Shown here: positions 1-64,000 of the stretch, in pieces
Layout: the number at the start of each line of letters is the position of its first letter
How positions within the stretch are numbered: the first letter of the stretch is position 1
Virus record (IMG/VR): IMGVR_UViG_3300035670_000186
Span: 1,829-65,828 of that record
Strand: one strand, 5' to 3'
Length of the DNA stretch: 64,000 bases
Origin: a virus
Lineage: Duplodnaviria; Caudoviricetes
Made by a program: the position numbers and the translations under genes
Notes under the pieces: generated by a model
Database searches by the model: none
Seen by the model: only the letters and a program-made list of their open reading frames with translations
What the model was told of the DNA's origin: nothing

Positions 1-6
1 AAGGGC

Positions 7-234
7 GTGCAGCCCATCAAGAAAACCAAGGAGTCGCAGTACGTCGTCGAGATGTCCTTCGTCTCCGACCGACGGCTCAGCGACAAGGAGCTCGGCGCGA
101 TCCGAGGTCAACTGGCGCTGATCGTCGAGGAACCGAGCGACGAATGGGCGACCAAGGTTCCCGAGGATCACATGGCGTTCTCGACCAAGGACGTTCGGGT
201 CGGCCTGCGCGTCTCTCGCCAAAGGAAGAAGTGA
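7..234 (+). CDS. Hypothetical protein
   Basis: 75-aa ORF with phage-like codon use, directly upstream of the next gene. Confidence 0.55.
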   Translation: MQPIKKTKESQYVVEMSFVSDRRLSDKELGAIRGQLALIVEEPSDEWATKVPEDHMAFSTKDVRVGLRVSRQRKK

Positions 235-236
235 CG

Positions 237-749
237 ATGGGTTACTACGTCAATACCACCGATTGCAGGATCCTCGTCAAGAGGGAGAACGCCGACAAGG
301 CGCTCCTCGCCCTCGTCAAGTTCAACGACGAGAACGACGAAAAGAAGAACGGCGGCAGTTTCGGGCCCGACGGCGCGAAGGAGAAATGGTTCTCCTGGAT
401 GCCCAAGGACTTCCGGGAGTTCGACACGTTCGGGAAGTTTCTCTCCTCTTTGGGTTTCTCGTATTTCGAGAACGAAGAAATGGATTACGTCCTGACGGGC
501 TACTCCGACAAGGCGGGCCAGGAGGACCTCCTCCTGGAGGCGATCGCCTCTTTCATCGAGGACGGATCGTTCGCCGAATGGTCGGGCGAGGACGGAGAGC
601 GCTGGCGCTGGGATTTCAAGGGCGGAAAAATGACGATCAGAAACGGCGTCGTCACGTGGTCCGACGAGACGTACACGCCGTCGGAATCGTTCCGCATGCT
701 GCAGGCGGAGCTGGAAGCGGTCAAGAAGGCGATCGGAGAATTCGAATGA
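237..749 (+). CDS. Hypothetical phage protein
   Basis: Globular-looking sequence MGYYVNT...WSGEDGERWRWDF; start at ATG 237 or at GTG 231 overlapping the previous stop. Confidence 0.75.
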   Translation: MGYYVNTTDCRILVKRENADKALLALVKFNDENDEKKNGGSFGPDGAKEKWFSWMPKDFREFDTFGKFLSSLGFSYFENEEMDYVLTGYSDKAGQEDLLLEAIASFIEDGSFAEWSGEDGERWRWDFKGGKMTIRNGVVTWSDETYTPSESFRMLQAELEAVKKAIGEFE

Positions 750-811
750 CCGACGTCCCGGCGTTCCTCGGCCTCGTATTCGTAATCATGCTCTTCGCGT
801 GCGTCGGATGA
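746..811 (+). CDS. Hydrophobic micropeptide, 21 aa (MTDVPAFLGLVFVIMLFACVG)
   Basis: ATGA overlap with the upstream stop; single hydrophobic helix; similar to 8550..8603. Confidence 0.5.
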   Translation: MTDVPAFLGLVFVIMLFACVG

Positions 812-834
812 AAGAGACGGTGGAGGAAGATACG

Positions 835-1059
835 ATGAAGCACATGCAAGCTAGAACGTATACCAGAGAACAAAGGCTCGCCCACAAATCGGTAGTCGGA
901 AAGGTCGGAACGATCTCGATCGACGAACTCGAGGTGGCGGTAAAGGTCCACAAAGAGCGTTTCCGTTACGGCCGCCTGGACGTACTCGTGCGTCCGATAG
1001 TCGGCAGCGGAACCAAGTGGGTGGAGTTCCACAAGATCAAGATCGAGAGGAGTCGATGA
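835..1059 (+). CDS. Hypothetical protein
   Basis: GGAGG at 822-826 before ATG 835; alternative in-frame ATG 808 overlaps the previous stop. Confidence 0.65.
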   Translation: MKHMQARTYTREQRLAHKSVVGKVGTISIDELEVAVKVHKERFRYGRLDVLVRPIVGSGTKWVEFHKIKIERSR

Positions 1060-1169
1060 TGGAGTTCTGGATTCATCAGAACGCGGTCATAGCGATCGTC
1101 GTCGCGACGGCGGTAATCGCCGTGGCGCGCGCGTTCGCTTTCCGCGCCCCCAAGCGCAAATCGAGCTGA
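1056..1169 (+). CDS. Small membrane peptide, 37 aa (MMEFWIHQNAVIAIVVATAVIAVARAFAFRAPKRKSS)
   Basis: ATGA overlap, GAGGAG upstream, TM helix with basic tail, followed by a terminator. Confidence 0.55.
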   Translation: MMEFWIHQNAVIAIVVATAVIAVARAFAFRAPKRKSS

Positions 1170-1213
1170 TTCGAGTACCGAATCGCCCGAGGTATCGGTT
1201 CCGATACCGAAAC

Positions 1214-1255
1214 GGCCCCCGAGCGATACCGAAAGGTATCCCGGGGGTCTTTTTT
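1214..1255 (+). terminator. Rho-independent terminator
   Basis: GGCCCCCG...GATACC-GAAA-GGTATC...CGGGGGTC stem followed by a T run. Confidence 0.75.
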
Positions 1256-1937
1256 CGTCCCGGAACGAGATCCGGATCGTACCTACCGCGCGCAAGACCG
1301 TTACTCGAGTACCGTCCGAAGCCCCGCACGCACCCGCCCGTTCGGCCGAAGCGAAACGCGCAAATTCTTCAGCCCCGACCCGTTTCCCGTGGCCCGCGAG
1401 CGACCGCGCAAACGAATCGGGGCCGGAAAACGACCGAAAAATACGGGGCCGGAGACCGAAACTCGCGCGCCCAACGGACTTTGACAACGACGGTGGCGGA
1501 TGACTCGTCGGGCGGAGGTCCCCGGCGAGGAAGAAAGGAGAAAAGACCCCGCCGGGGACGCGACCCCAAGGAAAAGGGGGGTGACCCGGGGCGCCGTAAA
1601 TAATAGCAAAGGACGACGGCGGTGGAAGAACCATTGACTTGACGTGCGCAGCGCCTCCGCGCTAGATAAGACGTAAAAAGTCGTCGGTAGTAACTACCTC
1701 CTCTCGTGGACGACGAGTAGCGGGGTCGGTGAGCAGTCGTGATCGAACGAACGAAGGTTCGTCCGATTACGACGTAAGGAATCGTTTACGAATCGATTCT
1801 TTATGAGTGACTGCTCCGGTACGTATTCTCTACAAAGGGTTCGTACGAGGCGTTCGTAAGAAGTTCGTGGGACTCTGCGCGAAAACGGCCGATCCGAACC
1901 CCTTGACCGCGCGATCGGCGGCCGATACGATGTTTCC

Positions 1938-2321
1938 GTGCAAGAAGAGCTCTTCTCCGATTCCTCCCCGGTTCCCGTGCGCAAGCCGCGATCCAAGCGG
2001 GAGAAAGCGGATTCGGTGCCGCCCGACGACGTCGCGACGGTATGGAACGAGTGGATCGTCGTTCATCGCGAGGGAACCAGGAAGCCGGCCTTCACCGAGG
2101 ACAGGAGGATTCTCGTGGCCTGCGCGATCCACGACTTCGGCGTTCACGCCTGCATCGAGGCGATTCATGGCTGCAAGATGAGTCCGTTCCACCAGGGCGA
2201 CAACGATCGCGGCCGAAAATACGACGACGTCGGATTGATACTGCGCAACGCCGAGAAGGTGGAGCGCTTCTGCGAGATTTACAGGGAGAACAGGAACAGA
2301 CCGACGGGAGCGGACTTCTGA
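1938..2321 (+). CDS. Phage replication initiator / replisome organiser C-terminal-like protein
   Basis: SPFHQGDNDRGRKYDDVGLILRNAEKVERF resembles phage initiator C-termini; coupled to a loader-like gene; TACGAT-N6-GTG leaderless start. Confidence 0.6.
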   Translation: MQEELFSDSSPVPVRKPRSKREKADSVPPDDVATVWNEWIVVHREGTRKPAFTEDRRILVACAIHDFGVHACIEAIHGCKMSPFHQGDNDRGRKYDDVGLILRNAEKVERFCEIYRENRNRPTGADF

Positions 2322-2794
2322 TGGAGAGGGACAACGTCGGAAAGGTCGTCGTGGCCTTCTACAACTCCTGGAACGAGCGAATTCCGAAGGGTTCGGAGTG
2401 GGACGAGACGCTGGACACCTGGGAGAAGTTCCTCTCGGACGTCACCGTGGAGGAGGCGCGCCTCGCCTACAGGAAGCTGACGGCGCTCGATTCTCAATGG
2501 TTGCCTCGTCCCGCGACGGTACGGCGCACCGCTCTCTCCTATCGCCTGGGAGCCCCTCCGAAGGAGTGGGAGGCGTGGGCGCAGCTCAGGAGACTCTCGG
2601 AGGCCTCCCATACGGGTACGGCGTCGTCCGAGAAGCTCCACGACGTCGTACGCAAGACTCTCTCGTCCCTGGGAGGCAGAGAGGCGCTCGAGCTGCACAC
2701 CAACGGCGATCGCGAGCTCTTCTTCCGCGCCTACAGGGACGCTCTCGCCGAATGGGAGACGGAGGCGTACGGTCTTCCCCGCAAGGGAGAGTAG
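2321..2794 (+). CDS. Helicase loader/inhibitor (G39P-like) protein
   Basis: TGATG coupling; W..FL.D...EEA..A...WLPRPATVR pattern; typical position after an initiator gene. Confidence 0.55.
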   Translation: MERDNVGKVVVAFYNSWNERIPKGSEWDETLDTWEKFLSDVTVEEARLAYRKLTALDSQWLPRPATVRRTALSYRLGAPPKEWEAWAQLRRLSEASHTGTASSEKLHDVVRKTLSSLGGREALELHTNGDRELFFRAYRDALAEWETEAYGLPRKGE

Positions 2795-2812
2795 CCGCGA
2801 TAGTCTTCGCCC

Positions 2813-2992
2813 GTGGCGAACCGACGCGGAGGACGCCCCGTAAAGAGGGCCGAGGGAGAATGGGCGACGATAACCGTCCGCGTGCCCGCTTGGTTCAAGA
2901 ACCATCTCAACGAAGTGGCCGAGGGCTACGACATGTCGTTGACCGAGTATCTGAAGACCCTCGTTCTGCGCGATGCCCCTAAAGCCGAATGA
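2813..2992 (+). CDS. Ribbon-helix-helix DNA-binding protein, 59 aa (below the ORF track cutoff)
   Basis: MANRRGGRP...ATITVRVPAWFKNHLNEVAEGYDMSLTEYLKTLV; TAGTCT-N6-GTG leaderless start. Confidence 0.7.
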   Translation: MANRRGGRPVKRAEGEWATITVRVPAWFKNHLNEVAEGYDMSLTEYLKTLVLRDAPKAE

Positions 2993-3314
2993 ACCCAGGA
3001 GCGACGACGAGCTCCACCAGATCTGCGTACGGATACCCGGATGGTTGAAGGGCAGGATGCTGAGGATCTGCGAGAGAGAGGGCCTCTCGATCAACGCCTT
3101 CGTCTCCAACGCGATACGAGAGGCCGAGCGCGAGGACAGGGGACTTCCGTCTCCTCCCGAGGGCAAACCCGTACCCACGCTCGCCGACGTGCTCGGCTCT
3201 TACGCCACCGGGGAGCGGATACTGCGGCCCTGCGGTAAGACGAGGTGCGACATGCGCCTGGTCGTATTGGACGGCGCCGAGTTCTGCGACGTCTGCGGGG
3301 TGCGCACCAAATGA
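2973..3314 (+). CDS. Ribbon-helix-helix protein with C-terminal Cys4 zinc ribbon
   Basis: QICVRIPGWLKGRMLRICEREGLSINAFVSNAIRE plus CGKTRC...CDVC. Confidence 0.7.
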   Translation: MPLKPNEPRSDDELHQICVRIPGWLKGRMLRICEREGLSINAFVSNAIREAEREDRGLPSPPEGKPVPTLADVLGSYATGERILRPCGKTRCDMRLVVLDGAEFCDVCGVRTK

Positions 3315-3319
3315 GTCGG

Positions 3320-3403
3320 ATAAATTCTCGCGCGCACGCGTAGTCTCAATTTTTTTAGTCTCGCATAAATTAGATCGCGCACGCGTAGTTCAGAATTTTT
3401 TTT
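3320..3403. repeat. Two-copy direct repeat with 45-bp period
   Basis: ATAAATT-N4-CGCGCACGCGTAGT-N3/4-AATTTTTTT; cores at 3331-3344 and 3376-3389. Confidence 0.85.
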
Positions 3404-3463
3404 TCGTACGATTATTCGGCCGCTTTATTTCGTAGCCGGTTTTGTATTCGGCAACTACAAAAT

Positions 3464-3664
3464 TCATCGTCGGCGAAAACGGGGAGGCATCGGGGGCCCT
3501 TCCCGCCTTTTTCTCGCCTCTCTCACGTACAGCGGAGCCCTCATCGCCGACTCGGGAATCCTCTCCCCCGCCTCTGGATCGGGATGCGGCACCCACTCCC
3601 TCGTCTCGTCGTCCCATGCGTACCAGCCCGCGTACGGCGACTTCCCCTCGTTCGTCGTACTCAC
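3464..3664 (-). CDS. Hypothetical protein
   Basis: 66-aa ORF with TAGTGT seven nt upstream of its GTG. Confidence 0.45.
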   Translation of the reverse strand: MSTTNEGKSPYAGWYAWDDETREWVPHPDPEAGERIPESAMRAPLYVREARKRREGPPMPPRFRRR

Positions 3665-3687
3665 GCGCTAGACACTACTCGGGTCGC

Positions 3688-3719
3688 CCCCGCCGGGGTT
3701 CGGGTCTTTCCCGGCGGGG
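3688..3719 (-). terminator. GC-rich hairpin downstream of whiB
   Basis: CCCCGCCGGG / CCCGGCGGGG 10-bp stem just past the whiB stop; no clear U tract. Confidence 0.5.
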
Positions 3720-3724
3720 ACACC

Positions 3725-4075
3725 TCAATCTCCCCACATCTGACTGAGCGTCGGTCTCTTCGGCGAGATCTTCCTTCGCTTCTGCTCCGCCGCCAATTGT
3801 CTCGACGTCAATCCCGCCCACACGCCGTGCATGTCGGCGGCCGGAAACTCCAGCGCGTACTCCAGGCATTTCTTTCGAACGGTGCAGTTCGCGCACATCT
3901 CGCGAGCCTCCTGGATGTAGCTAATATCCTTGTGCCCCTTGGGAAACATCTTGTCAGTTTGGTTCTTGCACCTCGCTCGATCCATCCACTCGTACCTTGG
4001 TATAGCGAACGCACCGGACGAGTTCGCCGCTAGATTTGTCCCAATTTTCTTCGGCCTCTTCGTTTCCTTCTCCAC
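3725..4075 (-). CDS. whiB: WhiB-family Fe-S transcription factor
   Basis: W..RARC...CANC.....C...A...GVWAG with basic tail; GGGGAGG RBS before GTG 4075. Confidence 0.92.
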   Translation of the reverse strand: MEKETKRPKKIGTNLAANSSGAFAIPRYEWMDRARCKNQTDKMFPKGHKDISYIQEAREMCANCTVRKKCLEYALEFPAADMHGVWAGLTSRQLAAEQKRRKISPKRPTLSQMWGD

Positions 4076-4153
4076 GTCGTTTTCCTCCCCGTGAACGAGG
4101 GAACGAGTCCCCCTCTCGGGAGCCATGCTGCCAAATGGCTAAGAAGAAATCGG

Positions 4154-4819
4154 TTATCTAGCGGAGCGCTTGTTTTTGGTCGCTACTTTTTTGGGCGTCT
4201 TTTTCTTGGCGACCTTACCTTTTTTCGGCTGCTCCTGTACCGTCACGTGAAACGGCGCTCCCGTACCCGGATCGAACTTGCTCGCGACCGAGAGGGCCTT
4301 CATCACGGCGTTCCTGGCCGAGAGCACCGACTTGCCCCATCCCGTCGCGGTAAGAGCTCCCATCGCATAGGCGCTACCGCTACCGATGGCGTACAGGCCC
4401 GAGGCCTCGGTGATCCAGCTGTAGTCCCCGTCCACCGAGTAGGCCTTGCCGTTCACCGCCACTATGAGTTCGCTCTCGAACTCGGCCTTCCCGGGGTACT
4501 CCCTTTGCACCGGTGCGTATCCGGACTTCTCCAACACCTCCCGTAGGGCGGGTATGAAATCAGTGGAGACGAACTTGTCGAGCGACGATCCGGAGAGCGT
4601 AGGTCTCGGTATCGGAGGAGAGAAGTTGTGAGACAGCACGTTGATGGCCCTCAGGTCTCCCGCCGCTCCCAATAGCCAGGGTCCGTTCTGGACGACCTTC
4701 TTCTGGCTGTCCGACAGTACGTGGGTCTCGGATCTACCCTCGTCGTCGACGTTGGAGATACGGGAGTCCCATCCCAATACGCACCATCCGTCTCCTTGTA
4801 CGGCGATTACGGTCGTCAT
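4154..4819 (-). CDS. Proteasome-beta/HslV-like Ntn threonine peptidase
   Basis: N-terminal M-T-T, DSR, K, GAAG and AIGSGS.YAMGAL motifs; AGGAG RBS. Confidence 0.85.
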   Translation of the reverse strand: MTTVIAVQGDGWCVLGWDSRISNVDDEGRSETHVLSDSQKKVVQNGPWLLGAAGDLRAINVLSHNFSPPIPRPTLSGSSLDKFVSTDFIPALREVLEKSGYAPVQREYPGKAEFESELIVAVNGKAYSVDGDYSWITEASGLYAIGSGSAYAMGALTATGWGKSVLSARNAVMKALSVASKFDPGTGAPFHVTVQEQPKKGKVAKKKTPKKVATKNKRSAR

Positions 4820-4934
4820 CGGTGTTTTCTCTCTCCTAGTGGGAGTTTGCTAGCCGGGATTGGGGAACCATGGAGGGAAAACGGGGCGCTTGGTCGCCCG
4901 TGTCTTCGACTCCCCCCGAATTGTACGTCCGAAT

Positions 4935-5126
4935 TCACTCCGACGAAAGATCGCAAACGAAAGACCAGGCCGCTCGCTCTTGGTCGCCCTCGGCCGCGGC
5001 GACTATCCGACCGGTAGCGGAGTGAACGAAATAGCCGTAGTAGTCCTTCTCCTGGCCTTTGAAGGGGCTTCGTGCCGACTTGTATTCCCAGCCGGCCGCC
5101 TGCAATAACTTCAGGTATGCGCCCAT
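4935..5126 (-). CDS. Hypothetical protein
   Basis: 63-aa ORF in the minus-strand operon. Confidence 0.5.
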   Translation of the reverse strand: MGAYLKLLQAAGWEYKSARSPFKGQEKDYYGYFVHSATGRIVAAAEGDQERAAWSFVCDLSSE

Positions 5127-5141
5127 CTTTCGTTCAATCCT

Positions 5142-6359
5142 TTACTTGAGTTTCGGTGCCTTGACGTTCTTTGCGTCGTATTCGATGCCCCTGAAGCGAG
5201 TCCAGCCGTCGTAAATGGCCGCAACTTCGTAGGTGAACAAGTTCTTCCCGGTGTCCTCGTAGGTCACCATTCCGATCCCCTGTTGCCAATCCTCCACCAC
5301 GGTCTTGGGTCGTCCCCAAGCGTCCACCCCGCCTTTGGTGGAAGGTACGGCGCCGTCTATGCGCGCCAGCGTCCCCGGGCTGGCGGCCATGATGGTTCTC
5401 GCTCCGTCCCAGTCTTGACGGGTACGGTAGGCGAGCTCTATCCTATGGATGTGTCCATAGATGACGGAAAGTTTTTGCTCGTTGAGGTAAATGTGGGCGG
5501 TGGATCCGCGAGACCTGACTCGGTTCCCGTGGATGCACGCCAGCTGATTGTTGATGAGATAGTAGCCGGCCGGGTATCCGCTCTCGAAATGGATGCCATA
5601 TTCCTCCATCCTGCACAACGAAGGAACGGACATGTCCGGCCAGGCCTTCGGGGTGTTCCCCTTGGTGATGCCGAACGCCGCTTTCGCATTGTCAAGGATG
5701 TAGTTGGTTAGTCGCTCTTCGTGGTTGCCGGCCAACCATACGATCTTTGCTTTGGGCGCCGCTTGCCTGAGTTCGGCGCATAGCGTCGTCGCCCTGTCTA
5801 TCGAGGCCTGAGTCGTCAGTGCGAATGCCGGACTGAGCCTGTACTTGCCGAACTCGGGAAGATCCAGGTTGTCGCCCAGCAGAACTATCTGGTTCGGCTG
5901 CATGTCCCTGATGATCGAGATAGCTATCGCGATAGCACGCTCGTCGTGAGTCGGCACGAGCTCGCCGTCGGCGTCCCTGAAGTAACCGATTTGTATATCA
6001 GGTACTATCACGGCCGTCTTGGCGGTTGATTTCAGTAACTGCTTGACGTTGGACTTTTGTATTTGCACGGACGGTCCCGGCTTGGGTAGTTCCCATTCCG
6101 GACCCGTCTCCCACGACGGCGAGAACTGAATTGCTTGAAGGTCGTGAACCTGGAACTCGCCTTCGGCGTCTTTGGTCACCTGTTGGTAGATCGAAACCTT
6201 TTTTACCGATCCGATCTCGGCTAGGTCTATGCCCTTCGAGCGAATCATCTCCTCGATGGCGTTGAGCACCTTCTTGGATTTGGCTTCGTTCTCGGATTTT
6301 TGCTTCAATCTCTTGACGCCGGCGGTGACTCGTGGATTGACTTTTTTGTCGGTTTTCAT
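5142..6359 (-). CDS. Calcineurin-like metallophosphoesterase
   Basis: PDIQ, LLGD.LD, AGNHE, IHG and GHIH motifs; GGAGG RBS. Confidence 0.88.
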   Translation of the reverse strand: MKTDKKVNPRVTAGVKRLKQKSENEAKSKKVLNAIEEMIRSKGIDLAEIGSVKKVSIYQQVTKDAEGEFQVHDLQAIQFSPSWETGPEWELPKPGPSVQIQKSNVKQLLKSTAKTAVIVPDIQIGYFRDADGELVPTHDERAIAIAISIIRDMQPNQIVLLGDNLDLPEFGKYRLSPAFALTTQASIDRATTLCAELRQAAPKAKIVWLAGNHEERLTNYILDNAKAAFGITKGNTPKAWPDMSVPSLCRMEEYGIHFESGYPAGYYLINNQLACIHGNRVRSRGSTAHIYLNEQKLSVIYGHIHRIELAYRTRQDWDGARTIMAASPGTLARIDGAVPSTKGGVDAWGRPKTVVEDWQQGIGMVTYEDTGKNLFTYEVAAIYDGWTRFRGIEYDAKNVKAPKLK

Positions 6360-6378
6360 AAACCCTCCCTAGGTTTCT

Positions 6379-6696
6379 TTATTCCGCGAACTTATCGTCG
6401 AGACCGCACTTGTCCTCATGGGCACAAGAGCAAACCCTCGCTCGATAGTCGTAGATCGTTTGTCTCGCTACCCTGATACCGGACGACCTCATCTCTCGGA
6501 TGATGTCGGTAGTCGTCGTAACGTCGTCGTTGAGTACGTCGTACAAACACTTCGCCGTCTCGTCGTCCATCTTCTGGAGTATCTTTGCCATCGGACAAAC
6601 GATGTGATCTCTGTTCGCTTCCGATTTGGCTCCGACCGCTTTGAGCCTCTCGCCGAGGCGTCCTATATTTGTCGTCTTCTTGACATCTTTGGCCAC
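6379..6696 (-). CDS. Hypothetical Cys-containing helical protein
   Basis: AGGAGG RBS; C...CSC motif; upstream of the phosphoesterase. Confidence 0.7.
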   Translation of the reverse strand: MAKDVKKTTNIGRLGERLKAVGAKSEANRDHIVCPMAKILQKMDDETAKCLYDVLNDDVTTTTDIIREMRSSGIRVARQTIYDYRARVCSCAHEDKCGLDDKFAE

Positions 6697-6756
6697 GTCT
6701 TCCCTCCTGTGGATACCTTATACCATGGGCTCACGTTCGCGCAATAGGATTGGCAC

Positions 6757-7194
6757 GTGACGAACGGTGAGTATCGCAAACACGCCATAGACGATGCGCT
6801 ATTGAAAGCCATACTCGAAGGAGTGGGCGACGGAGACAAGGCCAAGGAATTGACGGCCGCCGTCATGCAGGAGCTGGACAAACATAGGCTTCTCTATTAC
6901 TCGTCTCCGAACGAGCTGAGTCTCCTCAGTGCGGCCGGGAGGGTGCTCGTGGCTTTGGCGGAAACGCCCGACTCCACCCAGAGGTCGCTGGCGGTATTCC
7001 TCGGAGTCAGCGAGGGTGCGATCAGGAAGTCCGTGGATCAACTCGTCGCCGCCGGGGTGGTAGCAAAGACAAAAGTCAAGGGACGAAACATGCTCGTAGT
7101 CGTGCCGGAAAAACTCGGTCAGCTGAGTGATATCAAACGCTTTTCCGCCTTGATGGCACTAATACCTCGTGAAGGCAATCACGAACTTTTCTGA
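6757..7194 (+). CDS. Winged-helix (MarR-like) DNA-binding protein
   Basis: RVLVALAETPDSTQRSLAVFLGVSEGAIRKSVDQLVAAGVV; TAGGAT-N6-GTG leaderless start. Confidence 0.8.
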   Translation: MTNGEYRKHAIDDALLKAILEGVGDGDKAKELTAAVMQELDKHRLLYYSSPNELSLLSAAGRVLVALAETPDSTQRSLAVFLGVSEGAIRKSVDQLVAAGVVAKTKVKGRNMLVVVPEKLGQLSDIKRFSALMALIPREGNHELF

Positions 7195-7215
7195 TAGCGA
7201 CCCCTACGAGGGTGA

Positions 7216-7431
7216 CTAAAGGGACAGCTCGAGTTCTCTCGCCAACTTCACCAAGTCGTCGTCGGAGTCCAGTCGGACGTGGAAAGCTATCCGTTTCGCC
7301 AACAGCCTCACCGCCCATTTGAGCTTGGCGTTTTCGTCCCTGAGTGCCTCGTTCTCCTCCTTGGCGGAAAAGAACTTGGCCCACCCGGCCCTGCGCGAGG
7401 CCTCCAATCCCTGGATCGGTTTCGTGTACAT
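7216..7431 (-). CDS. Hypothetical coiled-coil protein
   Basis: 71-aa ORF containing EENEALRDENAKLK. Confidence 0.55.
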   Translation of the reverse strand: MYTKPIQGLEASRRAGWAKFFSAKEENEALRDENAKLKWAVRLLAKRIAFHVRLDSDDDLVKLARELELSL

Positions 7432-7586
7432 GGTTCTTCTTTCATTGCGGTGCGAGTGTTACTCCCATGCTGACGGGTGGGTTTGGTTACCGATCAGTAA
7501 CAAGAGTGACGTCGTGATATCGTGACATCATATGTGACGGCCGACACACCTAAATTGAGTAGCTACAAAAATATTTGATTTAGGGG

Positions 7587-7615
7587 TTGCAATGACCCAA
7601 AGGTGCCGCTAGCTT
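7587..7615 (+). promoter_or_regulatory. SigA/sigma70-type promoter
   Basis: TTGCAA-N17-TAGCTT upstream of AGGAGG and GTG 7649. Confidence 0.65.
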
Positions 7616-7648
7616 GTCCCATAACTTACTTAGCCATAGGAGGCAATA

Positions 7649-8047
7649 GTGTCCGAAAAGAGAAGGATCAAGAGCGCGGCCCAGGCCGCCAAGGCGTTCG
7701 CCGAAGCGAAGTCGGCCTACGAAGAAGCGACCAAGGCCAAGAAAGTCGCCGAACTCGAGTTCATGGAGGCGTGCGCCAAGGAGGGCGTTGACGCCGTGGT
7801 CATAGGGGACGAGGGCCGAAAGCGCAAGGTCTTCATCCGTTCTTCGGTTCGCAACGACTTCAATCTGGAGAAGCTTCGCAAGCTGGTCAAGCCGGCCGTA
7901 TTGAAGAAGGTCCTGACCGAGGTCGTGGACCGCAAGAAGATCGCCGGAGCCCTGGAGATGGGGCTCATCGATCAGCATTCCCTCGACAAGGCGACCGAGG
8001 TCACCAAGGTCACCTCGGTGATGATCGCCGACTTGGAGACCGAATGA
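7649..8047 (+). CDS. Hypothetical phage protein
   Basis: Strong RBS and strongly C/G-biased codons. Confidence 0.8.
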   Translation: MSEKRRIKSAAQAAKAFAEAKSAYEEATKAKKVAELEFMEACAKEGVDAVVIGDEGRKRKVFIRSSVRNDFNLEKLRKLVKPAVLKKVLTEVVDRKKIAGALEMGLIDQHSLDKATEVTKVTSVMIADLETE

Positions 8048-8325
8048 ACATCCTCAAGCCGAAGGTCGGGTTACCCCTGGAGCGACAGCGAGCCACGGTC
8101 GTCGCATCCACCCCGATCGACAACGGCTGGGTCGTTCTTTGCATCAGGTGGCAAGAGTTCCAGCCGTACGTGGTCTGGGACTCGTGGATTTCCGATGGTG
8201 AGCTGGTGTTCGGTAACGGACACTATTCGCACAACATCGGGGACGCCGTGTACAAGTACTCGGTGCGAGGCGGTTACGTCTCGGTAATAAGCAACGCAAT
8301 AACAATCAACGAACAGGAGCAATGA
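8044..8325 (+). CDS. Hypothetical protein
   Basis: ATGA overlap with the upstream gene. Confidence 0.7.
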   Translation: MNILKPKVGLPLERQRATVVASTPIDNGWVVLCIRWQEFQPYVVWDSWISDGELVFGNGHYSHNIGDAVYKYSVRGGYVSVISNAITINEQEQ

Positions 8326-8328
8326 ACC

Positions 8329-8550
8329 ATGAAGAAAGTAAAGCAAGTTGAGACCGAGGTGGCGCGCCGCATGAAGGTAGCTCGCATCAACCGCAATCTC
8401 ACCCAGGGCGAACTCGCCAAGAAAGCCGGCGTGGATCGCAAGACCATCAACCGCATCGAGAACAACCACTTCTCGCCGAACGTGGAGACCCTCGTCAGGG
8501 TCTGCTCGGTCCTCAACGTGAAGATCTCGGCGTTCCTCCGCGGAATCTGA
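8329..8550 (+). CDS. XRE/Cro-C1 HTH transcriptional regulator
   Basis: ARINRNLTQGELAKKAGVDRKTINRIENNHFSPNVETL. Confidence 0.92.
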   Translation: MKKVKQVETEVARRMKVARINRNLTQGELAKKAGVDRKTINRIENNHFSPNVETLVRVCSVLNVKISAFLRGI

Positions 8551-8603
8551 TGGAGTGGGTCGCTTTGGCGTTCGTCGTCGGCTTGTTTTGCTGCGTCGGC
8601 TGA
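8550..8603 (+). CDS. Hydrophobic micropeptide, 17 aa (MEWVALAFVVGLFCCVG)
   Basis: TGATG coupling to the XRE gene; similar to 746..811. Confidence 0.5.
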   Translation: MEWVALAFVVGLFCCVG

Positions 8604-8657
8604 ACGCTCGGGTCGTTTGCGCGACGCTGGGATAAGGGCGGTCGTCGCAACGAAAGT

Positions 8658-8700
8658 GGGCCCGGGGGAATCCCCTCTCTATTCCTCCCGGGCCTGCTTT
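8658..8700 (+). terminator. Hairpin terminator
   Basis: GGCCCGGG.GGAAT / ATTCC.CCCGGGCC stem followed by TGCTTT. Confidence 0.6.
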
Positions 8701-8722
8701 GATCTTACACGGACGTAATTAG

Positions 8723-8796
8723 GTCCTCGTAGCTCAGTCGGATAGAGCGACGGTTTCCTAAACCGCAGGTCGCAGGTTCGATTCCTGCCGAGGACG
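8723..8796 (+). tRNA. tRNA-Arg, anticodon CCT
   Basis: GTCCTCG/CGAGGAC acceptor stem, GCTC/GAGC D arm, TT-CCT-AA loop, GCAGG-TTCGATT-CCTGC T arm; CCA not encoded. Confidence 0.95.
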
Positions 8797-8883
8797 CATA
8801 TAGCGGATCGTTTATATCGCTACTTTCGTAGTCGTATGACTACTTTTGTACTCGTGGGTGATATCATCGTCGCCGTAATTCCA

Positions 8884-9252
8884 GGGGCTGCAAGGTTTCG
8901 ACGACCAGGCAACCGACGGAGACGCGACACGGGCCGTTCGAACCCGCAAAACTCGGGCAAAAATACGACTGCCAACACGCAGTTCGCTCTCGCGGCCTAG
9001 ACCGTGAGAGACATCGTGGGTAGCGATACCGCACGGGGCCGATCCACCGCAGCCCGGCAACAGAAGCGGAGGATGACGGCGGGAAAGCACGCTGGCATCG
9101 GGGAAGACCGATGACGTTTCGGAAAGACGAGGCGACGCTCTTTCAAGGGCAACCGACCGATCGGTGGCGACGGCGTTAGCGCCAGTATCGGGATTGTCGT
9201 ATCGGCTTTGCGGGTGATTGTTCGGACGGGGGTTCGATTCCCCCCAGCTCCA
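8884..9252 (+). ncRNA. ssrA: tmRNA; tag reading frame ANTQFALAA at 8971-9000
   Basis: 5' GGGGCTG..GGTTTCGAC and 3' GGGGGTTCGATTCCCCC-CAGCTCC-A with G3.U pair; internal frame ends in ALAA-stop. Confidence 0.95.
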
Positions 9253-9253
9253 C

Positions 9254-9487
9254 TTAGTCCTTGTTCAAGTGGGACAAGATGAATTTGACGTGGGCGTTTC
9301 CGTCCTCGTCCACGGCGGTTATCTCGGCTTTCGTGAGGTCTAGGATACCCCTGGCCAAGTCCCCCAGCCTTAGAAACAGTTCTTTATTGTCGTCGTCCTT
9401 GCCCTCGGGGTCAAACGACATCTCGAAGAGTGCGTCCTGAATTTGCTCGATTACGTAGATTCTTGCTTGATCGTTCGTGATGGCCAT
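9254..9487 (-). CDS. Hypothetical protein
   Basis: 77-aa ORF; extended -10 TGtTAGCAT six nt before ATG (leaderless). Confidence 0.7.
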   Translation of the reverse strand: MAITNDQARIYVIEQIQDALFEMSFDPEGKDDDNKELFLRLGDLARGILDLTKAEITAVDEDGNAHVKFILSHLNKD

Positions 9488-9515
9488 TGACAGATGCTAA
9501 CACGTGTGTTATGCT
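9487..9515 (+). promoter_or_regulatory. Strong SigA-type promoter of the ssb operon
   Basis: TTGACA-N17-TATGCT with extended TG. Confidence 0.85.
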
Positions 9516-9558
9516 GCCCGTAGGCAAAAAACCATATCCACACAAGGAGGATACGAAC

Positions 9559-10026
9559 ATGTCATCAGCGCCTGTGACAATCACCGGAAATCTCACCGCG
9601 GATCCGGAGGTGAGGTACTTCGACTCGGGGGCGGCAAAGCTGACCTTCTCCGTCGCAGTGAACAACTACTGGACCGACGCCAAAGGCGAGAAGCAGGAGA
9701 AGACTTCGTTCTTCAACGTCATCGCCTGGAGGAATCTCGCCGAAGACGGATCTTCGGTTCTCACCAAGGGAATCCGCGTCACCGTTAGCGGAAGACTCGA
9801 GCAGGAGTCTTGGGACGACAAGGAAACGGGCAAGAAGCGTTCCGCCGTCCACGTTCTCGCAGACGAGATCGGTATCTCCGTGAGGAACATCGAGAGCTTC
9901 GAGCGCAAGCAGAAAGCCCAGACCGAAGGCGGCGCACAGTCGCCCAAGTCGCGCCCACAGGTCAAGGCCGTCGCCAAGGTCGGCGGGCCGAGGCAAGATG
10001 CTTTTGAGGGCGAGGAGCCCTTCTGA
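9559..10026 (+). CDS. ssb: Single-stranded DNA-binding protein
   Basis: VTITGNLTADPE, FSVAVN, FFNVIAW, acidic EEPF C-terminus; AAGGAGG RBS. Confidence 0.96.
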   Translation: MSSAPVTITGNLTADPEVRYFDSGAAKLTFSVAVNNYWTDAKGEKQEKTSFFNVIAWRNLAEDGSSVLTKGIRVTVSGRLEQESWDDKETGKKRSAVHVLADEIGISVRNIESFERKQKAQTEGGAQSPKSRPQVKAVAKVGGPRQDAFEGEEPF

Positions 10027-11552
10027 CCCTCACCTTCGGCAGTCTTTTCGCCGGCGTCGGTGGCTTCGATCTCGGATTCGAAGCCGCCGGCTGGCGCTGT
10101 CGTTGGCAGGTGGAGTGGGACGAACAGTGTCAGCGAATTCTTCGCAAGCACTGGCCGGACATTCCCAAGCATTACGACGTGCGAGACGTCAAGGGCTACG
10201 AAATAGAACCGGTTGACTGCATCAATTTCGGGTCTCCGTGCCAAGATCTTTCCGTCGCCGGAAAGAGGGCAGGACTCACCGGTTCGCGGTCCGGTTTGTT
10301 CCATGAAGCAATGCGAATAATCAGGGAGATGCGAGATGCAACAAACGGAGCTTTTCCAAGGCTCGCCATATGGGAGAACGTCCCAGGAGCCCTCACTTCC
10401 AACAAGGGAGCTGACTTCGGGGTCGTCCTCGACGAAATGGCTGAATCAGGGGCTGTGGCGATCGAATGGGCAGTCCTGGATGCGCAGTACTTCGGAGTCC
10501 CCCAACGGCGACGACGCGTCTTCGTCTGTGCTCTCTTCGATACTGGCGCCGCAGAACGAAGTCCCACCCCGGTATTACCTGTCCGCGAGGGCGTGCGCAG
10601 GCATTCTCAGAAGGGCAATAAGAAGAAACAAGACGCTTCCCGAGAGGTTGAAGCAAGCATTGTGGGCGGTAGTGGAGAAGGAACCGGAGTGGGCGGCGAC
10701 GGTTCTCAGCTCGACTTCGGAGCAGTCTCAGGAGACTCATCCTTCCGAATGAGAGGTTTCGGGGATTACGTTTCGGACGAGACGGCGTCCTCGATCAAAG
10801 CCAGGGACGGCAAGGACGCAACGGATCTCGTAGTTTCCGATGCGTCCTCGTTTACGGCGACAAGTTTCGCCAAGTACGTCGAAGGCGTCGGAACCCTCAG
10901 GGCCGCCGGCGGAGACCTCGGGGGAGGGAGCGAGACTCTCGTAACCTACGAGAAAGAAGAGGCCATGGTCTTCCATCCGCACAGGCAAGACGGAGTAAGG
11001 ATGCAGGGAGACACAGTGAACACTCTCACCGCCTTCATGGGTACGGGTGGACTGAACACCCCGATGGTCGCACAAGCTATCGGTTTTTCTCATACTCAAT
11101 GTCTGGATGCTCAGCCTTCGGAGGTGGCTTTCCCGACGCTTAGGACGGGCGGAGCGGGTCACGCCGTCGCGCACGTGGACATGAACGATGGTTTGGCCAT
11201 GACTCTCAGGTCCGGTGGCGACGGAGGAGTTCCTTCGTCGCGCGGCGAGAACCTCGTCATAGAACCGCAGGCATACGACGAATACAATGACAAGATCAGC
11301 GACAACGGGATTCACCACTCCCTGAGGGCCGGCACGAAACAGTCGAACGGAGTGATTCAGAACATGGTCGTTAGGCGCCTGATGCCCTCGGAGTGCGAGG
11401 CTCTCATGGGGTGGCCGAAGGATCACACGAGATGGACGGACGACGGAAAAGAATTGAGCGATACGCATAGGTACAAGCAATGCGGCAACGGCGTCGCAGC
11501 CCCAGTGGCGCAATGGATCGCCGAGAAATACGGAGAAGTTCTTGCTGGATAG
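10023..11552 (+). CDS. DNA (cytosine-5) methyltransferase, probable CTG start
   Basis: SLFAGVGG (motif I, upstream of the ORF-track start), GSPCQD, ENV, QRRRR, RRLMP.E...LMG and Y.Q.GN motifs. Confidence 0.9.
   Translation: MTLTFGSLFAGVGGFDLGFEAAGWRCRWQVEWDEQCQRILRKHWPDIPKHYDVRDVKGYEIEPVDCINFGSPCQDLSVAGKRAGLTGSRSGLFHEAMRIIREMRDATNGAFPRLAIWENVPGALTSNKGADFGVVLDEMAESGAVAIEWAVLDAQYFGVPQRRRRVFVCALFDTGAAERSPTPVLPVREGVRRHSQKGNKKKQDASREVEASIVGGSGEGTGVGGDGSQLDFGAVSGDSSFRMRGFGDYVSDETASSIKARDGKDATDLVVSDASSFTATSFAKYVEGVGTLRAAGGDLGGGSETLVTYEKEEAMVFHPHRQDGVRMQGDTVNTLTAFMGTGGLNTPMVAQAIGFSHTQCLDAQPSEVAFPTLRTGGAGHAVAHVDMNDGLAMTLRSGGDGGVPSSRGENLVIEPQAYDEYNDKISDNGIHHSLRAGTKQSNGVIQNMVVRRLMPSECEALMGWPKDHTRWTDDGKELSDTHRYKQCGNGVAAPVAQWIAEKYGEVLAG
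10336..10752 (+). CDS. Alternative-frame MTase beta-type subunit (M.EcoHK31I beta-like)
   Basis: AGGGAG RBS; W..QG...NG.SW...TSE.P...LSSIL...YYLS..AC.GILRRA..R.K.LP..L..AL; nested in the MTase gene. Confidence 0.7.
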   Translation: MQQTELFQGSPYGRTSQEPSLPTRELTSGSSSTKWLNQGLWRSNGQSWMRSTSESPNGDDASSSVLSSILAPQNEVPPRYYLSARACAGILRRAIRRNKTLPERLKQALWAVVEKEPEWAATVLSSTSEQSQETHPSE

Positions 11553-12147
11553 CGATATCAAGACCAAGTCATGGAACGAATCCGCATTGAACGCTCTTTT
11601 GCAGTTCCTTCCGAACGAGCACGCCCAATATCAATGCAGTGGATTCGTATTGTCTCACTGGATGCCAATGCTGACGATTCCGGAAGGCGAAGGCTTGGGT
11701 CGCCTCGCTCGCCTCAGGGCGTCGGTGGACGGCCTGATAGCGCTTCAGTTCTCTCCGGACGGCAAAATATACGACATCCCCGAGAGCTACAACAGGGACT
11801 TGATCATCTCGGCATGGAGAATGGTCGGTTTTTACGGAAGGGAATTCGGGGCGTACTCTTGTTATTCTTCGGAGCTCGATCTCGGACGAGTGTCCGGTGC
11901 GGTCCACAAGATCCTCGTAAAAAAACAAATGGATTACGGACACGAAAATATCAAGAGATTCGGTCGCATAGGTTTGATCGTAAGAATCCAAGATAAAGTG
12001 GCCAGGCTGGAAAACTTGATATCCAAGGGAATCGACGAAGACGGGCCGCAGAACGAATCATTGCTCGACAACGTCATAGACGTCATGGGTTATTCGGCGA
12101 TCGGAATAATGTGGGAAAAAGAGGAATTTCTTCTGCCGCTCGAATGA
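11542..12147 (+). CDS. DUF1599-like nucleotide-modification-associated protein
   Basis: KK..DYG...G..VRI.DK.ARL.NL...ES..D...D..GY. Confidence 0.75.
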   Translation: MLDSDIKTKSWNESALNALLQFLPNEHAQYQCSGFVLSHWMPMLTIPEGEGLGRLARLRASVDGLIALQFSPDGKIYDIPESYNRDLIISAWRMVGFYGREFGAYSCYSSELDLGRVSGAVHKILVKKQMDYGHENIKRFGRIGLIVRIQDKVARLENLISKGIDEDGPQNESLLDNVIDVMGYSAIGIMWEKEEFLLPLE

Positions 12148-12153
12148 GGTTCC

Positions 12154-12474
12154 TTACGGATTGATGGCCTCTTCTATCTTTTCTTTTATGGTTTCGGCCG
12201 GAGCCGCTCCGATTATGGAGCCGACGACTTTCCCTCCCGAGAAAATCAGCAGGGTGGGAATACTCATCACGTTGAACCGCCTGGCCAATTCCGGATTGTC
12301 GTCGACGTTGGACTTGGCGAATCTCACTCTCCCGCCGTATTCGTCCGACAGATCCTCGAGGATGGGCGCCATATACACGCAGGGCCCGCACCACGGCGCC
12401 CAGACGTCCAGAACCAACGGGGTGGGGGAGAGGGTCAAAACCGAGTCAAACTCGTCGCTTGAGATTTCTTGCAC
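12154..12474 (-). CDS. trxA: Thioredoxin
   Basis: WAPWCGPC active site, NVD..P and SIPTL; TAGAAT-N6-GTG leaderless start. Confidence 0.95.
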   Translation of the reverse strand: MQEISSDEFDSVLTLSPTPLVLDVWAPWCGPCVYMAPILEDLSDEYGGRVRFAKSNVDDNPELARRFNVMSIPTLLIFSGGKVVGSIIGAAPAETIKEKIEEAINP

Positions 12475-12497
12475 AATAAAATTCTAGTGGTCGGTAG

Positions 12498-12526
12498 TTG
12501 CTTTTCGTCGAAAGACCTCATAGGAT
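12498..12526 (+). promoter_or_regulatory. SigA-type promoter
   Basis: TTGCTT-N17-TAGGAT upstream of the second whiB. Confidence 0.6.
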
Positions 12527-12557
12527 GCGGTCAACAATTACTTAGGGAGTAGCTACT

Positions 12558-12782
12558 ATGATTTTCATTCCGGGTGAACAGTGGAGGAAAAAGGCGGCTT
12601 GTGCCGATATCCCTAGGACTTCGTTCTTTCCGAAAGGAAGGTCCGCATCGAAGGAAGCGTTGGCCGCCTGCGCTCGTTGTGAAGTCGTGAACGAGTGCCT
12701 GAAATACGCTTTGGACAATCAGATCGCTTTCGGCATTTGGGGTGGTAAAACCGAGGCTCAGCGAAAGAAAATGGTGGCATGA
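12558..12782 (+). CDS. whiB: WhiB-family transcription factor (second copy)
   Basis: W...AAC...FFP...CARC.V...C..YA...GIWGG.T...R. Confidence 0.93.
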   Translation: MIFIPGEQWRKKAACADIPRTSFFPKGRSASKEALAACARCEVVNECLKYALDNQIAFGIWGGKTEAQRKKMVA

Positions 12783-14722
12783 GCGCCAGGTATCTCTGGC
12801 TCGCCGACGATCAGCTGGTTCTGGATTTCCCCTACGACCAGAAAGACGTGGACGCCATAAAGAAAATCGCCGGAGCCAAGTGGGACAAACTGGGCAAGGT
12901 TTGGCGAGCCCCGGCCACCAGCGTGCGAGAGATAAGAGATTTCGCCGTACAAAGAAACTTCAAGATCGATCCTTCCGTGTTGAAATTCGACGCACCGAGG
13001 AAACTCAACGAACCCACCGGGATAACGTTCGATGATCAATGGATCTATCTCAGTTTCAACTGGGACGAAGTAAAAGTCAGGACCGTCAAAAAAATTCCTG
13101 GAGTTACCTGGCACGTCAAAACCAAAGCGTGGAGGGTGCCCAGAAGTTCGGTAAAAGAGGCCATCGGCTGGGCTGAGTCCTTCAGAATGTCGGTTCCCGA
13201 AGAGCTCGTTGACGACGCCAAGAATTTCGCCGAGAAAAGCAAGTCCATGAACATCGCATCGCGAGCGGAGACCGCCGACATCAAGATAAAAGGCATTGCG
13301 GGGAAAATGATGCCCTATCAGCTCGCAGGAGTATCGTATGCCTCCTCCGTGAAGCGTTGCTTCATCGCCGACGACATGGGTCTCGGAAAAACTTTGCAGG
13401 CCATAGCCACCCTCGAGTATTGTTCGGAAAAGGGCGACGACGTGTTCCCTGCGATAATCGTCTGTCCGCCCAACTTGGTTTTGAACTGGAAGGCCGAATA
13501 CGCAAAATGGGCGCCTCATAGAACCGTCTCCGTCGTTACTGACCGTAAGAATTTTCCTCACGACGAAAAGCACGACGTCGTTGTCGTAGGGTACTCGAAC
13601 ATCAACCATTGGTACAAGGCGATGCTCGATTACAAGAGTCTCGTGTGCGACGAGTCCCATTACCTCAAGAACAAAGAAGCACAACGAAGCAGGGCCGTCG
13701 CCAAGATCGCCAAGAAGGTTCAGGACGGAGTCGTACTCTGTCTCACGGGAACTCCGGTAACCAATAGGCCGATGGAGTATGCGAGTCAGCTGCAAATAAT
13801 CGGACGCATAGACGAGCTCGGCGGCGAGTGGGGTTTTTATCGTCGTTATTGCGCCGCTCACAAGGACAAGTTCGGTCACTGGATTCTCACCGGGGCGTCC
13901 AACCTTGAAGAACTCAACGACAAACTTAGGTCGCTGTGTTACATCAGGCGAACCAAGGACCAGGTTCTCACGGAGCTCCCCGACGTCATGCACGACATGT
14001 ATTACGTCGGTGTCTCCGAGAAGCATGCTTCGGAGTACGCAAAAGCCGAGAGCGACATCGTTGGGTTTCTCGTCGAAAGGGCTAAAGAAATAGCCAAGCA
14101 GCTCGGCAAGTCTCCCGGCTCGGCCGCGGTAATGGCCAAAATCAAAGCGGAGTCGAATACCCACCTCGTCAGACTGTCCGTATTGAGGCGCATCGCGGCC
14201 AAGGCGAAGATGGAAGCGGTAAAGGAGTGGGTGCAGGCGAACGTCGATTCAGGTCAAAAGGTCGTCGTTGCGGCCCACCATAGAGACGTGGTTGACGAGC
14301 TCGCCGAACAGTTCGGCGGACTCAAGATCCAGGGCGGAATGAAAGTCGAGGAGGTTGAGCTGGCCAAAAAGAAGTTCCAGACTCTTTCCGTAGAGGAGGC
14401 ACCGGTAATGGTTTTGTCCATTCAGGCGGCCAAAACAGGACACACCCTTACCGCCGCTCAAAAGGTATTGTTCGTGGAGCTTCCTTGGACCCCTGCGGAC
14501 GTGGATCAGCTCTACTCGAGGTGCCACAGGCTCGGGCAAAAAGGCTCCGTCATGGTCACTTACTCGATCGCCAGCGGAACCGTGGATGAGGACATACATT
14601 CATTGATCGAGTCAAAGCGCAGCGTCGTCAACGCCGCCGTTGACGGAGCGTCGGATTCCGAGGAAGAAGAAACGGTCGGTCAGCTCGTTTTGGATCTGCT
14701 GAAAAAAGGCCTTAGCGTTTGA
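12779..14722 (+). CDS. SNF2-family helicase with two N-terminal HARP-like repeats
   Basis: ADDMGLGKT, DESH, LTGTP and SRCHRLGQ motifs; two F.Y/WD...V..IKKI.G..W....K.W repeats. Confidence 0.92.
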   Translation: MSARYLWLADDQLVLDFPYDQKDVDAIKKIAGAKWDKLGKVWRAPATSVREIRDFAVQRNFKIDPSVLKFDAPRKLNEPTGITFDDQWIYLSFNWDEVKVRTVKKIPGVTWHVKTKAWRVPRSSVKEAIGWAESFRMSVPEELVDDAKNFAEKSKSMNIASRAETADIKIKGIAGKMMPYQLAGVSYASSVKRCFIADDMGLGKTLQAIATLEYCSEKGDDVFPAIIVCPPNLVLNWKAEYAKWAPHRTVSVVTDRKNFPHDEKHDVVVVGYSNINHWYKAMLDYKSLVCDESHYLKNKEAQRSRAVAKIAKKVQDGVVLCLTGTPVTNRPMEYASQLQIIGRIDELGGEWGFYRRYCAAHKDKFGHWILTGASNLEELNDKLRSLCYIRRTKDQVLTELPDVMHDMYYVGVSEKHASEYAKAESDIVGFLVERAKEIAKQLGKSPGSAAVMAKIKAESNTHLVRLSVLRRIAAKAKMEAVKEWVQANVDSGQKVVVAAHHRDVVDELAEQFGGLKIQGGMKVEEVELAKKKFQTLSVEEAPVMVLSIQAAKTGHTLTAAQKVLFVELPWTPADVDQLYSRCHRLGQKGSVMVTYSIASGTVDEDIHSLIESKRSVVNAAVDGASDSEEEETVGQLVLDLLKKGLSV

Positions 14723-14932
14723 TCAAGATACGCCGTTGATCTGTCCGAGCGTGGCTATGCCGAGCATGTTCGTATAGTCGGTTTTCGCTACGGAAGACTC
14801 GAATCGCACGGTTTTGTGCGAGCTATTCAGCGCTTCTTCCACCAGCCTGAGTTTATTTTCCAGCTCGGTTACCCTAGCCAAAAGATCTTCCCGCTCGTAG
14901 CGGTCGTTCATTTCGTCTTGAACTCTTCCCAC
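14723..14932 (-). CDS. Hypothetical protein
   Basis: Short coiled-coil ORF; ATG at 14911 overlaps the nuclease stop. Confidence 0.5.
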   Translation of the reverse strand: MGRVQDEMNDRYEREDLLARVTELENKLRLVEEALNSSHKTVRFESSVAKTDYTNMLGIATLGQINGVS

Positions 14933-15312
14933 GTTTTGTCTCCTGCGCCGTAGTACTCCCTAGCGTAGCCCGACTGAACTATGTCCGTATTGAGGCATGC
15001 CGTTGTGGGGTCGTCTATCTTGTCCGAAGAGTAAATTCTTGCCAAAACCCTGCCGTATTTGTCGTTTTTGTCGGGAATGGTATTGATGAATATCCATTTA
15101 TGATTGGTTACCCAATCCTGCGTAAACGCCTTTGCTTTTAGCCCCATGGCTTTTTCGGCGGCGTCTTTCGTTCTGGATTCGGGGGTGTTTACTCCGTAAA
15201 GTCTCACTCTAATTTTGTGGTGAATGTTGAACCCGAGATCTATCATCAAGTCCAGAGTGTCTCCATCGATCACCTTCAAGACTTGCGCTCCGTACCAAAA
15301 GCGTTGCATCAT
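14908..15312 (-). CDS. Thermonuclease (SNase-like)
   Basis: VIDGDT, VRLYGVNTPE and DKYGRVLA motifs. Confidence 0.92.
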   Translation of the reverse strand: MMQRFWYGAQVLKVIDGDTLDLMIDLGFNIHHKIRVRLYGVNTPESRTKDAAEKAMGLKAKAFTQDWVTNHKWIFINTIPDKNDKYGRVLARIYSSDKIDDPTTACLNTDIVQSGYAREYYGAGDKTWEEFKTK

Positions 15313-17042
15313 CTACCTTCAAAACCGTCTGTTCGAGGAATGGCTCTTCCCGGCCTTCTAGGTTTGTTCGGGTCCCTAGGGTAACGACCAATTTCAATTG
15401 AATTTCCCGGTTGGCCAGAGCGATTTGGATCTCTTGGATACCGACCGATTTGAATTGTCCCCGGGTCGCGCCGGTCGGCGGGATCGGGTTTATCTTTTCC
15501 TGGTCTGTTCGGCTCGATGGGGGTCGGGGCAGTTCGTGGTCGTGCGACACTCCTTCCGCGGCCGTCCTCTCCTACGATCAAATTTCCACCTCCGGGACCT
15601 CGTGGGTTGACTGGGGTGGGCCTATTTCTGTCGACGCCCGTAACCCTTCCGCTCGAGTCTCTGTTGAGTCGGCCTTCCCTGTCGGATTCACCGCCGGATC
15701 TTGCTCGGCTTATGGGGGATGCCGCGGTTTGATTTCTCATGTTGCCGTCGCGCCCGCCTCCACGCGCGTAGAAATCCCTAGTTCTTGCGTCCAGATCTCG
15801 CCTATCGGCATTGTTGGCGGCTCTCTGGTCGTCCCTGCGGCGTGCATTTTCGTTTCTGCCTTCGACGGCGGCCCTGCTTTCTCTTTGTCGCTGCAGTTGT
15901 TCCGCGATCCATTTCGGATCCCTCGCCGCATCGCTGTTTGCTCCACCTGGTCTGTTCGGATAACGAGATGCAACGTACTGCATTCCTCGTCCCCTGACTA
16001 TGCCATCCCACTCCTCTTGCGGTTCTTGCCTTGTCGGAGGTTGCGTATATCCCTGCGGTCGGAGTCTTTCAAAACGACTATTTTCGTTGTCCTGAAAGCT
16101 TGTGTCCGGTCTTAGTCTTTCCATTCTTCTCTGTTCGTTGTCTTCCCAGCTTGTATCGGGCTTATTTTCGGCGGGAGGAGTGGTTGTCGTTTCTTCCGTG
16201 GTTTCTCTGACCGGTTCGCCGGCCCTCATGCGTCTGTCGTATTCCGCGCGGGCCTCTCTTCTGGCTTGACGCTCGTCGTCGCTTCTGTCGGCCATGGCGG
16301 CCGTCGGAGTCATTCCTCGCTTGCGCAGTTGATTTCTGACGAATCGTTTTCTATCTTCTTCAACGGTGAAAGCCGATCGCGCATCTTCTCGCGCCACTAT
16401 TTCCTCGTCGGTTCTGTTTCCTTGACCACCCGGAGTGACTCCTTGACGGTTGAGCTCGGAGCTGACGAACTTTCTGCGTCTTTTCTCAAGGAAAGAATTG
16501 TCCATTCTTTCGTAATCTTTTTTGGGTTTTCTTTTTACGGGTTGTTCGTCCGGCGTTCCGTCGAAAATCATGCCGTCGCCGTCCCTGTCGATCATGTCGT
16601 CGGCCGATGCTCCCCCGCCGCCGATTGACGCCCCCAAAGCTTTGTACTTAACCGCTTTCTTCTTTCGGGGTCCGGGTTTTTCGTTGTTCGGCGAATATAC
16701 GCCCTTTACTACTCCGTCCGGTATTACGGCGAACCTGCATTTTCCGCCGTCCTCGACTTGCTGGGCGATGATCTTGCAGACTCCGTTGCCCTCGTACAGT
16801 GCGCAATTGGAGCACTTGACTCCGATATGTGCGACCACGTTGTCCTTGGCCTTCTCGTAGCCGGCCCATATTCCGGTTTCGTCCTCGTTGAATTTTCCGT
16901 ATTTTGAGGCTATGGACACCAATGAATCCGCCAAAGCTTGCTCGTCTGGGGAAAGCTTTGGTTTCGGTGGTTCGGGATTTTTGGCGACAACGACGATTAA
17001 TTCGCCGGACATCAGCTTCTCCGCCATTTCCATTGGATTCAT
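15309..17042 (-). CDS. Putative head-associated protein: HiPIP-like Cys4 motif, DRDGDG leader, Arg-rich disordered tail
   Basis: CSNC...C...C; KALG...DMIDRDGDGMIFDGTP shared with 56340..58100. Confidence 0.7.
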   Translation of the reverse strand: MNPMEMAEKLMSGELIVVVAKNPEPPKPKLSPDEQALADSLVSIASKYGKFNEDETGIWAGYEKAKDNVVAHIGVKCSNCALYEGNGVCKIIAQQVEDGGKCRFAVIPDGVVKGVYSPNNEKPGPRKKKAVKYKALGASIGGGGASADDMIDRDGDGMIFDGTPDEQPVKRKPKKDYERMDNSFLEKRRRKFVSSELNRQGVTPGGQGNRTDEEIVAREDARSAFTVEEDRKRFVRNQLRKRGMTPTAAMADRSDDERQARREARAEYDRRMRAGEPVRETTEETTTTPPAENKPDTSWEDNEQRRMERLRPDTSFQDNENSRFERLRPQGYTQPPTRQEPQEEWDGIVRGRGMQYVASRYPNRPGGANSDAARDPKWIAEQLQRQRESRAAVEGRNENARRRDDQRAANNADRRDLDARTRDFYARGGGRDGNMRNQTAASPISRARSGGESDREGRLNRDSSGRVTGVDRNRPTPVNPRGPGGGNLIVGEDGRGRSVARPRTAPTPIEPNRPGKDKPDPADRRDPGTIQIGRYPRDPNRSGQPGNSIEIGRYPRDPNKPRRPGRAIPRTDGFEGR

Positions 17043-17125
17043 GCGATCACCATTTCTCGTCGTTTTGTAGGACGAAGTACACGATTATTTTCCCACTAAA
17101 TTCTTCTTTGTAGAGTAAGCGGATC

Positions 17126-17164
17126 AAAGAAAAACCCCGAGGGTCTTTCGACCACTCGGGGGTT
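17126..17164 (-). terminator. Rho-independent terminator after the major capsid gene
   Basis: Minus strand CCCCGAG-GGTC-GAAA-GACC-CTCGGGG followed by TTTTTCTTT. Confidence 0.85.
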
Positions 17165-17214
17165 CTCCTGAGCGAAACGCTCTCCTCTCCCGGTGATTGG
17201 ACCGGGCCTCCTGG

Positions 17215-18552
17215 CTATTGGGCCAGGGTCGGAGCTTCGTCGAAGTCGACGAGCACGAACGCCTCGGGGCGCTTCACCGCCAGCGCAAGGCGCTGTTCGG
17301 CGAGAACCACGATTGCGTTGCGGACGAAGAAGTCCGAGTGCTGCTCGCTGACTCTGATGCTGGCCTGCTCGCGGTCGTAGAGCTGTGCGCCCGTACCGAA
17401 AGCACCGACCAGTGCCTTGCCTTCCTGCATCGCTGGGGTCTCCACGACCGGGATCCTCCAGATGCGCGGTTCGCCACCGAGTGCCACGGACACGGCGACC
17501 AGGTACTGGCCGTTGTTGTCCTTGGTCAGCTCGATCTTCTCCCAATCGCTCGGGTGAAGGATGACGCCCGTCGGCTCGTAGTAAGCGAGGAACGACAGGG
17601 TCGCGGCGCGACGGATGGCATCGGCCATCGAGTCTGCCACCGGGACGTCGGTCGGGCCGTCGCTCCAGGCGTAGTTCTGGATGCCTGAGGTCTCCATGAT
17701 GCCTTCGAGGTTCTCGCCGGTGCCATCGCCGCGGAGGATTTGGAAGTCCTCCTGGAGACGGAGACCGTACATGAGCTCGTTGTCGATGATCGAGCGGAGC
17801 TGTGGCTCATCGGCGAGGACGTTGCGGTGCGCCGCTTCCCAGTGGGCGAGCGTACGAACCGGTGCCTGCTGACCGACGAACTGGAAGCTCGACTGAGGCT
17901 TGGCGCCGAATGTGCCGCCAGAGCGCTCAGCGACCATCGCTGCGTTGTTCGAGGCCGTGGTGCCCGGCGTGGTGAAGCCGAGGTGACGGAAGTACTCGAT
18001 CACGGCCGCCGTGGTCGAACGCGACGGGAAGAGGTCCCTCACGCGCTTCGTCCTGGTCGGCTGGGTGACCATCGGGTCGCGCTGGATCGTGCCGAACGAG
18101 CCGGGCGTACCAGTCGGCAGAGCCGAGTACACGTCCTTCACGCCGTAGCCGCCAGTGAGCGAGCCGTTGTACTGGAACGGTGAGGGCATGTTGGCGCCGT
18201 TGCGACCACCGTTGAGGGCCTTGAACTCTGCCGACTCAACGAAGGCCTGACCGACGGTCATCGCCCTTGGTGCCGACGAGACCGACGATGCCGCGACTTC
18301 GGCAGCGACCGAGGTGTCGGATGCGACCGAACCCCAATCCTGAACCTTCTTCAGCGACTCGAGGCCCTCGATCAGACCCTTGATCTCGCGGATGTCGGCC
18401 ATGTTCTTGTCGAACGCCGACTTCTGCTCGGTCGTAACGACGACCGTTCCGTTGTCCACGCGGAAAGAATCCGCAATTTCCTTGTTGTGTTGCATCTTCT
18501 CGCGGAGTGCGCCTTGCAATTCGCGGAGTCTGCCTTCGTCGATTGACGACAT
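17215..18552 (-). CDS. HK97-fold major capsid protein
   Basis: Coiled-coil delta domain, RVRDLF, E.QIL.GDG.G.NL.GI, KD.NGQY and F.RN...LAE.R....V.RP.AF; GGGAGG RBS before ATG 18552. Confidence 0.95.
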   Translation of the reverse strand: MSSIDEGRLRELQGALREKMQHNKEIADSFRVDNGTVVVTTEQKSAFDKNMADIREIKGLIEGLESLKKVQDWGSVASDTSVAAEVAASSVSSAPRAMTVGQAFVESAEFKALNGGRNGANMPSPFQYNGSLTGGYGVKDVYSALPTGTPGSFGTIQRDPMVTQPTRTKRVRDLFPSRSTTAAVIEYFRHLGFTTPGTTASNNAAMVAERSGGTFGAKPQSSFQFVGQQAPVRTLAHWEAAHRNVLADEPQLRSIIDNELMYGLRLQEDFQILRGDGTGENLEGIMETSGIQNYAWSDGPTDVPVADSMADAIRRAATLSFLAYYEPTGVILHPSDWEKIELTKDNNGQYLVAVSVALGGEPRIWRIPVVETPAMQEGKALVGAFGTGAQLYDREQASIRVSEQHSDFFVRNAIVVLAEQRLALAVKRPEAFVLVDFDEAPTLAQ

Positions 18553-18672
18553 GTTTGCCTCCCTGGGCATAGTTGTTGCTGTTGTTTTAGACAGCGCCAG
18601 GTAAGCACCCGCTGCTTGCGTCTTGTTTAATAATTTACTACGGAAATTAAGTTCGTAGTGTAAGTAGCGTAG

Positions 18673-18882
18673 CTATGCGACAATGTCAATGATTGCCCCG
18701 ATTTTGTCGGCGGCGTCGAATTCTTCCTTGAGATCGGTGAGTTTTTTCCTGTTGTCGGGAGTGTCCTTCAATCCGAAAGTCGACAAGGGGAGGTCAAGTG
18801 CGGCGGATAGCTGAATCGCTTCCCAGGGGTTCAAGCCTTTTCCTGCTTTCGTGCGATCGAGAATGTCGTTTTCCTGTTTCAT
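18673..18882 (-). CDS. Small protein coupled to the 5254-aa ORF
   Basis: ATGA overlap at 18879-18882. Confidence 0.7.
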   Translation of the reverse strand: MKQENDILDRTKAGKGLNPWEAIQLSAALDLPLSTFGLKDTPDNRKKLTDLKEEFDAADKIGAIIDIVA

Positions 18883-21800
18883 TGAGGCTTTCTTCCTATC
18901 GGAATGGTTTTTGTCCTTCGTATATCTATCGGTTTATCGTCCGGTCCGACCCTATCCGTGAAAATGTATCTAAACAAACGAGGGTCCATTATGGCCAGCT
19001 CAAGTCCGCTGGCGCCCTGCTGCAACCTGCCGACCATGACCGGCTTCATGGGGTCTCTTTCGCTGTCGTAAATGTACAGCTCGTCGAAGTACCCACCGCT
19101 CATGAGGTCCGGCAAGATCTGGCTGAGGTTGTTTTGGATCGTTCTGACTATGGTCGGAGCCACGTAGCGACCCGTCCTATTGAATCGTTCTTCGTTTCTC
19201 TTCGCTAGAACCTCGTTCGGAGCGAAGAAATAATGGCCGATTACCTTGTAACCCCTGCCTCTCCAGTCGGTGATGTCTTGGTATCCGTCGTTGAATTGTC
19301 CGCTCGTGTCGTATACGAGGTCTACTCCGTTCTCCGTTGCCATGCGGGCGACAGCGGCGGCAACCGCTCTGGACTCCTGATGGGTAAAGGAAGCCGCATC
19401 TCGCAACCTTTCGGCGAACCAAATACGAGATTCCGGCATAACGATTTTTGCGTCGTCCGGATCGGCGACCATGGCCGTATCGTAATTCGGTATTCCGTTG
19501 AGTCCGTTGTTTCGCGCCGAGCTCTTGCCGGTTGCCGTTGCTCCGCCCAAAATGTAAACGGTCGGTTGTGATTCCGGCTGACCTTTAGAACCTTCGACCG
19601 CTTTTTGCATGCTTCTTTCGACATAAGGCCTCCACAGGTTCTCCACCCTGTCGCGATCGGTCCATTCCCCGAAAAGTTCACCGGACTTGTTCCAGCCCAC
19701 GCCGTAGTGCCTGTCCGTCGGAGCACCGCTGCTCAACTGCGAAGCGGTCATCGTGCTTTGAACGTCCATTAGATCCAGGGATCTGGCTAGCGAATCGTCT
19801 ACGGGGTTTTGATTATTTCCCATTGATGCGGTCGGATCGGAACCGCCGAAGGTCCACTTGCTTCTTGCGGTCCTCGTCCCCCACGGCATCATGGGATGCG
19901 GCATGTCGGTGCTAGAAAGGAACGTTTTTTTCCCGGCCGCCTGGCGAATGGTGTTTATGCGAGCTATTAGGTCTTGGTTTCTCACTCGCGCAGCCCTTGC
20001 GAGCATGGACAAACGGGAGGCTATCGATAACCTTATTTCACCCATAGGATCGCTGTTCGGATCTACTTGCATCATCGCCACGGCGCGACGCAGCCACTCC
20101 GCATGACCGAAAGCAAGTTCGTGTTTGCCGGCGGCTATATCGGAGAGCGGAATCCAATTGGCCGCTCGCGCATCAGATGCGGCGTTGAGATTGGTGTTCC
20201 ACGGAACTACGAACATTCCTCCTCCGACTCTTACTCCGTTGACGAAACGCGGATCCCAGTCCGGAGCCTCTATGGCCCCCATGTATTCGACTTGAAGAGC
20301 GGAATCAAGATCAACGCCCACTTCTTCCATGGTTTCCCGGGTGGCGGTAGTCATCAGTTCTTCGTTGCCGTCCCTAAGTCCGCCGACTAGGGCCATTGCA
20401 TCCGTGTACGGCCCGCTTTTGCGGGATATCATCGCAACTTGAGCGGTGCTGATGTCGCCGTCCATCATTCTTAGTATCACGGAATCCGCGCCTTCGATGA
20501 ATTGATCGTCTTTTCGGTAACTCCAGTCGTTGGTGCTCCAAGATACGTCTTCGTCCGTTCCCGTTCCGAGATTTTTTGAAATATTGAAAGGAGATCTCAG
20601 CGAGCTGAAATCCGCTGCTTTCTCCAACTCCTGACGCGATGCTTTCGGATCTCCGTAGATGCTGGAGTAGTAGTCTTTTTGGCTCAACTTGGGAGAGCGA
20701 GCGTACAGGTCCCTTATCGGCTCCATCATGGATTCGAATCCGTTGCCCATTGACGCGGTCGGTTCGCTTTCCTCGAGTGTCGTTACGTGTTCGTCGTTCC
20801 CGAAATACAGCCGCATGTCGTTGAGGATATTCTCCATTCTGCGACGTTCTCTCGGGTCTACCACCAAGGCATCAGCCCTTCGTACTGCATTGTTTATTGC
20901 TCCAACCAAATCGAACGGCTCTTGGCCCAGCTCTCCGTAAATCAAAACGGAGTTCGTCGGTCTTACGGCGGTCCACGACAACGGGGATTCTCCGCCTCTC
21001 CAGTCGTACTGAGAAATGGTCTTTCGGTCCACCGAGTCGGCGTAAATGTTCATCAATCTTGATACTTCGTCGACCAACTCTCCGTCCGTAGCGTAGGCCG
21101 TTCTGACGGATTCACTCCTGTCGGAGTTGAACCAGGCTTTTTGCGCTATGGCGTTTATTCTGGCTCTTTCGGCCTGCTTGTCGATCGCGTTCATTCGCGA
21201 CCTACCGGACGACATGGAAGCCGTTGGACCCATGTCCCCGGTAACTCTCGCAGAACCAACGGCGCTCATGATCTGGAAAGGTGAGATGCCGGCTTGAGAA
21301 AGCAGGTCACCTACACCGTCGTCGTCGCCATCATGAAGGTTGGGGTCGACTATGGCGACTATTAGGTCGCCCATATCCACGAACTCCATGCCCCTACGCG
21401 AGGCCGCCAAGATGGCGTTTCTCATCGCCTTGGATGCGGCTTTGCTGAAACCGGTAACTTTCTCGGATTCTTTTCCATCCGACGCGTTCAGTGCCGTCAT
21501 CATGGCGTTTTGTAGGGATTCGATCGGTATGTCCAGTTTTCGTAGAGCCTGATTCACGGCTCCAGTTCTGTTTCCGGAAGCTATCCGCCAAGCGCCCAAC
21601 AACAAGTGAGAGGAGTTGAGTTGCTTGTTTCTTCCCTCTTTCGCCTCGTCGTAGCCGTTCACGACAGCCGAAACGGCATCGTTCGTAAAACGACTCATTG
21701 CCATTCTGGTCAGAGAGGACATCGATGCGACCGGTCCGTCCGGCCCGTCGTTGGATGAGGTTAGTTCTCCGTTCCCGGTCGTATCCAGCCATTGTTCGAA

Positions 21801-24800
21801 CGTCGGTAGCATTTTGAGTCTTTGCTGATCGCTCAACAACTGATCCTTGATTGGATCCAAAACCTCTCGTTTGTATCTCCCCAATAGTTGGCGCCTTCTC
21901 TTCGTTCGCTCGGTTGCGGCTACGAACGGAGAAACCTCGGCGATAGCTTCGCCGATGGTCTTAATCGATCCGAACATGCCCGAGTTGATGTATCCGGCGA
22001 ATTCGTCCTGCATCTCGTTTCGTTGTTGTTCCAAGAGTCTTTGATAGGCGTCGTAGAACTCTTGAGTTTTCATTACCTGCTCTAGCTCTAGGTCCTCCCC
22101 TAATTGACGGTTGAGAATGGATTCCATCATGGAGCCGAACTCTTCCGGTCCCATTCCCTCCATGGCGCCTTCGGCAACGGCGACGTCGCCGAATATTGCT
22201 CCCGCTATCGCCGACATGATCGATTGACGTAGTTTCATGCTCGTCATTTCGTTTATTTGCCCGGCATCCTCGAGCTCTTTTAGTAGTCCGCCGAGGGCCA
22301 TCGCTTCGGCTAGGGTTTTGTCGGCCGAGGCGTTCGGACCGTTGACTATCGTGTCCAAAACTCTCATAAAGGAAGAAATTTTTCTGTAGCCGACCGACTG
22401 ATTGCTTCTATATTGGGACAAAATTGCAGAAGCAAGTTGCCCCACTGCGTCGGTTACGCCGATTTTTCTGTCAATGTTCGTCATGGCGACCGCAACCTGC
22501 GGCCTACTTAGCGCCGCTTCTCCGATAACCGTGAAAGGAAGGCCTTCTATCGTCAGAGCCAGCTCTTGAATTGCTTCTTCGAAAGATTTTCCGACGACCG
22601 GATATACGTCGTTCGGATCGTTTACGTTCAGGTACGGGAATATGTTCTTCAATTGATTCAAAACTTCGGGCACCGTTACGGTTCCTTGGGGTATTCCGTT
22701 TACCACTAGACCGAGCCACTCGTCCCACTTCTGAACGTCCGGCGTAGGCCACGAGAGGTCCTTTATGTTTTCTCTTACTTTGTCCAGTATTTGCGTGGGG
22801 GTTATTTCGTCGTCGCCTTCGAATTCTATTTCTGAAAGATCCGACACGTATTGGGCGAACTCTTCCGGCGACATGTTCAGTATTGTTTCGTCGGACAGTT
22901 GTCCGTAGGCTCCGGTCGTCTCCCACCAGTAGCGCCCCGGAGTTTCCGATACGACCTCGTTTATCTTTTCGATCATGTCGTTTTCGTCGTCGGTCAGTTC
23001 GGAAACTTCCGGAATTTGGCCAACGAATTTACCCAAGGAGTCGTTCCATCCCGGCTTGTACGGTCGTTCCGAGCCAGGCCCTGCGTAAACGATGTTCGGG
23101 CCGTACATGGACCAGAAACCGAAAGAGTCGACTCGCGGTCTGGCGTAGGTCAACCAACCCAAGTTGTTGTCTTGGCCCGTGTAAAACGGCGAAGAATATT
23201 CTTCCAATGCCGTTGCTTGAACGGCGCGGCGGTAGAGCGCCGTGGCCAACATGTCAGACATTATTTTCGCCGAAACCATCGCCGAAACGCCGAGCCGTAC
23301 GGACTTGTTGAATTGATTCATGCCGTCCGCTGCGCTCCCGAAATCCTCCATGGGGAGAGCCGAATTAACGAAGTCGTCGGGATTGAGAATTATTTCCTTC
23401 AGTCCTTTGAATATGCTGTCAAAGGCAAAAGCAAAAACTTGATCGTCCATTTCTCTGACGGGAAGCGGATATCGCTCGCCCGGCATCCTGCGAGAACCGG
23501 GTTCGTCGGGAAGATTTAACGGCGCAGATTGCATCACGTTGGTGGGCATCATTTCGCCGAAAGTGTCTATTATCGGCGACATCATGGTGTACATGCCGTA
23601 GGCCCAATTTGCGAGAATCAGTTGGCGAGGCGTTAGTTCGTCGAGTATCTGACGCGCGGAAACGTCGCCTTGCATCGCCCCCGAAAGCAACAACTGCGAG
23701 AACATGGCCTCCCCGGGCATGATGTCAGACAGTTCCGATATGTTGGGAGCTACCGGAAATCCCGTAACCGTAAACTCTATGTCCTGAGACGGGCTTCCGA
23801 TCACCGTGCTTGAACCGGATCCGTACGTAGCCCTGAGTTGGTTGCGTTCGTCCACTGCCGCCATGATCGGTATGAGTCTTGCCAGCACTTTTTCGTCGCC
23901 TTGTTCGAAAAGTGGAGGCGCCGTAGCCAAGTTTGGATTCCGCATCACCTGACGCAATTGCCACAGCTTGAGCCTCAGGTCGTCGTCCATGTCTCTCGGC
24001 AACTCCGGTTCGTCCAAAAATCCGGCTTGAATCATGTCCGCCGTGCTGACCCCCTCTCTCGCGGCGTCGGCGATAGCGAGACCGTCCTCGGGATTTCTGA
24101 AATATCTGTCGTTCGCTCCGAGTAGCATCATCCTGAGCGTCGGCAAAACTCCCCTGAATACTCCGGTCGAATTGAATTCTTTCTTTACGCTGCTCGGCAA
24201 CGCAGTGAGCATGAACAAAGGACTAGCGGGGTTTTCCGATCTCGTGGCTATTTCAAATATCTTGAAATCTTTGCCCGTTAGCGATAGGCGTTCTTCGTCG
24301 GAGGGATCTCCGGCAATCACTATTTCTTTCGGTTCGTATCCGTCTGTTCCGATGTCCCCGAATATCATTCCGATCAGGCGCTCCGCATCGGTCACGTCCC
24401 TGCGAGAGAAATAACCACCCTCGAGTATCAGTGAAGTCCAATCGGACACCGCATCCCTCCACATCGCCATCTTTTTGGCGTTTTTCGGCCCGCCACTAAC
24501 GCTCAACGAAGACTCTTCGTTCGTTCCATCGAATGGATTGCCAACGTATGCGGGGGGATCAATATCGGGCGGAACCGGCGATCCATCCGGCATTTGCGGA
24601 GGATTCGATTTTTCCAACCAGTTTTCCGAAGGTCCGTCCTGCATTCTTGACTCGTCTTTGATTCTCTTGTTCGCCATGGATGCGGTCGGCTCGTCGGAAT
24701 AAGCGTTTTGTACGTATTCGTCGGCTCCAGAAAGAATGGATTCCAGGCTCTGTGAACCGATGCCGTATTTGCGCATCATCGCTCGCTTGGACATGCCGGA

Positions 24801-27800
24801 TTGATAGTCGTTGATTATCGAGTCGGAGTTCTGGGAAATCCACTGAGGCGAACCGACGGCATCCGGAACGACTCCGGCTTTTCGTAGTTCGTGCAATGAA
24901 TTTCTGACGGTATTGGAGTTGATTCCCGTTGCACTGACTATTTGCGGTTCGCCATATCCGGATTGCGCCAATAGGGCCACCGCTTCCTTACGGCTGCGCG
25001 GAGAATTGTTCGACACGTAGTTCGCGGCCGTCTCTTGGTCTATGAAATCCTCTCCAATCGCGTCGTAGAACCTATTGACCGTGCCGTCGTTCAGCAACTG
25101 ATTGACCTGACGCGCAACGAAATATCCGTCATCGCCGAGCGATTCGGCGACCGATTGTTCGTCCATTCCCTCGGACAGCATGCGAACTGCCTCCCCCGAT
25201 CTGTCCCACGTGCTGGCGAGCCAGTAAAAATGCCCCGCATCGATATTCGTCGGAATTGATTCATCTGGCCAAATTTGTTCGGCGGTCTTTCCGAAGGCCT
25301 CTGCCACTCTTCTTGATGCGTTTTTGCTCAGTGCTCCGCCGGCGGCGCGAAGATTGCTAACGAGTTCTTGATCCGTGTTCAAGAACCTCGCCAATGCAGA
25401 GTCCGACATTTCGTAAATTGCCGGTACCGCATCGGCCAAATCGGCGAATGCGTACGCTCCGCTCGATGAGACGTCGGAAGGTCGCAATCCGTTGGACGAA
25501 AACAGCGGACTCATGCCGTCGGATCCGACGAGTTCCCTGCCGAACAAACCGGTAGTCAGTCCGCTTCCCGATATGGCTCTCGCCAATGCTGGGTATGGGC
25601 CGTCTAGGGAGCCGAAATCCTCTATTTGTTTTTGCAACTTCGTCAACTCGTTCGCCACGCCCATTTGACCGAGCGAAACTGTGGCCGCCTCCGACATTAA
25701 CCATCTTTGCCTGTCCCTGTAGGTCATGAAATTCCAGTCGGAAGGCAACGAGGAGGAAAGTTTTGCGATGCGCTTCCTTCTGGACCCGGTCGCGTATACG
25801 AGTTTTGCCACGTCGTCCGAAAGACCGAACGCAGTCGCTATGTTCTCCGCCGACATCGGCATTTGTCGATGAAATCCGATTGCTTCGGTTATGGCGGAAT
25901 TCGCTATGGATAGGTTTTCCGCATCGGGGGTGACCAGATCCATGGCTCCGTCCCCGAACTCCGACAAAAATGGGAATCTATTCAAAGTCATTCTTCTTAC
26001 CGACTCGGGTGAATAGGCGTCGGCGATTCGAGATGCGAACGAGTGGGCTGACCTGAGTGCGGTTCTCGCCCTAGTCAGCAATGTCTCCGTTGCTATGGCG
26101 TCCTCTACGTCTTCTTTGCTTACTCCCAAAATCCTGGAAGCCATGTCCGGGGAGGTGAACAGCACGACGTTGCGAACGTTGTTACTGGCCGACCTGAGCA
26201 TCGTCAGGGCGGCTTCGACGTCGGCTTCGCTTGCCAGGTTCGTGTCCATAGCCTGAGTCAGTCCGTCGTTTACCGCGTCGTATGCGATTCTTCTGGTCAA
26301 GGACGGAAGGGAATCAAGCGCAATATCCGAGAATTTGAGGAATCTTCCTCCCAACTTCGTTCTCGCCAGTGCTTCTGATGCCATGTCGGCGGCCGCGACT
26401 ATGCTCGCCGAATCAACCGATTGCTCCAGAGCTCGGGGCGTTGATACGTCCAGGGTCGGAAGGATGTCCTCGTTTGTCTCGTTTCGAAGGACCGACATGG
26501 CTGTTCTCATGTCGGGGACCGAAACGAACTGCTCTATGTTATTTTCACGACGCATTTTGTTGAGAGATAGAGTTTGTTCTGCGAGTCGTTGCTCGACCGA
26601 ACTCAACAGAGTCCTCTTCGGAGCGGGCTGCTCTCTTTCCGATCCGATCATCGGATATCTCATCGAGCCGATTCCCATGCTTGCCGTAATGTCGTCGGAC
26701 TCCAGACCCGTCGGATCGTTGCGCAACATGTTCAATCCGTTAGAAATTCCCCTGATTTGGTTCATGCGATCGTCCATTTCCGACGTCGTCATGTTCACCG
26801 CATTCTTGATTTCTTCAACTCTGTTGCGCACTTCCTCCATTTGCGAGTAGACGACCTGTCTGGCCCTGTTGGACGCTTGCGCCATTCGCGACAAATCCGC
26901 CGTTTGATTCATCGCCGAAAGCATCGCCGGTTGTATCGCCACGTAGGCGGCCCTAATTCCGTCAACGACTTGTTGCGGCGTCATTCGTCCCGCTTTTAGT
27001 TCGGACATCAAGCGCTTTCGTTCGGCATTGAAACCGCTCGACATTACGGCTACGGCCGATGTGAGGGTTTGAATTCTCGCCCTAATTCTGTCTTGGTAGA
27101 AACGACTCAGTTCTTTAGACTGATTCTCGAGTTGCCTGAGTTGTTGGTCCAGGTCGAAAAGTTCTCCGGCTATGCCGTTTCTATTGTTTTTGTTGATATC
27201 GACCAGCATTGCGACGGTTCGCCGTACCGCCGACTCGTTGAATCGCCTAGCCGCCGCGTCGTTTGCGGAGTCAAGATGGCCCTGCAATGCGGAGGAGCTT
27301 ATGTTGTTGTCTCTGGCATGTTTTCTGAGTCCGGCGATTATCGCATCGGGATGGAAATTGTCTCCGTCGGATGTTTTTTCGATATCGGCTATTTCGTACG
27401 GGTCCAAGAAAGGTGCGGTAGTGAGCGAGGTCCACCATCTCTGCCTTGCGACTTGACTTGCCTTAGCGGTGGAAGAGGCTATTTTTTTCTGCTTTGCCCT
27501 TCGTTCATCGCTGACCTGAACTCTGTTCATGACGTCCGAGTTCGGATAGCTATTCAAGGAGGGGAAACCTGGTTGATCGTCGGGATCGGGCGGCAGAGAC
27601 GCGGCCGCCACTCCTAGTTGCCTGTCGGAAACTTCGTAGGGGAACATATCGGAAATTGCCCGAATGACCCTGTCCAAGTTGAGCGAGGACGGATCGCCCA
27701 TGACTTGGTCTATGATTCCGGGGCCGAATTTTCTAGAATTCTTTTCGTAATGCTCTCCGCCCAATATTCGTGAGTATCTATTGGCCTGCTCCAGCCAGTC

Positions 27801-30800
27801 GCCAAAATCGCCGAATCCGTCCTTCACTTGTCGTATCGTTCTGTCTATTTGTTGAACTATTGGGTGCGTACTCGGATCACCTACGAACTGTTCTTCTTCC
27901 GACTCCAAGGCTTGATCGTCGGTCTGTCGAGCGATCTCCTCGTCTCTTGCTTCGGGGTAATAGACGAGCTTGCCATTCGACAACGATTGGAAATCCCCAA
28001 AACGTATGTCCTGCTCTTCAACCGGATCAAAATCCGGATCGTTGTTCGGATTGGACATTCTGTGAAGCGGCGGTATTTTGCCCAACGACATATGTATCGC
28101 GACCAGTTCTTGCATCGTGGAGAGGAACAGCTTGGCCTCGTCGCTTTGGGCTAGTGCGCCAGGATTCGTCGGATCAAAATCGGCCGGAAAGTCGTAGCCG
28201 GCTCTGGCCAAAGAACGTTTTGTTGCGGCGACGATATCGTCGAATGCTTCCGTGGCTTTTGCGTATTGGCCCGACGATCTCAGTCTTGAGGCGACCAAGG
28301 TCGGCATTCTTCCTCTGCGCGCGTTGAACAGAGCGTCTATTACTAGTCTCGCTTTTATCGCCTCTTTGGCATCGGAAGTTATCGGCCATGCCCCGGTTTC
28401 GGTGTAGGAACCGCTTCGTATCCATCCTTCTATTTCGTTTCCAAAAATGGTGCTGGCATCGGTTTCCGACAATGCATCCAATTTGGATTCTTCGTCCGAC
28501 GGTGGAGTCGGCGGAGCGGGAGCCGCCATGGATGCCGTAATGTCTATTCCGAAAGAGCCCCACAAATCACCGTCATCCGGATCGTCCGTTTCGGTTTGGT
28601 CCCCTTGATAGGGCTGAAAATCGTTGAGCGCAGTTTGGGTGCGGGCTTGCCCGGCGACCCTTTCCAGAACACCCATGTCCGGCCCGGATGGCGATTCCGC
28701 AGTTAGATCGGCCAGCGCCCTCGTAGCGGCCCGATACTGATCGGAGGGAAGAATTTCCCTTCCTCCACTGACGAAATAATCGACGATGTCGCCGTAAATA
28801 ACTTTTTCTTCTGGGTTCAACATGAACATATCGGACGACCTGTCCCCAAAAGCCGCGTCCAAAGCCTCCTCTATCATGGAGGCAAGATTCTCCATCGTTT
28901 CCCCGTTTATCTCCGCCTTCGACAAGCGTCTTGCGAGGTTGTCCAGACGAGCGTCCAACTGTGACTGAGCCGAAAACTGTTGCCTCTCTTCGTAGGATCT
29001 TCTGTCCATGCGTTGAATTATCGACGGAACTATGTAGTTTCGACGCAAATTCTCCAGCTGAAAATCCGACAAGGATTCGATTATTCTTTTTGCGGTTTCG
29101 GCGGTCCCGTCGTAGGAGGCGATTAATTCGTTCAACGACAGTACGGTTTTTTCCGTTTCCGTTTCTTCGGAGATCCTGATCGGCTGATAACCCTTTCCGT
29201 CCGAAGGCAATGCGTCTATCGTTTCCCGCATCAATTTTCTTCCGCCGTCGGCTTGTTCCTTTGCCAAAGTAGCCGCTTTGAACTTACGAAGAGCCATGAC
29301 GGCTGCTTCGTCGAGAGATTTCGGCATCATCGACATGATCGAATTACCGGAGGAATCACTACCGAAAGTCCACAACATTCTCATTGTGTCTTCGGTTGTC
29401 GTTTCCGGACTGGCCAGTATTTCTTCCACCAGTTGCGACGCCAGTTCCGAATCACCGTCGATTGCCGCACGGGCCAATCGTTTCAGCGAATCCGAAAAAT
29501 TCTCTTCGGATTCCAGGATGGCCACTCTGTCCGAGAGCGCTTTGCGCTCTTTCGCATCCAGGGCATGAATTTCTGCGTAGCCGAAAAGATTTCGGACTAT
29601 TCCGGCGAAGTTGACTTTCTTGGCCTCCGCCTCGTACGCTGCTTTTCCGGCCTCGCTTTGTATCGACATTCCATCAAGTCGGGATAGTTGGTCGTCCGTA
29701 AGCGCGTCCACGGCGGACGCCAAGGATTCCGGGTCAAGCGGGCTTATCGCATCCACGTAGGAGAGTTGGTCCATGTGTCCAGCCGTCGGAACCCATTCGA
29801 TGTCCGCTGGCCTCGCCGATATGGTTCGCTTGACTCTCTCCAGGCCCGGCGCAAGTTCTTCCGCTAGGGCCTCCCTTGTCGCCTCTGCCGTTTCGGGGGC
29901 CGATAGCAGTTCGAGTAATTGTCGTCTATCGAGCGAAAGGATCTCCATCGCGGCTTTTGCTTTTGAGGCCGCAGAAGGAAACATATCCAAGTCGGATTGG
30001 GTTATGCGAGGCGGCCATCCGTCCGGAAGCATTTCTTGATACGAAGAAAACCCCGCTCCTTCCAGAATCTCGTATTCCGTTGGGTTGGGATCATCGGGCT
30101 TCCAACCATTTTCGTAGGCGATCACTTTGGCGGCGTTGAGTAATTCTCGCTTGAGTTTACGCAAACGCGGGATTATCGGAAGTTCCTCCACCGGAATTCC
30201 CGTTTCGCTCAACGGCGGGGGCGATATGTCGTCGTCAAGGGATGGCGCCGACGCATCGAAGGCGTCGTTTATTCTGTCGACGAGCGATGCGTATATTTGA
30301 TTGATGGTCGAATCCTCCAGCTTGTTAAGCAACGCCTGAAGAGCTTCTGGACTTCTGGCGATTCGGCCAAGACTCAATGGGTCTCGCTCGTATGTTACGC
30401 CCCTAGACAAAACCGAGAGTATCCCGTTCGGCTTCGACAACTCGATCAAAATATTTCTGCGAGCGGAAGCCAACTTCATCAAATCGTCGCGCGCTTCGTC
30501 TATCGACGAAACTCTTCCCAGTTCCAGCAATTCTCTTTGCTTTAAAACTCTTTCTTTGATTTCCGCCAACTGAACGCTCCAGGGCTTTTCTTCCGGACCG
30601 GCCATGGATACGACGGGACCATCCGACAAAGCGGCGACGTACCTGTCCTGAAACTGCGGGAACTTGTCCTCCAGAATGGCTTTGATCGCGTCGTTGGTTA
30701 CGTATTCGCCGTTTAGCACCGAATCGGCTATCTGTTCGTCTCTGCTGCGACCGTCGTTTTTGAGGGAAAAAGAACGGATGTCGGCTATGAAGCCGTCCAA

Positions 30801-33800
30801 ACTTCTGTACTCTTTTGCTATTTTTGCGGCGGCTTTGGCGGAACCACCTTGCTCGACGTCTTCGAACACCGTATCTAGGATCATGCTCATGTCGATTAGG
30901 GCGCTCTCGTTATTGCCCGAGAAAGGAGTATGACTAGATGTCAACCCCTCCGCTCCCATTTTTTCTCCGCCCATGGCCAAGGCCATCGCTCGTTTTTGCA
31001 TGTCGTCCATGAAATAGACTGTTGAAGTCGCGGCGACGAATTTTTCTATAAAAGATTGCTTGCTGTCGGGGTAGGTCGGATCCGCCGAAACCATTCTGTC
31101 CACGATTGCGCCCATGGCGTTTTTCTGTGCTTCGTAAAGACTCGGCTCTACCCACGGCTGAATCGAGAACTCGAATACCGGAGTACCGGTTTCGCGAATT
31201 ATCGTGTCGACGAGGGACTGAATGTCCGCTCGCATCAACATCAATTGTTTGATTCTGTCGAATTTCGTCCCGATTTGGACTCCGACCCTTGTACCGTCTT
31301 GCTGGACGATCGTATTCAGCGGATTTCGTATGTAGCGCTCGAAAGCTTCGTTGAAGGCGTCTCCGGCGGAATTTGCGTTACCTTTTCCGTCGTTGACGGT
31401 CCAAGACTCGGGTCCTTCCAGGAATTGATTAAGTATGGATCCGAGAAAATTGGCGGCCGCTTCTTCCTCGCTGGAGGTGGATCCGTGCATTGTTCCGAGC
31501 TCGTCGTCAAAGAGATTCTCCGACCACGCCGCTAATTCGCCGCCTTTGTACACCGTGATGCCGAAAGAGTTTCGCAATATACGGCGTATTTTGTTTTGGT
31601 TGACGAATTTTGCATTTCCTGCCCCCGCTGGCGAGTATTCCGTCTGTCTCGGGAGCATCAATTGACGAATCAGTTTTTTGTCTAGATTCCCCATTCGCAT
31701 CGCCATCGTCAAAGCGGCCATAACTTTCCTCGTCCAATCACGACGAGGGTCAAAATTGATGGTGTTATTTTTCGCTTGCTTTATCGCCTTGGGGGATTGG
31801 TTCATGGTTCCGTTTATCACTTGGGCGATTTGCGGAGCTATTTTTGCCAAAGAATCGACGTCCAATAGTTCGGCGACCTCCCTCAGGGTTTTGTCGCCGA
31901 TCGGCGCTCCCATTTCTTCTACTTTGTCCCATAGCCCCCTGGACAGTTCGTCAACGTTTTCCCATCTTGCTTTGAATTGTGGCGCTTGACCGCGTTGGGT
32001 TATTCCTGCTGGGATTGTTTTTGAATATGCCGCCTGTGGTCTTCCGGGATTTATGCTTATTGATGCAACCGGGCCATCCTCGGGCACCGAACGCGCCGAG
32101 ATTCTCCTCGCTAATCGTCCCATCGTGCGAGAAGGCGGGGAGCCGACGATTTGGAAAAAACGTTCGTTGCCGTCGTCTATTTCGTCAACCAGCATTTCCA
32201 ATGCGTCCTTGAACATCGCGGACACTTTTTTGCGCTTGTTTTCCGACGGAATGTCCTGCAGTAGATTTTGCATTTCTTCGGCGACTCGTTCAAAGAGCAG
32301 GCCGACGTTCTGCTGGTCCATGTCGAATTGATCGGCTACGGTCATGAACGTGTCGGCTATCCTCATCGCCGGGCCCATCGGATCGTCGGCGACCACTGAC
32401 CTCAAGTCGAGGTCGTCCACGTTTTGGAAAAGTCTGTTTCCGGATGCGACTATCGCCGCCCTCATTCTCCTCATCGGCTCCTCTGCGTCTCCGATGAGTG
32501 GCGTCATGTCTACGCCTTGAACGACCCTCCTCACGTCGTCGGGAACCGGTCTGTTGACGGTCATCGCCCCCGTGGGTTCGTCTATTTCGGGAAAGATGTT
32601 GCGTTTGCGTTCCGTAAAAACTTTGGGCATCGTGTACGCCGGCAAGGAAAAATCCCCCCATTCGTACAATTCGTCCAGCATCGTCAGAACGCCGTCAGCC
32701 TCATAGTCGGATGGTGCTTTGGTCGAAGCCGCCGACAAAACAACGGCTATCGTTTTGAAAAGACCCATTTTGTCGTTTGGATCGAATATCGTCTCCAAAT
32801 TGCTCGGATCAAATCTGTGCAGGTCGAGCTCTCCCCTTTCCCTGTCGATCCACCCGTCTGCGTATTCCCCGATCTTTAGGGAACCAAATTCGACTTTTTC
32901 CTTGAATATGTCAATCAGCTCTGCGGCTTCGTCCAAAAGCTCCGGATACTCGACTTCGACGAAAAGACCCAAATCGGCGATATTCGCGGCCGGTGCTCCG
33001 TATCTCTTTTTGTAAGCGGCGATTCTGTCGCGTATTCTGCTGGCCACGGGAGACCAGTCACCGCTCTTTCTCCTGGATCGCGGATAGTTTCTTCCAAAAC
33101 GAGAAACCTGCGAAGACATGGCGGCCACCGGTTCGGCACCGGAAATTGCGTCGTCAACGGCATCGGCTATGGCCCGTCTTGTCGCCGACCAGGAAGTATC
33201 GTTGTCAATGGCTTGCGCCAAAGACTCGCGGGTTACGGCAAAAAGTTTGTTTCCGGTTTCTGCGAGATCAACGGCTCCGTCGTAAGCCTCCGCAAGAAAT
33301 TCTTTGTTCTTGGATATCAGCGCCGAAACGTTCGCTCGTGTCTCGGCGACGGTGCCTCCGACCAGTTCGTCCACTGCGTCGGAGAGCGCGGGCGTGTCTA
33401 CTCCGTTCATGATCGCACTTAGGTGGTAGTCCTTCATGCGCAACATGTGCGAGGCGGTTTCGAAAGGATCGTTGTCAATGTTGGCGAGCCAAGATCCGTT
33501 GGGTCTCACCGTTTTGCGAGACGCTCGTGCAGCCAGAACCATGGGCCTCGCCTCAACGCCCAAAAAGTTTTCTATCTCTTCGGGCGCCATTTCTAAAATG
33601 GCTTTGGCCAAATTGGGCAATCTACCCTCGGAAACCAGAGAAGCAAGTTCTCGTGCAAAATTTGAATTACCGGAAGCTACGAAACTTCGCAAAAATTCCT
33701 GATTCCTCAAGGATTCGTACAGCATCGTTGCGTTGAGCGCGCCATCCCCGTTGGTTCCGCCGGAGGCGATAAGGGCCGAGGATCTTTTGTCTTTTTGCGT

Positions 33801-34643
33801 CAATGGGGCGAGTTTGCCGCCGTAGCTCGAGGACTTTAATATTCCGTCCGGAACGCCAGCCAGATCCAGCCTGTTGGTCATCATCATCATCGAATCAGGG
33901 GACGACCGCCTGCTGGTTCGTTTCTTTTTTTTCTTCAAACCGGTTGCTTTGCGAGCTTTTTCAGCCAGCTTGGTCAAATCAGAAAGCGTGCGTTGTTTTT
34001 CTACTTCCGCCTCGACTCTTTGTGTTTCTGCGCTTACCTCGGGGATTTTGTCCGTCGCTTCCGACGACCTTCTAACCACCCGAGATCTTCTCGTCGGGCT
34101 GGGTATTGCGGGAACCCCCGGTTCCCCAGACTCCGTTACTGATTCTGCGATCGTATTCCTGTCCCTCATTTTCGGGACCTTCGGCGCATCGAACGGAGTA
34201 GGATCCGGAACTCCTCTTCCCAGATTGATGAACGGAATTCCCTCGAGTACGATTCTGTCCAAGTCTGCGTCTATCGCCGTCGCAGGATTCATGTCTCTTT
34301 GCATTCCGCCAATGGTCGGACCGAGTACTTTTTTGTTCAGTCCGAGTTCGGCTTCCAGCATTCTGCGACGCTGGCGTCTCCCGAGTGGGCTGGCGCCAGT
34401 AACTCTCCTGTAATCGGATTCGTTACTGCACGGCAACCACACCGTCCCCCCAGTGGTGGAATTGTATTGGCGTATGCCTATACATCCGAGTTGCCTAGCT
34501 CTAGCCCTAGCCGATTCTTTATCGGAATAGGCGTCAAAACTGTCGGGGCGAACCCGCCTAGGGCCGAAAGAGAAACCCTTGGATTCCATATCCGATTTGT
34601 CGGATATTGGGCAACAATCGCCGTTATCGTACTGTTCGGTCAT
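18879..34643 (-). CDS. Giant polyvalent/polyprotein-like protein, 5254 aa: leader, HTH array, ClpN, Nudix, zeta-like P-loop kinase
   Basis: Uninterrupted ORF; 11 PTASM-like motifs; FT..A...HLLL ClpN repeats; GG.....E.....A.RE..EEVG Nudix box; GGATATGKSS P-loop. Confidence 0.9.
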   Translation of the reverse strand: MTEQYDNGDCCPISDKSDMESKGFSFGPRRVRPDSFDAYSDKESARARARQLGCIGIRQYNSTTGGTVWLPCSNESDYRRVTGASPLGRRQRRRMLEAELGLNKKVLGPTIGGMQRDMNPATAIDADLDRIVLEGIPFINLGRGVPDPTPFDAPKVPKMRDRNTIAESVTESGEPGVPAIPSPTRRSRVVRRSSEATDKIPEVSAETQRVEAEVEKQRTLSDLTKLAEKARKATGLKKKKKRTSRRSSPDSMMMMTNRLDLAGVPDGILKSSSYGGKLAPLTQKDKRSSALIASGGTNGDGALNATMLYESLRNQEFLRSFVASGNSNFARELASLVSEGRLPNLAKAILEMAPEEIENFLGVEARPMVLAARASRKTVRPNGSWLANIDNDPFETASHMLRMKDYHLSAIMNGVDTPALSDAVDELVGGTVAETRANVSALISKNKEFLAEAYDGAVDLAETGNKLFAVTRESLAQAIDNDTSWSATRRAIADAVDDAISGAEPVAAMSSQVSRFGRNYPRSRRKSGDWSPVASRIRDRIAAYKKRYGAPAANIADLGLFVEVEYPELLDEAAELIDIFKEKVEFGSLKIGEYADGWIDRERGELDLHRFDPSNLETIFDPNDKMGLFKTIAVVLSAASTKAPSDYEADGVLTMLDELYEWGDFSLPAYTMPKVFTERKRNIFPEIDEPTGAMTVNRPVPDDVRRVVQGVDMTPLIGDAEEPMRRMRAAIVASGNRLFQNVDDLDLRSVVADDPMGPAMRIADTFMTVADQFDMDQQNVGLLFERVAEEMQNLLQDIPSENKRKKVSAMFKDALEMLVDEIDDGNERFFQIVGSPPSRTMGRLARRISARSVPEDGPVASISINPGRPQAAYSKTIPAGITQRGQAPQFKARWENVDELSRGLWDKVEEMGAPIGDKTLREVAELLDVDSLAKIAPQIAQVINGTMNQSPKAIKQAKNNTINFDPRRDWTRKVMAALTMAMRMGNLDKKLIRQLMLPRQTEYSPAGAGNAKFVNQNKIRRILRNSFGITVYKGGELAAWSENLFDDELGTMHGSTSSEEEAAANFLGSILNQFLEGPESWTVNDGKGNANSAGDAFNEAFERYIRNPLNTIVQQDGTRVGVQIGTKFDRIKQLMLMRADIQSLVDTIIRETGTPVFEFSIQPWVEPSLYEAQKNAMGAIVDRMVSADPTYPDSKQSFIEKFVAATSTVYFMDDMQKRAMALAMGGEKMGAEGLTSSHTPFSGNNESALIDMSMILDTVFEDVEQGGSAKAAAKIAKEYRSLDGFIADIRSFSLKNDGRSRDEQIADSVLNGEYVTNDAIKAILEDKFPQFQDRYVAALSDGPVVSMAGPEEKPWSVQLAEIKERVLKQRELLELGRVSSIDEARDDLMKLASARRNILIELSKPNGILSVLSRGVTYERDPLSLGRIARSPEALQALLNKLEDSTINQIYASLVDRINDAFDASAPSLDDDISPPPLSETGIPVEELPIIPRLRKLKRELLNAAKVIAYENGWKPDDPNPTEYEILEGAGFSSYQEMLPDGWPPRITQSDLDMFPSAASKAKAAMEILSLDRRQLLELLSAPETAEATREALAEELAPGLERVKRTISARPADIEWVPTAGHMDQLSYVDAISPLDPESLASAVDALTDDQLSRLDGMSIQSEAGKAAYEAEAKKVNFAGIVRNLFGYAEIHALDAKERKALSDRVAILESEENFSDSLKRLARAAIDGDSELASQLVEEILASPETTTEDTMRMLWTFGSDSSGNSIMSMMPKSLDEAAVMALRKFKAATLAKEQADGGRKLMRETIDALPSDGKGYQPIRISEETETEKTVLSLNELIASYDGTAETAKRIIESLSDFQLENLRRNYIVPSIIQRMDRRSYEERQQFSAQSQLDARLDNLARRLSKAEINGETMENLASMIEEALDAAFGDRSSDMFMLNPEEKVIYGDIVDYFVSGGREILPSDQYRAATRALADLTAESPSGPDMGVLERVAGQARTQTALNDFQPYQGDQTETDDPDDGDLWGSFGIDITASMAAPAPPTPPSDEESKLDALSETDASTIFGNEIEGWIRSGSYTETGAWPITSDAKEAIKARLVIDALFNARRGRMPTLVASRLRSSGQYAKATEAFDDIVAATKRSLARAGYDFPADFDPTNPGALAQSDEAKLFLSTMQELVAIHMSLGKIPPLHRMSNPNNDPDFDPVEEQDIRFGDFQSLSNGKLVYYPEARDEEIARQTDDQALESEEEQFVGDPSTHPIVQQIDRTIRQVKDGFGDFGDWLEQANRYSRILGGEHYEKNSRKFGPGIIDQVMGDPSSLNLDRVIRAISDMFPYEVSDRQLGVAAASLPPDPDDQPGFPSLNSYPNSDVMNRVQVSDERRAKQKKIASSTAKASQVARQRWWTSLTTAPFLDPYEIADIEKTSDGDNFHPDAIIAGLRKHARDNNISSSALQGHLDSANDAAARRFNESAVRRTVAMLVDINKNNRNGIAGELFDLDQQLRQLENQSKELSRFYQDRIRARIQTLTSAVAVMSSGFNAERKRLMSELKAGRMTPQQVVDGIRAAYVAIQPAMLSAMNQTADLSRMAQASNRARQVVYSQMEEVRNRVEEIKNAVNMTTSEMDDRMNQIRGISNGLNMLRNDPTGLESDDITASMGIGSMRYPMIGSEREQPAPKRTLLSSVEQRLAEQTLSLNKMRRENNIEQFVSVPDMRTAMSVLRNETNEDILPTLDVSTPRALEQSVDSASIVAAADMASEALARTKLGGRFLKFSDIALDSLPSLTRRIAYDAVNDGLTQAMDTNLASEADVEAALTMLRSASNNVRNVVLFTSPDMASRILGVSKEDVEDAIATETLLTRARTALRSAHSFASRIADAYSPESVRRMTLNRFPFLSEFGDGAMDLVTPDAENLSIANSAITEAIGFHRQMPMSAENIATAFGLSDDVAKLVYATGSRRKRIAKLSSSLPSDWNFMTYRDRQRWLMSEAATVSLGQMGVANELTKLQKQIEDFGSLDGPYPALARAISGSGLTTGLFGRELVGSDGMSPLFSSNGLRPSDVSSSGAYAFADLADAVPAIYEMSDSALARFLNTDQELVSNLRAAGGALSKNASRRVAEAFGKTAEQIWPDESIPTNIDAGHFYWLASTWDRSGEAVRMLSEGMDEQSVAESLGDDGYFVARQVNQLLNDGTVNRFYDAIGEDFIDQETAANYVSNNSPRSRKEAVALLAQSGYGEPQIVSATGINSNTVRNSLHELRKAGVVPDAVGSPQWISQNSDSIINDYQSGMSKRAMMRKYGIGSQSLESILSGADEYVQNAYSDEPTASMANKRIKDESRMQDGPSENWLEKSNPPQMPDGSPVPPDIDPPAYVGNPFDGTNEESSLSVSGGPKNAKKMAMWRDAVSDWTSLILEGGYFSRRDVTDAERLIGMIFGDIGTDGYEPKEIVIAGDPSDEERLSLTGKDFKIFEIATRSENPASPLFMLTALPSSVKKEFNSTGVFRGVLPTLRMMLLGANDRYFRNPEDGLAIADAAREGVSTADMIQAGFLDEPELPRDMDDDLRLKLWQLRQVMRNPNLATAPPLFEQGDEKVLARLIPIMAAVDERNQLRATYGSGSSTVIGSPSQDIEFTVTGFPVAPNISELSDIMPGEAMFSQLLLSGAMQGDVSARQILDELTPRQLILANWAYGMYTMMSPIIDTFGEMMPTNVMQSAPLNLPDEPGSRRMPGERYPLPVREMDDQVFAFAFDSIFKGLKEIILNPDDFVNSALPMEDFGSAADGMNQFNKSVRLGVSAMVSAKIMSDMLATALYRRAVQATALEEYSSPFYTGQDNNLGWLTYARPRVDSFGFWSMYGPNIVYAGPGSERPYKPGWNDSLGKFVGQIPEVSELTDDENDMIEKINEVVSETPGRYWWETTGAYGQLSDETILNMSPEEFAQYVSDLSEIEFEGDDEITPTQILDKVRENIKDLSWPTPDVQKWDEWLGLVVNGIPQGTVTVPEVLNQLKNIFPYLNVNDPNDVYPVVGKSFEEAIQELALTIEGLPFTVIGEAALSRPQVAVAMTNIDRKIGVTDAVGQLASAILSQYRSNQSVGYRKISSFMRVLDTIVNGPNASADKTLAEAMALGGLLKELEDAGQINEMTSMKLRQSIMSAIAGAIFGDVAVAEGAMEGMGPEEFGSMMESILNRQLGEDLELEQVMKTQEFYDAYQRLLEQQRNEMQDEFAGYINSGMFGSIKTIGEAIAEVSPFVAATERTKRRRQLLGRYKREVLDPIKDQLLSDQQRLKMLPTFEQWLDTTGNGELTSSNDGPDGPVASMSSLTRMAMSRFTNDAVSAVVNGYDEAKEGRNKQLNSSHLLLGAWRIASGNRTGAVNQALRKLDIPIESLQNAMMTALNASDGKESEKVTGFSKAASKAMRNAILAASRRGMEFVDMGDLIVAIVDPNLHDGDDDGVGDLLSQAGISPFQIMSAVGSARVTGDMGPTASMSSGRSRMNAIDKQAERARINAIAQKAWFNSDRSESVRTAYATDGELVDEVSRLMNIYADSVDRKTISQYDWRGGESPLSWTAVRPTNSVLIYGELGQEPFDLVGAINNAVRRADALVVDPRERRRMENILNDMRLYFGNDEHVTTLEESEPTASMGNGFESMMEPIRDLYARSPKLSQKDYYSSIYGDPKASRQELEKAADFSSLRSPFNISKNLGTGTDEDVSWSTNDWSYRKDDQFIEGADSVILRMMDGDISTAQVAMISRKSGPYTDAMALVGGLRDGNEELMTTATRETMEEVGVDLDSALQVEYMGAIEAPDWDPRFVNGVRVGGGMFVVPWNTNLNAASDARAANWIPLSDIAAGKHELAFGHAEWLRRAVAMMQVDPNSDPMGEIRLSIASRLSMLARAARVRNQDLIARINTIRQAAGKKTFLSSTDMPHPMMPWGTRTARSKWTFGGSDPTASMGNNQNPVDDSLARSLDLMDVQSTMTASQLSSGAPTDRHYGVGWNKSGELFGEWTDRDRVENLWRPYVERSMQKAVEGSKGQPESQPTVYILGGATATGKSSARNNGLNGIPNYDTAMVADPDDAKIVMPESRIWFAERLRDAASFTHQESRAVAAAVARMATENGVDLVYDTSGQFNDGYQDITDWRGRGYKVIGHYFFAPNEVLAKRNEERFNRTGRYVAPTIVRTIQNNLSQILPDLMSGGYFDELYIYDSERDPMKPVMVGRLQQGASGLELAIMDPRLFRYIFTDRVGPDDKPIDIRRTKTIPIGRKPQ

Positions 34644-34727
34644 TCAGCCTTGTTCCGATCGTGCGCAAACCCGTGTTCGCGCGCTTATAGTACCGATAAG
34701 AATACTTGCTAAAGAGGTTTCGTGGCG

Positions 34728-35582
34728 TTAGTCAACTAATTTTCTGGAAGTTGCGATTCTTTGCTTTACCTCTATGCTCGCATCCATGAGCTTGATCGTG
34801 ATGGGGGCCGAGGTTATCCCGAGGTTTGGCGTCGCCGTAATTCCCACAGGACCCCTTTCGTCTAGTTTTTCCCATCTTTTTCCCCTCTTGCGACGCTTTC
34901 TTGGGGAGTTGGTCTCCAGATCGGAAAATCGCTCCATCAACAAAGACTTGGTCACTATTATCGGAACGTGATTCTTCACTGAATTTTTTCTCGCCCTTGC
35001 GGCGGCGTCGGTGTTGGCGACGAACTGTCTGCCCCTCTTGCTGCCAGAAATCTTTTTCCTATTCGTGGCCGCTCTTTGGGCCGGGGTCAATTTTCTCCAG
35101 GCTTTTGCGGGTAGGTATCTTCTCGTTCCGCCGGGCCTGATGGCTGGCTTCCCGTCCGATGTCGTCCATTTTTCGGAAGTCCATTTTTTCAAAGAGCGTT
35201 GTTTTTTTGTTTTTTTACCCCTGTATCGCCCTCCGGCTTTTCTGTATTCGGTCGCTACGAGTTGGGCTTTTCTTGCGGACCACTGACCCGGCTTCCCCCC
35301 GCGGGAGCCCGCCATGATTCGTTTTTTGATGCTCTCTCTAAGCTTCGGCTTCGTGTATTCGGACTTGACATTCAGGTCGATGGCGTGATGATATTCCTTT
35401 TTGTCGTACCGTTTCAGCCAAGCATCGTCTTCCGCCGCAGTGGAAAGTCTAGATAGCGTTTCGGCGTCGGCGCACGGCATCCAATTCCCGTCCCCCGACC
35501 TATGGGCGCCCCTGCACCCCATATACCTGGCTATCGTAAGAGCTTGCTGTCTGTCCACGGATTTCACTACATGAACCCCCAT
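34728..35582 (-). CDS. Basic protein with DUF3721-like and DUF5872-like motifs
   Basis: GCRGAH...WMPC; YTKP.LR...GS.GGKPGQWSARKAQ...Y...GG.Y; RYLP.KAW; family names recalled, not searched. Confidence 0.75.
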   Translation of the reverse strand: MGVHVVKSVDRQQALTIARYMGCRGAHRSGDGNWMPCADAETLSRLSTAAEDDAWLKRYDKKEYHHAIDLNVKSEYTKPKLRESIKKRIMAGSRGGKPGQWSARKAQLVATEYRKAGGRYRGKKTKKQRSLKKWTSEKWTTSDGKPAIRPGGTRRYLPAKAWRKLTPAQRAATNRKKISGSKRGRQFVANTDAAARARKNSVKNHVPIIVTKSLLMERFSDLETNSPRKRRKRGKRWEKLDERGPVGITATPNLGITSAPITIKLMDASIEVKQRIATSRKLVD

Positions 35583-36019
35583 GGAACGATTTCTTCTTCG
35601 CTGAGAGCCGCCGTCGTTATCGACATTTCTACGATCGCCTTGGCTGTCTTGTCGATGTTTTCCGGGGTGGCGTTAGCCGACATGGGGATGTTTCTCTTGG
35701 TGTATTCGAAGGCGGCCTCTATCGGCGAGTAACCAAGGGACATCCACGACATTGCGATATTCGTTTCTTCCGCATAATCCGCAAGAACGTCGTCGAATGA
35801 GTTGTAGGGTTTTTCGCCGCTCGCAAAGAGGTCGTACTCCTTGGACAAATTCACCAAAAAATCGGAATCTTTCTGGTTCTCCGGCAGGCTGAACGGAGGG
35901 TACTTGGCCATTTCGGCGATCATAGAAAATTCGGTAACGTACTCCTCCAGCTCGATTTCCCTGATTTCGTCTCGTGCGTCCGTCACTATTATCCCCTTAA
36001 TCTCGGATCGGGTATCCAT
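35567..36019 (-). CDS. Acidic hypothetical protein
   Basis: 150-aa ORF overlapping the end of the 1846-aa gene and the start of the next gene. Confidence 0.7.
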   Translation of the reverse strand: MDTRSEIKGIIVTDARDEIREIELEEYVTEFSMIAEMAKYPPFSLPENQKDSDFLVNLSKEYDLFASGEKPYNSFDDVLADYAEETNIAMSWMSLGYSPIEAAFEYTKRNIPMSANATPENIDKTAKAIVEMSITTAALSEEEIVPWGFM

Positions 36020-39000
36020 TTTTCAGTGTACGGGTTGTAAACCATTCCCGGCCTAGAGGAATCGGTCACGGTGCTGAATATTCCTTCTACTATTTCGTCT
36101 TGTGTGCCAGTCGTCACAGGATTCCTCAACATTATGATTGCCGTTCTGTTGACGATCATCATATGGGCATTCCGTGAAGTCTCCCAAAGTTTTTTCATTA
36201 TCAAATCGGGGTTCCTGGTGGTAACGTCAATTTGGCCCCCACTGTCGTAGGCGTCCACGTTGAAAAGTGCGGCCATCAAGACGTGATCGTTGTTGTATAG
36301 CAATACCTTTTGCGCTCTTACCAGTTCAGCTATGCGCTCGTTCCACGGCGCTTTTCCTTCCGCTTTGAGCTTGGCTATCTCCATTCCTTTCAGTATCTCC
36401 ATTTGAACGAACCAGCCGAAGACCTGAGCGCGCGTTCTCTTGAACCATTCGCTAGCGGGGAGGGTATCCGATGGATCGTCGCTGTTCCACCTCCAAGAAT
36501 CTTCTTGATTTTGCATCGCAGCCGCCAAGATGGATGCGGCCAGAGTGCGAAGAGCTTCCTCTTGCGATGAGTCCGCAAGTTCCGGCACGATTCCGATGTT
36601 TCCACCGGAAATAGTCATATCGTCGTTGACGTTGTTTCCCGTCAGCATGGCCCACACTTGTTTGGCCGATTCGCTCATTGCGTCGGCGCCCGTGCCGGAA
36701 ACATACCTGACGTTTCTGGAAACTCCGTACCATGGCGCATAATATCCGTATCCAGTGTCCGGACGATCCGCTTTGTAAGAAACGTTCGCAGGATTCAAGT
36801 GATCGAATTCGACTCCCTCCAATCCGGTGTCTATCGGCAGATCTCTCGGCGTTCCCGAGTCGTAGCCGACTCTCGTCATGAAGGCCTCGGCCATTATTTC
36901 GACTTGATTTTTGAGCGTCTCCAACTGAAACCTACCCATGATGCGAGCGGTTCTCGGCAACAGGCCTATCGTTATGTCTCCCGACGGATCTCCGTTGGAG
37001 TAGCCGCTATGTCCGCCGGGCGAGTCGAAATTGAGCCCGTAGCCACCCGCGGCCGCTCCTTCTCCGGCGGGAACGTAGTAAGGACCAGAGATGAGTTCTT
37101 GGGCCATCTGGTGCGTAGTGGACCCCGGTTTCGGACTTCTTATTCCTCTTCTTATCGGGAAAAAGTTCGGAGAAAATGAACCCTCTATTTGCGAAGAGCC
37201 GGCGAGAGATTTGTATTCTTCCTCCGTGACTTGAATCGGTTTACCCAGGCCGCCGGAGAAATGCAACGACGCTATTTCCAGCGCTTTTCTGCTATTCCCG
37301 ACTTCTTCGTTGTCGCCTATGCGAGTAGAGTCGACAACGTTTACGGACATCTCCGAAGCGAGGGCTATTCCGGAAAGCATGGTAATCCCGTCCTCGCTTA
37401 GCTCCTCCAACACCAATGGATCGTCTGGCCTAACGTCGTAAGGAATTTCGGGCAAGAATCCTGTTGCTCTGTGCGTTTCGTAAAGACTCATTATGTCTTC
37501 GGCCTTGCGAGGCTCCATCGTTCTTCCGCTCTCGTCCAACGGCACGAACAACTGCGAGTCTTCCAGTCCGCCCACGTTCTTGATTCCGGATTGGGAGGCC
37601 TTGCGTCTTATTCTTCCGACGGCGTTCATGGTTCGCGATTGTTGTTGTCTTTCTCTCCTTATGCTGTCGATCACCTTGAACATATTGGGTCGGAAAATAT
37701 CCACCAATATTTTTTCCATTGCCTCCGCCATCTCGGAGTGCATCACGAATTCTCGTTTTGGTCTCGGGTTTCTGCTTCTGGCTCCGCTCAACCCTCGCCA
37801 GGTGTGCAGGGCACTGGATGCCGAAGACAAAGCGGAAGAATATGCGGCGACCACGTTGTTGAATGCGGTGTACCAATCCTCGGGAAGATCGGTCATTAGG
37901 GCTTTGTTGACCGATTCGACTATTTGTTCTGCTTGTGTCTTGCTGTTACCGTAGTAGTAGTAACCCTCAAAATTGAGCGGGTGCCTCCACAGCACCAACA
38001 ACTTGCCCGCTCGCGGAGCGGAATTCGCCCTCATTCCCGGGGCAAGCTGCCTCATGTATCTGTACCTATTCGATTCGTCCTCTGGCTTGAAAACTTCCAT
38101 GGAGCTTGATCTTCTATATCCGCTCGACATGTAATTGCGAAGATGCGGAGGAGCGAATTTTTCCCTGCCGGAACTTCCGTCGTCTTCTTTGTCGATATAA
38201 CCATTTGGCCTGCCCAGGGAGACGTATTCGTCGGCGAGCTCGGGTCTGTCCGCATAACGCAAATACGCCTCGGTTACGTCGGATCCAGCCGGAACGTCCA
38301 CCACGTCGATCATCTGCATTTGTCGTTTTTCCGAATTCGGAATTTCGTGGTTGCTCGTGGCCAAGAGCAACAGGGCCGCTTGTCTCCAGTTGTTGGTCGA
38401 GGCTCCGGGTTTCACGCCGGGAGCAAGATAGAACTTTTTCCCGAGAAGCGCTTGAACGTCTTGCGAGCTGAGCCCTAGGACCTCAGTGAGTATTTGTCCA
38501 ATTGTGAGCGGTCCAGTCTTGCGGTCGGACTGAAGATTCGCCAATCCTGAGTATTTTCCGGAATTGGCCGAGTCCAAAGTTATTTGGGGATAGGAGACTA
38601 TTGCACCGGCCTTCTTGGATATTTGAACTTGCGGCAACGGCGCCGTAGGCGGTATTTGTTTGTCGACGGTTATTTCGACTTGCGAATAATCCTCCAGATA
38701 CTCTCCCGTTACCGGGTTTCTATACAGTCGGGTTGCATTTTCGTGAACGTACGGGACCCCGTCCTTGTCCAAGTGAACGTTGGCAAAATCGTACTGATTG
38801 ACTCGACCAAGACTGCCAAGGGGAACTTGTCTTACGTTTCCGTCTTCGTCGGTCACGGAGACCATGGTGTTGGCCGCATCCACCAGAGAAGATCGAGTTG
38901 TCTCCGTGGGGGTTTCCGTCAATTCTTCCGCCTGGGGGGTGCTCGGCATCGTTGGTGGCGTAGGCGGAGTCGGCGCGGCTTGGGTTGTTGCGGTTGTTTG

Positions 39001-41529
39001 GCCGGATTTCGGCGTTCTCGTCGGCCTCGTCGCGGAAGTCGTCTTGGGAACCACAGGGATGGCGTTGATATTGGAGTCTTGAATGATTTGTTTTCTGGTC
39101 TCTCTCCTGAGGGAGGCCCACTCTCCGTCTCTGTTTCTCGTCGCATTTGACGTCAGGTCCTCCAACATGTCGTCCAAAATGACGGCGTCGTGTCCCGACC
39201 AAAGCAATCTCACCTGATCGTCTGGATCGGCGGCGACTATGGCTCCGTCCACCATTTCTTCCGTCATCTCGTCGGTTGGGCTCAATTTGCCCAATGTCCT
39301 GAATTCGGATCCGATCGACTTTCTCAAATTGTTCGCCGCGGCCAAAATCGCCGATTGTTCGTTTTGCGTATACGAAGAGAACGGTTTGACAGGACTGCCG
39401 TCCTCTTCGGTCGCCCTATTCGGATTGGCCATCAGCAATTTTCGCGGTTGTATCTTGCTTAGGGCTATTTCTCTGGCACGAGATTCCGGTAACGCTTGTC
39501 TCAGTACGGTGCGTTCACCGGTTGCTCCCTGAACCCTTCCTGTCGAAAATCCCCTGTCTCCGGCGTTGGCCATTCGTTGTATCAATCCGCGAGCCGCATC
39601 GTCGATTCTCAGGAAATCCTCGTCCCTATTTCTTGCGGCGTTCGTCCACCTATCGAAAAGCATGTCGTCCAAAGCGATCAGGGTTCTGAGCGAGTCGTAA
39701 AAATTTTTATTGTACGGAGACAAGTCCTCCGCCGACGAGTTGATCCAGTCGTTGTTTTTTAGAACCCTATTTACGCTCTCCGCATCAAAGGGTTCTTCCG
39801 GGCCGAGGTACGGAGCCCTGAATACCGATCCATCTTCGTCGTAAATGGTTCGCCTAAGAACGTCTTCCAAGGTTTGTTGGAGCTGTTCTCTCGCATCCGA
39901 CGCCGCGGAAAGTATGGCGCTTTGATCGGCGGGCGAGTAGTCGGAGAATGGAATTTGCCTCGAAGCGAATCTGTCGCTTGCGATAGCCGAATCGTACGTC
40001 GAGTAGGGCTGAGTGACGCTGATCAAATCATTCAGGGAATTTTGTTCTCCTGGTAAAAATCTTTCGTCGAGTTGCCTGACTTTTCGCGTCGGAACGTCTT
40101 GAGACGACGGAAGACTGTTGGTGGGTTGAGGCGACGCAGTCGAATTGATTCTCTTGGAGAGTCGCCCTATTCTCTTGGACAGGCGACGCGCCATGCTGTC
40201 CCCGTCTCGGCGCGGAGCGACGCCTCGTTCTCGTCTGGAAAGGGGCGAAGTTCCCTCGGTTGAAACGGTTTCCGCGGCGGATTCGAGCCTCTCTTCGGCG
40301 GATGATACGACCGGCGGAGTTATCGGTGTTTCTCCCACCATCTCCCTGGATCTTTCGGCAATTTCGGGTTCTTCCGTTGTTTCCGCTCGGGGCCGTGCGG
40401 CGGCTTGATTGACCGTTTCGGCGTCGGTTCTTCTGCGTCGTTGTCTGCGTGTTATTACTTCTTCCTCTTTGGGGGCGGCTTCCTGTTCGCCACCGATCGC
40501 ATCGCCGACTTCGGCTATGTAATCGGCGAGCCTTCTGCGCAATCGCCCCGCCATGGACGCAGTCGGATCGCCGTTTCCATCGGAAAGCCAAGACATTTCG
40601 TCGTTTACCGTTCTTAACGCCGCTTCCCTTGATCGAGCGAGGGCCCTTCGCGTTCTGCGAACTTTTCTATTCGATAGTTTTCCGATGGATGAGAATTTTC
40701 CTCCGAAAGATCTGATTCCCTGCAAATTTTGTCCGGTTTCCCCGAAAGGCGTCGGATCGGGTATTCCCCTGCCCATATTGATCCACGGTATGCCCTCCAG
40801 AACGAGTCGGTCCTTATCCGCATCCCTGGCGGTCATGGGGTTCGTATTGAATCGACTCGCTCCTATCGGTACCATTTTCTCAAAATAACCCTTGTCGTCC
40901 AATTCCGAATAGAGCCTCATGGACAAACGGCGATTCGGTCTTCCGAAACGCCCGACTCCGTCGTCCATCGCCGTGGGGCGCGGGGTCCATTTACCGTCGA
41001 CAAATTTTGCGTTTGATCCTTTCACTTTCAACACCAAAGATGCGTAATCTTTTTTGGAAAGGAAAGATTTTGCCTTGAAATTTAAGGCTATTTTTTTCAA
41101 TTGAACGTCGAACATGCTCAATGCGACGTCTTTCAACGGCCAATTTTCCAACAATTCAAATTCCGGTTCGTCGTCGCTCGGGTGGTTGTCTTGTTGAACT
41201 TGTTCGGGCTCCGACTTTGAACGAACCACGGCAACGACGACCGGGACTATGCCCGAAAGTTCCCTCATCGTTGAAGGGGTGATGGAGTCCGAAACCAAAG
41301 ACAAATTTTCTTGCGTCAATTCCATGCTCGGCCCTACTTCTAGGCCGGGGTCAAGCGACGAAATCAGTTCTTCGTAGCTCAGGCGAGAATCGTTCGCCCA
41401 AGACGCCCAGTCTCTACCCTGCTTCATGCTTCCGTAAGTGCGCACCGAGCCTCCGTCGTTCACCATCACGGCGAATGCGACGCCCGTACCCGAATCTATT
41501 ATTTGTCGGAAATTGGGTTTATTTGCCAT
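35989..41529 (-). CDS. Giant protein, 1846 aa, with DADKD/EGIP/GRGIPDPTP leader and one PTASM motif
   Basis: Long ORF with motifs shared with neighbouring giant ORFs and an internal ~90-aa duplication (PFS.Y...QSAIL.AA...LDDML). Confidence 0.88.
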   Translation of the reverse strand: MANKPNFRQIIDSGTGVAFAVMVNDGGSVRTYGSMKQGRDWASWANDSRLSYEELISSLDPGLEVGPSMELTQENLSLVSDSITPSTMRELSGIVPVVVAVVRSKSEPEQVQQDNHPSDDEPEFELLENWPLKDVALSMFDVQLKKIALNFKAKSFLSKKDYASLVLKVKGSNAKFVDGKWTPRPTAMDDGVGRFGRPNRRLSMRLYSELDDKGYFEKMVPIGASRFNTNPMTARDADKDRLVLEGIPWINMGRGIPDPTPFGETGQNLQGIRSFGGKFSSIGKLSNRKVRRTRRALARSREAALRTVNDEMSWLSDGNGDPTASMAGRLRRRLADYIAEVGDAIGGEQEAAPKEEEVITRRQRRRRTDAETVNQAAARPRAETTEEPEIAERSREMVGETPITPPVVSSAEERLESAAETVSTEGTSPLSRRERGVAPRRDGDSMARRLSKRIGRLSKRINSTASPQPTNSLPSSQDVPTRKVRQLDERFLPGEQNSLNDLISVTQPYSTYDSAIASDRFASRQIPFSDYSPADQSAILSAASDAREQLQQTLEDVLRRTIYDEDGSVFRAPYLGPEEPFDAESVNRVLKNNDWINSSAEDLSPYNKNFYDSLRTLIALDDMLFDRWTNAARNRDEDFLRIDDAARGLIQRMANAGDRGFSTGRVQGATGERTVLRQALPESRAREIALSKIQPRKLLMANPNRATEEDGSPVKPFSSYTQNEQSAILAAANNLRKSIGSEFRTLGKLSPTDEMTEEMVDGAIVAADPDDQVRLLWSGHDAVILDDMLEDLTSNATRNRDGEWASLRRETRKQIIQDSNINAIPVVPKTTSATRPTRTPKSGQTTATTQAAPTPPTPPTMPSTPQAEELTETPTETTRSSLVDAANTMVSVTDEDGNVRQVPLGSLGRVNQYDFANVHLDKDGVPYVHENATRLYRNPVTGEYLEDYSQVEITVDKQIPPTAPLPQVQISKKAGAIVSYPQITLDSANSGKYSGLANLQSDRKTGPLTIGQILTEVLGLSSQDVQALLGKKFYLAPGVKPGASTNNWRQAALLLLATSNHEIPNSEKRQMQMIDVVDVPAGSDVTEAYLRYADRPELADEYVSLGRPNGYIDKEDDGSSGREKFAPPHLRNYMSSGYRRSSSMEVFKPEDESNRYRYMRQLAPGMRANSAPRAGKLLVLWRHPLNFEGYYYYGNSKTQAEQIVESVNKALMTDLPEDWYTAFNNVVAAYSSALSSASSALHTWRGLSGARSRNPRPKREFVMHSEMAEAMEKILVDIFRPNMFKVIDSIRRERQQQSRTMNAVGRIRRKASQSGIKNVGGLEDSQLFVPLDESGRTMEPRKAEDIMSLYETHRATGFLPEIPYDVRPDDPLVLEELSEDGITMLSGIALASEMSVNVVDSTRIGDNEEVGNSRKALEIASLHFSGGLGKPIQVTEEEYKSLAGSSQIEGSFSPNFFPIRRGIRSPKPGSTTHQMAQELISGPYYVPAGEGAAAGGYGLNFDSPGGHSGYSNGDPSGDITIGLLPRTARIMGRFQLETLKNQVEIMAEAFMTRVGYDSGTPRDLPIDTGLEGVEFDHLNPANVSYKADRPDTGYGYYAPWYGVSRNVRYVSGTGADAMSESAKQVWAMLTGNNVNDDMTISGGNIGIVPELADSSQEEALRTLAASILAAAMQNQEDSWRWNSDDPSDTLPASEWFKRTRAQVFGWFVQMEILKGMEIAKLKAEGKAPWNERIAELVRAQKVLLYNNDHVLMAALFNVDAYDSGGQIDVTTRNPDLIMKKLWETSRNAHMMIVNRTAIIMLRNPVTTGTQDEIVEGIFSTVTDSSRPGMVYNPYTEKWIPDPRLRG

Positions 41530-43576
41530 TGACTACGTCCTTGAGAAACTTCAGCGAAGAAGAAAGCACCCCTATTCGGGATTCGAAGATTCTTCTCAGA
41601 ATATCCGCATGACGGCGTTCCGATTCGGTCAATTTGCCGTCGATCGACATTCTGCGAGCGAACTCCCTGAAGTTGAATTGCTTGGCCCTGTACAACAATT
41701 CCTCGATGAGTGCGATGGCTCTTTTTCGTTGTTCTTTGCGCAATCTCATGAAATATGATCGGTACATTGATTGATCCAACATGGACAAAATTTCGGCTCT
41801 CGTCATTCTCTCTGATTCAACCGACGCCGCCGACGGTATGGGCGAAGCGAAAGTTCTGCGAGCCGGACCGTCGCCGATCGTGTATATGCCTGATGGATTT
41901 CTGTTGCGAACGTCGGTGAGAACGTCGGCGATCATGAGCCTCAGCATGTCCTCCGGGTCCGCCAAGTCCATTCCGGTGCTGCGCGCGACCCTGGACACCG
42001 AGTCGACGTCCTCGGGGTACGAGACGATGTAGGGCCTGCGCGAACCTGATCCGGCGAACCATACGCTGGGGGCCAGCGCACCAAGTTGCGACTGCATCTC
42101 CGATGCGAACATGACCCCGAGGTGCTCGTTTGCGTCGGAAGAGTTCACTGCGACGAGTTTGTCCCTTCCGACGGTGTAGGAGGTCATTCTTCTATTGATT
42201 CGCTTGCTATCGGCGAACTTGCTCATCTCTATCGCGGGAATTCTCAGCTCGGGGGTTATGTTCCCTATTTGGCCCCCGCGGTTGACGAGAGATATGGCGG
42301 TTTTCAAATCGTCCACCAAACCGGCCTCGTCTTCTATTTGTGTTTCCCGTTCGGAGACTTGACGTAGTCCGGAATCCATTAGAAATGCGTCTCGGTACCA
42401 TCTTCTGACTTGTTTTTCGCGTTTGGTCTTGGGATCCATGACGGTAACCATGTCGTTGGGTCCCTTGAGATCTCCGAAAGATTGCTCGTATGCAATGGGT
42501 CCGTCCATCTCGGCCGCTATGTATTCGATTCTCGCGGCGGGATCGTCGGTCACCGGCATTTTCTCCGCTTCGGCGACCAGACGCCCGAGTCTGCGTCTTT
42601 CTCCGTTGCTCAAATTTCGTGTTTTTCTGATCGCTAGTGTTCCTCCGTTTGGAAGAACGTATACGACCGAAACTATTCCGCTATTGGATAGCACCCCGAG
42701 TTCGTCTTTGCCTATTTGCGTCGGTTTTGAGGCGTACAGCACGTACGAAGCGCCCTCCATGTCCCTGTTGTCGGGTACGGTCCTGAGCACTTTCGCCGAA
42801 ACCAACGGATTCAACACGACGCCGTCGCGTCTTACCAGTCTGGTTACCGGCTCGGCATATTGAGTCATTTCATCGGTTACGTTGCGTATTGCATTTTTGA
42901 ACGCGGCGAAATTGCCCGACCCGACTTTGGGAATGTTTATTTCCGGTTTTCTGACCATGGAGACTTGACCCACTGTCGCATCGGAGCGAAGGCGTCTTCC
43001 CTGAACGGATATCCCTCTCGGTATCGTCGGGGATATCAATTCGGCAAGAGTTTGCCCACCCGACAGAAGGGAGATTGCCAACTCGAAAAGTTTTTTGCCG
43101 CAAGTCGAGTAATATTTATCCGTAAAACGACCCCCGAACTGAAATCCCTCAGGGCACCTAAATCCTCTTTCCGGCTTGTCCACTATGGCGGCAGCCGCTC
43201 TTGCCAAGGGGTTCGGTGTTCCAAAAGTTCCGCCAGGTGTGATGGCCGACCAGAGAGTCGAGCGACCCGGCCTTCTCACGGCCGAAAGATCGCCGGGAAT
43301 AACGGCGCTCGTCAATGCTTGATACGCCCTGGTGAGGGGATCGCCGGTTCCTATCAAACCAGCTTTGGTATTCAATTTGTTTTCGTACTCCGAATTGTAC
43401 TCGGCGACGGAATTTCTTTGCTGGCATTTGTAGTCGATTACGTGTTGTTTGTTTAGGGCGAAAGAAAGCGGAAGCGCATAAACGTTGTTCCTGGATATTG
43501 CTATGGACGGCAATATCGTTCGGACTACTTTCGTCGGGATTTTCCCGCACGCTTCGCAATTCTCTTGATCAGACAT
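41519..43576 (-). CDS. 685-aa protein with RC-x-RFTD-x-C motif and degenerate HipA/PI3-4-kinase-like C-terminus
   Basis: FRCPEGFQFGGRFTDKYYSTC; IADVLTDVRNRNPSGIY. Confidence 0.75.
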   Translation of the reverse strand: MSDQENCEACGKIPTKVVRTILPSIAISRNNVYALPLSFALNKQHVIDYKCQQRNSVAEYNSEYENKLNTKAGLIGTGDPLTRAYQALTSAVIPGDLSAVRRPGRSTLWSAITPGGTFGTPNPLARAAAAIVDKPERGFRCPEGFQFGGRFTDKYYSTCGKKLFELAISLLSGGQTLAELISPTIPRGISVQGRRLRSDATVGQVSMVRKPEINIPKVGSGNFAAFKNAIRNVTDEMTQYAEPVTRLVRRDGVVLNPLVSAKVLRTVPDNRDMEGASYVLYASKPTQIGKDELGVLSNSGIVSVVYVLPNGGTLAIRKTRNLSNGERRRLGRLVAEAEKMPVTDDPAARIEYIAAEMDGPIAYEQSFGDLKGPNDMVTVMDPKTKREKQVRRWYRDAFLMDSGLRQVSERETQIEDEAGLVDDLKTAISLVNRGGQIGNITPELRIPAIEMSKFADSKRINRRMTSYTVGRDKLVAVNSSDANEHLGVMFASEMQSQLGALAPSVWFAGSGSRRPYIVSYPEDVDSVSRVARSTGMDLADPEDMLRLMIADVLTDVRNRNPSGIYTIGDGPARRTFASPIPSAASVESERMTRAEILSMLDQSMYRSYFMRLRKEQRKRAIALIEELLYRAKQFNFREFARRMSIDGKLTESERRHADILRRIFESRIGVLSSSLKFLKDVVNGK

Positions 43577-44135
43577 CTGAATCGAACATTTCCCAGTTGT
43601 TGTCGTCGTTCAAATATTTTACGAACTCCGGCTCCATCGTCGCAAATTCGTCGAGAACTTTCCATGCGTGATTCCAGTCGTCGTCGGTCAGAACCGGAAC
43701 GAATGGTTCGTCCGCCACCGAAGTGTCGCCTTGGGCGATGGCCGCTTTTCGGCCGGCACGAGAAGTTATCCCTCGCAATCTTCGGTCGAATTCAGCGTCG
43801 GTCCAGAGCGATCCCCGCACGACCCCCCTGAGCTTTCTGCGGCAATTTTTCATTCCGGGGTGATGACACCCCTCGTTCGGCCACAGGCCGGTCGTTTCGT
43901 GATGCAACCATGCGCATATGTTGTTCAGTGGGTAGAGTTCAGGGTGGTCCGCAAGAATCACCCTGCACCTCCTGAAGCCGCCGGGTTTGCGCATTATCGG
44001 CCTCCAGTATCGAAGAAGTCTTTCTAGATTTCCTCTTCTTGGTCCGTATCCCCTGGTCCTTGCCGTGACGACTTCTTGAGGGACGAGACCGCCAAGCGGA
44101 TCCGCTTTGGACAGTTTGTCGATTTGATCACTCAT
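43569..44135 (-). CDS. Conserved-type phage head-region protein
   Basis: GN.E.L.RYW...PG.F.RC...CA.LH...TG.WP pattern. Confidence 0.75.
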   Translation of the reverse strand: MSDQIDKLSKADPLGGLVPQEVVTARTRGYGPRRGNLERLLRYWRPIMRKPGGFRRCRVILADHPELYPLNNICAWLHHETTGLWPNEGCHHPGMKNCRRKLRGVVRGSLWTDAEFDRRLRGITSRAGRKAAIAQGDTSVADEPFVPVLTDDDWNHAWKVLDEFATMEPEFVKYLNDDNNWEMFDSDV

Positions 44136-44547
44136 CGTTTGCCTCCCTAGCCTCTGCGTCGTTGAGTCTGAAAATGGCCATGTCCATGGCGGTTTTCGCC
44201 GAAGACAGACGATTTTTTAGCGATTCAAGATCTATATTGTTGTTCATTCGTTTGCGGGACCTTGCCGCCGCCGGGCCTATCATCGGAAGTAGTGCCGTCA
44301 ACGCCCTGTCGACGTCGTCGCGTCCGTATCCATTTTGTCTCATTTCCTGGGTTATTTGTGAAACCATGGATGCCGAAGCATCGTCAACCGTTCTCGGAAT
44401 CATTTCCTCTATGTGTTTGGGGAAATACGGGTAAGCGTCTCCGACCAAATTTTCTTTCTCTAGGAAGCTCTGCACGGTCTGGTCCGAAACTCTCCTCCTA
44501 GACACCAGTCTCTGTTCTTGGTCGTTTTTTTCCACGTCAGCCTCCAC
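44128..44547 (-). CDS. Small protein coupled to the 892-aa ORF
   Basis: Overlaps both neighbours in a continuous operon. Confidence 0.65.
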   Translation of the reverse strand: MEADVEKNDQEQRLVSRRRVSDQTVQSFLEKENLVGDAYPYFPKHIEEMIPRTVDDASASMVSQITQEMRQNGYGRDDVDRALTALLPMIGPAAARSRKRMNNNIDLESLKNRLSSAKTAMDMAIFRLNDAEAREANDE

Positions 44548-47215
44548 CCGAAGATTCTTCCATTTTGTCGATCATTCCGCGTGCCACCCTGATCATTTCG
44601 TCTCGCAGGCGCCTTACGGCCTCGATCTCGTCGTACTCCAGTTTGCTAAGGACCTCGTCTATGTCCATGGACAGCGCCGCGTGTAGTTCCGCGTAGGTTT
44701 CGGCGTTGGACGCTCTTTGCATTTTCGGCTTGGGCGTTTCCAACGAATAGTCCGCAGGTCCGGCGTACTCCGATATTCCGTTCGTGGCGTTTCGTATCAA
44801 CTCTATTTGATCGTCGGGAAGATTTTTCCACCCATTGTTGTCGGCCATATTGAACGCGCGATTGATGGCAAAAAGCGCTGATATTTGGCCACCGAATCCT
44901 TTGGCGTATCCGCCTTGTTCGTCCACTCCGGCCAGAACGTCCATCATGTATCTTCTTCTGTTGAAGTTTCCTTCGGAGTCGACCCACGCATCTTTTCTGA
45001 AAATTTGGCTTCCAATTTGCATGAATTCCTCTATTGCGTTCGGATTCGCCGAAACCAAGTCGGTTATCAAATTTCGCCAACCCTGTCTGAATCCCCCCAT
45101 GTCTATGGATTGCTCGTTTATCCAGCTGATGATCGGCTGTATTCGGTTGACTTGTCTTTCGGACTGTTCGAGTATGGCGTCGTAAGAGGTTTTCAAAGAG
45201 TTGATGGCTTGGGTGATTTGACGCCTCATTCCTTCGGCCGCCGCGGCGTAAATCTGCGCCCTGGCGACAGGGGATGCTCCCTCCGCAAGTTTGTCGAAGT
45301 GATCGAGTTTCGTCATGTGAGAAAAAAGACCCGAGTATCCGCCGAGATAGGGGTGTCTGGAAATCGAGGAAGTCCTGGGTATCAACGACGACATTTTGGA
45401 TATCGCCTCTTTCGCCGCCGCCTCCACCGACTCGGGGTCGCTGACCGCCGAAGGCCTGACCACGTTCGTTTCATTTATCAATCGGAGAGACTCCTGCAAG
45501 GTCGTGCTAACTCCAACCGATGTATTTTCGTACCATCCGGCGAAAGCGGGACCACCATCCCTAGTGAATTGCCGTATGTCCCTCGTAACTTCGGTCAAGT
45601 CGTCTATCAGCCTCGCTACGTCCTCCGATATTTCCGCCGCCATATCCGAGACGACGACGCTTTCGAGTATGTTTGAAAGAGTTTTTTTCGTCCAATCCTG
45701 CGAAAGGGCATACGAAACCTCGTCGATTATGTCCGAAGGTTCTCCGTTTTTCAATCGTAGAAGTTCCGCCATGTCCCGTTGGTATTCGAGCGTCGAGTTG
45801 AGACCTCCGGACGACTGCGATGAAGCGGCCGAATAGGCTCTGCTCATCTTGTAGTCTCCGACCTTGTCCAAATAGTGACCGAACTCATGAACGGCGATCG
45901 ATGCGGATGAGGTCATTTCGGCTTCGTCCAATAGTCGTTTGATTTCGGAATCGATCGCTTGAATCGCCCCGGCGGTTTGTATTTGGCCAGACTGCAGAAG
46001 AGCATTTTTTTGATTTTCCAATTCGCGCATTTTGTCCATGTATCCGAGCATTATGTTCAACGAGACGGTGTCTATCATCGGGTAGTCGTCGTCTGCGACG
46101 TTTTCGTATCGGTCCAGTAAGCTCCTGACGCTCTCTATTCGTCCCTCGGTCGCCGAAACTTCCACCGTAGCCCCACCGCTCGTGAACCTCGCCGGTTTGC
46201 CCGTCGGATCCCCGTAGACTGGGAATAGAAGCGCCGATTGAATCTGTGCTCCGCTTGTTTTCGGTTCTATTCGAATCTCCGGCTGCCCGGAAAAATCCAT
46301 TACACCGGCGGCGGAGACCATTTCGGCATCCCTTGCTCCAAGGTTGACTCTTCTTTCCCTTCTGGATGCTCCGACTTTTTGCGAAAAATAAGAAGGCACC
46401 GATAGCGCGGCTCCGCCGGGACTGCTCCCCGGAACGGGTATATCGGGCATGTTCAGCGGAACAAGAACCAGATTTACGTTCTCGAACGCCTCCGGGTAGG
46501 ACAGCATGTGATCCGCGGCAACGTAATAAATGGCCAAGTCGTGCCGCGATGGAATCGTGTTTTCTCCGGCGAACCTTCCGCCTATGGCGTTGGCCAACGA
46601 TGGTTGGGTTTGTGCGAGAAAATAAAGCGGTTTTAGCGTGAAGTTTCGCCCGACATCTTTCGATGAATTTACGAACTCTTCGGCGGATTTCAATTTTTGA
46701 AGCAAAGACTTCATGGTTTTCGGCTCTTCGCCCAATACAGAATTCACTTTCGTCTTTACGGACTCCATCCATTCCGAAGTTTTTTCGTACGGGATGCTCG
46801 TTGCGTAGGGACTTCTCGGATATCCTCTGGAAATTGCGGACGACATCGAACCGAACGGACCATCCGAGGCGGACGGATATTTTAGGTAGTCCCTCGATAC
46901 CGAGGATATCCTTTTCGGCGATCCAAGATTCGCCCTCATCTCTCTTCTCAATCTCCTGTTTAGCGGCGCAGTGGGGGACTGAGGGCCAGGGGTGGGGTCG
47001 GGCACGCCACGGCCGAAGTTTATGGTCGGAATTCCCTCGAGTACTATTCTGTCAAGATCTGCGTCTATGGCGGTCGCCGGATTCATGTTTCTCGGCAACC
47101 CACCGATCGGTTGTAGGGCTTTCGCCGACAAGCCGAAAAATTCCGTCGCCAGAGATACCTTGTCGTCAACGAAAGAATCTCCGGATCTTCGCTTTTTGCC
47201 CGTCGTTCGTCTCAT
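44537..47215 (-). CDS. 892-aa protein: leader, PFGSM motif, zincin-like metallopeptidase motif
   Basis: HEFGH at 45875-45889 plus distal ETYAE. Confidence 0.82.
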   Translation of the reverse strand: MRRTTGKKRRSGDSFVDDKVSLATEFFGLSAKALQPIGGLPRNMNPATAIDADLDRIVLEGIPTINFGRGVPDPTPGPQSPTAPLNRRLRREMRANLGSPKRISSVSRDYLKYPSASDGPFGSMSSAISRGYPRSPYATSIPYEKTSEWMESVKTKVNSVLGEEPKTMKSLLQKLKSAEEFVNSSKDVGRNFTLKPLYFLAQTQPSLANAIGGRFAGENTIPSRHDLAIYYVAADHMLSYPEAFENVNLVLVPLNMPDIPVPGSSPGGAALSVPSYFSQKVGASRRERRVNLGARDAEMVSAAGVMDFSGQPEIRIEPKTSGAQIQSALLFPVYGDPTGKPARFTSGGATVEVSATEGRIESVRSLLDRYENVADDDYPMIDTVSLNIMLGYMDKMRELENQKNALLQSGQIQTAGAIQAIDSEIKRLLDEAEMTSSASIAVHEFGHYLDKVGDYKMSRAYSAASSQSSGGLNSTLEYQRDMAELLRLKNGEPSDIIDEVSYALSQDWTKKTLSNILESVVVSDMAAEISEDVARLIDDLTEVTRDIRQFTRDGGPAFAGWYENTSVGVSTTLQESLRLINETNVVRPSAVSDPESVEAAAKEAISKMSSLIPRTSSISRHPYLGGYSGLFSHMTKLDHFDKLAEGASPVARAQIYAAAAEGMRRQITQAINSLKTSYDAILEQSERQVNRIQPIISWINEQSIDMGGFRQGWRNLITDLVSANPNAIEEFMQIGSQIFRKDAWVDSEGNFNRRRYMMDVLAGVDEQGGYAKGFGGQISALFAINRAFNMADNNGWKNLPDDQIELIRNATNGISEYAGPADYSLETPKPKMQRASNAETYAELHAALSMDIDEVLSKLEYDEIEAVRRLRDEMIRVARGMIDKMEESSGGG

Positions 47216-47218
47216 CTG

Positions 47219-50080
47219 TCACCCATCGTCCACTGCGGATCCGTCCACGATCCTCCGACCACCCAGCGATCCTGCGCCGCCGCCGCGCCTAGGTCCCATT
47301 CCCCTGAGTCGCATCACTTCGTCTTGGCCGACAACTTTCGCCAAAAAGGTCATGAATTGACCCTCGGTCAGCCCGTATATATTTCTTTCGTCGTCGGCCA
47401 GAAAAGCCCTAATGTCCGACAAGGCACCCGGGGTGGCCAATCTCGTTCTCAATTCCGCCATGAATTCCCAGTCGTTCTCCGAAGAATACATTCCGCCTAT
47501 GAAACTCATCAACAACGAAGACGCTGCGTTTTCTAGCCTGACTCCTCCGTCGGGTCGCAGCGGGGTTTCTTCGGAAGTCGGGTCTACACCGACGTTTCTC
47601 GGCTCAGGTGGCCCGAAAGCACCGGTTGCCGGATCAAAAACCCCCGTGGGGGTGTCCACCATGTCCGCCCAAAACTCAAGTTGAGGAAATCCACTTTCTT
47701 CGCTATAACCACGCGATTCCAAATTATCCATTATTTCCTTGAGTTTTGCTTCCGAACCGGCTCTTGTGAATCCTCTCGATCTCATCCATCTCACGTATTC
47801 CTGGGCGACGTTTCCGTCGAAACGCACGTTTTTCATGTAAAAATTCCAAAGAGCTTCTTGTTTTTTTATTTCGTCTGTTGCGGCTGCGAGTTCTAAATCC
47901 AATTCATCTATTTGGCGTCGCAGGAAAGTTCCTTCTTTTGCATCGGTTCTCAAATTGATCGGACCGAGACCCTCCATGATGGGAGATCCGTCTTCGTCGT
48001 ACGCCGGAGATCCGTCCGGGTTGAGTTTTTGTCTACGATACTGCGATCTGAGTCGTTCTTTCCATTCTTCCTCGTTGGTGAAACCGAGTTTTTGTCCGAG
48101 CCGCCACGCAAAGTCGTCCACGTGCGCAATCTCGTGACTCGCCGTGTGGGCGAGGAAAGCGTCGCCGTCCTTGTCGAGATCCATCCCTAGGTGGTCCGAC
48201 CCCATTCTGTCCATTTCTTCGCGGAGTCTTCCTTTTCCTGCGAGTAATTGTGGATTCAACGAGATGGAGTAATGAAACGGCATACCGCTTCCCGAGCGAC
48301 CCTGCGCCGCGAGCCCGTCCGCGACGAAAGACGGTGCACCGTTTTCTTTTATTTTGGAAAGCGGAGTAAGACCCCTATCGCCCAAGCTTTCCGGCCCCAA
48401 TCCCCGCGGTCCTTCGGTCAAATTACTTTGGTCTCCGAAAAAACTATTGACGGAGGTGTAGATCAAATCTTTTGCATTCGGTCCGTCGTTCTCGTGCCCG
48501 ATGCGAAGATAGCCCGGCACGGAAGATGCTATCCGTGTTCCGTGTTCGGGATTGTCCGGACTGGCGTCGCCTCCGTTTCCTCGCATCTGCCATATGAGTT
48601 GCTGAATCACATTGTCCAAATTTTCTTTGATGGTGTTTCTCGTCGTCGTTCTTTCGTAATCGTCTATGAAACCGGCGATGCGTTCATCGTTTAGTGCTTC
48701 CTCTATCATCGCATCATACCGATTCGTGTCGGTGGGGCTCAGGCGACTCGGACCTATCGGGATTTCACCGATTCTTTCTTCTACCCAGTTTTGGGATTCG
48801 AGTCCGAATATTCCTCCGTCCGACGGCACGTCTATTCCGAGGGATCTGGCCCATTCCGAATACACGAGAGCCTGCGGAGGTGGGTAGCCGTTCTCCAGCT
48901 CGAATCGCATTTTGTAGCTTTCGGCGAAGCTCATGTACGAGTCCCTAGCCGATTGCGCCTCTCTCTTCTTTTGCTTGGCTCGCTGCTTTCTCTCGTTTCT
49001 GTTGGCGAGAGACACGGTTATCATTTCCCTGAAGCGAGCGGAAAAACGTCCGGCCGAATCCGAACGCATGGATGCGACGGGCTCGTAGGGATCGTAGCTT
49101 CTATCCGGGTCGTCTATGGTTACTTTTGCGGTAACGTAACCTGCGGCCGGACGAGAACTGCCAAGCCATTCGCGCATCCTTCCCCCGCTACCGGCCGCTC
49201 TATCCGTCGCTCGATCGACTCGTTCTTGCGCCCTGTCGGTTCTCCCTGTCGCCTGGCGGGCCGATCTTGCGGCGTCCCCGGCGGATTCAGTGGCCCTGCC
49301 AACCGTTCGTCTGGCCGATGATGCGGCTTCGTCAACGGGTCCAGGTATGTCGCAACCAGTTCCGAATGCGTCGGTGAATCTATTGGCGGCCGCGGTTCCG
49401 GGGCCGCAACGAATTTTATTGAGTTTGTCCCTCCACAAACCGCGAGCAGAAAGGATGGCGTCCTGTATGTTCTCGCCCATGTCTCGAATTTCGCGACCGA
49501 GCAAGCCTTTCTTGTTTATGTCGTTCTTGTTCTTTTTTTGTTCCGCCATCGGATTCTTTGCGGGAAGCCCCATTGCGGCCAGTACGGTTTCCACTAGGTG
49601 ATCCGTGGATATTCCTTCGTTGGAGTCGGAAACCTCGGCCCCGGACATTCCTGTACACAGGTGAAGAGGCCTGTATCCCGGCGGATATTGCGGTAACGGG
49701 TCGCCCTGTTTGTATTTTTTCGCCCAGTCGGTGAACTCCTTGGGCAAAAGTTTTATGAAATTGGACATTGGGTTTTGGTCCAATTCCTCATTTTCTGGAT
49801 CGGGTTTTCTCGCCGACTGCTTGGACCCGACCTGCTTGTTGGTCGGTTTGATTTTGGATCTTTTATTGAACATGTATTCCATTACTCGCCTGTCGGCCCA
49901 CTCCCCGTTATGTCCGTCGGTTTGATCACCAGAATACGGAAACTGATTGAAGAATGTTTGTTTCGTCTGTTGGTCGACCGTAAGTAGCGAACCGTCCCTC
50001 AGCTTGAACACGGACTTGTCGCCGTATCGCGCGACGATCTGAGCGTTCAATGGTATTTGATCAAAATGGTGCGACATCAA
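47219..50080 (-). CDS. 953-aa protein: RC-x-RFTD-x-C motif, PVASM motif, zincin-like motif
   Basis: HEIAH at 48122-48136 plus distal EFMAE; TATAAT upstream at 50134-50139; exact start uncertain. Confidence 0.82.
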   Translation of the reverse strand: MMSHHFDQIPLNAQIVARYGDKSVFKLRDGSLLTVDQQTKQTFFNQFPYSGDQTDGHNGEWADRRVMEYMFNKRSKIKPTNKQVGSKQSARKPDPENEELDQNPMSNFIKLLPKEFTDWAKKYKQGDPLPQYPPGYRPLHLCTGMSGAEVSDSNEGISTDHLVETVLAAMGLPAKNPMAEQKKNKNDINKKGLLGREIRDMGENIQDAILSARGLWRDKLNKIRCGPGTAAANRFTDAFGTGCDIPGPVDEAASSARRTVGRATESAGDAARSARQATGRTDRAQERVDRATDRAAGSGGRMREWLGSSRPAAGYVTAKVTIDDPDRSYDPYEPVASMRSDSAGRFSARFREMITVSLANRNERKQRAKQKKREAQSARDSYMSFAESYKMRFELENGYPPPQALVYSEWARSLGIDVPSDGGIFGLESQNWVEERIGEIPIGPSRLSPTDTNRYDAMIEEALNDERIAGFIDDYERTTTRNTIKENLDNVIQQLIWQMRGNGGDASPDNPEHGTRIASSVPGYLRIGHENDGPNAKDLIYTSVNSFFGDQSNLTEGPRGLGPESLGDRGLTPLSKIKENGAPSFVADGLAAQGRSGSGMPFHYSISLNPQLLAGKGRLREEMDRMGSDHLGMDLDKDGDAFLAHTASHEIAHVDDFAWRLGQKLGFTNEEEWKERLRSQYRRQKLNPDGSPAYDEDGSPIMEGLGPINLRTDAKEGTFLRRQIDELDLELAAATDEIKKQEALWNFYMKNVRFDGNVAQEYVRWMRSRGFTRAGSEAKLKEIMDNLESRGYSEESGFPQLEFWADMVDTPTGVFDPATGAFGPPEPRNVGVDPTSEETPLRPDGGVRLENAASSLLMSFIGGMYSSENDWEFMAELRTRLATPGALSDIRAFLADDERNIYGLTEGQFMTFLAKVVGQDEVMRLRGMGPRRGGGAGSLGGRRIVDGSAVDDG

Positions 50081-50149
50081 TCGCCGGTCCCTCTGTTCGG
50101 ACTTCGCCGGTTACCCAGCACGGTGTTAAGACAATTATAGATCTACGAA

Positions 50150-50329
50150 TCATTCCTCTACGGCAGTGAGCCAAGGATCCACGAGTTTGCCGCGCGCGGT
50201 GAAAGACTCAAACTCCGATTGGGCTTGGCGAAAAAGATCCATTTCTTTTTCCGGGATGCCGAAAAAATCTATTTGCCGTTGCGTTTCGGTCGGTTCCGGG
50301 GTCGGCGTCACCATTTGTTCCATTTTCAT
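50150..50329 (-). CDS. Small acidic protein, 59 aa (below the ORF track cutoff)
   Basis: MKMEQMVTPTPEPTETQRQIDFFGIPEKEMDLF...DPWLTAVEE; ATGA overlap with the 1334-aa stop. Confidence 0.6.
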   Translation of the reverse strand: MKMEQMVTPTPEPTETQRQIDFFGIPEKEMDLFRQAQSEFESFTARGKLVDPWLTAVEE

Positions 50330-53300
50330 CTCCTGTTGGGGTTGACCGAATAGGTCCCGGTCGATTCGTCGTACTCCATGGTCGCTCCCGTGTCGGGGTC
50401 TATGTAGCGCCTAACGCCGGCGAAAGAACCGTTCCCGAAGGGCCACAACCATTTCGGAACCATAGCGCCAGGAACGGAAAGAAAAATCGTGGATTTCGGC
50501 ATTTTGGGATCTTTGTTCCACCCTGCGGAAGGCCACGGATCGATGGCGACAGGCAGGTACGAGCGAAGCTTGGACAGCTCGGTTTCACCGAAACCCTGCA
50601 ACAATTCTCCAAATAGTTTTTCGTATCTGGGGTCGGAAGACGAACGATCGAGAATCATCGCCACCCTAGAGACTATTTCCTGTCTTACGGCGTCCGCTCT
50701 TTCGGCCTCGCTTTTGCCGAGTTTTTTCATTTGTTCATTGATTACGTTCATCCAAAAATTCGAATTCGTGTTCATGCCAGTGTAGAAAATGTCGCCCCAG
50801 GAGTCGTACATTTCCCACGGACCGCGGAACGATGCATACTCGCCGTGCCTAGTGAAGCCCTGCCCAAGATATGCGTGAAAAAATTCGTGAGCCGGTATCT
50901 CGGGTGATTCCGGGCCCTCGAGATATATCAACGGTGCGTACCCGGAAACGGTCGCATGATGAGCAAGATTCAAAGCCGAGTTGAGAACCGTTCCGGAACC
51001 GCCTGAAATGTTGAGTCCGGCGTTTCTCCAGTGCGTTTCGATGGCGGATCGAATCTGGTCGGGACTCAAGCCAGCGTCGGTTGACATCGTCTCCACGACG
51101 GCCCTGCCCCAACGGGAGGCGAAGTCCCTCCAATCGTTCAGAAAATTCTGTATGTTGGAAATAACCGCTCTCGCCGTGGGGGCGAACGGGCTTGATTCAT
51201 CGACGGAAATCCGAGAAAAGTCGATCGGGTTGTAATCGAGGCCTTTTGAGATTGCATCTCTGTCTATGCTGGATATTCCGGTTGCATCCAACAACAGATC
51301 CATGAATGAAGGTTTACCCGATCCGTCGTAAAGGCCGAGAAGATTCAGCCCCATCACCTCAACCCGACTTCTTGAATCGTCCCCCCGACTATCGTACGTC
51401 CAAAGCCTTCGCTCCGATCCGGGTAACGGTCGACCTCCGAATATGTGTCCGATCACCGACTGTATGTCGTCGGTTTCCGCAGTGGCCATCAACTTCGCCA
51501 TTCCTATGGCGTTTGCCGCGAATATGTCCATCAGCTCGTCGTAGGTGGGATAGGCGGTGGATATAGCTTTGTCGACGATGTCCCTTCCGGCTATTCTGTC
51601 GGCCAGCTCAAAAAACACGGGTCCTTGAACTTTCGGTATGGAATGACCCTCGGTTTCGTACGCCCCCAGTCCCGCTCTCCTGGCCGCCGACGCAAATGCC
51701 GAGACTTTTTCCGGCGAATACGAACCGAATTCTTCGTTCATTACCCTCGGTCCGTTCAGAAAGGTGGCCAAATTGTTCTCCGATTCTCCCGCGACTATGG
51801 ACCCGTGGAGGCCCGATTTTTCCTTCGGGGAAACGGATCTGTCGGATCCGGGCAGCAACAAGGGTTTGTCACCGAAATTTTGCAAAGACTCAACCGTCCT
51901 CAGTGAATCTGAGGACATGGATGCGGTGACATCGTCGGACGACCTCCGACTTATCCTCCGGGACAAACGTCCTGTTCTTTCCGATACGACGTCCGATGAA
52001 CGAATGGTGTTTCCCGAATCCAGGAACTCGTTGATGCGGGCGGCGGTTCTTTCGTCGGATTTCGGGTTGACCGTCAAGGATTGATTATCGTCCCCGAAAC
52101 GAGTTCTTCCCGCCTCGAGTTTTTTTACCGCAGATCTCAGTAGTTTCGCCGCAAGTTTTTGACGAGAGGCAAAAGAGGCCGGTGCGGCTCGCCCCGTTTG
52201 CCTCGTGGCCAAAACCGAGGCTATTCCATCTATCGGCGTTAAATCCGTAAAATACATTTCGGCGACCATGAATTCGTCGTCGGTGAGTTTTGGAAACCAA
52301 TCCGTAACCTCCTCCCTACGCATCGCCACAAGGGACGAGTATTGATTGTCCGTTAAATCGAACAACTGTTTTATTTTTCTTTCCGTCAATCCCCTGCGTC
52401 GCATCATGGATATTTCGTCCGCGATCAGGTTTTTTAGCGCATCGCGCCTCTCCGTCGGAGTGACCAATCCGGCCTTTCTATGGGCTATGTTGAGTCTCCT
52501 TCTCGCTTCGCTCGGCGTGGTTCTCAAAGCCGTCGCAATCGTTTCGATCGCCATTCCCGAATCAAAGGCTTCCAAAAGCGTTTTGTCCAAATCCGTCAAG
52601 CGAACTGAAGGGGAGTCGGATTCTCCGACCGACAGCATCGCCCGCCTGCGCGCCGCAACCGGAACGGGCCTCAAGTGATCCGGTATCCCGGTTGGAGTAG
52701 AGAAACCTAGGGCTTCGTAAACGTTTTCGTTCATGGACGTTCTGGCGTCTCGGTAGCTGACCGATACGGCCATGGTATTTGTGCCGAGTTTTTCGGCGAT
52801 TTCGCTCATTCTCATTTGCCCTGACTCGTAGTCAAGAACCAATTCGACGTCTTCCTTTGTCAGTTTCTTTTTCTTCTTTGCCGGCAAAGTTCCGCGCCTA
52901 CGCCTAGCCATGGAGGCGGTCGGATCGTCAAGAGTAAAATCAGAATCCAACAAGTCGGGATTCTCCAATACCTCCACCAATGTTTGTATCGTGGATATGT
53001 CGTCTTCGTAGAAATTGTGTTGATCGAGTATGTCCGTGAGCGCATAAGCAGTTTCCGACCTATCCACCCCCAATCCGTCGCCCGCAGAGGCTGGTAGCAG
53101 GGTTCCGGCAAAGGACAGCAAATCGGATATGTCAAGTCTGTCGTCTCGCCTGATGTCCAAATACGGATAACTCAAGTCGTCGTCCTCAACCGACTCTCCG
53201 AGCAAAGTGGCCAACTCGTCGGCGGCTTTCAGGACCGGATCCGAAAAAATTTCGTAATCATCGTAGGAATCCAGTAAGACATTTTCGTCGTCGGGCAATG

Positions 53301-54330
53301 CGCGAGCCGTGGTCGAATAGTTCGATGATTCGAATAGTCTCGGATACGGATCAGTGCTCGGAAAAACGGGCCCGTAAGTTCTCTCGTACGAACTGTCCAA
53401 TGGCGGAACGTCTTCGATGGTCCCGGGGGCCGACCAATATTTCTTGTGGTTGAAGTTGATTCCGGCTTCGGAAAGCGATTGTTGCATCAACTTCAACGAC
53501 TCAAATTCGTCTTCCAACCCGAGTATTTGCGCAGATCTGGTCATTTTCCAAATTCTGGTTGGATAAGCCTTCCGCCAGTCCTGTCCCCCGTCCCAATCCA
53601 TATCATCGACGAATTTTCTTTCGTAAAGGGACCATCCGAGAGCCTCTGCTTGGATTTTTATTTCATCGGCCACCGAGTCCAAGAATGATTGATTTTGTTT
53701 CAAGCGCCCCAGCGGTTCGCCGGCGATGCTGTAGAACTCTCCGTACGCGGCGCTTCCTCGGTCTATCGGATAAGCCCACCAGTCGTAGTGACCGTTGTGT
53801 ATGTCGTTCCATTTTCCGGCGTCCGCCATTTCCTCGTGTATTTGGAGTTGTTCGGCTTGATCGAATATGATCGCCTCGTCTCCTCCGTATACGTCTCTTT
53901 TCGGAGCCGGTGTTGGCTGTGTGGATTGATCGGGTTTTTCCGGCTCTCGAGTACTGGGTTTCCGCAAGCGAGAGGCCAAGTTCCTGAATCGTCGCTCCAA
54001 TCTGCCCGTTTCGCTCGGGTCCCTTGTCGCCTGGGTCGATTCCGGTTTGTCGGCGGTCGGTTTTTCGTTTCCGTAACGACCGCCGCTTATTCTTCTCAAG
54101 ACCCTCCTGACCGCACCTCGGTTCGCAGGGGAATTACCCGATCCGAACGGCGTTGGGTCCGGAACTCCCCGACCCAAATTCACGGTCGGAATTCCCTCCA
54201 ACACGATTCTGTCGAGGTCGGCGTCCACCGCCGTGGTGGGGTCCATGTTTCTTCCGCCGTCCCCGCCGACGGTTGGGCCGAGTGCTTTTACCTCGGCTTT
54301 ATCGGAGCGGAAGGCATCGAGGTTTTCCAC
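50326..54330 (-). CDS. 1334-aa protein: leader, OGFr-like domain, HTH array, HExxH domain, separated by PTASM/VTASM
   Basis: HNGHYDWWAYP; LT..D.....Y...M...EIA..LG-type repeats; HEFFH...GF...GE. Confidence 0.85.
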   Translation of the reverse strand: MENLDAFRSDKAEVKALGPTVGGDGGRNMDPTTAVDADLDRIVLEGIPTVNLGRGVPDPTPFGSGNSPANRGAVRRVLRRISGGRYGNEKPTADKPESTQATRDPSETGRLERRFRNLASRLRKPSTREPEKPDQSTQPTPAPKRDVYGGDEAIIFDQAEQLQIHEEMADAGKWNDIHNGHYDWWAYPIDRGSAAYGEFYSIAGEPLGRLKQNQSFLDSVADEIKIQAEALGWSLYERKFVDDMDWDGGQDWRKAYPTRIWKMTRSAQILGLEDEFESLKLMQQSLSEAGINFNHKKYWSAPGTIEDVPPLDSSYERTYGPVFPSTDPYPRLFESSNYSTTARALPDDENVLLDSYDDYEIFSDPVLKAADELATLLGESVEDDDLSYPYLDIRRDDRLDISDLLSFAGTLLPASAGDGLGVDRSETAYALTDILDQHNFYEDDISTIQTLVEVLENPDLLDSDFTLDDPTASMARRRRGTLPAKKKKKLTKEDVELVLDYESGQMRMSEIAEKLGTNTMAVSVSYRDARTSMNENVYEALGFSTPTGIPDHLRPVPVAARRRAMLSVGESDSPSVRLTDLDKTLLEAFDSGMAIETIATALRTTPSEARRRLNIAHRKAGLVTPTERRDALKNLIADEISMMRRRGLTERKIKQLFDLTDNQYSSLVAMRREEVTDWFPKLTDDEFMVAEMYFTDLTPIDGIASVLATRQTGRAAPASFASRQKLAAKLLRSAVKKLEAGRTRFGDDNQSLTVNPKSDERTAARINEFLDSGNTIRSSDVVSERTGRLSRRISRRSSDDVTASMSSDSLRTVESLQNFGDKPLLLPGSDRSVSPKEKSGLHGSIVAGESENNLATFLNGPRVMNEEFGSYSPEKVSAFASAARRAGLGAYETEGHSIPKVQGPVFFELADRIAGRDIVDKAISTAYPTYDELMDIFAANAIGMAKLMATAETDDIQSVIGHIFGGRPLPGSERRLWTYDSRGDDSRSRVEVMGLNLLGLYDGSGKPSFMDLLLDATGISSIDRDAISKGLDYNPIDFSRISVDESSPFAPTARAVISNIQNFLNDWRDFASRWGRAVVETMSTDAGLSPDQIRSAIETHWRNAGLNISGGSGTVLNSALNLAHHATVSGYAPLIYLEGPESPEIPAHEFFHAYLGQGFTRHGEYASFRGPWEMYDSWGDIFYTGMNTNSNFWMNVINEQMKKLGKSEAERADAVRQEIVSRVAMILDRSSSDPRYEKLFGELLQGFGETELSKLRSYLPVAIDPWPSAGWNKDPKMPKSTIFLSVPGAMVPKWLWPFGNGSFAGVRRYIDPDTGATMEYDESTGTYSVNPNRR

Positions 54331-54342
54331 CTCGAATCACCC

Positions 54343-56133
54343 CTACTTCCAGTTTTCCGGGATCAAATCCTCTTGGTCGAGCGCGCGGGCCCTCTTCATG
54401 ATGTGGGCCTTGGCGGCTTCCTTGTCCTTTGCCCTGCCGAAAGCCTGGATGGCATTCTTTAGGTCCTCTACGGACTCGATCGGGTAGGAACCGTCAGGAA
54501 GAGCCATGCCTTGCTTGGCAAGATCTTCGCGTCTCTCCTGCGAGAACATTCTCTTGAAATATGCCTCGGCCAAAGCGGAGGGATCGTTTTCGTCGGCTTC
54601 CGCCGAAAGCATCTCGAATTCCACGAGAGACGACATGAAGTTCGCATCGGCTGCGGCTTTTTCGTTGTTCTCGTGTTGTGTGACCCATTCGTCGGGGAGG
54701 GAGCCCTCGAGCCCAAGAGCCTTGGCCCTGGCGATGATGTGAGTTCTCGCTTCTTCCCTCTTTTTGGAGCGTGGCCAAGCCATGACCGCATTTCGCAGGT
54801 CGGAATCGTTGGCGATCGGCATTTCCCCGTTCTCCATCGCCTCGCCTCGTTCTATCATTCCCTTGATGACGTTTTCGCCGTAGGCCTTTTTGAGCGCTAT
54901 CTCGGCGGCTTCGGACTCTATTGCGAACGCCTCTTCTTGCGTGTAGGTGTCGTATCCGAGAACCTCTCCGTCCAATGACACGAAGACGTCGTACGATTTG
55001 CCGTCGACGCCCTCCACCTCGACCGCATACGTGTCAAAGCCCTCGAAGACGTCCGCCTCGACTGAAACCACGTCTCCATTAATGCTCTTCGTCGCGATTT
55101 CGGCGGCTTCTCCGAAACTGATCATTTGACTCGGCTGAAAACCGGACTTGACGTTGAGAACGTCCTCGTTCAGCATGTGCCAGCCCATGCACTCGCCAGT
55201 CGTGCCGTCAAAAAAGGCCTCGATCGGCTTTCCGTCTTTGCGCTCGACGTCTATTACGAATACGTCCGCCTTGTCGGAGTATCCCGAGTCGAGTACTTTG
55301 CCCATGAACATATCTTCGGCGACGCCCTCGATTTCGAGAAGTGCGGGCATGTCGCCCTCCTTCATGCAACCACCTGGGCAGTTTTCGCAAACAGAAGAAT
55401 TTCCTGGATAAACTTTTCTCTCGATGGCGCACACGAATGGTTCGTTGCCCATTTCGCCGCTCTTGAAACCCATGGTTCGTAGACGTCTTTCCGACATCAT
55501 TTTGCGACGGTCCTCGGGGGACATTTCCTCTTCCTCGTCGAGCATTTCATCTATCTCGGCGTAGTTTTCCTTTTCTTCGTCGGGGGTCGGCATCGGCTCG
55601 ACTCCCTCCACGTATCCACCCTTGCCCATCGGCGATCTTCCGGAGGCCAATGAATCGAGAAGTTCCCCGTCTTCCGGCTCGTCCTCGTCGAGCATCAGGT
55701 CCTCCATGTCCTCGTCAAAATCCTCTTCGTCTTCTTCGTCCATCATCTTTTCGGAGTCAGACATCTCCATATCTTCCATGTCTGGGTCCTCCAGCTCCGG
55801 CATGTCTTCGTCCATCATCTCGTCGGACTCTTCTTCCGTCTCGTCCGACTCCTCCTCCATGTCCTCGTCCTCGAAGACGTCGCCGTAGGCTCTCATCGCG
55901 GCTTTTTCTTCGACCGTCATTTTCTTCTTTTTCTTGGGTGGCATGGGGGGAACTGGGGCACCTTCCTCTTGTTCTTCGTCCCACATCTTCACTTCTACGG
56001 CCATGGCGCCGCAAGCTTTACAGACTTTGTCGCCCGGCTTGTATCCGCACTCTCCGCCGGCCATGCCCTTGGCGCATTGAAGTACCTGACCATCGTCGCC
56101 GATTTTTACGGTCGCGCCGTTCTCAGATGCCAT
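54343..56133 (-). CDS. Acidic scaffold-like protein with two PepSY-like domains and two C-terminal DG.YPI...DL.NAI repeats
   Basis: D/E/M-rich linker; ISFGEAAEIA.....G.V.SVE......Y.VEV...DG....V.V...GEVL. Confidence 0.8.
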   Translation of the reverse strand: MASENGATVKIGDDGQVLQCAKGMAGGECGYKPGDKVCKACGAMAVEVKMWDEEQEEGAPVPPMPPKKKKKMTVEEKAAMRAYGDVFEDEDMEEESDETEEESDEMMDEDMPELEDPDMEDMEMSDSEKMMDEEDEEDFDEDMEDLMLDEDEPEDGELLDSLASGRSPMGKGGYVEGVEPMPTPDEEKENYAEIDEMLDEEEEMSPEDRRKMMSERRLRTMGFKSGEMGNEPFVCAIERKVYPGNSSVCENCPGGCMKEGDMPALLEIEGVAEDMFMGKVLDSGYSDKADVFVIDVERKDGKPIEAFFDGTTGECMGWHMLNEDVLNVKSGFQPSQMISFGEAAEIATKSINGDVVSVEADVFEGFDTYAVEVEGVDGKSYDVFVSLDGEVLGYDTYTQEEAFAIESEAAEIALKKAYGENVIKGMIERGEAMENGEMPIANDSDLRNAVMAWPRSKKREEARTHIIARAKALGLEGSLPDEWVTQHENNEKAAADANFMSSLVEFEMLSAEADENDPSALAEAYFKRMFSQERREDLAKQGMALPDGSYPIESVEDLKNAIQAFGRAKDKEAAKAHIMKRARALDQEDLIPENWK

Positions 56134-56326
56134 TTTTGCGCTCCTTGTATTGCATTGAGGACGAAAGACAACCTTTTGGGTTGACGCAACCGCCGCACGG
56201 AAACTGGCGCTTTTCGCCCGTCACCACGCAGTGATATTTCATCCGATTATTGTTGATTTGTGCAGGTTTAGCATAACTCATAACTTGCTCCCCGCGGTTG
56301 TAGTGGTCACCAGAACGACGTTTCAT
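56123..56326 (-). CDS. Small Cys4 protein
   Basis: HC.VTGEKR..PCGGC....GC; probable start at ATG 56281. Confidence 0.6.
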   Translation of the reverse strand: MKRRSGDHYNRGEQVMSYAKPAQINNNRMKYHCVVTGEKRQFPCGGCVNPKGCLSSSMQYKERKNGI

Positions 56327-56339
56327 TAATCAGTTGACT

Positions 56340-58100
56340 TTACGGATTTCCGCCAAAGTAATAGTCGCTCGCGCCTCGCGGGAAACGCCTCGATCTGTTC
56401 CCCGGAGTTTCTATTCGGTCGGGAGGTCTTTTGCGTGCGTTTCTCGACCCCGAGGAAGCCCTATTTTGTCTCGCCGATTCACTTCTTTGCGACGAGTTGT
56501 CGGCCGGACGGGAACGATTCATTCTGTTTGATTCTGATCTATTGCTCGAGCCGTCCGCTCTCGCATTTCCGGATCCAGGAAGTCTGTCCACCGGGCGTCC
56601 TTGTCTCGGAGTCGGACGCATACCCGACTGCCTAGAATCCTCGGCTCTTTGCGAAGACCTGTCTTCCGGTCTTGATCTGTCCATTCTTGATGATTCCGCC
56701 CTGTTTGATGATTCGTCGTAGCCGGGACCACCCGCACCGCGAAGTCTGTCAACCGGCCTATTCGGTCTTGCGATTCCCTGACGCCTTGCTTCGTTTCTGT
56801 CCGAAGAAGTGTCGGCCGGTCGTCCTCTTTCCATACGAGAGCTTTCGGCTCTATTCGATGACTCGTCGTACCCTGGTCCGCCAGCACTGGGCAGTCTGTC
56901 GACTGGCCTGCCCTGCCTCGGAGCTGGTCGCATTCCGCCTTGGCGTCGCTCTTCGTTTCTGTCCGATGACCTATCCTCTGGTCGTCCTCTTTCCATACGA
57001 GAGCTTTCGGCTCTGTTCGATGACTCGTCATATCCAGGTCCGCCGGCGCTGGGGAGCCTGTCTACTGGTCTGCCCTGTCTCGGGGCTGGCCGCATTCCTC
57101 GCTGACGTCGCTCTTCGTTTCTTTCGGACGATCTGTCTTGGGGTCGCATTCCCTCCATTCGGGAGCTCTCGGCCCTATCGGATGATTCGTCGTAGCCCGG
57201 TCCACCTGCCGCTGGCAACCTGTCTACTGGGCGACCCTGCCTCGGGGCTGGTCGCATTCCTCTTTGACGACGCCCTTCGTTGTCGTCGAACGAGGTGTCC
57301 TCGGGCCTCATTGCCTCTTGGCGTCGTTCTTCGTTTCTGTCCCATGAGTTCGGTGGCTCCATGCCCTGCTGGCGTCGCTCTTCGTTTCTATCGAAAGATC
57401 CGTCCCGTGGATCCGGTCTGCGAGCGGCGTTCAAATCGCCCATTCTGTTTTCGAAAATTCTTTTATCGCCTTCCTCGATTCTGTCCGCAGGAATGAAACC
57501 GCCATCTTCTCGTGCGATTCTGTCGAACCTTGCGCGCGCTTCGGTTCTGAATCTTCTTTCGCTCTCCGATCTGCCCGGGCCGCCCGCTCGTCTTTCCCTA
57601 TTCAGTTGCACGCCCTGGCGAGCCGCCTCTTGGCGAACGAATTCTCGTCTTCTTTTTTCCATTCCGGAGGGTGCGCCACCGCCGACCGGCTTTCCATCCC
57701 TACGCTTGTAGGGTACGCGTTGTTCCTGCGGGGTTCCGTCAAAAATGTATCCGTCCCCGTCCCTGTCGATCATGTCTTGGGCGTTGCCACCACCGGCCAA
57801 CGTTTGCCCCAATTGTTTTACCGACACGTCGAGCAATGCCCCTATGAGTTCGTTGGCCAAAACCGGCCCTATCGACTTCGCTTCGTGAATGACGATGCCG
57901 TGCTCGGTGGCGGTGCTCTCCATTTCGTAAAAAGACAGAACTTCGTCCAATGCCGATTTGGCTTTGTATATGGATTCGGTTCTCATGGGAAGAAACAAAT
58001 CGTCGTCCGGCTCCTCCGACCCCAGATCGTTTAGCTCCGCCATGGCGATCAGATACTCCGAGGTCAGCGATTTACTGGAGTAGTTGCCGTTGTTTTTCAT
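56340..58100 (-). CDS. 586-aa Arg-rich repeat protein with DRDGDG leader
   Basis: GGAGG RBS; KQLG...DMIDRDGDGYIFDGTP; similar to 15309..17042. Confidence 0.82.
   Translation of the reverse strand: MKNNGNYSSKSLTSEYLIAMAELNDLGSEEPDDDLFLPMRTESIYKAKSALDEVLSFYEMESTATEHGIVIHEAKSIGPVLANELIGALLDVSVKQLGQTLAGGGNAQDMIDRDGDGYIFDGTPQEQRVPYKRRDGKPVGGGAPSGMEKRRREFVRQEAARQGVQLNRERRAGGPGRSESERRFRTEARARFDRIAREDGGFIPADRIEEGDKRIFENRMGDLNAARRPDPRDGSFDRNEERRQQGMEPPNSWDRNEERRQEAMRPEDTSFDDNEGRRQRGMRPAPRQGRPVDRLPAAGGPGYDESSDRAESSRMEGMRPQDRSSERNEERRQRGMRPAPRQGRPVDRLPSAGGPGYDESSNRAESSRMERGRPEDRSSDRNEERRQGGMRPAPRQGRPVDRLPSAGGPGYDESSNRAESSRMERGRPADTSSDRNEARRQGIARPNRPVDRLRGAGGPGYDESSNRAESSRMDRSRPEDRSSQRAEDSRQSGMRPTPRQGRPVDRLPGSGNARADGSSNRSESNRMNRSRPADNSSQRSESARQNRASSGSRNARKRPPDRIETPGNRSRRFPRGASDYYFGGNP
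56470..57400 (-). repeat. Tandem 162-bp (54-aa) coding repeats, about five copies
   Basis: RQGRPVDRLPSAGGPGYDESSNRAESSRMERGRPEDRSSDRNEERRQGGMRPAP; GAGCTTTCGGCTCT recurs at 56839 and 57001. Confidence 0.9.
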
Positions 58101-58158
58101 GATTCCTCCAATTGTAGGTCAGGATCAAATGATAAAAAGAAAGTTTCCATATAGCTAT

Positions 58159-61100
58159 TTAACTTCGCCTACTACGCTGGCGACCCATGGGCAATCGCGA
58201 GACTATGCGAGAAAGATTCGTTTTGAATCTGGCACCTTCCAGCCTGTTCAAGTTGTAATTTCCCGTATTTTGACCCATTCCGTCCGCTTTCGCCGATTCG
58301 AGCATTTCTTTGGCCCTGTCGCTTGACACGAGGCCCAAAGATACGGCGTTTACGAGAAAAGCCGCCGACGCCCTGGATCCGCCCATTTTCATCATTTCAA
58401 GGGCTCCCGAGTCGACCAGGAAATCCACATCACGGGATGCTGATTTCAGCTCGTTTGCCATATCCAAAATTTTCGCAGCTTGCTTCACGATCGGTCTGGT
58501 TTGTGCGTTTTGTATGTAGTCGTCGACGGCGACGTTCACCCTGTCGTTCACCGTTTTGCCGATTGAATTGAAATTTCGTTGATCGATGTCGGATGCATTT
58601 CGCCCTCTTGCTGCCCCATTGATTTGCGCATTGGCGAAATCGCTGACGAACGATTCGAATCTTCTTGAATCGGCGTCCGCCGCCCACCTCTCGGGCCGGT
58701 CGTACGACGAAGGGGGGCGATTCTCGTCGTATCCGTAAGTTGACAATCCGCCCGGAAGATTGTAGAAAGGTAGTCCTCTTTCCCCACTCGAAGAAGATTC
58801 TCTGTTTTTGCCGCTCCTGGTGGAATTCCACGATTCCAAAATGTTCGCCATTTCGGGATTTTCGCTGGACAGGCGATCGCGCAATTGATTGTAGAAGTAG
58901 TTTCTTCTTCTCTGTAATTTGTACAGGTGATTTACCAGAGATTCGATTTCTCTTGCTTTGTTTTCCGTTCCCGACGGGTTGGTCTGGCTCCGCTTGGCCA
59001 AATACTCGAGTCTGCCCATCACCGTGTCCAATGACGCATCAGACGCGACCCACCCTTCCATTAGCTGCTGTGGCGATGCGTAGTTGGCCGACGGATAAGG
59101 CAACGATGCCCTGCCGTTTCTGTAATTGGACACCGCCGCCGAGACCTGATCCCGAGTTACCATGGCGCCGAATCGACGAGCTTCGTCGTTCGGGATTCGC
59201 AAAGTGGAGGGGAGGGCGGACGACATTCCGGCCGTCGGGTCGTCCGATCCGAACGGATTGAAAGACCTGTCGCCTCTGTCCATTTTCTTTGCCCCGCGAA
59301 GAGCCTGCAACCTGTCCCTGAACACCCTGCTCGATATTGCGTTTCTATTCGCCGTATCGATGATCACCCATCCGCCGTCGTGGGGTTTGATGTCGTAACG
59401 AGGAGGAATGAAATTACGACGACCCATGGCCGCGGTCGGTTCGTCCGGTGTTTCTTCCCCGTAGTACTCCGCCATGCGCTTCATTGCTTCGGAAGGTGTT
59501 TCTCCGAAAAACCCTATGTATGGTCCGCCCATTGATTCAATCATGGACGAACTCATCGGCCTACCGTTGAGATCCGTGAGCATGTCCTCGTTTCTCATCG
59601 TCGCTTGCGCCAGCCAATCCGAAAAACCTTCTCCGAGTTCTTTTTTCTTGTCGTCTAGCAATCTCCTGAATGCGTTTCTTCGTCGCATCATGTTCATTTC
59701 CTCTACCCGGGCGTAGGGGTCCATGGCCGCCAACCTGCGGATCGTCGCCGTGTTTCGGCCTCTGTCCACGTATTCTTCTACGGCGCTTGGAGAAAGACCC
59801 GTTATCCCGGAAAGTCTCGCGAATATTCCCGTCGCCCCGCGTGCATCGAAGTCGCTCGCCCTAGTCGGTTCGAAGGCGTCACTGGTGAAATCGCCGGTTC
59901 TTACGGCCACTTCGACCATTTCGTCGTGGCCGAGCATCATTGCGTAGTGATATATGTCGACCAAATCGTCGTCGCTCGGATCGTTCCAGTTTCTGGACGG
60001 CAAATCGTCGAACCTCGCCCCTATCCTTCTGGCGACGGTCTCGTATTTATCATCTCCGTAAATCTCAAACAAACGCGTATCCAGCCATGCTGATCCGCTT
60101 ATTATCGGCAAATCGGGCTGTTCGGAAGACATGCTCGCAGTTGGCCCGTCGGAAATTATCTGCGCTATCGCCGCTTTGCCTTCGTCCGACTCGAAATACC
60201 TGCGCCTTATTTCCGAAGATATGTTGGATATGCGATTTTTTACCGAATCGGCTTTTACTTTGAATTCCGCCGAATCGTATCTTCCATCCCGCTCGAACCC
60301 GAACAACTCGTCGACTGCCTCGTTGAACTCCCGTATCAGATCTTGCAAGTTCATTGACGAGTAGTTGTCTCGCACCGACATGGCGGCCGTGGGACCCATC
60401 TCGTCCGAAGACGTCATGCGACCGAAATTGTTCGAAATTCTCGCCGCCGTTTGCAAGTTCGCATCTTCCGGAATGACGAAACCGAGGGACGACGGCGACA
60501 CAGAACCATCGGAAATTCGTGCGTAAAGTTCCGCCAACCTGTCGTTTGACATTGCGTTTCGATAGGTTTCCAAGTCGTGCGAGGATAGCCTCGCTCTCAG
60601 TTCGTTTTCCTTCATGCCTGTTACGCGCGAAAGAGCTCGGATCGCATTTCCCCTTCTGTTGGATGCGATGATTGAATTGAAAGCGCTTGATATAGAGGCA
60701 TTTTTTGCGAGCTCGACTCTCCTCGCGGAACCGACCGCCGGAATCGCGTAACCAGATTCCGCCGAGAACGTGGGAACCTCGAGCGAGCCCTCCAATCTGT
60801 ATCCGGCTTCGTCCACCGTCGCCCTGAGGCCGCTATCGTCAACGGGGTCGGAGGACCTGACCCGCATTGTTCTGTTGGCAGCGGCGATCGCATCGAGATG
60901 GGCGATGGCTTCGGAATTGCGCGATGGCCCGGCCCTGAATGCGGTTTCGAATCTACGCCTCGACTCTCGAGCCACCAAAGCCACTTGATCGGTCGACATG
61001 TCCGAAAACATCCTGTCGTTTTCGCCGTACTGCCAATACGAGAATGGGTTTTCCACTCCGTCCCGATTGGTTAAACCGGACATTGAGCCCGTCGGTCCGT

Positions 61101-64000
61101 CAAAGGCCGATGATCTGGCTCTCGAGCGTCTCACGTAGTCGGCGTATTGGTGACTCGTCAACTTCTTGGTCGAAACTCCGAGTCCTGCGGGGGATGGTTG
61201 GTGCCTTACGGGAAGATTGATGTCGCTTGGTTTCGGATCCGGCGCGTCTTTGGAGTTGATGAATTCCATGTCGAAAGACTGTTGCAGTCCGCTTATCGGG
61301 TCCACTCCGTGCAATTCGTATCCGGCTAGACCCCTCGCTCTGGCTTGTTCGGCCGTTAGCCCACGTTTCGGCACAACCTCCAATGAGAAGAGTTGTTGGC
61401 GCCTCGGGACCCCGTCAGCCACCGATCCGTAGACGAAGGAGATTCCGAATCCTCCGTCCTGACCCTGTTTTATCATTCCAAGAACAGAGGCTGCGTTTTC
61501 GGGAATTCGTATCGAAAAATCGTTCGGAATTTCAAAATGAACTCCGGACTGTCTGCTCTCGACGACGTTAACTCCGTTGTCCAAAGTTTGAAGTACTCGC
61601 CTATTCGGGTCAAAACGGGTCTCCTCTCTTTTTCTGGACGAAGAAGGGCCGGGCCTTGGTGGTTGCTCCGACCCGGGCTCCCCCCGAGAGGACGAGCCAT
61701 CGTCGTCAAAAAGCGTCTCGCGTTGACCGTTGACGGCTCGCATCATGGTCTCCCATTCGATTACGGCGGCCGAATGAACTTCGCTTTCGTCTTTGTCCCT
61801 CCAATCGATCATGTCCGGATCAAACATGTCGGGGTCGGCGTCCCACCTAGAGGCAAGGTCGAGCATTTTGCCCAAGACCCTGACCGTGTTGATTCCGTCA
61901 ACCTCGGCGTCATGAGCACCGCTCACTTTTATTCCGAAGTAATTGGTTAGGGCCTCGAGCGAAGTGGACGGCTCCCCCGTGAAATATGGTTTCCCGGTCT
62001 TCTTTGAAATGCGCTGAGATCTTTTTAGCGGACCGGTATAGGACTTCCAATAACGAGCTCCATATTTGGGGTAAGAAACCCACTTGACCATGTCCCATAC
62101 GTCCGGATGGCGTTCGTTGAGTAGTTTCCGCATTCTCGCCCTGTCCAACTCGAAAATTGAGTTTGCTATTGCGAGAGTGTCTATCCATCCACCGATTTCG
62201 TAGTCGGGAAGCATTTTCTTGAATACCGGAAGATCGAACTGCTCGAGATTGTGGCCCATCAAGATCGCATCTTCTCCGATGAATTCCAGCAATTCTTTCA
62301 TGACCATTTCGGGGTCGTCAAAAGTCGCGGCTAGTTCGTCGGTGATCGGAACTCCGTCCCTCTTCAGGTTGTCCTTGGACCACTGGGAAAGTCTTACTCC
62401 CTTGGGGTTCATGTAACGTATCAATCTGTCGACTACCTCTCCGTTGACGACTTTGAATACGGCGACTTGCAACGGAGCCCCAAAGTCCCTGGCTTTTCCG
62501 GCAACCATTCCGGTCGTCTCCCAGTCGATCATGTAGACGGTATTCGTCTTCATGAAATCGGCCAATTCTTTCCAGCTTCGCACGCCGTCGAGAACGCTCT
62601 TTATCTTTCCGCCCCACGGACGAACCGCCTTACGGAACGGGTATTTCGGAACTCTTCGGCCGTTATCGTCTATTTCGTATCTCCAAGTCCTTCTCGTGGG
62701 AAACTTGGTGCCCCTATTTGGTCTTTCCATTCTCCATCGCGTCATCATTCTGCTTTGATCTTTTTGCCTCGCCTCTATCGCCCCAATATCTCCACCGTCC
62801 AATGCGCGAGCAGCCACCGACGGTGCAATCGGATTGGCTAAGGTTCCCTCGATGCTGTCGTGCGGATAGTCTCCTCTTTCCTCCGTTTCGGTTCCCGCCG
62901 GACTCGGCTCATCGAACATGTACTCGCGAGTCGTGCGTGATTCCCTCCGCCTTTCGTCGGATCCGGAACTTGCATAGTCGTCCCGAGTTTCCCGACGCCC
63001 GTCTTCGGGTTCCACTCTTGGTGTTTCGTTGGGTGATGCCGATGCAGGACGAATGCGCGAGACATTGAAAGTTTTTCTTTCGCCCGCCGAGACGACCCCC
63101 TCCTCGTCGATAACCAATTCGGTTCCGACCACGTACGTAGAGGCACCCTTTTCGTCAGGGGTCGCTTTTCTTAGTTTTCCTTGCTCCGCATCCCATACGC
63201 CATTCATCACTTCGACGTCGCGAAGGCGTCGCTTCTTTAGCGTTTTTTTGTAACCTCTTCCGTCGGGAGTAGAGGAAGGATAAGAAAAAATTAAATCGTG
63301 TGCGAATCCGGTTTCCGAAGAAAGAGATGCGGCTTTCTGGGCCGCGGCGATGACCGAGTCGGAGCTGTCCCCTTCTATGGTAACCGTCCCGTCCGTCTCC
63401 GCGTCGGCTGGGGATACGGAAAATGCTCGTGTCGGCTCCCGCATGGCTTCGCTAGCGGACCTGGCTTTTGCTTTTTGGGCTTCTTCGCGCGAACCGCGAT
63501 ACATCACTATGTTCGAAACGGCAACGGCAACGGGCTTCCCGGATTCGTCGGTCCCCAACAGGTGTAGTTCGGCTCGCCTTGCCGGGCTTGATTCTTCGAG
63601 CGGCTCAAAGACGTAGCCACCCTCTTCTCTGCGTGCAATTCTTCCGAATACCAATTCGGGGGACGAAATGGCCAAGTAGCGCGAAGATGGGGACAGCTCG
63701 TCGCCCGCGTTTTCGTGTCCATACGTGTTGATCAACATCGCCTTGTTCGTCGCCCTAGATCGATCGATGAGGTCTTTGATGTCCTCGAAATATCCGTTAC
63801 CCACGATGAAAACCGAGTCGTCGGTTTCTACTATCTGTCCGTCCTTCTTGCCGTCGCCGTACACCGTGTCAACTTGACCTTCGTAGTAGTTGTAAATAAA
63901 ATATTGGGCTTTGTAGCTCGACAAAGGCCTAATGTTCCCCAATCGTGATTCGATTTCGTGCTCAACCTCCCACGGTTTCGGATACGAATCGCCGACACCG
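58159..64000 (-). CDS. Giant protein (>1927 aa, 5' truncated): WYL-like domains, DEDDh 3'-5' exonuclease, five PTASM-like motifs
   Basis: Frame has no stop up to the window edge; IDWETTG, GHN..QFD and HDAE.D exonuclease motifs. Confidence 0.88.
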   Translation of the reverse strand, partial: GVGDSYPKPWEVEHEIESRLGNIRPLSSYKAQYFIYNYYEGQVDTVYGDGKKDGQIVETDDSVFIVGNGYFEDIKDLIDRSRATNKAMLINTYGHENAGDELSPSSRYLAISSPELVFGRIARREEGGYVFEPLEESSPARRAELHLLGTDESGKPVAVAVSNIVMYRGSREEAQKAKARSASEAMREPTRAFSVSPADAETDGTVTIEGDSSDSVIAAAQKAASLSSETGFAHDLIFSYPSSTPDGRGYKKTLKKRRLRDVEVMNGVWDAEQGKLRKATPDEKGASTYVVGTELVIDEEGVVSAGERKTFNVSRIRPASASPNETPRVEPEDGRRETRDDYASSGSDERRRESRTTREYMFDEPSPAGTETEERGDYPHDSIEGTLANPIAPSVAARALDGGDIGAIEARQKDQSRMMTRWRMERPNRGTKFPTRRTWRYEIDDNGRRVPKYPFRKAVRPWGGKIKSVLDGVRSWKELADFMKTNTVYMIDWETTGMVAGKARDFGAPLQVAVFKVVNGEVVDRLIRYMNPKGVRLSQWSKDNLKRDGVPITDELAATFDDPEMVMKELLEFIGEDAILMGHNLEQFDLPVFKKMLPDYEIGGWIDTLAIANSIFELDRARMRKLLNERHPDVWDMVKWVSYPKYGARYWKSYTGPLKRSQRISKKTGKPYFTGEPSTSLEALTNYFGIKVSGAHDAEVDGINTVRVLGKMLDLASRWDADPDMFDPDMIDWRDKDESEVHSAAVIEWETMMRAVNGQRETLFDDDGSSSRGEPGSEQPPRPGPSSSRKREETRFDPNRRVLQTLDNGVNVVESRQSGVHFEIPNDFSIRIPENAASVLGMIKQGQDGGFGISFVYGSVADGVPRRQQLFSLEVVPKRGLTAEQARARGLAGYELHGVDPISGLQQSFDMEFINSKDAPDPKPSDINLPVRHQPSPAGLGVSTKKLTSHQYADYVRRSRARSSAFDGPTGSMSGLTNRDGVENPFSYWQYGENDRMFSDMSTDQVALVARESRRRFETAFRAGPSRNSEAIAHLDAIAAANRTMRVRSSDPVDDSGLRATVDEAGYRLEGSLEVPTFSAESGYAIPAVGSARRVELAKNASISSAFNSIIASNRRGNAIRALSRVTGMKENELRARLSSHDLETYRNAMSNDRLAELYARISDGSVSPSSLGFVIPEDANLQTAARISNNFGRMTSSDEMGPTAAMSVRDNYSSMNLQDLIREFNEAVDELFGFERDGRYDSAEFKVKADSVKNRISNISSEIRRRYFESDEGKAAIAQIISDGPTASMSSEQPDLPIISGSAWLDTRLFEIYGDDKYETVARRIGARFDDLPSRNWNDPSDDDLVDIYHYAMMLGHDEMVEVAVRTGDFTSDAFEPTRASDFDARGATGIFARLSGITGLSPSAVEEYVDRGRNTATIRRLAAMDPYARVEEMNMMRRRNAFRRLLDDKKKELGEGFSDWLAQATMRNEDMLTDLNGRPMSSSMIESMGGPYIGFFGETPSEAMKRMAEYYGEETPDEPTAAMGRRNFIPPRYDIKPHDGGWVIIDTANRNAISSRVFRDRLQALRGAKKMDRGDRSFNPFGSDDPTAGMSSALPSTLRIPNDEARRFGAMVTRDQVSAAVSNYRNGRASLPYPSANYASPQQLMEGWVASDASLDTVMGRLEYLAKRSQTNPSGTENKAREIESLVNHLYKLQRRRNYFYNQLRDRLSSENPEMANILESWNSTRSGKNRESSSSGERGLPFYNLPGGLSTYGYDENRPPSSYDRPERWAADADSRRFESFVSDFANAQINGAARGRNASDIDQRNFNSIGKTVNDRVNVAVDDYIQNAQTRPIVKQAAKILDMANELKSASRDVDFLVDSGALEMMKMGGSRASAAFLVNAVSLGLVSSDRAKEMLESAKADGMGQNTGNYNLNRLEGARFKTNLSRIVSRLPMGRQRSRRS

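Follow-up and report, generated by a model that had tools for sequence, protein, structure and literature searches.

The prohead protease of phage HK97, gp4, is small and free-standing and digests both itself and the delta domain, and proteases of the T4 gp21 type recognize a cleavage motif of the form small-x-Glu. Among the latter, T4 gp21, phiKZ gp175 and SPN3US gp245 process head and ejection proteins (PMC10052503; PMC5694885). As set out in the parts of these reports used here, they cut after Glu, at sites with names such as ARE-12 and E-124 (PMC10052503), and mostly take N-terminal propeptides off separate gene products (13 of 14 SPN3US sites). A second related group is that of the polyvalent proteins of phages and conjugative elements, for which release of domains by proteolysis has been proposed (Iyer, Burroughs, Anand, de Souza and Aravind 2017; PMC5512222). 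The portion of that paper drawn on here attributes release to embedded metallopeptidase domains, describes no common linker peptide and lists zeta-toxin-like kinases fused to MuF; its main text contains no occurrence of ‘Clp’. Nudix domains fused to MuF, portal and capsid-processing serine peptidase have also been predicted to be packaged and injected (PMC9503650, in the part used here). The system described below would be a variant of polyvalent proteins and of prohead-protease processing. Like polyvalent proteins as portrayed in PMC5512222, its central protein is a very large multidomain chain whose gene sits with the head genes and for which packaging and injection are predicted: the chain holds at least three enzymatic or binding domains, and a capsid gene adjoins it. 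Unlike the proteins presented there, it has one lineage-specific Met-ending motif at each joint, and an S78 prohead protease heads one chain of the set.

The window analysed here (64,000 nucleotides, positions 1,829 to 65,828 of IMG/VR record IMGVR_UViG_3300035670_000186) comes from a phage whose genome is estimated at ~150 kb, its contig being 44% complete. On the minus strand, which carries every feature given with coordinates below, an uninterrupted ORF of 5,254 aa (18879..34643) encodes a putative capsid-cargo polyprotein with 11 sites of a Met-ending motif; its homologues are 5,244–6,391 aa long. This ORF has 8 matches to the strict pattern [PI][TV]A[SA]M, against a mean of 0.039 and a maximum of 1 in 2,000 composition-preserving shuffles of it, and 11 to a looser pattern, against a shuffle mean of 0.218. 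In a six-frame translation of the window, all 15 strict matches lie in minus-strand frames, inside large minus-strand ORFs, and none on the plus strand. The same motif is found in five other large minus-strand ORFs (six in all), and the 19 sites of the window share a bias at positions outside the search pattern: Asp at −6 in 10 sites, Gly, Glu or Asp at −5 in 18, and Ser, Ala or Gly at +1 in 17. The codons used at the motif vary synonymously between sites (CCG or CCA; ACC, ACG or ACT; GCA, GCG, GCT or GCC; TCA, TCC or AGC), and the motif is therefore selected as a peptide and not as DNA. In a relative, G001, the motif pattern has 28 matches in 5 giant ORFs and none in the other 32 forward ORFs of at least 150 aa. 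We found no printed description of a Met-ending linker code of this kind.

The giant ORF lies in a cluster of head genes. Directly downstream of it, after a 69-aa ORF, is the gene for an HK97-type major capsid protein (17215..18570; PF05065 at 1.2e-44, phrog_10), which is 46% identical to the capsid proteins of Gordonia and Brevibacterium phages and, as in HK97, combines the HK97 fold with an N-terminal coiled-coil part. Near its own N terminus, at residues ~101–160, the giant protein carries a leader of about 50–60 aa (34164..34343) that is a candidate capsid-targeting peptide. The leader recurs in three other giant ORFs that are otherwise unrelated to one another, with 68–80% identity to 44537..47215 and 50326..54330 and 47% to 35989..41529, and again at about residues 495–603 of the protease polyprotein of G001. 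That protein, encoded by a 4,578-aa ORF, has a Peptidase_S78 domain at residues 24–181 (PF04586, 44.9 bits against a cut-off of 21), the family of HK97 gp4 (MEROPS S78), together with 10 motif sites. Its gene directly follows the portal–MuF gene that heads the cluster, and the contig of the window ends before that point. What the window retains is a 5′-open ORF with four motif sites (58159..63999), the C-terminal part of a homologue of the S78 polyprotein, 35% identical over 1,926 aa to residues 2674–4558 of the G001 ORF; PF04586 has no match in the 65.8-kb record. The protease part of the gene lies off the contig, which weighs against the reading proposed below, and its presence in this phage is predicted from synteny. 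Homologues of the capsid maturation protease of Gordonia phage Gray lie inside open frames of 3,750–5,469 aa in four of the five related records; these S78 domains, together with the motif in six ORFs of the window, fit what is expected of substrates of a prohead protease.

The following account is our inference as regards the packaging and delivery of the protein, its cleavage, the protease and scissile bond involved, and every host target. The giant protein would be made late, from the head-gene cluster, and loaded into the procapsid via the leader peptide common to its sister giant proteins. Cleavage would follow at some 11 linkers, each of the form acidic-[GED]-P-[TV]-A-[SA]-M and then a small residue (core [AG]-x-M). 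The bond behind the Met is the most likely one to be cut, and the enzyme would most likely be the phage’s own S78 (HK97-type) prohead serine protease, which in relatives forms the N terminus of a sister polyprotein; the pieces would enter the host along with the DNA. A cut after the Met is more likely than one before it, since the conserved residues precede the Met and what follows it is just a small residue; judged from the sequences, the cleavage products would probably not begin with Met. That the window encodes a capsid-loaded cargo polyprotein of an uncultured tailed phage, cut after Met by its own S78 protease and delivered in pieces, is in our judgement probable. More tentatively, the strategy may be clade-wide: some 45–60 kb of head cluster would encode giant precursors, five or six in number, with S78 at the head of one. 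Loaded by the leader, they would be split behind the Met of over 25 lineage-specific [AG]-x-M linkers to give dozens of injected proteins, including a ClpC-N-domain decoy, an ADP-ribose-type Nudix hydrolase and a zeta-type kinase accompanied by an inhibitor of its own; the linker code would co-evolve with the protease and mark domain boundaries in a set of effectors that otherwise resists annotation.

Such processing would share with T4, phiKZ and SPN3US the use of one phage protease on many capsid-internal proteins at a short common motif during maturation, and we count as further likenesses the targeting propeptides and the self-cutting of the protease in those phages. It would differ from them in the Met-ending motif, in the S78 family of the protease and in cuts that would yield roughly a dozen modules from every giant chain. 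Unlike HK97 gp4, the protease occupies the N-terminal 180 residues of a ~4,600-aa chain, and the capsid protein lacks the extended motif: in relatives none is present at the expected delta-domain junction, and only an invariant G-A-N-M is found, followed in the window by Pro. Pro is a poor residue to follow a serine-protease cut. If the linkers are cut, this would be polyprotein processing at a scale not described for tailed phages; one gene takes up more than 10% of the genome, and the motif-punctuated giant proteins about a third. A Met-specific S78 protease with a recognition site of 6–7 residues could also be a useful reagent.

It is in our view unlikely that something other than the S78 protease cuts the linkers, be it the HExxH (zincin-like) modules of sister giant proteins, at work inside the capsid or once injected, an HslV-like Ntn peptidase of the phage, or a host protease. 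In three of the sister giant ORFs, HExxH is kept in both the window and G001, and embedded metallopeptidases have been proposed to release polyvalent proteins autoproteolytically (Iyer et al. 2017, PMC5512222, in the part used here), but the ORFs that bear them match no peptidase family in Pfam or PHROG. The HslV-like gene has a product that starts MTT and is 75–76% identical in two of the five related records, yet it sits elsewhere on the contig, outside the head cluster and among DNA-metabolism genes. A host protease would leave unexplained why the flavour of the joint changes at all sites together from one phage lineage to another. The missing extended motif of the capsid protein speaks for another protease; the S78 domain, however, lies physically within the set of motif-bearing polyproteins and has the same leader.

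The motif divides ~5,000 residues of sequence, most of it beyond annotation, into units that can each be tested. An earlier note, made from the letters of the window, had taken Met 4308, 4477, 4632 and 4941 as the delimiters of pieces of 169, 155, 309 and 314 aa at the end of the protein, and the ORF translation bears this out: the four Met residues are the last residues of PVASM (21720..21734, residues 4304–4308), PTASM (21213..21227, residues 4473–4477), PTASM (20748..20762, residues 4628–4632) and PTASM (19821..19835, residues 4937–4941), with the Pro codon of the first motif beginning at base 21734. These sites precede module 1 and separate modules 1 and 2, 2 and 3, and 3 and 4. The same note had proposed effectors acting on host proteolysis and on nucleotide or ADP-ribose signalling, roles that the modules may have; the four end modules supply candidates for early host take-over or counter-defence.

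The last of them, module 4 (18882..19820, residues 4942–5254), had been read as a zeta-like kinase with a GGATATGKSS P-loop, and the family assignment agrees: Zeta_toxin PF06414 matches residues 5021–5194 (about 19059–19580) with 63.9 bits against a cut-off of 22.3. Against PDB chain 1gvn_B (1.7e-5), GGATATGKS aligns with the Walker A GGQPGSGKT, and the second Asp of ADPDDAK falls on the catalytic D67 of zeta; the Walker A and catalytic Asp residues are invariant in all six sequences compared. On the substrate side the positions are partly kept, with E116 replaced by Asp and R120 by Gln in the 1gvn alignment, residues that we take to be those on the UDP-GlcNAc side of zeta. Overlapping the stop codon of the giant ORF (ATGA) is the 69-aa ORF (18673..18882), which is kept in all five relatives examined and whose product matched no family in Pfam or NCBIfam and showed no similarity to a known antitoxin family. 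Prediction of the complex between the kinase and this protein scored 0.84, 0.83 and 0.84 in three runs, against 0.00 for the best control, with contacts agreeing by at least 74% and a partner pLDDT of at least 76. Of solved complexes, 58 of 80 reach the mark set for this score, and of mismatched pairs 2 of 110; these counts hold only roughly here because our own alignments were fed to the prediction. In the model the interface on the kinase comprises P-loop residues 95–96, residue 122 beside the catalytic Asp, and residues 173–178 and 214–232, and the 69-aa protein is thus predicted to bind and cap the active site of the kinase, as an antitoxin-like inhibitor. The prediction may partly echo the solved epsilon/zeta and PezA/PezT complexes, and it speaks for likeness and not for binding.

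Module 4 shares with the kinases of epsilon/zeta and PezA/PezT (1gvn) the fold, the Walker A motif and the D67-equivalent Asp, and as in those systems a small protein from an adjacent gene is predicted to lie over the nucleotide site. Unlike in epsilon/zeta, the toxin forms the C-terminal end of a 5,254-aa protein, the toxin gene comes first and that of the predicted inhibitor second with an ATGA overlap, and the predicted inhibitor is a sequence orphan. In the producing cell the kinase would be silenced by this translationally coupled 69-aa protein in the manner of an epsilon antitoxin; a separate inhibitor gene for the kinase module suggests that the kinase acts as a separate toxic unit. The pair, a zeta-type kinase and a new putative inhibitor of no recognised sequence family, is a candidate for early host take-over or counter-defence.

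Module 3 (19824..20747, residues 4633–4940) is a Nudix hydrolase with N- and C-terminal extensions. The Nudix box that had been noticed in the third piece is complete (G-x5-E-x7-REtxEExGV, GLRDGNEELMTTATRETMEEVGV, for the consensus GX5EX7REUXEEXGU), five of five sequences have the same Glu and Arg residues in it, and NUDIX PF00293 matches residues 4731–4852 (about 20085–20450) with 31.9 bits against a cut-off of 21.1. A Pro about 16 residues after the box is the signature of the ADP-ribose pyrophosphatase subgroup. Module 3 has a Pro 17 residues past the box, in APDWDPR, which aligns with SRPDRDPR of 2fml. Searches of the PDB gave 2fml (7e-9) and 2qjt (2.7e-6), and among NCBIfam equivalogs the module reached NtrR at 5e-8 but with 32.7 bits against a cut-off of 400, and the best of the NadM-Nudix models (NF003785) with 23.1 against 418; by sequence, these two would be nearest neighbours only. 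NrtR/NtrR and NadM-Nudix proteins (2fml, 2qjt, 2qjo) are its best sequence matches and share the PDxDPR stretch after the box. Unlike them, module 3 has no HTH or adenylyltransferase part and has extensions of its own, a DDDVxWSTxxW element upstream and a long helical tail. It is also present in a 390-aa protein (P0154). By its residues, module 3 appears to be a Nudix hydrolase with its catalytic residues complete, from the branch that binds ADP-ribose (NrtR/NadM-Nudix-like), probably with ADP-ribose or a related NAD-derived nucleotide as its substrate. It is a candidate effector, and signals derived from NAD and ADP-ribose are central to phage defence.

Module 2 (20751..21212, residues 4478–4631) is helical and of no family: it has no match in Pfam, NCBIfam, PHROG or the Atlas, and a fold search gave no significant match, at a low model confidence (AlphaFold pLDDT 62.4). 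Its invariant elements are WF, GxxGQxPxDLVGAI and LxF...H, and among the best 150 library matches it was seen only in six giant proteins.

The first piece, module 1 (21216..21719, residues 4309–4476), had been described as a ClpN double repeat with a ClpC-like start. The double repeat stands, by fold and by profile. An AlphaFold model has eight helices in two sets, with pLDDT ~80 across residues 10–160 of the module, and Foldseek returned 42 PDB matches at E ≤ 0.001, the top rows being ClpC1 and ClpC N-domains with a TM-score, normalised to the target, of 0.74–0.84; for 3wdb, E was 4e-6, TM 0.78 (normalised to the target) and the rmsd 2.9 over 147 columns. A profile of five phage sequences matched 927 library proteins at E ≤ 0.001, with Clp_N proteins down to 1.6e-25, and all six non-giant matches tested carry PF02861 above its cut-off. 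On module 1 itself, Clp_N PF02861 scored 17.8 bits, below the cut-off of 20.7, and matched one repeat. The start did not stand as described. Profile position 10 aligns with residues 3–12 of ClpC chains, and the Clp fold begins about 10 residues past the motif Met, at SRFT, so that the ClpC-like start is MAMSRFT and not the motif Met.

Module 1 is closest to stand-alone actinobacterial ClpC2 and to the ClpC1 N-domain. Mycobacterial ClpC2 (9p2p, 8ad9, 8b9o) and plant ClpT1/T2 (4y0c, 4y0b) are, like module 1, double four-helix repeats without an AAA+ part; they are its best PDB sequence matches (9p2p_A, ClpC2, at 8.4e-7) and are also among its fold matches. Unlike these stand-alone proteins, it is part of a phage polyprotein and lacks the Glu residues of the phospho-arginine pockets. 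In Bacillus subtilis ClpC, phospho-arginine binding uses E32 and E106, in two TEH pockets (PMC12583610, in the part used here); where ClpC has TEH, the alignment places SSH and MGD in the window, and relatives have Ala, Gly or Pro at the Glu site of repeat 1 and Gly at that of repeat 2, except for a TDH in L028. A simple role as a ClpC mimic is not assured because these Glu residues are missing. As a stand-alone ClpC-type N-domain, module 1 would probably act as a decoy for the ligands of the host ClpC N-domain or compete for them.

The joints between the four modules were compared across 11 aligned rows, which represent 10 distinct giant proteins (P0003 is identical to the L009 ORF). A Met-ending motif is present at joint 4308 in all 11 rows, in the column in 6 and shifted by 1–7 residues in 5; the Met occupies the aligned column in 11 of 11 rows at joints 4477 and 4632, and in 10 of 11 at joint 4941, where P0007 has Val. 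The flavour of the motif differs by lineage (P[TVS]ASM, [TA][ED]AGM, D[ST]G[AS]M, PxG[KR]M and PSGSM). Among the motifs that lineages have as their own at the joints are PTASM, AEAGM, DSGAM and PSGSM. The joints are rich in indels and coincide with runs of low conservation (4299–4305, 4458–4472, 4621–4631 and 4935–4947). In the AlphaFold model of pieces 1 and 2, pLDDT falls below 50 in the seven residues ahead of the Met at joint 4477 and in the 17 ahead of that at joint 4632, and the linkers are predicted to be disordered.

Such disorder would be predicted for the linkers whether or not they are cut, and some polyvalent proteins are held to be transferred full-length (Iyer et al. 2017, PMC5512222, in the part used here). 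The motif could stay uncut, as a conserved flexible joint or as a peptide on which a scaffold, chaperone or portal partner docks, in one intact polyvalent protein like the virion RNA polymerase of phage N4; we think this improbable. A plain linker needs no invariant Met with four to six lineage-specific residues upstream, at about 10 sites per protein in five or six proteins per genome, whereas specific upstream residues followed by a small residue are the pattern of a protease site, and the kinase’s own inhibitor gene points to a unit that is toxic by itself. That the motif Met residues are instead internal translation starts, the modules also being made from nested ORFs as the ClpC-like start had suggested, is very improbable: although Met is nearly the sole invariant residue of the motif and, read back from the peptide, the E-A-G codons of one lineage could spell a GAGG-like ribosome-binding site, the 15 bases up to and including the ATG vary synonymously in the window and contain no Shine–Dalgarno-like run, Ser is coded by both TCN and AGC, the upstream residues are selected as amino acids yet would lie outside such products, and the Clp fold starts well past the Met.

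The proposal of one module per segment is upheld, with motifs placed in linkers and a Met-ending motif kept at all four joints; three of the four modules (Clp N-domain, Nudix and zeta-like kinase) have the identity that the earlier note gave them. The idea that the fragments fold alone is supported in part among the three pieces modelled, with pLDDT ~80 for piece 1, folded together with piece 2, and 88 for piece 4, inside the complex model, but with only 62 for piece 2. Judged from the aligned sequences, the comparison of relatives gives much stronger support for segment-wise modules than the earlier, internal argument that no motif falls inside a recognised domain. The bare core [AG]-x-M does occur within the Nudix fold (GGM ending at 4810 and AMM ending at 4858), there without the acidic-Pro context and without a small residue following; for the extended motif the argument holds. 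Every joint is a linker of low conservation, and the two joints inside the model of pieces 1 and 2 have low pLDDT.

The viral record containing the window is 65.8 kb long and 44% complete by estimate, and the window covers almost all of it. All 7 sequencing runs listed for this stretch carry a provisional DNA label, none an RNA label, and three of the 7 may be sources of the DNA. Very large open reading frames (ORFs) follow one another in series on the minus strand and end with an HK97-type capsid gene (17215–18570, minus strand; PF05065, 1.2e-44), directly upstream of which lies an uninterrupted ORF of 5254 amino acids (aa) (18879–34643, minus strand; the giant ORF). An earlier note had placed four motif methionines near the C terminus of this protein, and all four are present: PVASM ends at residue 4308 and PTASM at 4477, 4632 and 4941, delimiting pieces of 169, 155, 309 and 314 aa as described there (modules 1–4). 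The giant ORF has 8 matches to the strict pattern [PI][TV]A[SA]M, compared with a mean of 0.039 and a maximum of 1 in 2000 shuffles. In a six-frame translation of the window, 15/15 strict matches fall in minus-strand frames within large minus-strand ORFs, and five further large minus-strand ORFs bear the same motif. The motif codons vary at synonymous positions, with Ser encoded by TCN at some sites and AGC at others, which argues that the motif is selected as a peptide. Positions that the search pattern leaves free are also biased across 19 motif sites of the window: position −6 is D in 10/19, −5 is G, E or D in 18/19, and +1, immediately after the Met, is S, A or G in 17/19.

A paralogous pair of genes (15309–17042 and 56340–58100, both minus strand; 39% identity over 208 aa) stands on either side of the giant-ORF cluster, and the protein of the former has one motif-like site, PTAAM. 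Weak DUF3721 matches, both below the cut-off of 27 bits, occur in a 284-aa protein (34728–35582, minus strand; 26.6 bits), which also has a DUF5872 match and matches to two PHROGs of unknown function, and in residues 39–75 of the giant ORF (22.1 bits).

Two scans of viral contigs yielded six related loci in all, namely L009–L013 and L028, the last being new among the five of the second scan. Modules 1–4 are present in five of the six; L012 has the C-terminal end only and was left out of the alignment. The alignment of the last 1120 residues comprises 11 rows but 10 distinct proteins, because the library protein P0003 is the ORF of L009, and the aligned relatives share 41–78% identity with the window. 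At every one of the four joints the relatives have a Met-ending motif. Joints 4477 and 4632 both have the Met in the aligned column in 11/11 rows, and joint 4941 has it there in 10/11, the library protein P0007 having Val instead. For joint 4308 the figure is 6/11 rows, and the remaining five have the Met 1–7 residues farther downstream. Each lineage has its own residues ahead of the Met, and a single genome uses them uniformly: P[TVS]ASM in the window and P0004, [TA][ED]AGM in L009 and L010, xxAGM or SAAM in L011, D[ST]G[AS]M in L013, P0005 and P0006, PxG[KR]M in P0007, and PSGSM in P0008 and L028. All lineages share the core [AG]-x-M, with a small residue next. Upstream motif sites at 1347, 2039, 2656 and 3323 are likewise kept in position in relatives. 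With the duplicate P0003 removed, the conservation profile places the runs just before the joints (4299–4305, 4458–4472, 4621–4631 and 4935–4947) among the region's stretches of lowest conservation and most frequent indels. An AlphaFold model of modules 1 and 2 gives pLDDT < 50 for the residues preceding Met 4477 and Met 4632.

With specific residues upstream, an invariant Met as its last position and a small residue next, the motif resembles a protease site that has Met at P1. The joints that hold it are predicted to be disordered, and within one genome all sites change together. No match to the S78 prohead protease family (PF04586) was found in the contig of the window, and tblastn of the window with the protease and portal of Gordonia phage Gray gave none. 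Matches to the capsid maturation protease of the nearest cultured relatives are found in 4/5 related records, inside open frames of 3750–5469 aa. In one of these relatives (record G001), a portal–MuF gene (PF04860 fused to PF04233; 13713–15935 of locus L020, 39713–41935 of the record) directly precedes a 4578-aa ORF whose residues 24–181 match Peptidase_S78 (44.9 bits versus 21), followed by DUF6321. Nine more ORFs come next, several of them giant, and the cluster ends with a 5244-aa homologue of the giant ORF, a small ORF and the capsid gene. The motif pattern of the G001 lineage has 28 matches, all in five giant ORFs; the 32 remaining forward ORFs of at least 150 aa have 0. The window ORF 58159–63999, open at its 5′ end, aligns with residues 2674–4558 of the G001 protease polyprotein; the contig thus ends inside this polyprotein, before the protease, which accounts for the lack of a protease match in the window.

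Four otherwise unrelated giant ORFs share, at 41–80% identity, a leader about 50 aa long (…NPATAIDADLDRIVLEGIPxINLGRGVPDPTP), with copies at about 34164–34343, 46985–47134, 54118–54288 and 40741–40989 (all minus strand). That of the giant ORF (residues 101–160) is 68–80% identical to those of 44537–47215 and 50326–54330, and 47% identical to that of 35989–41529. The leader also occurs in the G001 protease polyprotein and is a candidate capsid-targeting peptide. The enzyme in the best position to read the motif is the S78 prohead protease, itself one of these chains with the leader and active within the procapsid. Given this and the protease-site-like character of the motif, our reading is that the 5254-aa protein is cargo of the capsid: it would be packaged in the procapsid and cut by the S78 protease after every motif Met, and the last four cuts would release residues 4309–4477, 4478–4632, 4633–4941 and 4942–5254. 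The domain identities of the modules are solid; the processing model, in which we infer packaging, the enzyme, the cleavage and the scissile bond alike, is well supported by comparison.

Other peptidases could read the motif instead. Three sister giants contain one conserved HExxH each (HEFGH in 44537–47215, HEIAH in 47219–50080 and HEFFH in 50326–54330, all minus strand), also conserved in the G001 homologue, which speaks against S78; neither Pfam nor PHROGs assigns these ORFs to a peptidase family. The capsid protein also counts against S78, as it has no extended motif, just an invariant G-A-N-M at residues 125–128, at a plausible junction of delta-domain and N-arm. Even Gordonia phage Gray retains the Met of GANM (LTM), a weak lead pointing to GANM as a possible maturation site of the capsid itself. 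APRAM in the capsid was considered as the same cleavage site and rejected, since it is not kept in relatives. Another contender is an HslV/proteasome-beta-like Ntn peptidase starting MTTVIAVQG (4154–4819, minus strand; phrog_1040, 4.6e-24), conserved at 75–76% identity in 2/5 related records; it lies amid DNA-metabolism genes, outside the head cluster.

The proposed system has parallels in T4, phiKZ and SPN3US, where internal and ejection proteins are processed (PMC10052503), and in the polyvalent proteins described by Iyer et al. (PMC5512222). What would set it apart from both is the protease family, the P1 residue and the scale, with one chain giving about twelve products. In the literature searched, we found no description of the Met-ending linker motif or of a Clp N-domain inside a phage polyprotein; related proteins may be listed in the domain tables of PMC5512222 and PMC9503650.

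Module 1 has a sub-threshold Pfam match to Clp_N (17.8 versus 20.7 bits). In a model of modules 1 and 2 built from a five-sequence alignment, it forms eight helices in two sets (pLDDT about 80). Foldseek against the PDB returned 42 matches at E ≤ 0.001, the best rows being the N-domains of ClpC1 and ClpC (3wdb, E 4e-6; target-normalised TM 0.74–0.84; 16–22% identity). The five-sequence profile matched 927 proteins at E ≤ 0.001 in a library of 1.84 billion; among the best 150 of these listed, 6 are giant proteins of 5244–6391 aa that match both modules, and in the remaining 144 the top-scoring stretch lies inside profile positions 2–194. All six non-giant matches scanned with Pfam are PF02861, some of them just 152–303 aa long. 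Among solved chains, stand-alone ClpC2 proteins are nearest in sequence (9p2p_A, 8.4e-7; 8ad9_A, 1.1e-6), with ClpC1 N-domains ranking behind. A free ClpC-type N-domain could act as ClpC2 does in mycobacteria, competing with the N-domain of the host ClpC for its ligands. ClpC has two phospho-arginine pockets, built with E32 and E106 (PMC12583610). The pocket Glu residues are not kept in module 1 (SSH and MGD in the window versus TEH in ClpC), which suggests a ligand other than phospho-arginine. The nearest cultured relatives of the capsid protein are from Gordonia and Brevibacterium phages (46–48% identity), a kinship that fits a ClpC1-bearing actinobacterial host.

Module 2 has no match in Pfam, NCBIfam or PHROG and no usable protein-atlas match, and among the best 150 library matches listed it is present solely in giant homologues. 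Alone, it is predicted by AlphaFold as a helical bundle of low confidence (pLDDT 62.4). The fold search gave no significant neighbour (best E 2.2 in Foldseek PDB and 0.6 in BFVD), and the best wide VIA-align match (Z 6.5, rmsd 3.4, 82 aligned) is within the range of the tool for unrelated helical bundles. We therefore name no fold for this module. Its strongly conserved residues (WF, GxxGQxPxDLVGAI and LxF...H) indicate that it is under selection.

Module 3 matches Pfam NUDIX (31.9 bits) with a complete Nudix box. It is closest to ADP-ribose-binding Nudix proteins (2fml, 7e-9; NadM-Nudix 2qjt, 2.7e-6; NCBIfam NtrR model, 5e-8) and scores far under the NCBIfam equivalog cut-offs. A search for stand-alone versions among 3032 candidates of 169–541 aa found two proteins at E ≤ 1e-5. 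One, from a contig of 1.3 kb, is a piece of a giant ORF; the other, a 390-aa metagenomic protein (P0154), joins the same Nudix core to a different N-terminal half, which marks the core as a mobile module. This protein shares with module 3 the DDDVxWSTxxW lead-in and the LAFGHAEWLRRA / VRNxxxI tail. Packaged phage Nudix proteins, including fusions to a capsid-processing serine peptidase, have been predicted earlier (PMC9503650). In the first phase of infection, module 3 would clear ADP-ribose or a related nucleotide derived from NAD.

Module 4 is a zeta-toxin kinase by Pfam (63.9 bits). Aligned to zeta (1gvn_B, 1.7e-5), it has Walker A and an Asp equivalent to D67, both invariant in 6/6 sequences. 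The stop codon of the giant ORF is overlapped through ATGA by a 69-aa ORF (18673–18882) that is conserved in 5/5 relatives and whose product has no family match. Complex predictions of the kinase module with this protein scored 0.84, 0.83 and 0.84, versus 0.00 for the best of three controls, with at least 74% of contacts in agreement and a partner pLDDT of at least 76. In the calibration of the predictor, this mark is attained by 58/80 solved complexes and 2/110 mismatched pairs, counts that are only a rough guide here because our own alignments were supplied. The predicted interface comprises P-loop residues 95–96, residue 122 beside the catalytic Asp, 173–178 and 214–232; the antitoxin epsilon covers zeta likewise, the arrangement here coming from prediction. 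As such complexes are already solved, the score may partly stem from the predictor having memorised them, and the modelled complex is a sign of resemblance, not of binding. Should the prediction be right, the kinase would be an active, harmful enzyme that the phage has to silence during assembly, which would fit a delivered effector.

Elsewhere in the window, a full-length tmRNA (8884–9255, plus strand; Rfam RF00023, 75.8 bits versus 47), not called by ARAGORN, adjoins a tRNA-Arg(CCT) (8723–8797, plus strand), which ARAGORN does call. This phage carries its tmRNA alongside an HslV-like peptidase as well as a Clp N-domain module.

Follow-up and report, generated by a model that had tools for sequence, protein, structure and literature searches.

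In phage HK97 the head protease, gp4, is small and not fused to another protein; built into the procapsid during assembly, it strips the scaffolding domain from the capsid protein, its known job being the digestion of this delta domain and of itself. Proteases of the T4 gp21 type cut after Glu. For the SPN3US protease gp245, 14 sites in nine substrates have been mapped by mass spectrometry, mostly corresponding to N-terminal propeptides of 20-254 residues (PMC10052503, in the text available). Phages and conjugative elements encode polyvalent proteins that are predicted to be packaged and injected, with processing by embedded peptidases proposed; the available main text describes no motif for cleavage or for linkers, and 'linker' as a word occurs in it 0 times (PMC5512222). 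No description was found in the papers searched of cargo polyproteins or a Met-type site rule for HK97 gp4, or of a Met-anchored linker code.

The 64,000 nucleotides analysed here (the window) belong to a 65.8-kb viral contig, approximately 44% complete, from an uncultured phage. Six giant ORFs, all on the minus strand, lie upstream of an HK97-type capsid gene, which directly follows the 5254-aa ORF, and because this gene adjoins them the cluster is taken to be part of the head module. In the closest syntenic relative, G001, the interval from portal to capsid shows full synteny with these ORFs. The peptide (D/E/G)-P-(T/V)-(A/G)-(S/A/G)-Met-(S/A/G), which recurs in these ORFs, is probably the joint between modules of head-packaged cargo polyproteins, cut by an S78 prohead protease. 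Firstly, the giant proteins would be made whole. Secondly, they would be taken into the procapsid, where the N-terminal leader shared by most of them may direct uptake. Thirdly, an HK97-type (Peptidase_S78) prohead protease, in relatives the N-terminal domain of the protein that has the 1946-aa ORF as its C-terminal portion, would cut them at each joint inside the procapsid, after Met (P1 = Met, P1' = a small residue), releasing approximately 27 domain-sized proteins from the six window ORFs, among them a ClpC-N-like domain, a NUDIX hydrolase, a zeta/AvrRxo1-like kinase and a DnaQ-like exonuclease. Fourthly, these products would leave the capsid along with the DNA at infection; we infer packaging and ejection of the giant proteins from comparison. 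An earlier note on this DNA had spoken of related jumbo actinophages. Complete relatives have genomes of 148-169 kb and so are not jumbo phages; the hint of an actinobacterial host comes only from the 46-48% identity of the capsid protein to those of Gordonia and Brevibacterium phages.

Coordinates of the capsid gene, giant ORFs, leader copies and motif copies within the window
Feature	Position	Strand	Evidence or remarks
HK97-fold major capsid protein	17215..18570	-	Phage_capsid Pfam E=1.2e-44; matches HK97 structures
5254-aa giant ORF	18879..34643	-	11 motif sites, giving 12 segments
1846-aa giant ORF	35989..41529	-	1 motif site, not conserved in G001; leader
892-aa giant ORF	44537..47215	-	1 motif site (PFGSM); N-terminal leader; HEFGH motif
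953-aa giant ORF	47219..50080	-	1 motif site; HEIAH motif
1334-aa giant ORF	50326..54330	-	2 motif sites; N-terminal leader; D5-like module; HEFFH motif
1946-aa giant ORF	58159..63999	-	5 motif sites; DnaQ/RNase_T exonuclease module; 5' end cut by contig end
Leader, 5254-aa ORF, ~aa 118-150	34194..34292	-	shared consensus
Leader copy, 1846-aa ORF, ~aa 230-261	40747..40842	-	shared consensus
Leader copy, 892-aa ORF, ~aa 44-76	46988..47086	-	shared consensus
Leader copy, 1334-aa ORF, ~aa 29-61	54148..54246	-	shared consensus
PVAAM, 5254-aa ORF, aa 505-509	33117..33131	-	pLDDT<50 segment; G001 aligned = EPMAAM
PTGAM, 5254-aa ORF, aa 690-694	32562..32576	-	motif scan; G001 alignment; pLDDT<50 segment
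PVASI (Ile copy), 5254-aa ORF, aa 858-862	32058..32072	-	pLDDT<50 segment; no G001 counterpart
PVVSM, 5254-aa ORF, aa 1343-1347	30603..30617	-	motif scan; G001 alignment; pLDDT<50 segment
ITASM, 5254-aa ORF, aa 2035-2039	28527..28541	-	motif scan; G001 alignment
ITASM, 5254-aa ORF, aa 2652-2656	26676..26690	-	motif scan; relatives' alignment
PTASM, 5254-aa ORF, aa 3319-3323	24675..24689	-	motif scan; relatives' alignment
PVASM, 5254-aa ORF, aa 4304-4308	21720..21734	-	immediately before ClpC-N-like module
PTASM, 5254-aa ORF, aa 4473-4477	21213..21227	-	motif scan; orthologue alignment; model 1
PTASM, 5254-aa ORF, aa 4628-4632	20748..20762	-	precedes NUDIX module
PTASM, 5254-aa ORF, aa 4937-4941	19821..19835	-	precedes zeta-like kinase module
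PTASM, 1846-aa ORF, aa 322-326	40552..40566	-	motif scan; not conserved in G001
PFGSM, 892-aa ORF, aa 120-124	46844..46858	-	motif scan; G001 aligned = GPMAAM
PVASM, 953-aa ORF, aa 334-338	49067..49081	-	motif scan; G001 alignment
PTASM, 1334-aa ORF, aa 470-474	52909..52923	-	motif scan; G001 alignment
VTASM, 1334-aa ORF, aa 801-805	51916..51930	-	motif scan; G001 alignment
PTGSM, 1946-aa frame, aa 969-973	61081..61095	-	motif scan; G001 and P0022 comparison
PTAAM, 1946-aa frame, aa 1203-1207	60379..60393	-	retained in P0022; not in G001
PTASM, 1946-aa frame, aa 1286-1290	60130..60144	-	motif scan; G001 and P0022 comparison
PTAAM, 1946-aa frame, aa 1521-1525	59425..59439	-	motif scan; G001 and P0022 comparison
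PTAGM, 1946-aa frame, aa 1588-1592	59224..59238	-	motif scan; G001 and P0022 comparison
PTAAM (weak 22nd copy, TPTAAMA), 577-aa Arg-rich protein, aa 246-250	16293..16307	-	fails strict pattern

All 21 PTASM-type copies reported in the earlier note were found in the six giant ORFs at the residues it gave, with its end coordinates of 19821 and 61095 exactly reproduced; counted in the 1946-aa open frame, its residues 954, 1188, 1271, 1506 and 1573 are 973, 1207, 1290, 1525 and 1592. The suspected enrichment is pronounced: across the 12,225 aa of the six ORFs, the strict form [DEG][PIV][TV][AG][SAG]M[SAGRT] occurred 18 times against a mean of 0.025 in 2000 shuffles, the core P[TV]A[SA]M 12 times against 0.029, and a loose pattern 21 times against 1.26 (shuffle maximum 8), with each observed count reached in 0/2000 shuffles. 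In a six-frame translation, all 18 strict matches lay in minus-strand frames and within giant ORFs, with 0 in the plus-strand frames, and the capsid protein contained 0 copies of the motif, as had been remarked. The note was also right to place conservation at the peptide level, synonymous codons differing among copies (Thr as ACG, ACC or ACT; Ala as GCA, GCC, GCG or GCT; Ser as TCC, TCA, TCG or AGC). The last residue of [DEG]P[TV][AG][SAG]x was Met in 15/16 instances and Ile in 1/16, with Val or Leu in 0/16; the Ile is retained in P0002-P0004. The weak further copy, absent from the original list, lies in a 577-aa ORF downstream of the capsid gene and is doubtful as a site, being neither conserved in G001 nor a match to the strict pattern.

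The position of the motif relative to predicted domain boundaries agrees with a role as a joint, as 8/8 modelled sites fell in, or directly after, low-confidence linker segments of two structure models. In the first (AlphaFold, pLDDT 72), three of four motif Mets were inside three of the four longest pLDDT<50 segments, the other came directly after the remaining one, and these segments separated ClpC-N-like, unknown, NUDIX and zeta-kinase folds, matching the final four segments of the 5254-aa ORF. In the second, a poor model (pLDDT 57.7) that also has long low-confidence stretches devoid of sites, 4/4 further sites, the Ile copy included, were in pLDDT<50 segments. The leader (N-x-(N/D)-P-x-T-A-x-D-A-D-L-D-R-I-V-L-E-G-x-P-x-x-N-x-G-R-G-x-P-D-P-T-P) comes after the protease-scaffold part in G001 and in the related protein P0022, and is a candidate capsid-targeting element.

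Comparison with relatives supports joints that keep their position while the peptide is rewritten in each lineage. In G001, a Met-plus-small joint written E-A-G-M stood at the aligned place for 18/22 window sites, the other 4/22 not being conserved, and 22 E-A-G-M copies lay in giant ORFs against 2 weak ones elsewhere. Across 16 giant orthologues (41-100% identity), Met was kept at all four C-terminal joints in 16/16, and the residues before it tracked lineage: PTASM, EAGM/SAGM, SASM or (S/D)(D/E)(S/T)GxM. More widely, among 120 listed S78-headed proteins of 2517-8012 aa, 111/120 contained a linker of the Met, Leu or Phe type at least six times, compared with 2/120 after shuffling, in the dialects [AG]xM[SAGT] (18 proteins), G[LFM][ARS]S (54) and [LF]SSG (49); by a crude de novo statistic, Met was the top-ranked anchor residue in only 4/25 related loci. 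We propose that the whole family shares one code, a small residue preceded by Met, Leu or Phe, of which PTASM is the dialect of a single lineage. The earlier reading of a protease recognition site dividing packaged precursors into many products therefore gains comparative support, with joints conserved in position, a peptide rewritten per lineage and an S78 domain heading the orthologous polyprotein. Its placement of the cut before Met fares less well, since no position other than Met is invariant, and relatives with nearly the same protease domain have Leu or Phe in its place; the linkers of the 111/120 giants likewise argue for a scissile bond after Met.

The enzyme that would cut the joints is probably the S78 prohead protease. 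No candidate is encoded within the window, and Peptidase_S78 (Pfam PF04586) was present in 4/4 relatives' records searched and 0/1 for the phage's own record, itself only 44% complete. Residues 2109-4073 of P0022, a protein that uses the window's dialect and has Peptidase_S78 at its N-terminus followed by 9 PTASM-type sites, match the 1946-aa ORF at 65% identity, marking the ORF as the C-terminal portion of a polyprotein headed by a protease. The syntenic 4580-aa ORF of G001 is likewise headed by an HK97-type (S78) prohead protease. At least 209 proteins have an N-terminal S78 protease, and by eye the domain looks nearly invariant across dialects in the eight N-termini compared. The one capsid position compared, before the conserved (S/T)(I/L/V)G..F..S.EFK block, is mostly Lys in relatives, otherwise R, M, Y, Q, E or G; the lack of a visible linker code in the capsid protein counts against one S78 protease cutting both capsid and cargo, and thereby favours cutting by another enzyme. 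This could be a host protease or a cargo-borne, zincin-like HExxH module, acting in the capsid or after ejection. The HEFGH, HEIAH and HEFFH motifs are all conserved in the G001 orthologues, many S78-headed relatives carry PF18818 and PF08401, and zincin-like MPTase domains have been proposed as processors of polyvalent proteins (Iyer et al. 2017, PMC5512222). However, comparing the three modules with Pfam gave no peptidase, even at E<=5, and homologues of each were found in only 1/4 relatives' records, against 4/4 for S78, and in 0/3 complete genomes, although diverged zincins may escape sequence search. One of these genomes, G003, has a clear ITG(A/S)M code yet no HExxH-module homologue was found in it, and a different enzyme is considered rather unlikely.

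It is also improbable, to a similar degree, that the peptide is an uncut flexible linker or a docking tag, such as a repeated handle binding the capsid interior, scaffold or a chaperone, with the giants acting whole as polyvalent proteins. Sites in predicted disordered linkers are compatible with any linker function, and uncut delivery has been reported for the N4 virion RNA polymerase and for some plasmid polyvalent proteins (PMC5512222). Yet a passive linker needs no invariant Met, nor would the four preceding residues have to be rewritten together throughout the genome, at every joint of a lineage. Such rewriting is consistent with a single co-evolving partner that reads many sites, and this partner could be a binder rather than a protease. 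The remaining idea, that the Mets are internal translation starts or start-codon relics of gene fusions, with modules made separately, is very improbable, and the earlier note had already argued against internal starts: Met plus a small residue does resemble a natural N-terminus, the zeta-like kinase is a stand-alone gene of ~550 aa in some relatives and other phages are known to nest protease and scaffold genes by means of internal starts, but a Shine-Dalgarno-like sequence 5-12 nt from the ATGs was found in 0/22, the five upstream residues are conserved as peptide with third codon positions free, 0/16 pattern instances end in the Val or Leu expected of GTG or TTG starts, one conserved copy has Ile (ATA), and in related dialects the anchor is Leu or Phe, Phe codons being unable to start translation.

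Processing by an S78 prohead protease, as favoured here, would resemble several known systems in part. That of RNA-virus polyproteins (picornavirus 3C, astrovirus) likewise involves one translation product cut by a virus-encoded protease at a short, repeated consensus at domain borders, but there the products are replication machinery and the protease fold is unrelated, whereas this would be virion cargo of a dsDNA tailed phage; the likeness is a functional analogy only, not membership. The relatives' protease belongs to the same family as HK97 gp4 (MEROPS S78) by Pfam PF04586, and HK97 gp5 aligns with the window's capsid protein. T4 gp21 with IPI-III and Alt, phiKZ, and SPN3US gp245 share with the proposed scheme removal of a propeptide or targeting part inside the procapsid, a short cleavage consensus, a head-maturation protease and genes in the head module. 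Their substrates, however, are single proteins losing a propeptide, whereas these giants, of 900 to >5000 aa with 21 joints, would be divided between unrelated modules. The protease would also be HK97-type S78, fused in relatives to the first polyprotein, rather than gp21-type, and the anchor is Met (Leu or Phe in relatives) within a peptide rewritten per lineage, unlike the gp21-type consensus. Relatives of these giants also carry ArdC-N and MPTase, further domain types in common with polyvalent proteins. The latter are likewise giant, multi-domain and encoded beside portal and capsid genes, and share zeta-like kinase, NUDIX and HTH domains with the proteins described here (Iyer, Burroughs, Anand, de Souza, Aravind 2017, PMC5512222). 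Their main proposed processors are zincin MPTases (PMC5512222), whereas in this family that part would be played by an N-terminal S78 protease.

The head-morphogenesis module of this virus houses the six giant ORFs (5254, 1846, 892, 953, 1334 and 1946 aa), which lie directly upstream of the gene for the HK97-fold major capsid protein and share synteny with the interval between portal and capsid in G001, the closest long syntenic relative. Every large ORF from 15.3 to 64 kb of the window is on the minus strand, the order of transcription being 1946 (an open frame), 586, 596, 1334, 953, 892, 188, 685, 1846, 150, 284 and 5254 aa, followed by the capsid gene and that of the 577-aa protein. The source is a linear viral record of 65.8 kb with a CheckV completeness of 44%, of which the window covers positions 1829-65828. 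Its best cultured capsid relatives, at 46-48% identity, are Gordonia and Brevibacterium phages, which is no more than a hint that the host is actinobacterial. Two of these, Gordonia phage Gray and Brevibacterium phage Cantare, were tried as comparators and rejected: local tblastn found the capsid alone to be common with the window, and the PTASM-type motif was not found in 41-kb and 29-kb stretches of these phages, which therefore cannot inform the site rule.

The giant ORFs carry a recurring peptide of the PTASM type, which an earlier note had proposed to be the joint at which a protease cuts packaged polyproteins. Every copy listed there was recovered at the same residue, and the outermost coordinates, 19821 and 61095, are exact; a weak 22nd copy is present in the 577-aa protein. 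The strict pattern [DEG][PIV][TV][AG][SAG]M[SAGRT] was observed 18 times in the 12,225 aa of the giant ORFs, against 0.025 expected. This number was reached in none of 2000 shuffles, and the pattern is absent from the three plus-strand frames of the window. Third codon positions within the motif vary freely, and therefore selection acts on the peptide, as the note had claimed. The sequence [DEG]P[TV][AG][SAG] is followed by Met at 15 of its 16 occurrences and by Ile at the remaining one; Val and Leu are never seen there.

Comparison with relatives separated the position of the joint from its wording. From 427 capsid relatives in IMG/VR, 80 loci were retained, in which the window's strict motif is nearly absent (5 matches in 1.37 Mb). 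A locus-by-locus peptide search found in every lineage a distinct repeated peptide that ends in Met and a small residue, and showed that these dialects occupy positions orthologous to the window's sites: (D/E)AGM in loci L004, L016, L056 and L059, GP(I/V)GKM and PTGRM in L005 and L006, ISG(R/K)M in L019, L035 and L037, and ITG(A/S)M in L061. The 117-kb G001, which has gene-for-gene synteny with the window, contains 22 copies of (D/E)AGM in its giant ORFs and two weak ones elsewhere. When 22 window sites were aligned, a joint of Met and a small residue was at the corresponding place in G001 for 18, those with no counterpart being residue 862 of the 5254-aa ORF (the Ile copy), residue 326 of the 1846-aa ORF, residue 1207 of the 1946-aa ORF and the copy in the 577-aa protein. 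Similarly, all 16 giant orthologues of the 5254-aa protein (41-100% identity) keep the Met at all four C-terminal joints, while the residues before it track lineage, as PTASM, EAGM/SAGM, SASM or (S/D)(D/E)(S/T)GxM. Sites that are rewritten together in each genome, yet fixed in place, are what would be expected if one co-evolving partner reads them all. In the alignment columns around the sites, the Met column has a conservation score of 0.86, the mean being 0.43, and positions -10 to -6 show a dip and additional gaps, which modestly favours the same reading as joints. A de novo statistic, the commonest residue pair at -3/-2 for each anchor residue, placed Met top in only 4 of 25 distinct loci; it was set aside as insensitive because low-complexity runs swamp it, and is nevertheless a warning that the code is not equally clear across relatives. 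Loci L021 and L017 each have only 3-4 weak joint candidates.

The note had also suggested comparing motif positions with domain boundaries. An AlphaFold2 model of residues 4250-5254 of the 5254-aa protein, built with 14 orthologues (mean pLDDT 72), has its motif Mets at model residues 59, 228, 383 and 692, and its four longest segments with pLDDT below 50 at 41-58, 220-233, 368-385 and 673-698; hence three of the four Mets are inside these segments, and residue 59 directly follows one. Foldseek matched the folds flanking these joints to the ClpC1 N-domain (TMt 0.83), NUDIX hydrolases (NadM/NudC-like) and a zeta/PezT/AvrRxo1-type kinase, in agreement with Pfam. A poor model of residues 440-1400 (mean pLDDT 57.7) places every one of its four sites, the Ile copy among them, in segments with pLDDT below 50, and has further long stretches of this type without sites. 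Over both models, each of the eight sites falls within a low-confidence linker segment or immediately behind one, and no site is buried. Taken together, the last four modules of the protein hint that the phage may interfere with Clp adaptor binding in the host and with the metabolism of NAD or nucleotide sugars.

The candidate enzyme comes from the relatives. No protease is recognisable among all the large ORFs of the window by Pfam and PHROGs, which assign few domains only: Clp_N, NUDIX, Zeta_toxin and HTH in the 5254-aa ORF, RNase_T in the 1946-aa ORF and a D5-like module in the 1334-aa ORF. The HK97-type prohead protease Peptidase_S78 (PF04586, the HK97 gp4 family) likewise has no matches in the virus's own 65.8-kb record, which is 44% complete, and is found in all four relatives' records. 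In G001 it forms the N-terminus of a 4580-aa ORF that begins right after the portal gene, and the C-terminal part of which is orthologous to the window's 1946-aa ORF. The N-terminus of the latter is lost at the contig end; its S78-headed form is seen in this G001 ORF and in P0022, a 4073-aa orthologue of the PTASM dialect that is 65% identical to the 1946-aa ORF from P0022 residue 2109 on. The order in P0022 is S78, a scaffold-like part, a leader, a Pro-rich linker and then nine PTASM-type sites. Since this orthologue of the cut ORF has an N-terminal S78, the protease is expected just beyond the contig end, and the window's phage very probably has it there. The 892-, 953- and 1334-aa ORFs each contain an HExxH motif, all three of which are kept in the G001 orthologues. 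None of these modules matches a Pfam peptidase family at E<=5, and homologues of each were in just one of the four relatives' records and in none of three complete genomes, whereas S78 was in all four records.

With the first 740 residues of the G001 polyprotein as the query, at least 209 proteins of 2517-8012 aa were retrieved. Among the 120 S78-headed proteins listed, six or more copies of [AG]xM[SAGT] were present in 18, of G[LFM][ARS]S in 54 and of [LF]SSG in 49; any of the three linker types reached this number in 111, compared with 2 of 120 after shuffling. The S78 domain, judged by eye, is nearly invariant across eight N-termini spanning these dialects. The anchor residue across dialects is Met, Leu or Phe, and the next is Ser, Ala, Arg or Gly, the anchor being the sole constant position of the joint. 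This makes the cut before Met, as proposed in the note, less likely, as the anchor is constant in the manner of a P1 residue and Met swaps with Leu or Phe in relatives. We infer that the cut would fall after Met, because a single constant position is what is expected of P1. Most of the S78-headed giants (P0035-P0136) use the Leu/Phe dialects r-G-L-A-S-r, r-[LF]-S-S-G and G-[LFM]-R-S, with 9-15 copies in example proteins, and with basic rather than acidic residues upstream. From Pfam accessions, we take their cargo to include ArdC-N, UvrD-type helicase, sigma region 4 and pentapeptide-repeat domains.

The capsid protein does not visibly share this code. It has no copies of the motif, as the note had observed, and at the one capsid position inspected the residue differs among relatives (K, R, M, Y, Q, E, G) independently of dialect. 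In an alignment of the 80 relatives (L004-L083), the N-arm block NGANM is invariant in nearly all, and the residue just ahead of the conserved (S/T)(I/L/V)G..F..S.EFK block is mostly Lys, with Met in the window and a small number of relatives. Alignment to HK97 puts the HK97 cut near window capsid residue 150, but neither the capsid alignment nor solved structures located the capsid's own maturation cut; the suggestion of PRAM|T at residue 104 was a guess only, and carries no weight as evidence. Both the capsid without the code, and the faintness of the code in some relatives, count against joint cleavage by S78, and the linker peptide may instead be a docking tag. For proteolysis there are the joints kept while their peptide is rewritten, the presence of S78 in relatives and the location of the sites in linkers, such that the note's interpretation is partly supported, its cut before Met being the less likely part. 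The other alternative, of internal translation starts at the motif Mets, is opposed by the lack of any Shine-Dalgarno-like sequence ahead of the motif ATGs, by an anchor that is only Met or Ile in the window and so lacks the ATG/GTG/TTG variety of start codons, by the conservation of the upstream peptide with free third codon positions, and by Leu and Phe at the anchor in other dialects.

Four of the giant ORFs share a leader of approximately 33 aa, which in G001 and P0022 is placed after the protease-scaffold part and ahead of the first joint; it may be a capsid-targeting element through which each polyprotein enters the procapsid. Upstream of the capsid gene, several relatives encode just the conserved N-terminal part, with the leader, and a zeta-like kinase. 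These counterparts are only 546-806 aa long, and the 5254-aa protein therefore appears to have grown by the insertion of modules behind a single leader. The 577- and 586-aa proteins have in common the DxDxDG-like element DMIDRDGDGxIFDGTP and, after it, long Arg-rich repeats (NEERRQxGMRP...), and some relatives have a comparable element, DGDNDGxxQDG, ahead of a stand-alone zeta-like kinase; the element may be a second leader type, or the two proteins may be DNA-condensing internal proteins. The 596-aa protein shares 73% identity with its G001 counterpart, contains around 150 aa that are extremely acidic and rich in Met, Asp and Glu, carries two C-terminal repeats, A(W/F)(P/G)R.K..E.A..HI..RA.AL, and is possibly a scaffold or head-internal protein.

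Features of the head-morphogenesis region, with positions in the window
Feature	Position	Strand	Location or comment
577-aa Arg-rich protein	15309-17042	minus	after capsid gene in transcription order
HK97-fold major capsid protein	17215-18570	minus	Pfam Phage_capsid E=1.2e-44
ClpC1-N-domain look-alike, 155-aa module, NadM/NudC-like NUDIX hydrolase, zeta/AvrRxo1-type kinase	18879-21734	minus	last four segments of 5254-aa protein
Leader, ~33 aa, ..NP.TA.DADLDR.VLEG.P..N.GRG.PDPTP	34194-34292, 40747-40842, 46988-47086, 54148-54246	minus	four giant ORFs
HEFGH	45875-45889	minus	892-aa ORF
HEIAH	48122-48136	minus	953-aa ORF
HEFFH	50875-50889	minus	1334-aa ORF
596-aa protein	54343-56133	minus	
586-aa protein	56340-58100	minus	

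We tentatively propose, with a confidence slightly short of even, that these viruses represent a large clade of uncultured phages with genomes of about 150 kb, some 40% of which would be polyprotein capsid cargo. One near-invariant HK97-type protease would read Met, Leu or Phe plus a small residue in a disordered linker, with the surroundings rewritten genome-wide in each lineage, and this evolvable cleavage language would allow modules to be inserted, lost and swapped behind one leader. If the joints are cut, approximately 27 separate proteins would be delivered with the DNA from the window alone, including the ClpC-adaptor-domain look-alike, a NUDIX hydrolase, a zeta/AvrRxo1-type kinase and an exonuclease, and relatives would deliver more; giant hypothetical proteins would then have to be annotated as strings of separate products. 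The processing of polyvalent phage proteins, and the enzyme responsible, a long-standing question, would become directly testable, as every joint offers a defined site open to mutation and there is a specific enzyme to try. The per-lineage rewriting of one short peptide at all joints would be a natural experiment in protease-substrate co-evolution. The design of leader and joints suggests a simple route to load chosen proteins into phage capsids. If the proposal is true, no polyprotein strategy known from a dsDNA phage would be clearer, and the system would come ready for loading arbitrary proteins into capsids.

Word searches of the open-access literature found no description of a Met-anchored or PTASM-type linker code, or of S78-headed polyproteins, and the supplement of PMC5512222 may hold relevant architectures. 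The window's giants qualify as polyvalent proteins as Iyer et al. 2017 use the term, with several unrelated effector or enzymatic domains in one polypeptide, and they have the same link to portal/terminase or virion genes, adjoining the capsid gene here and following directly after the portal gene in G001. In the main text of that article, zincins are proposed as the processors, no linker motif is defined, and assemblin-like peptidases are described as being of limited distribution and "always at the C termini" (PMC5512222). A candidate counterpart of its zincin-like MPTase hub or processing domain is the set of HExxH motifs in the window, whose modules match no Pfam peptidase at E<=5. Head maturation in T4, or in phiKZ and SPN3US, the last having 14 cleavage sites mapped in nine substrates (PMC10052503), offers a close parallel, and by analogy the window's system would work alike.
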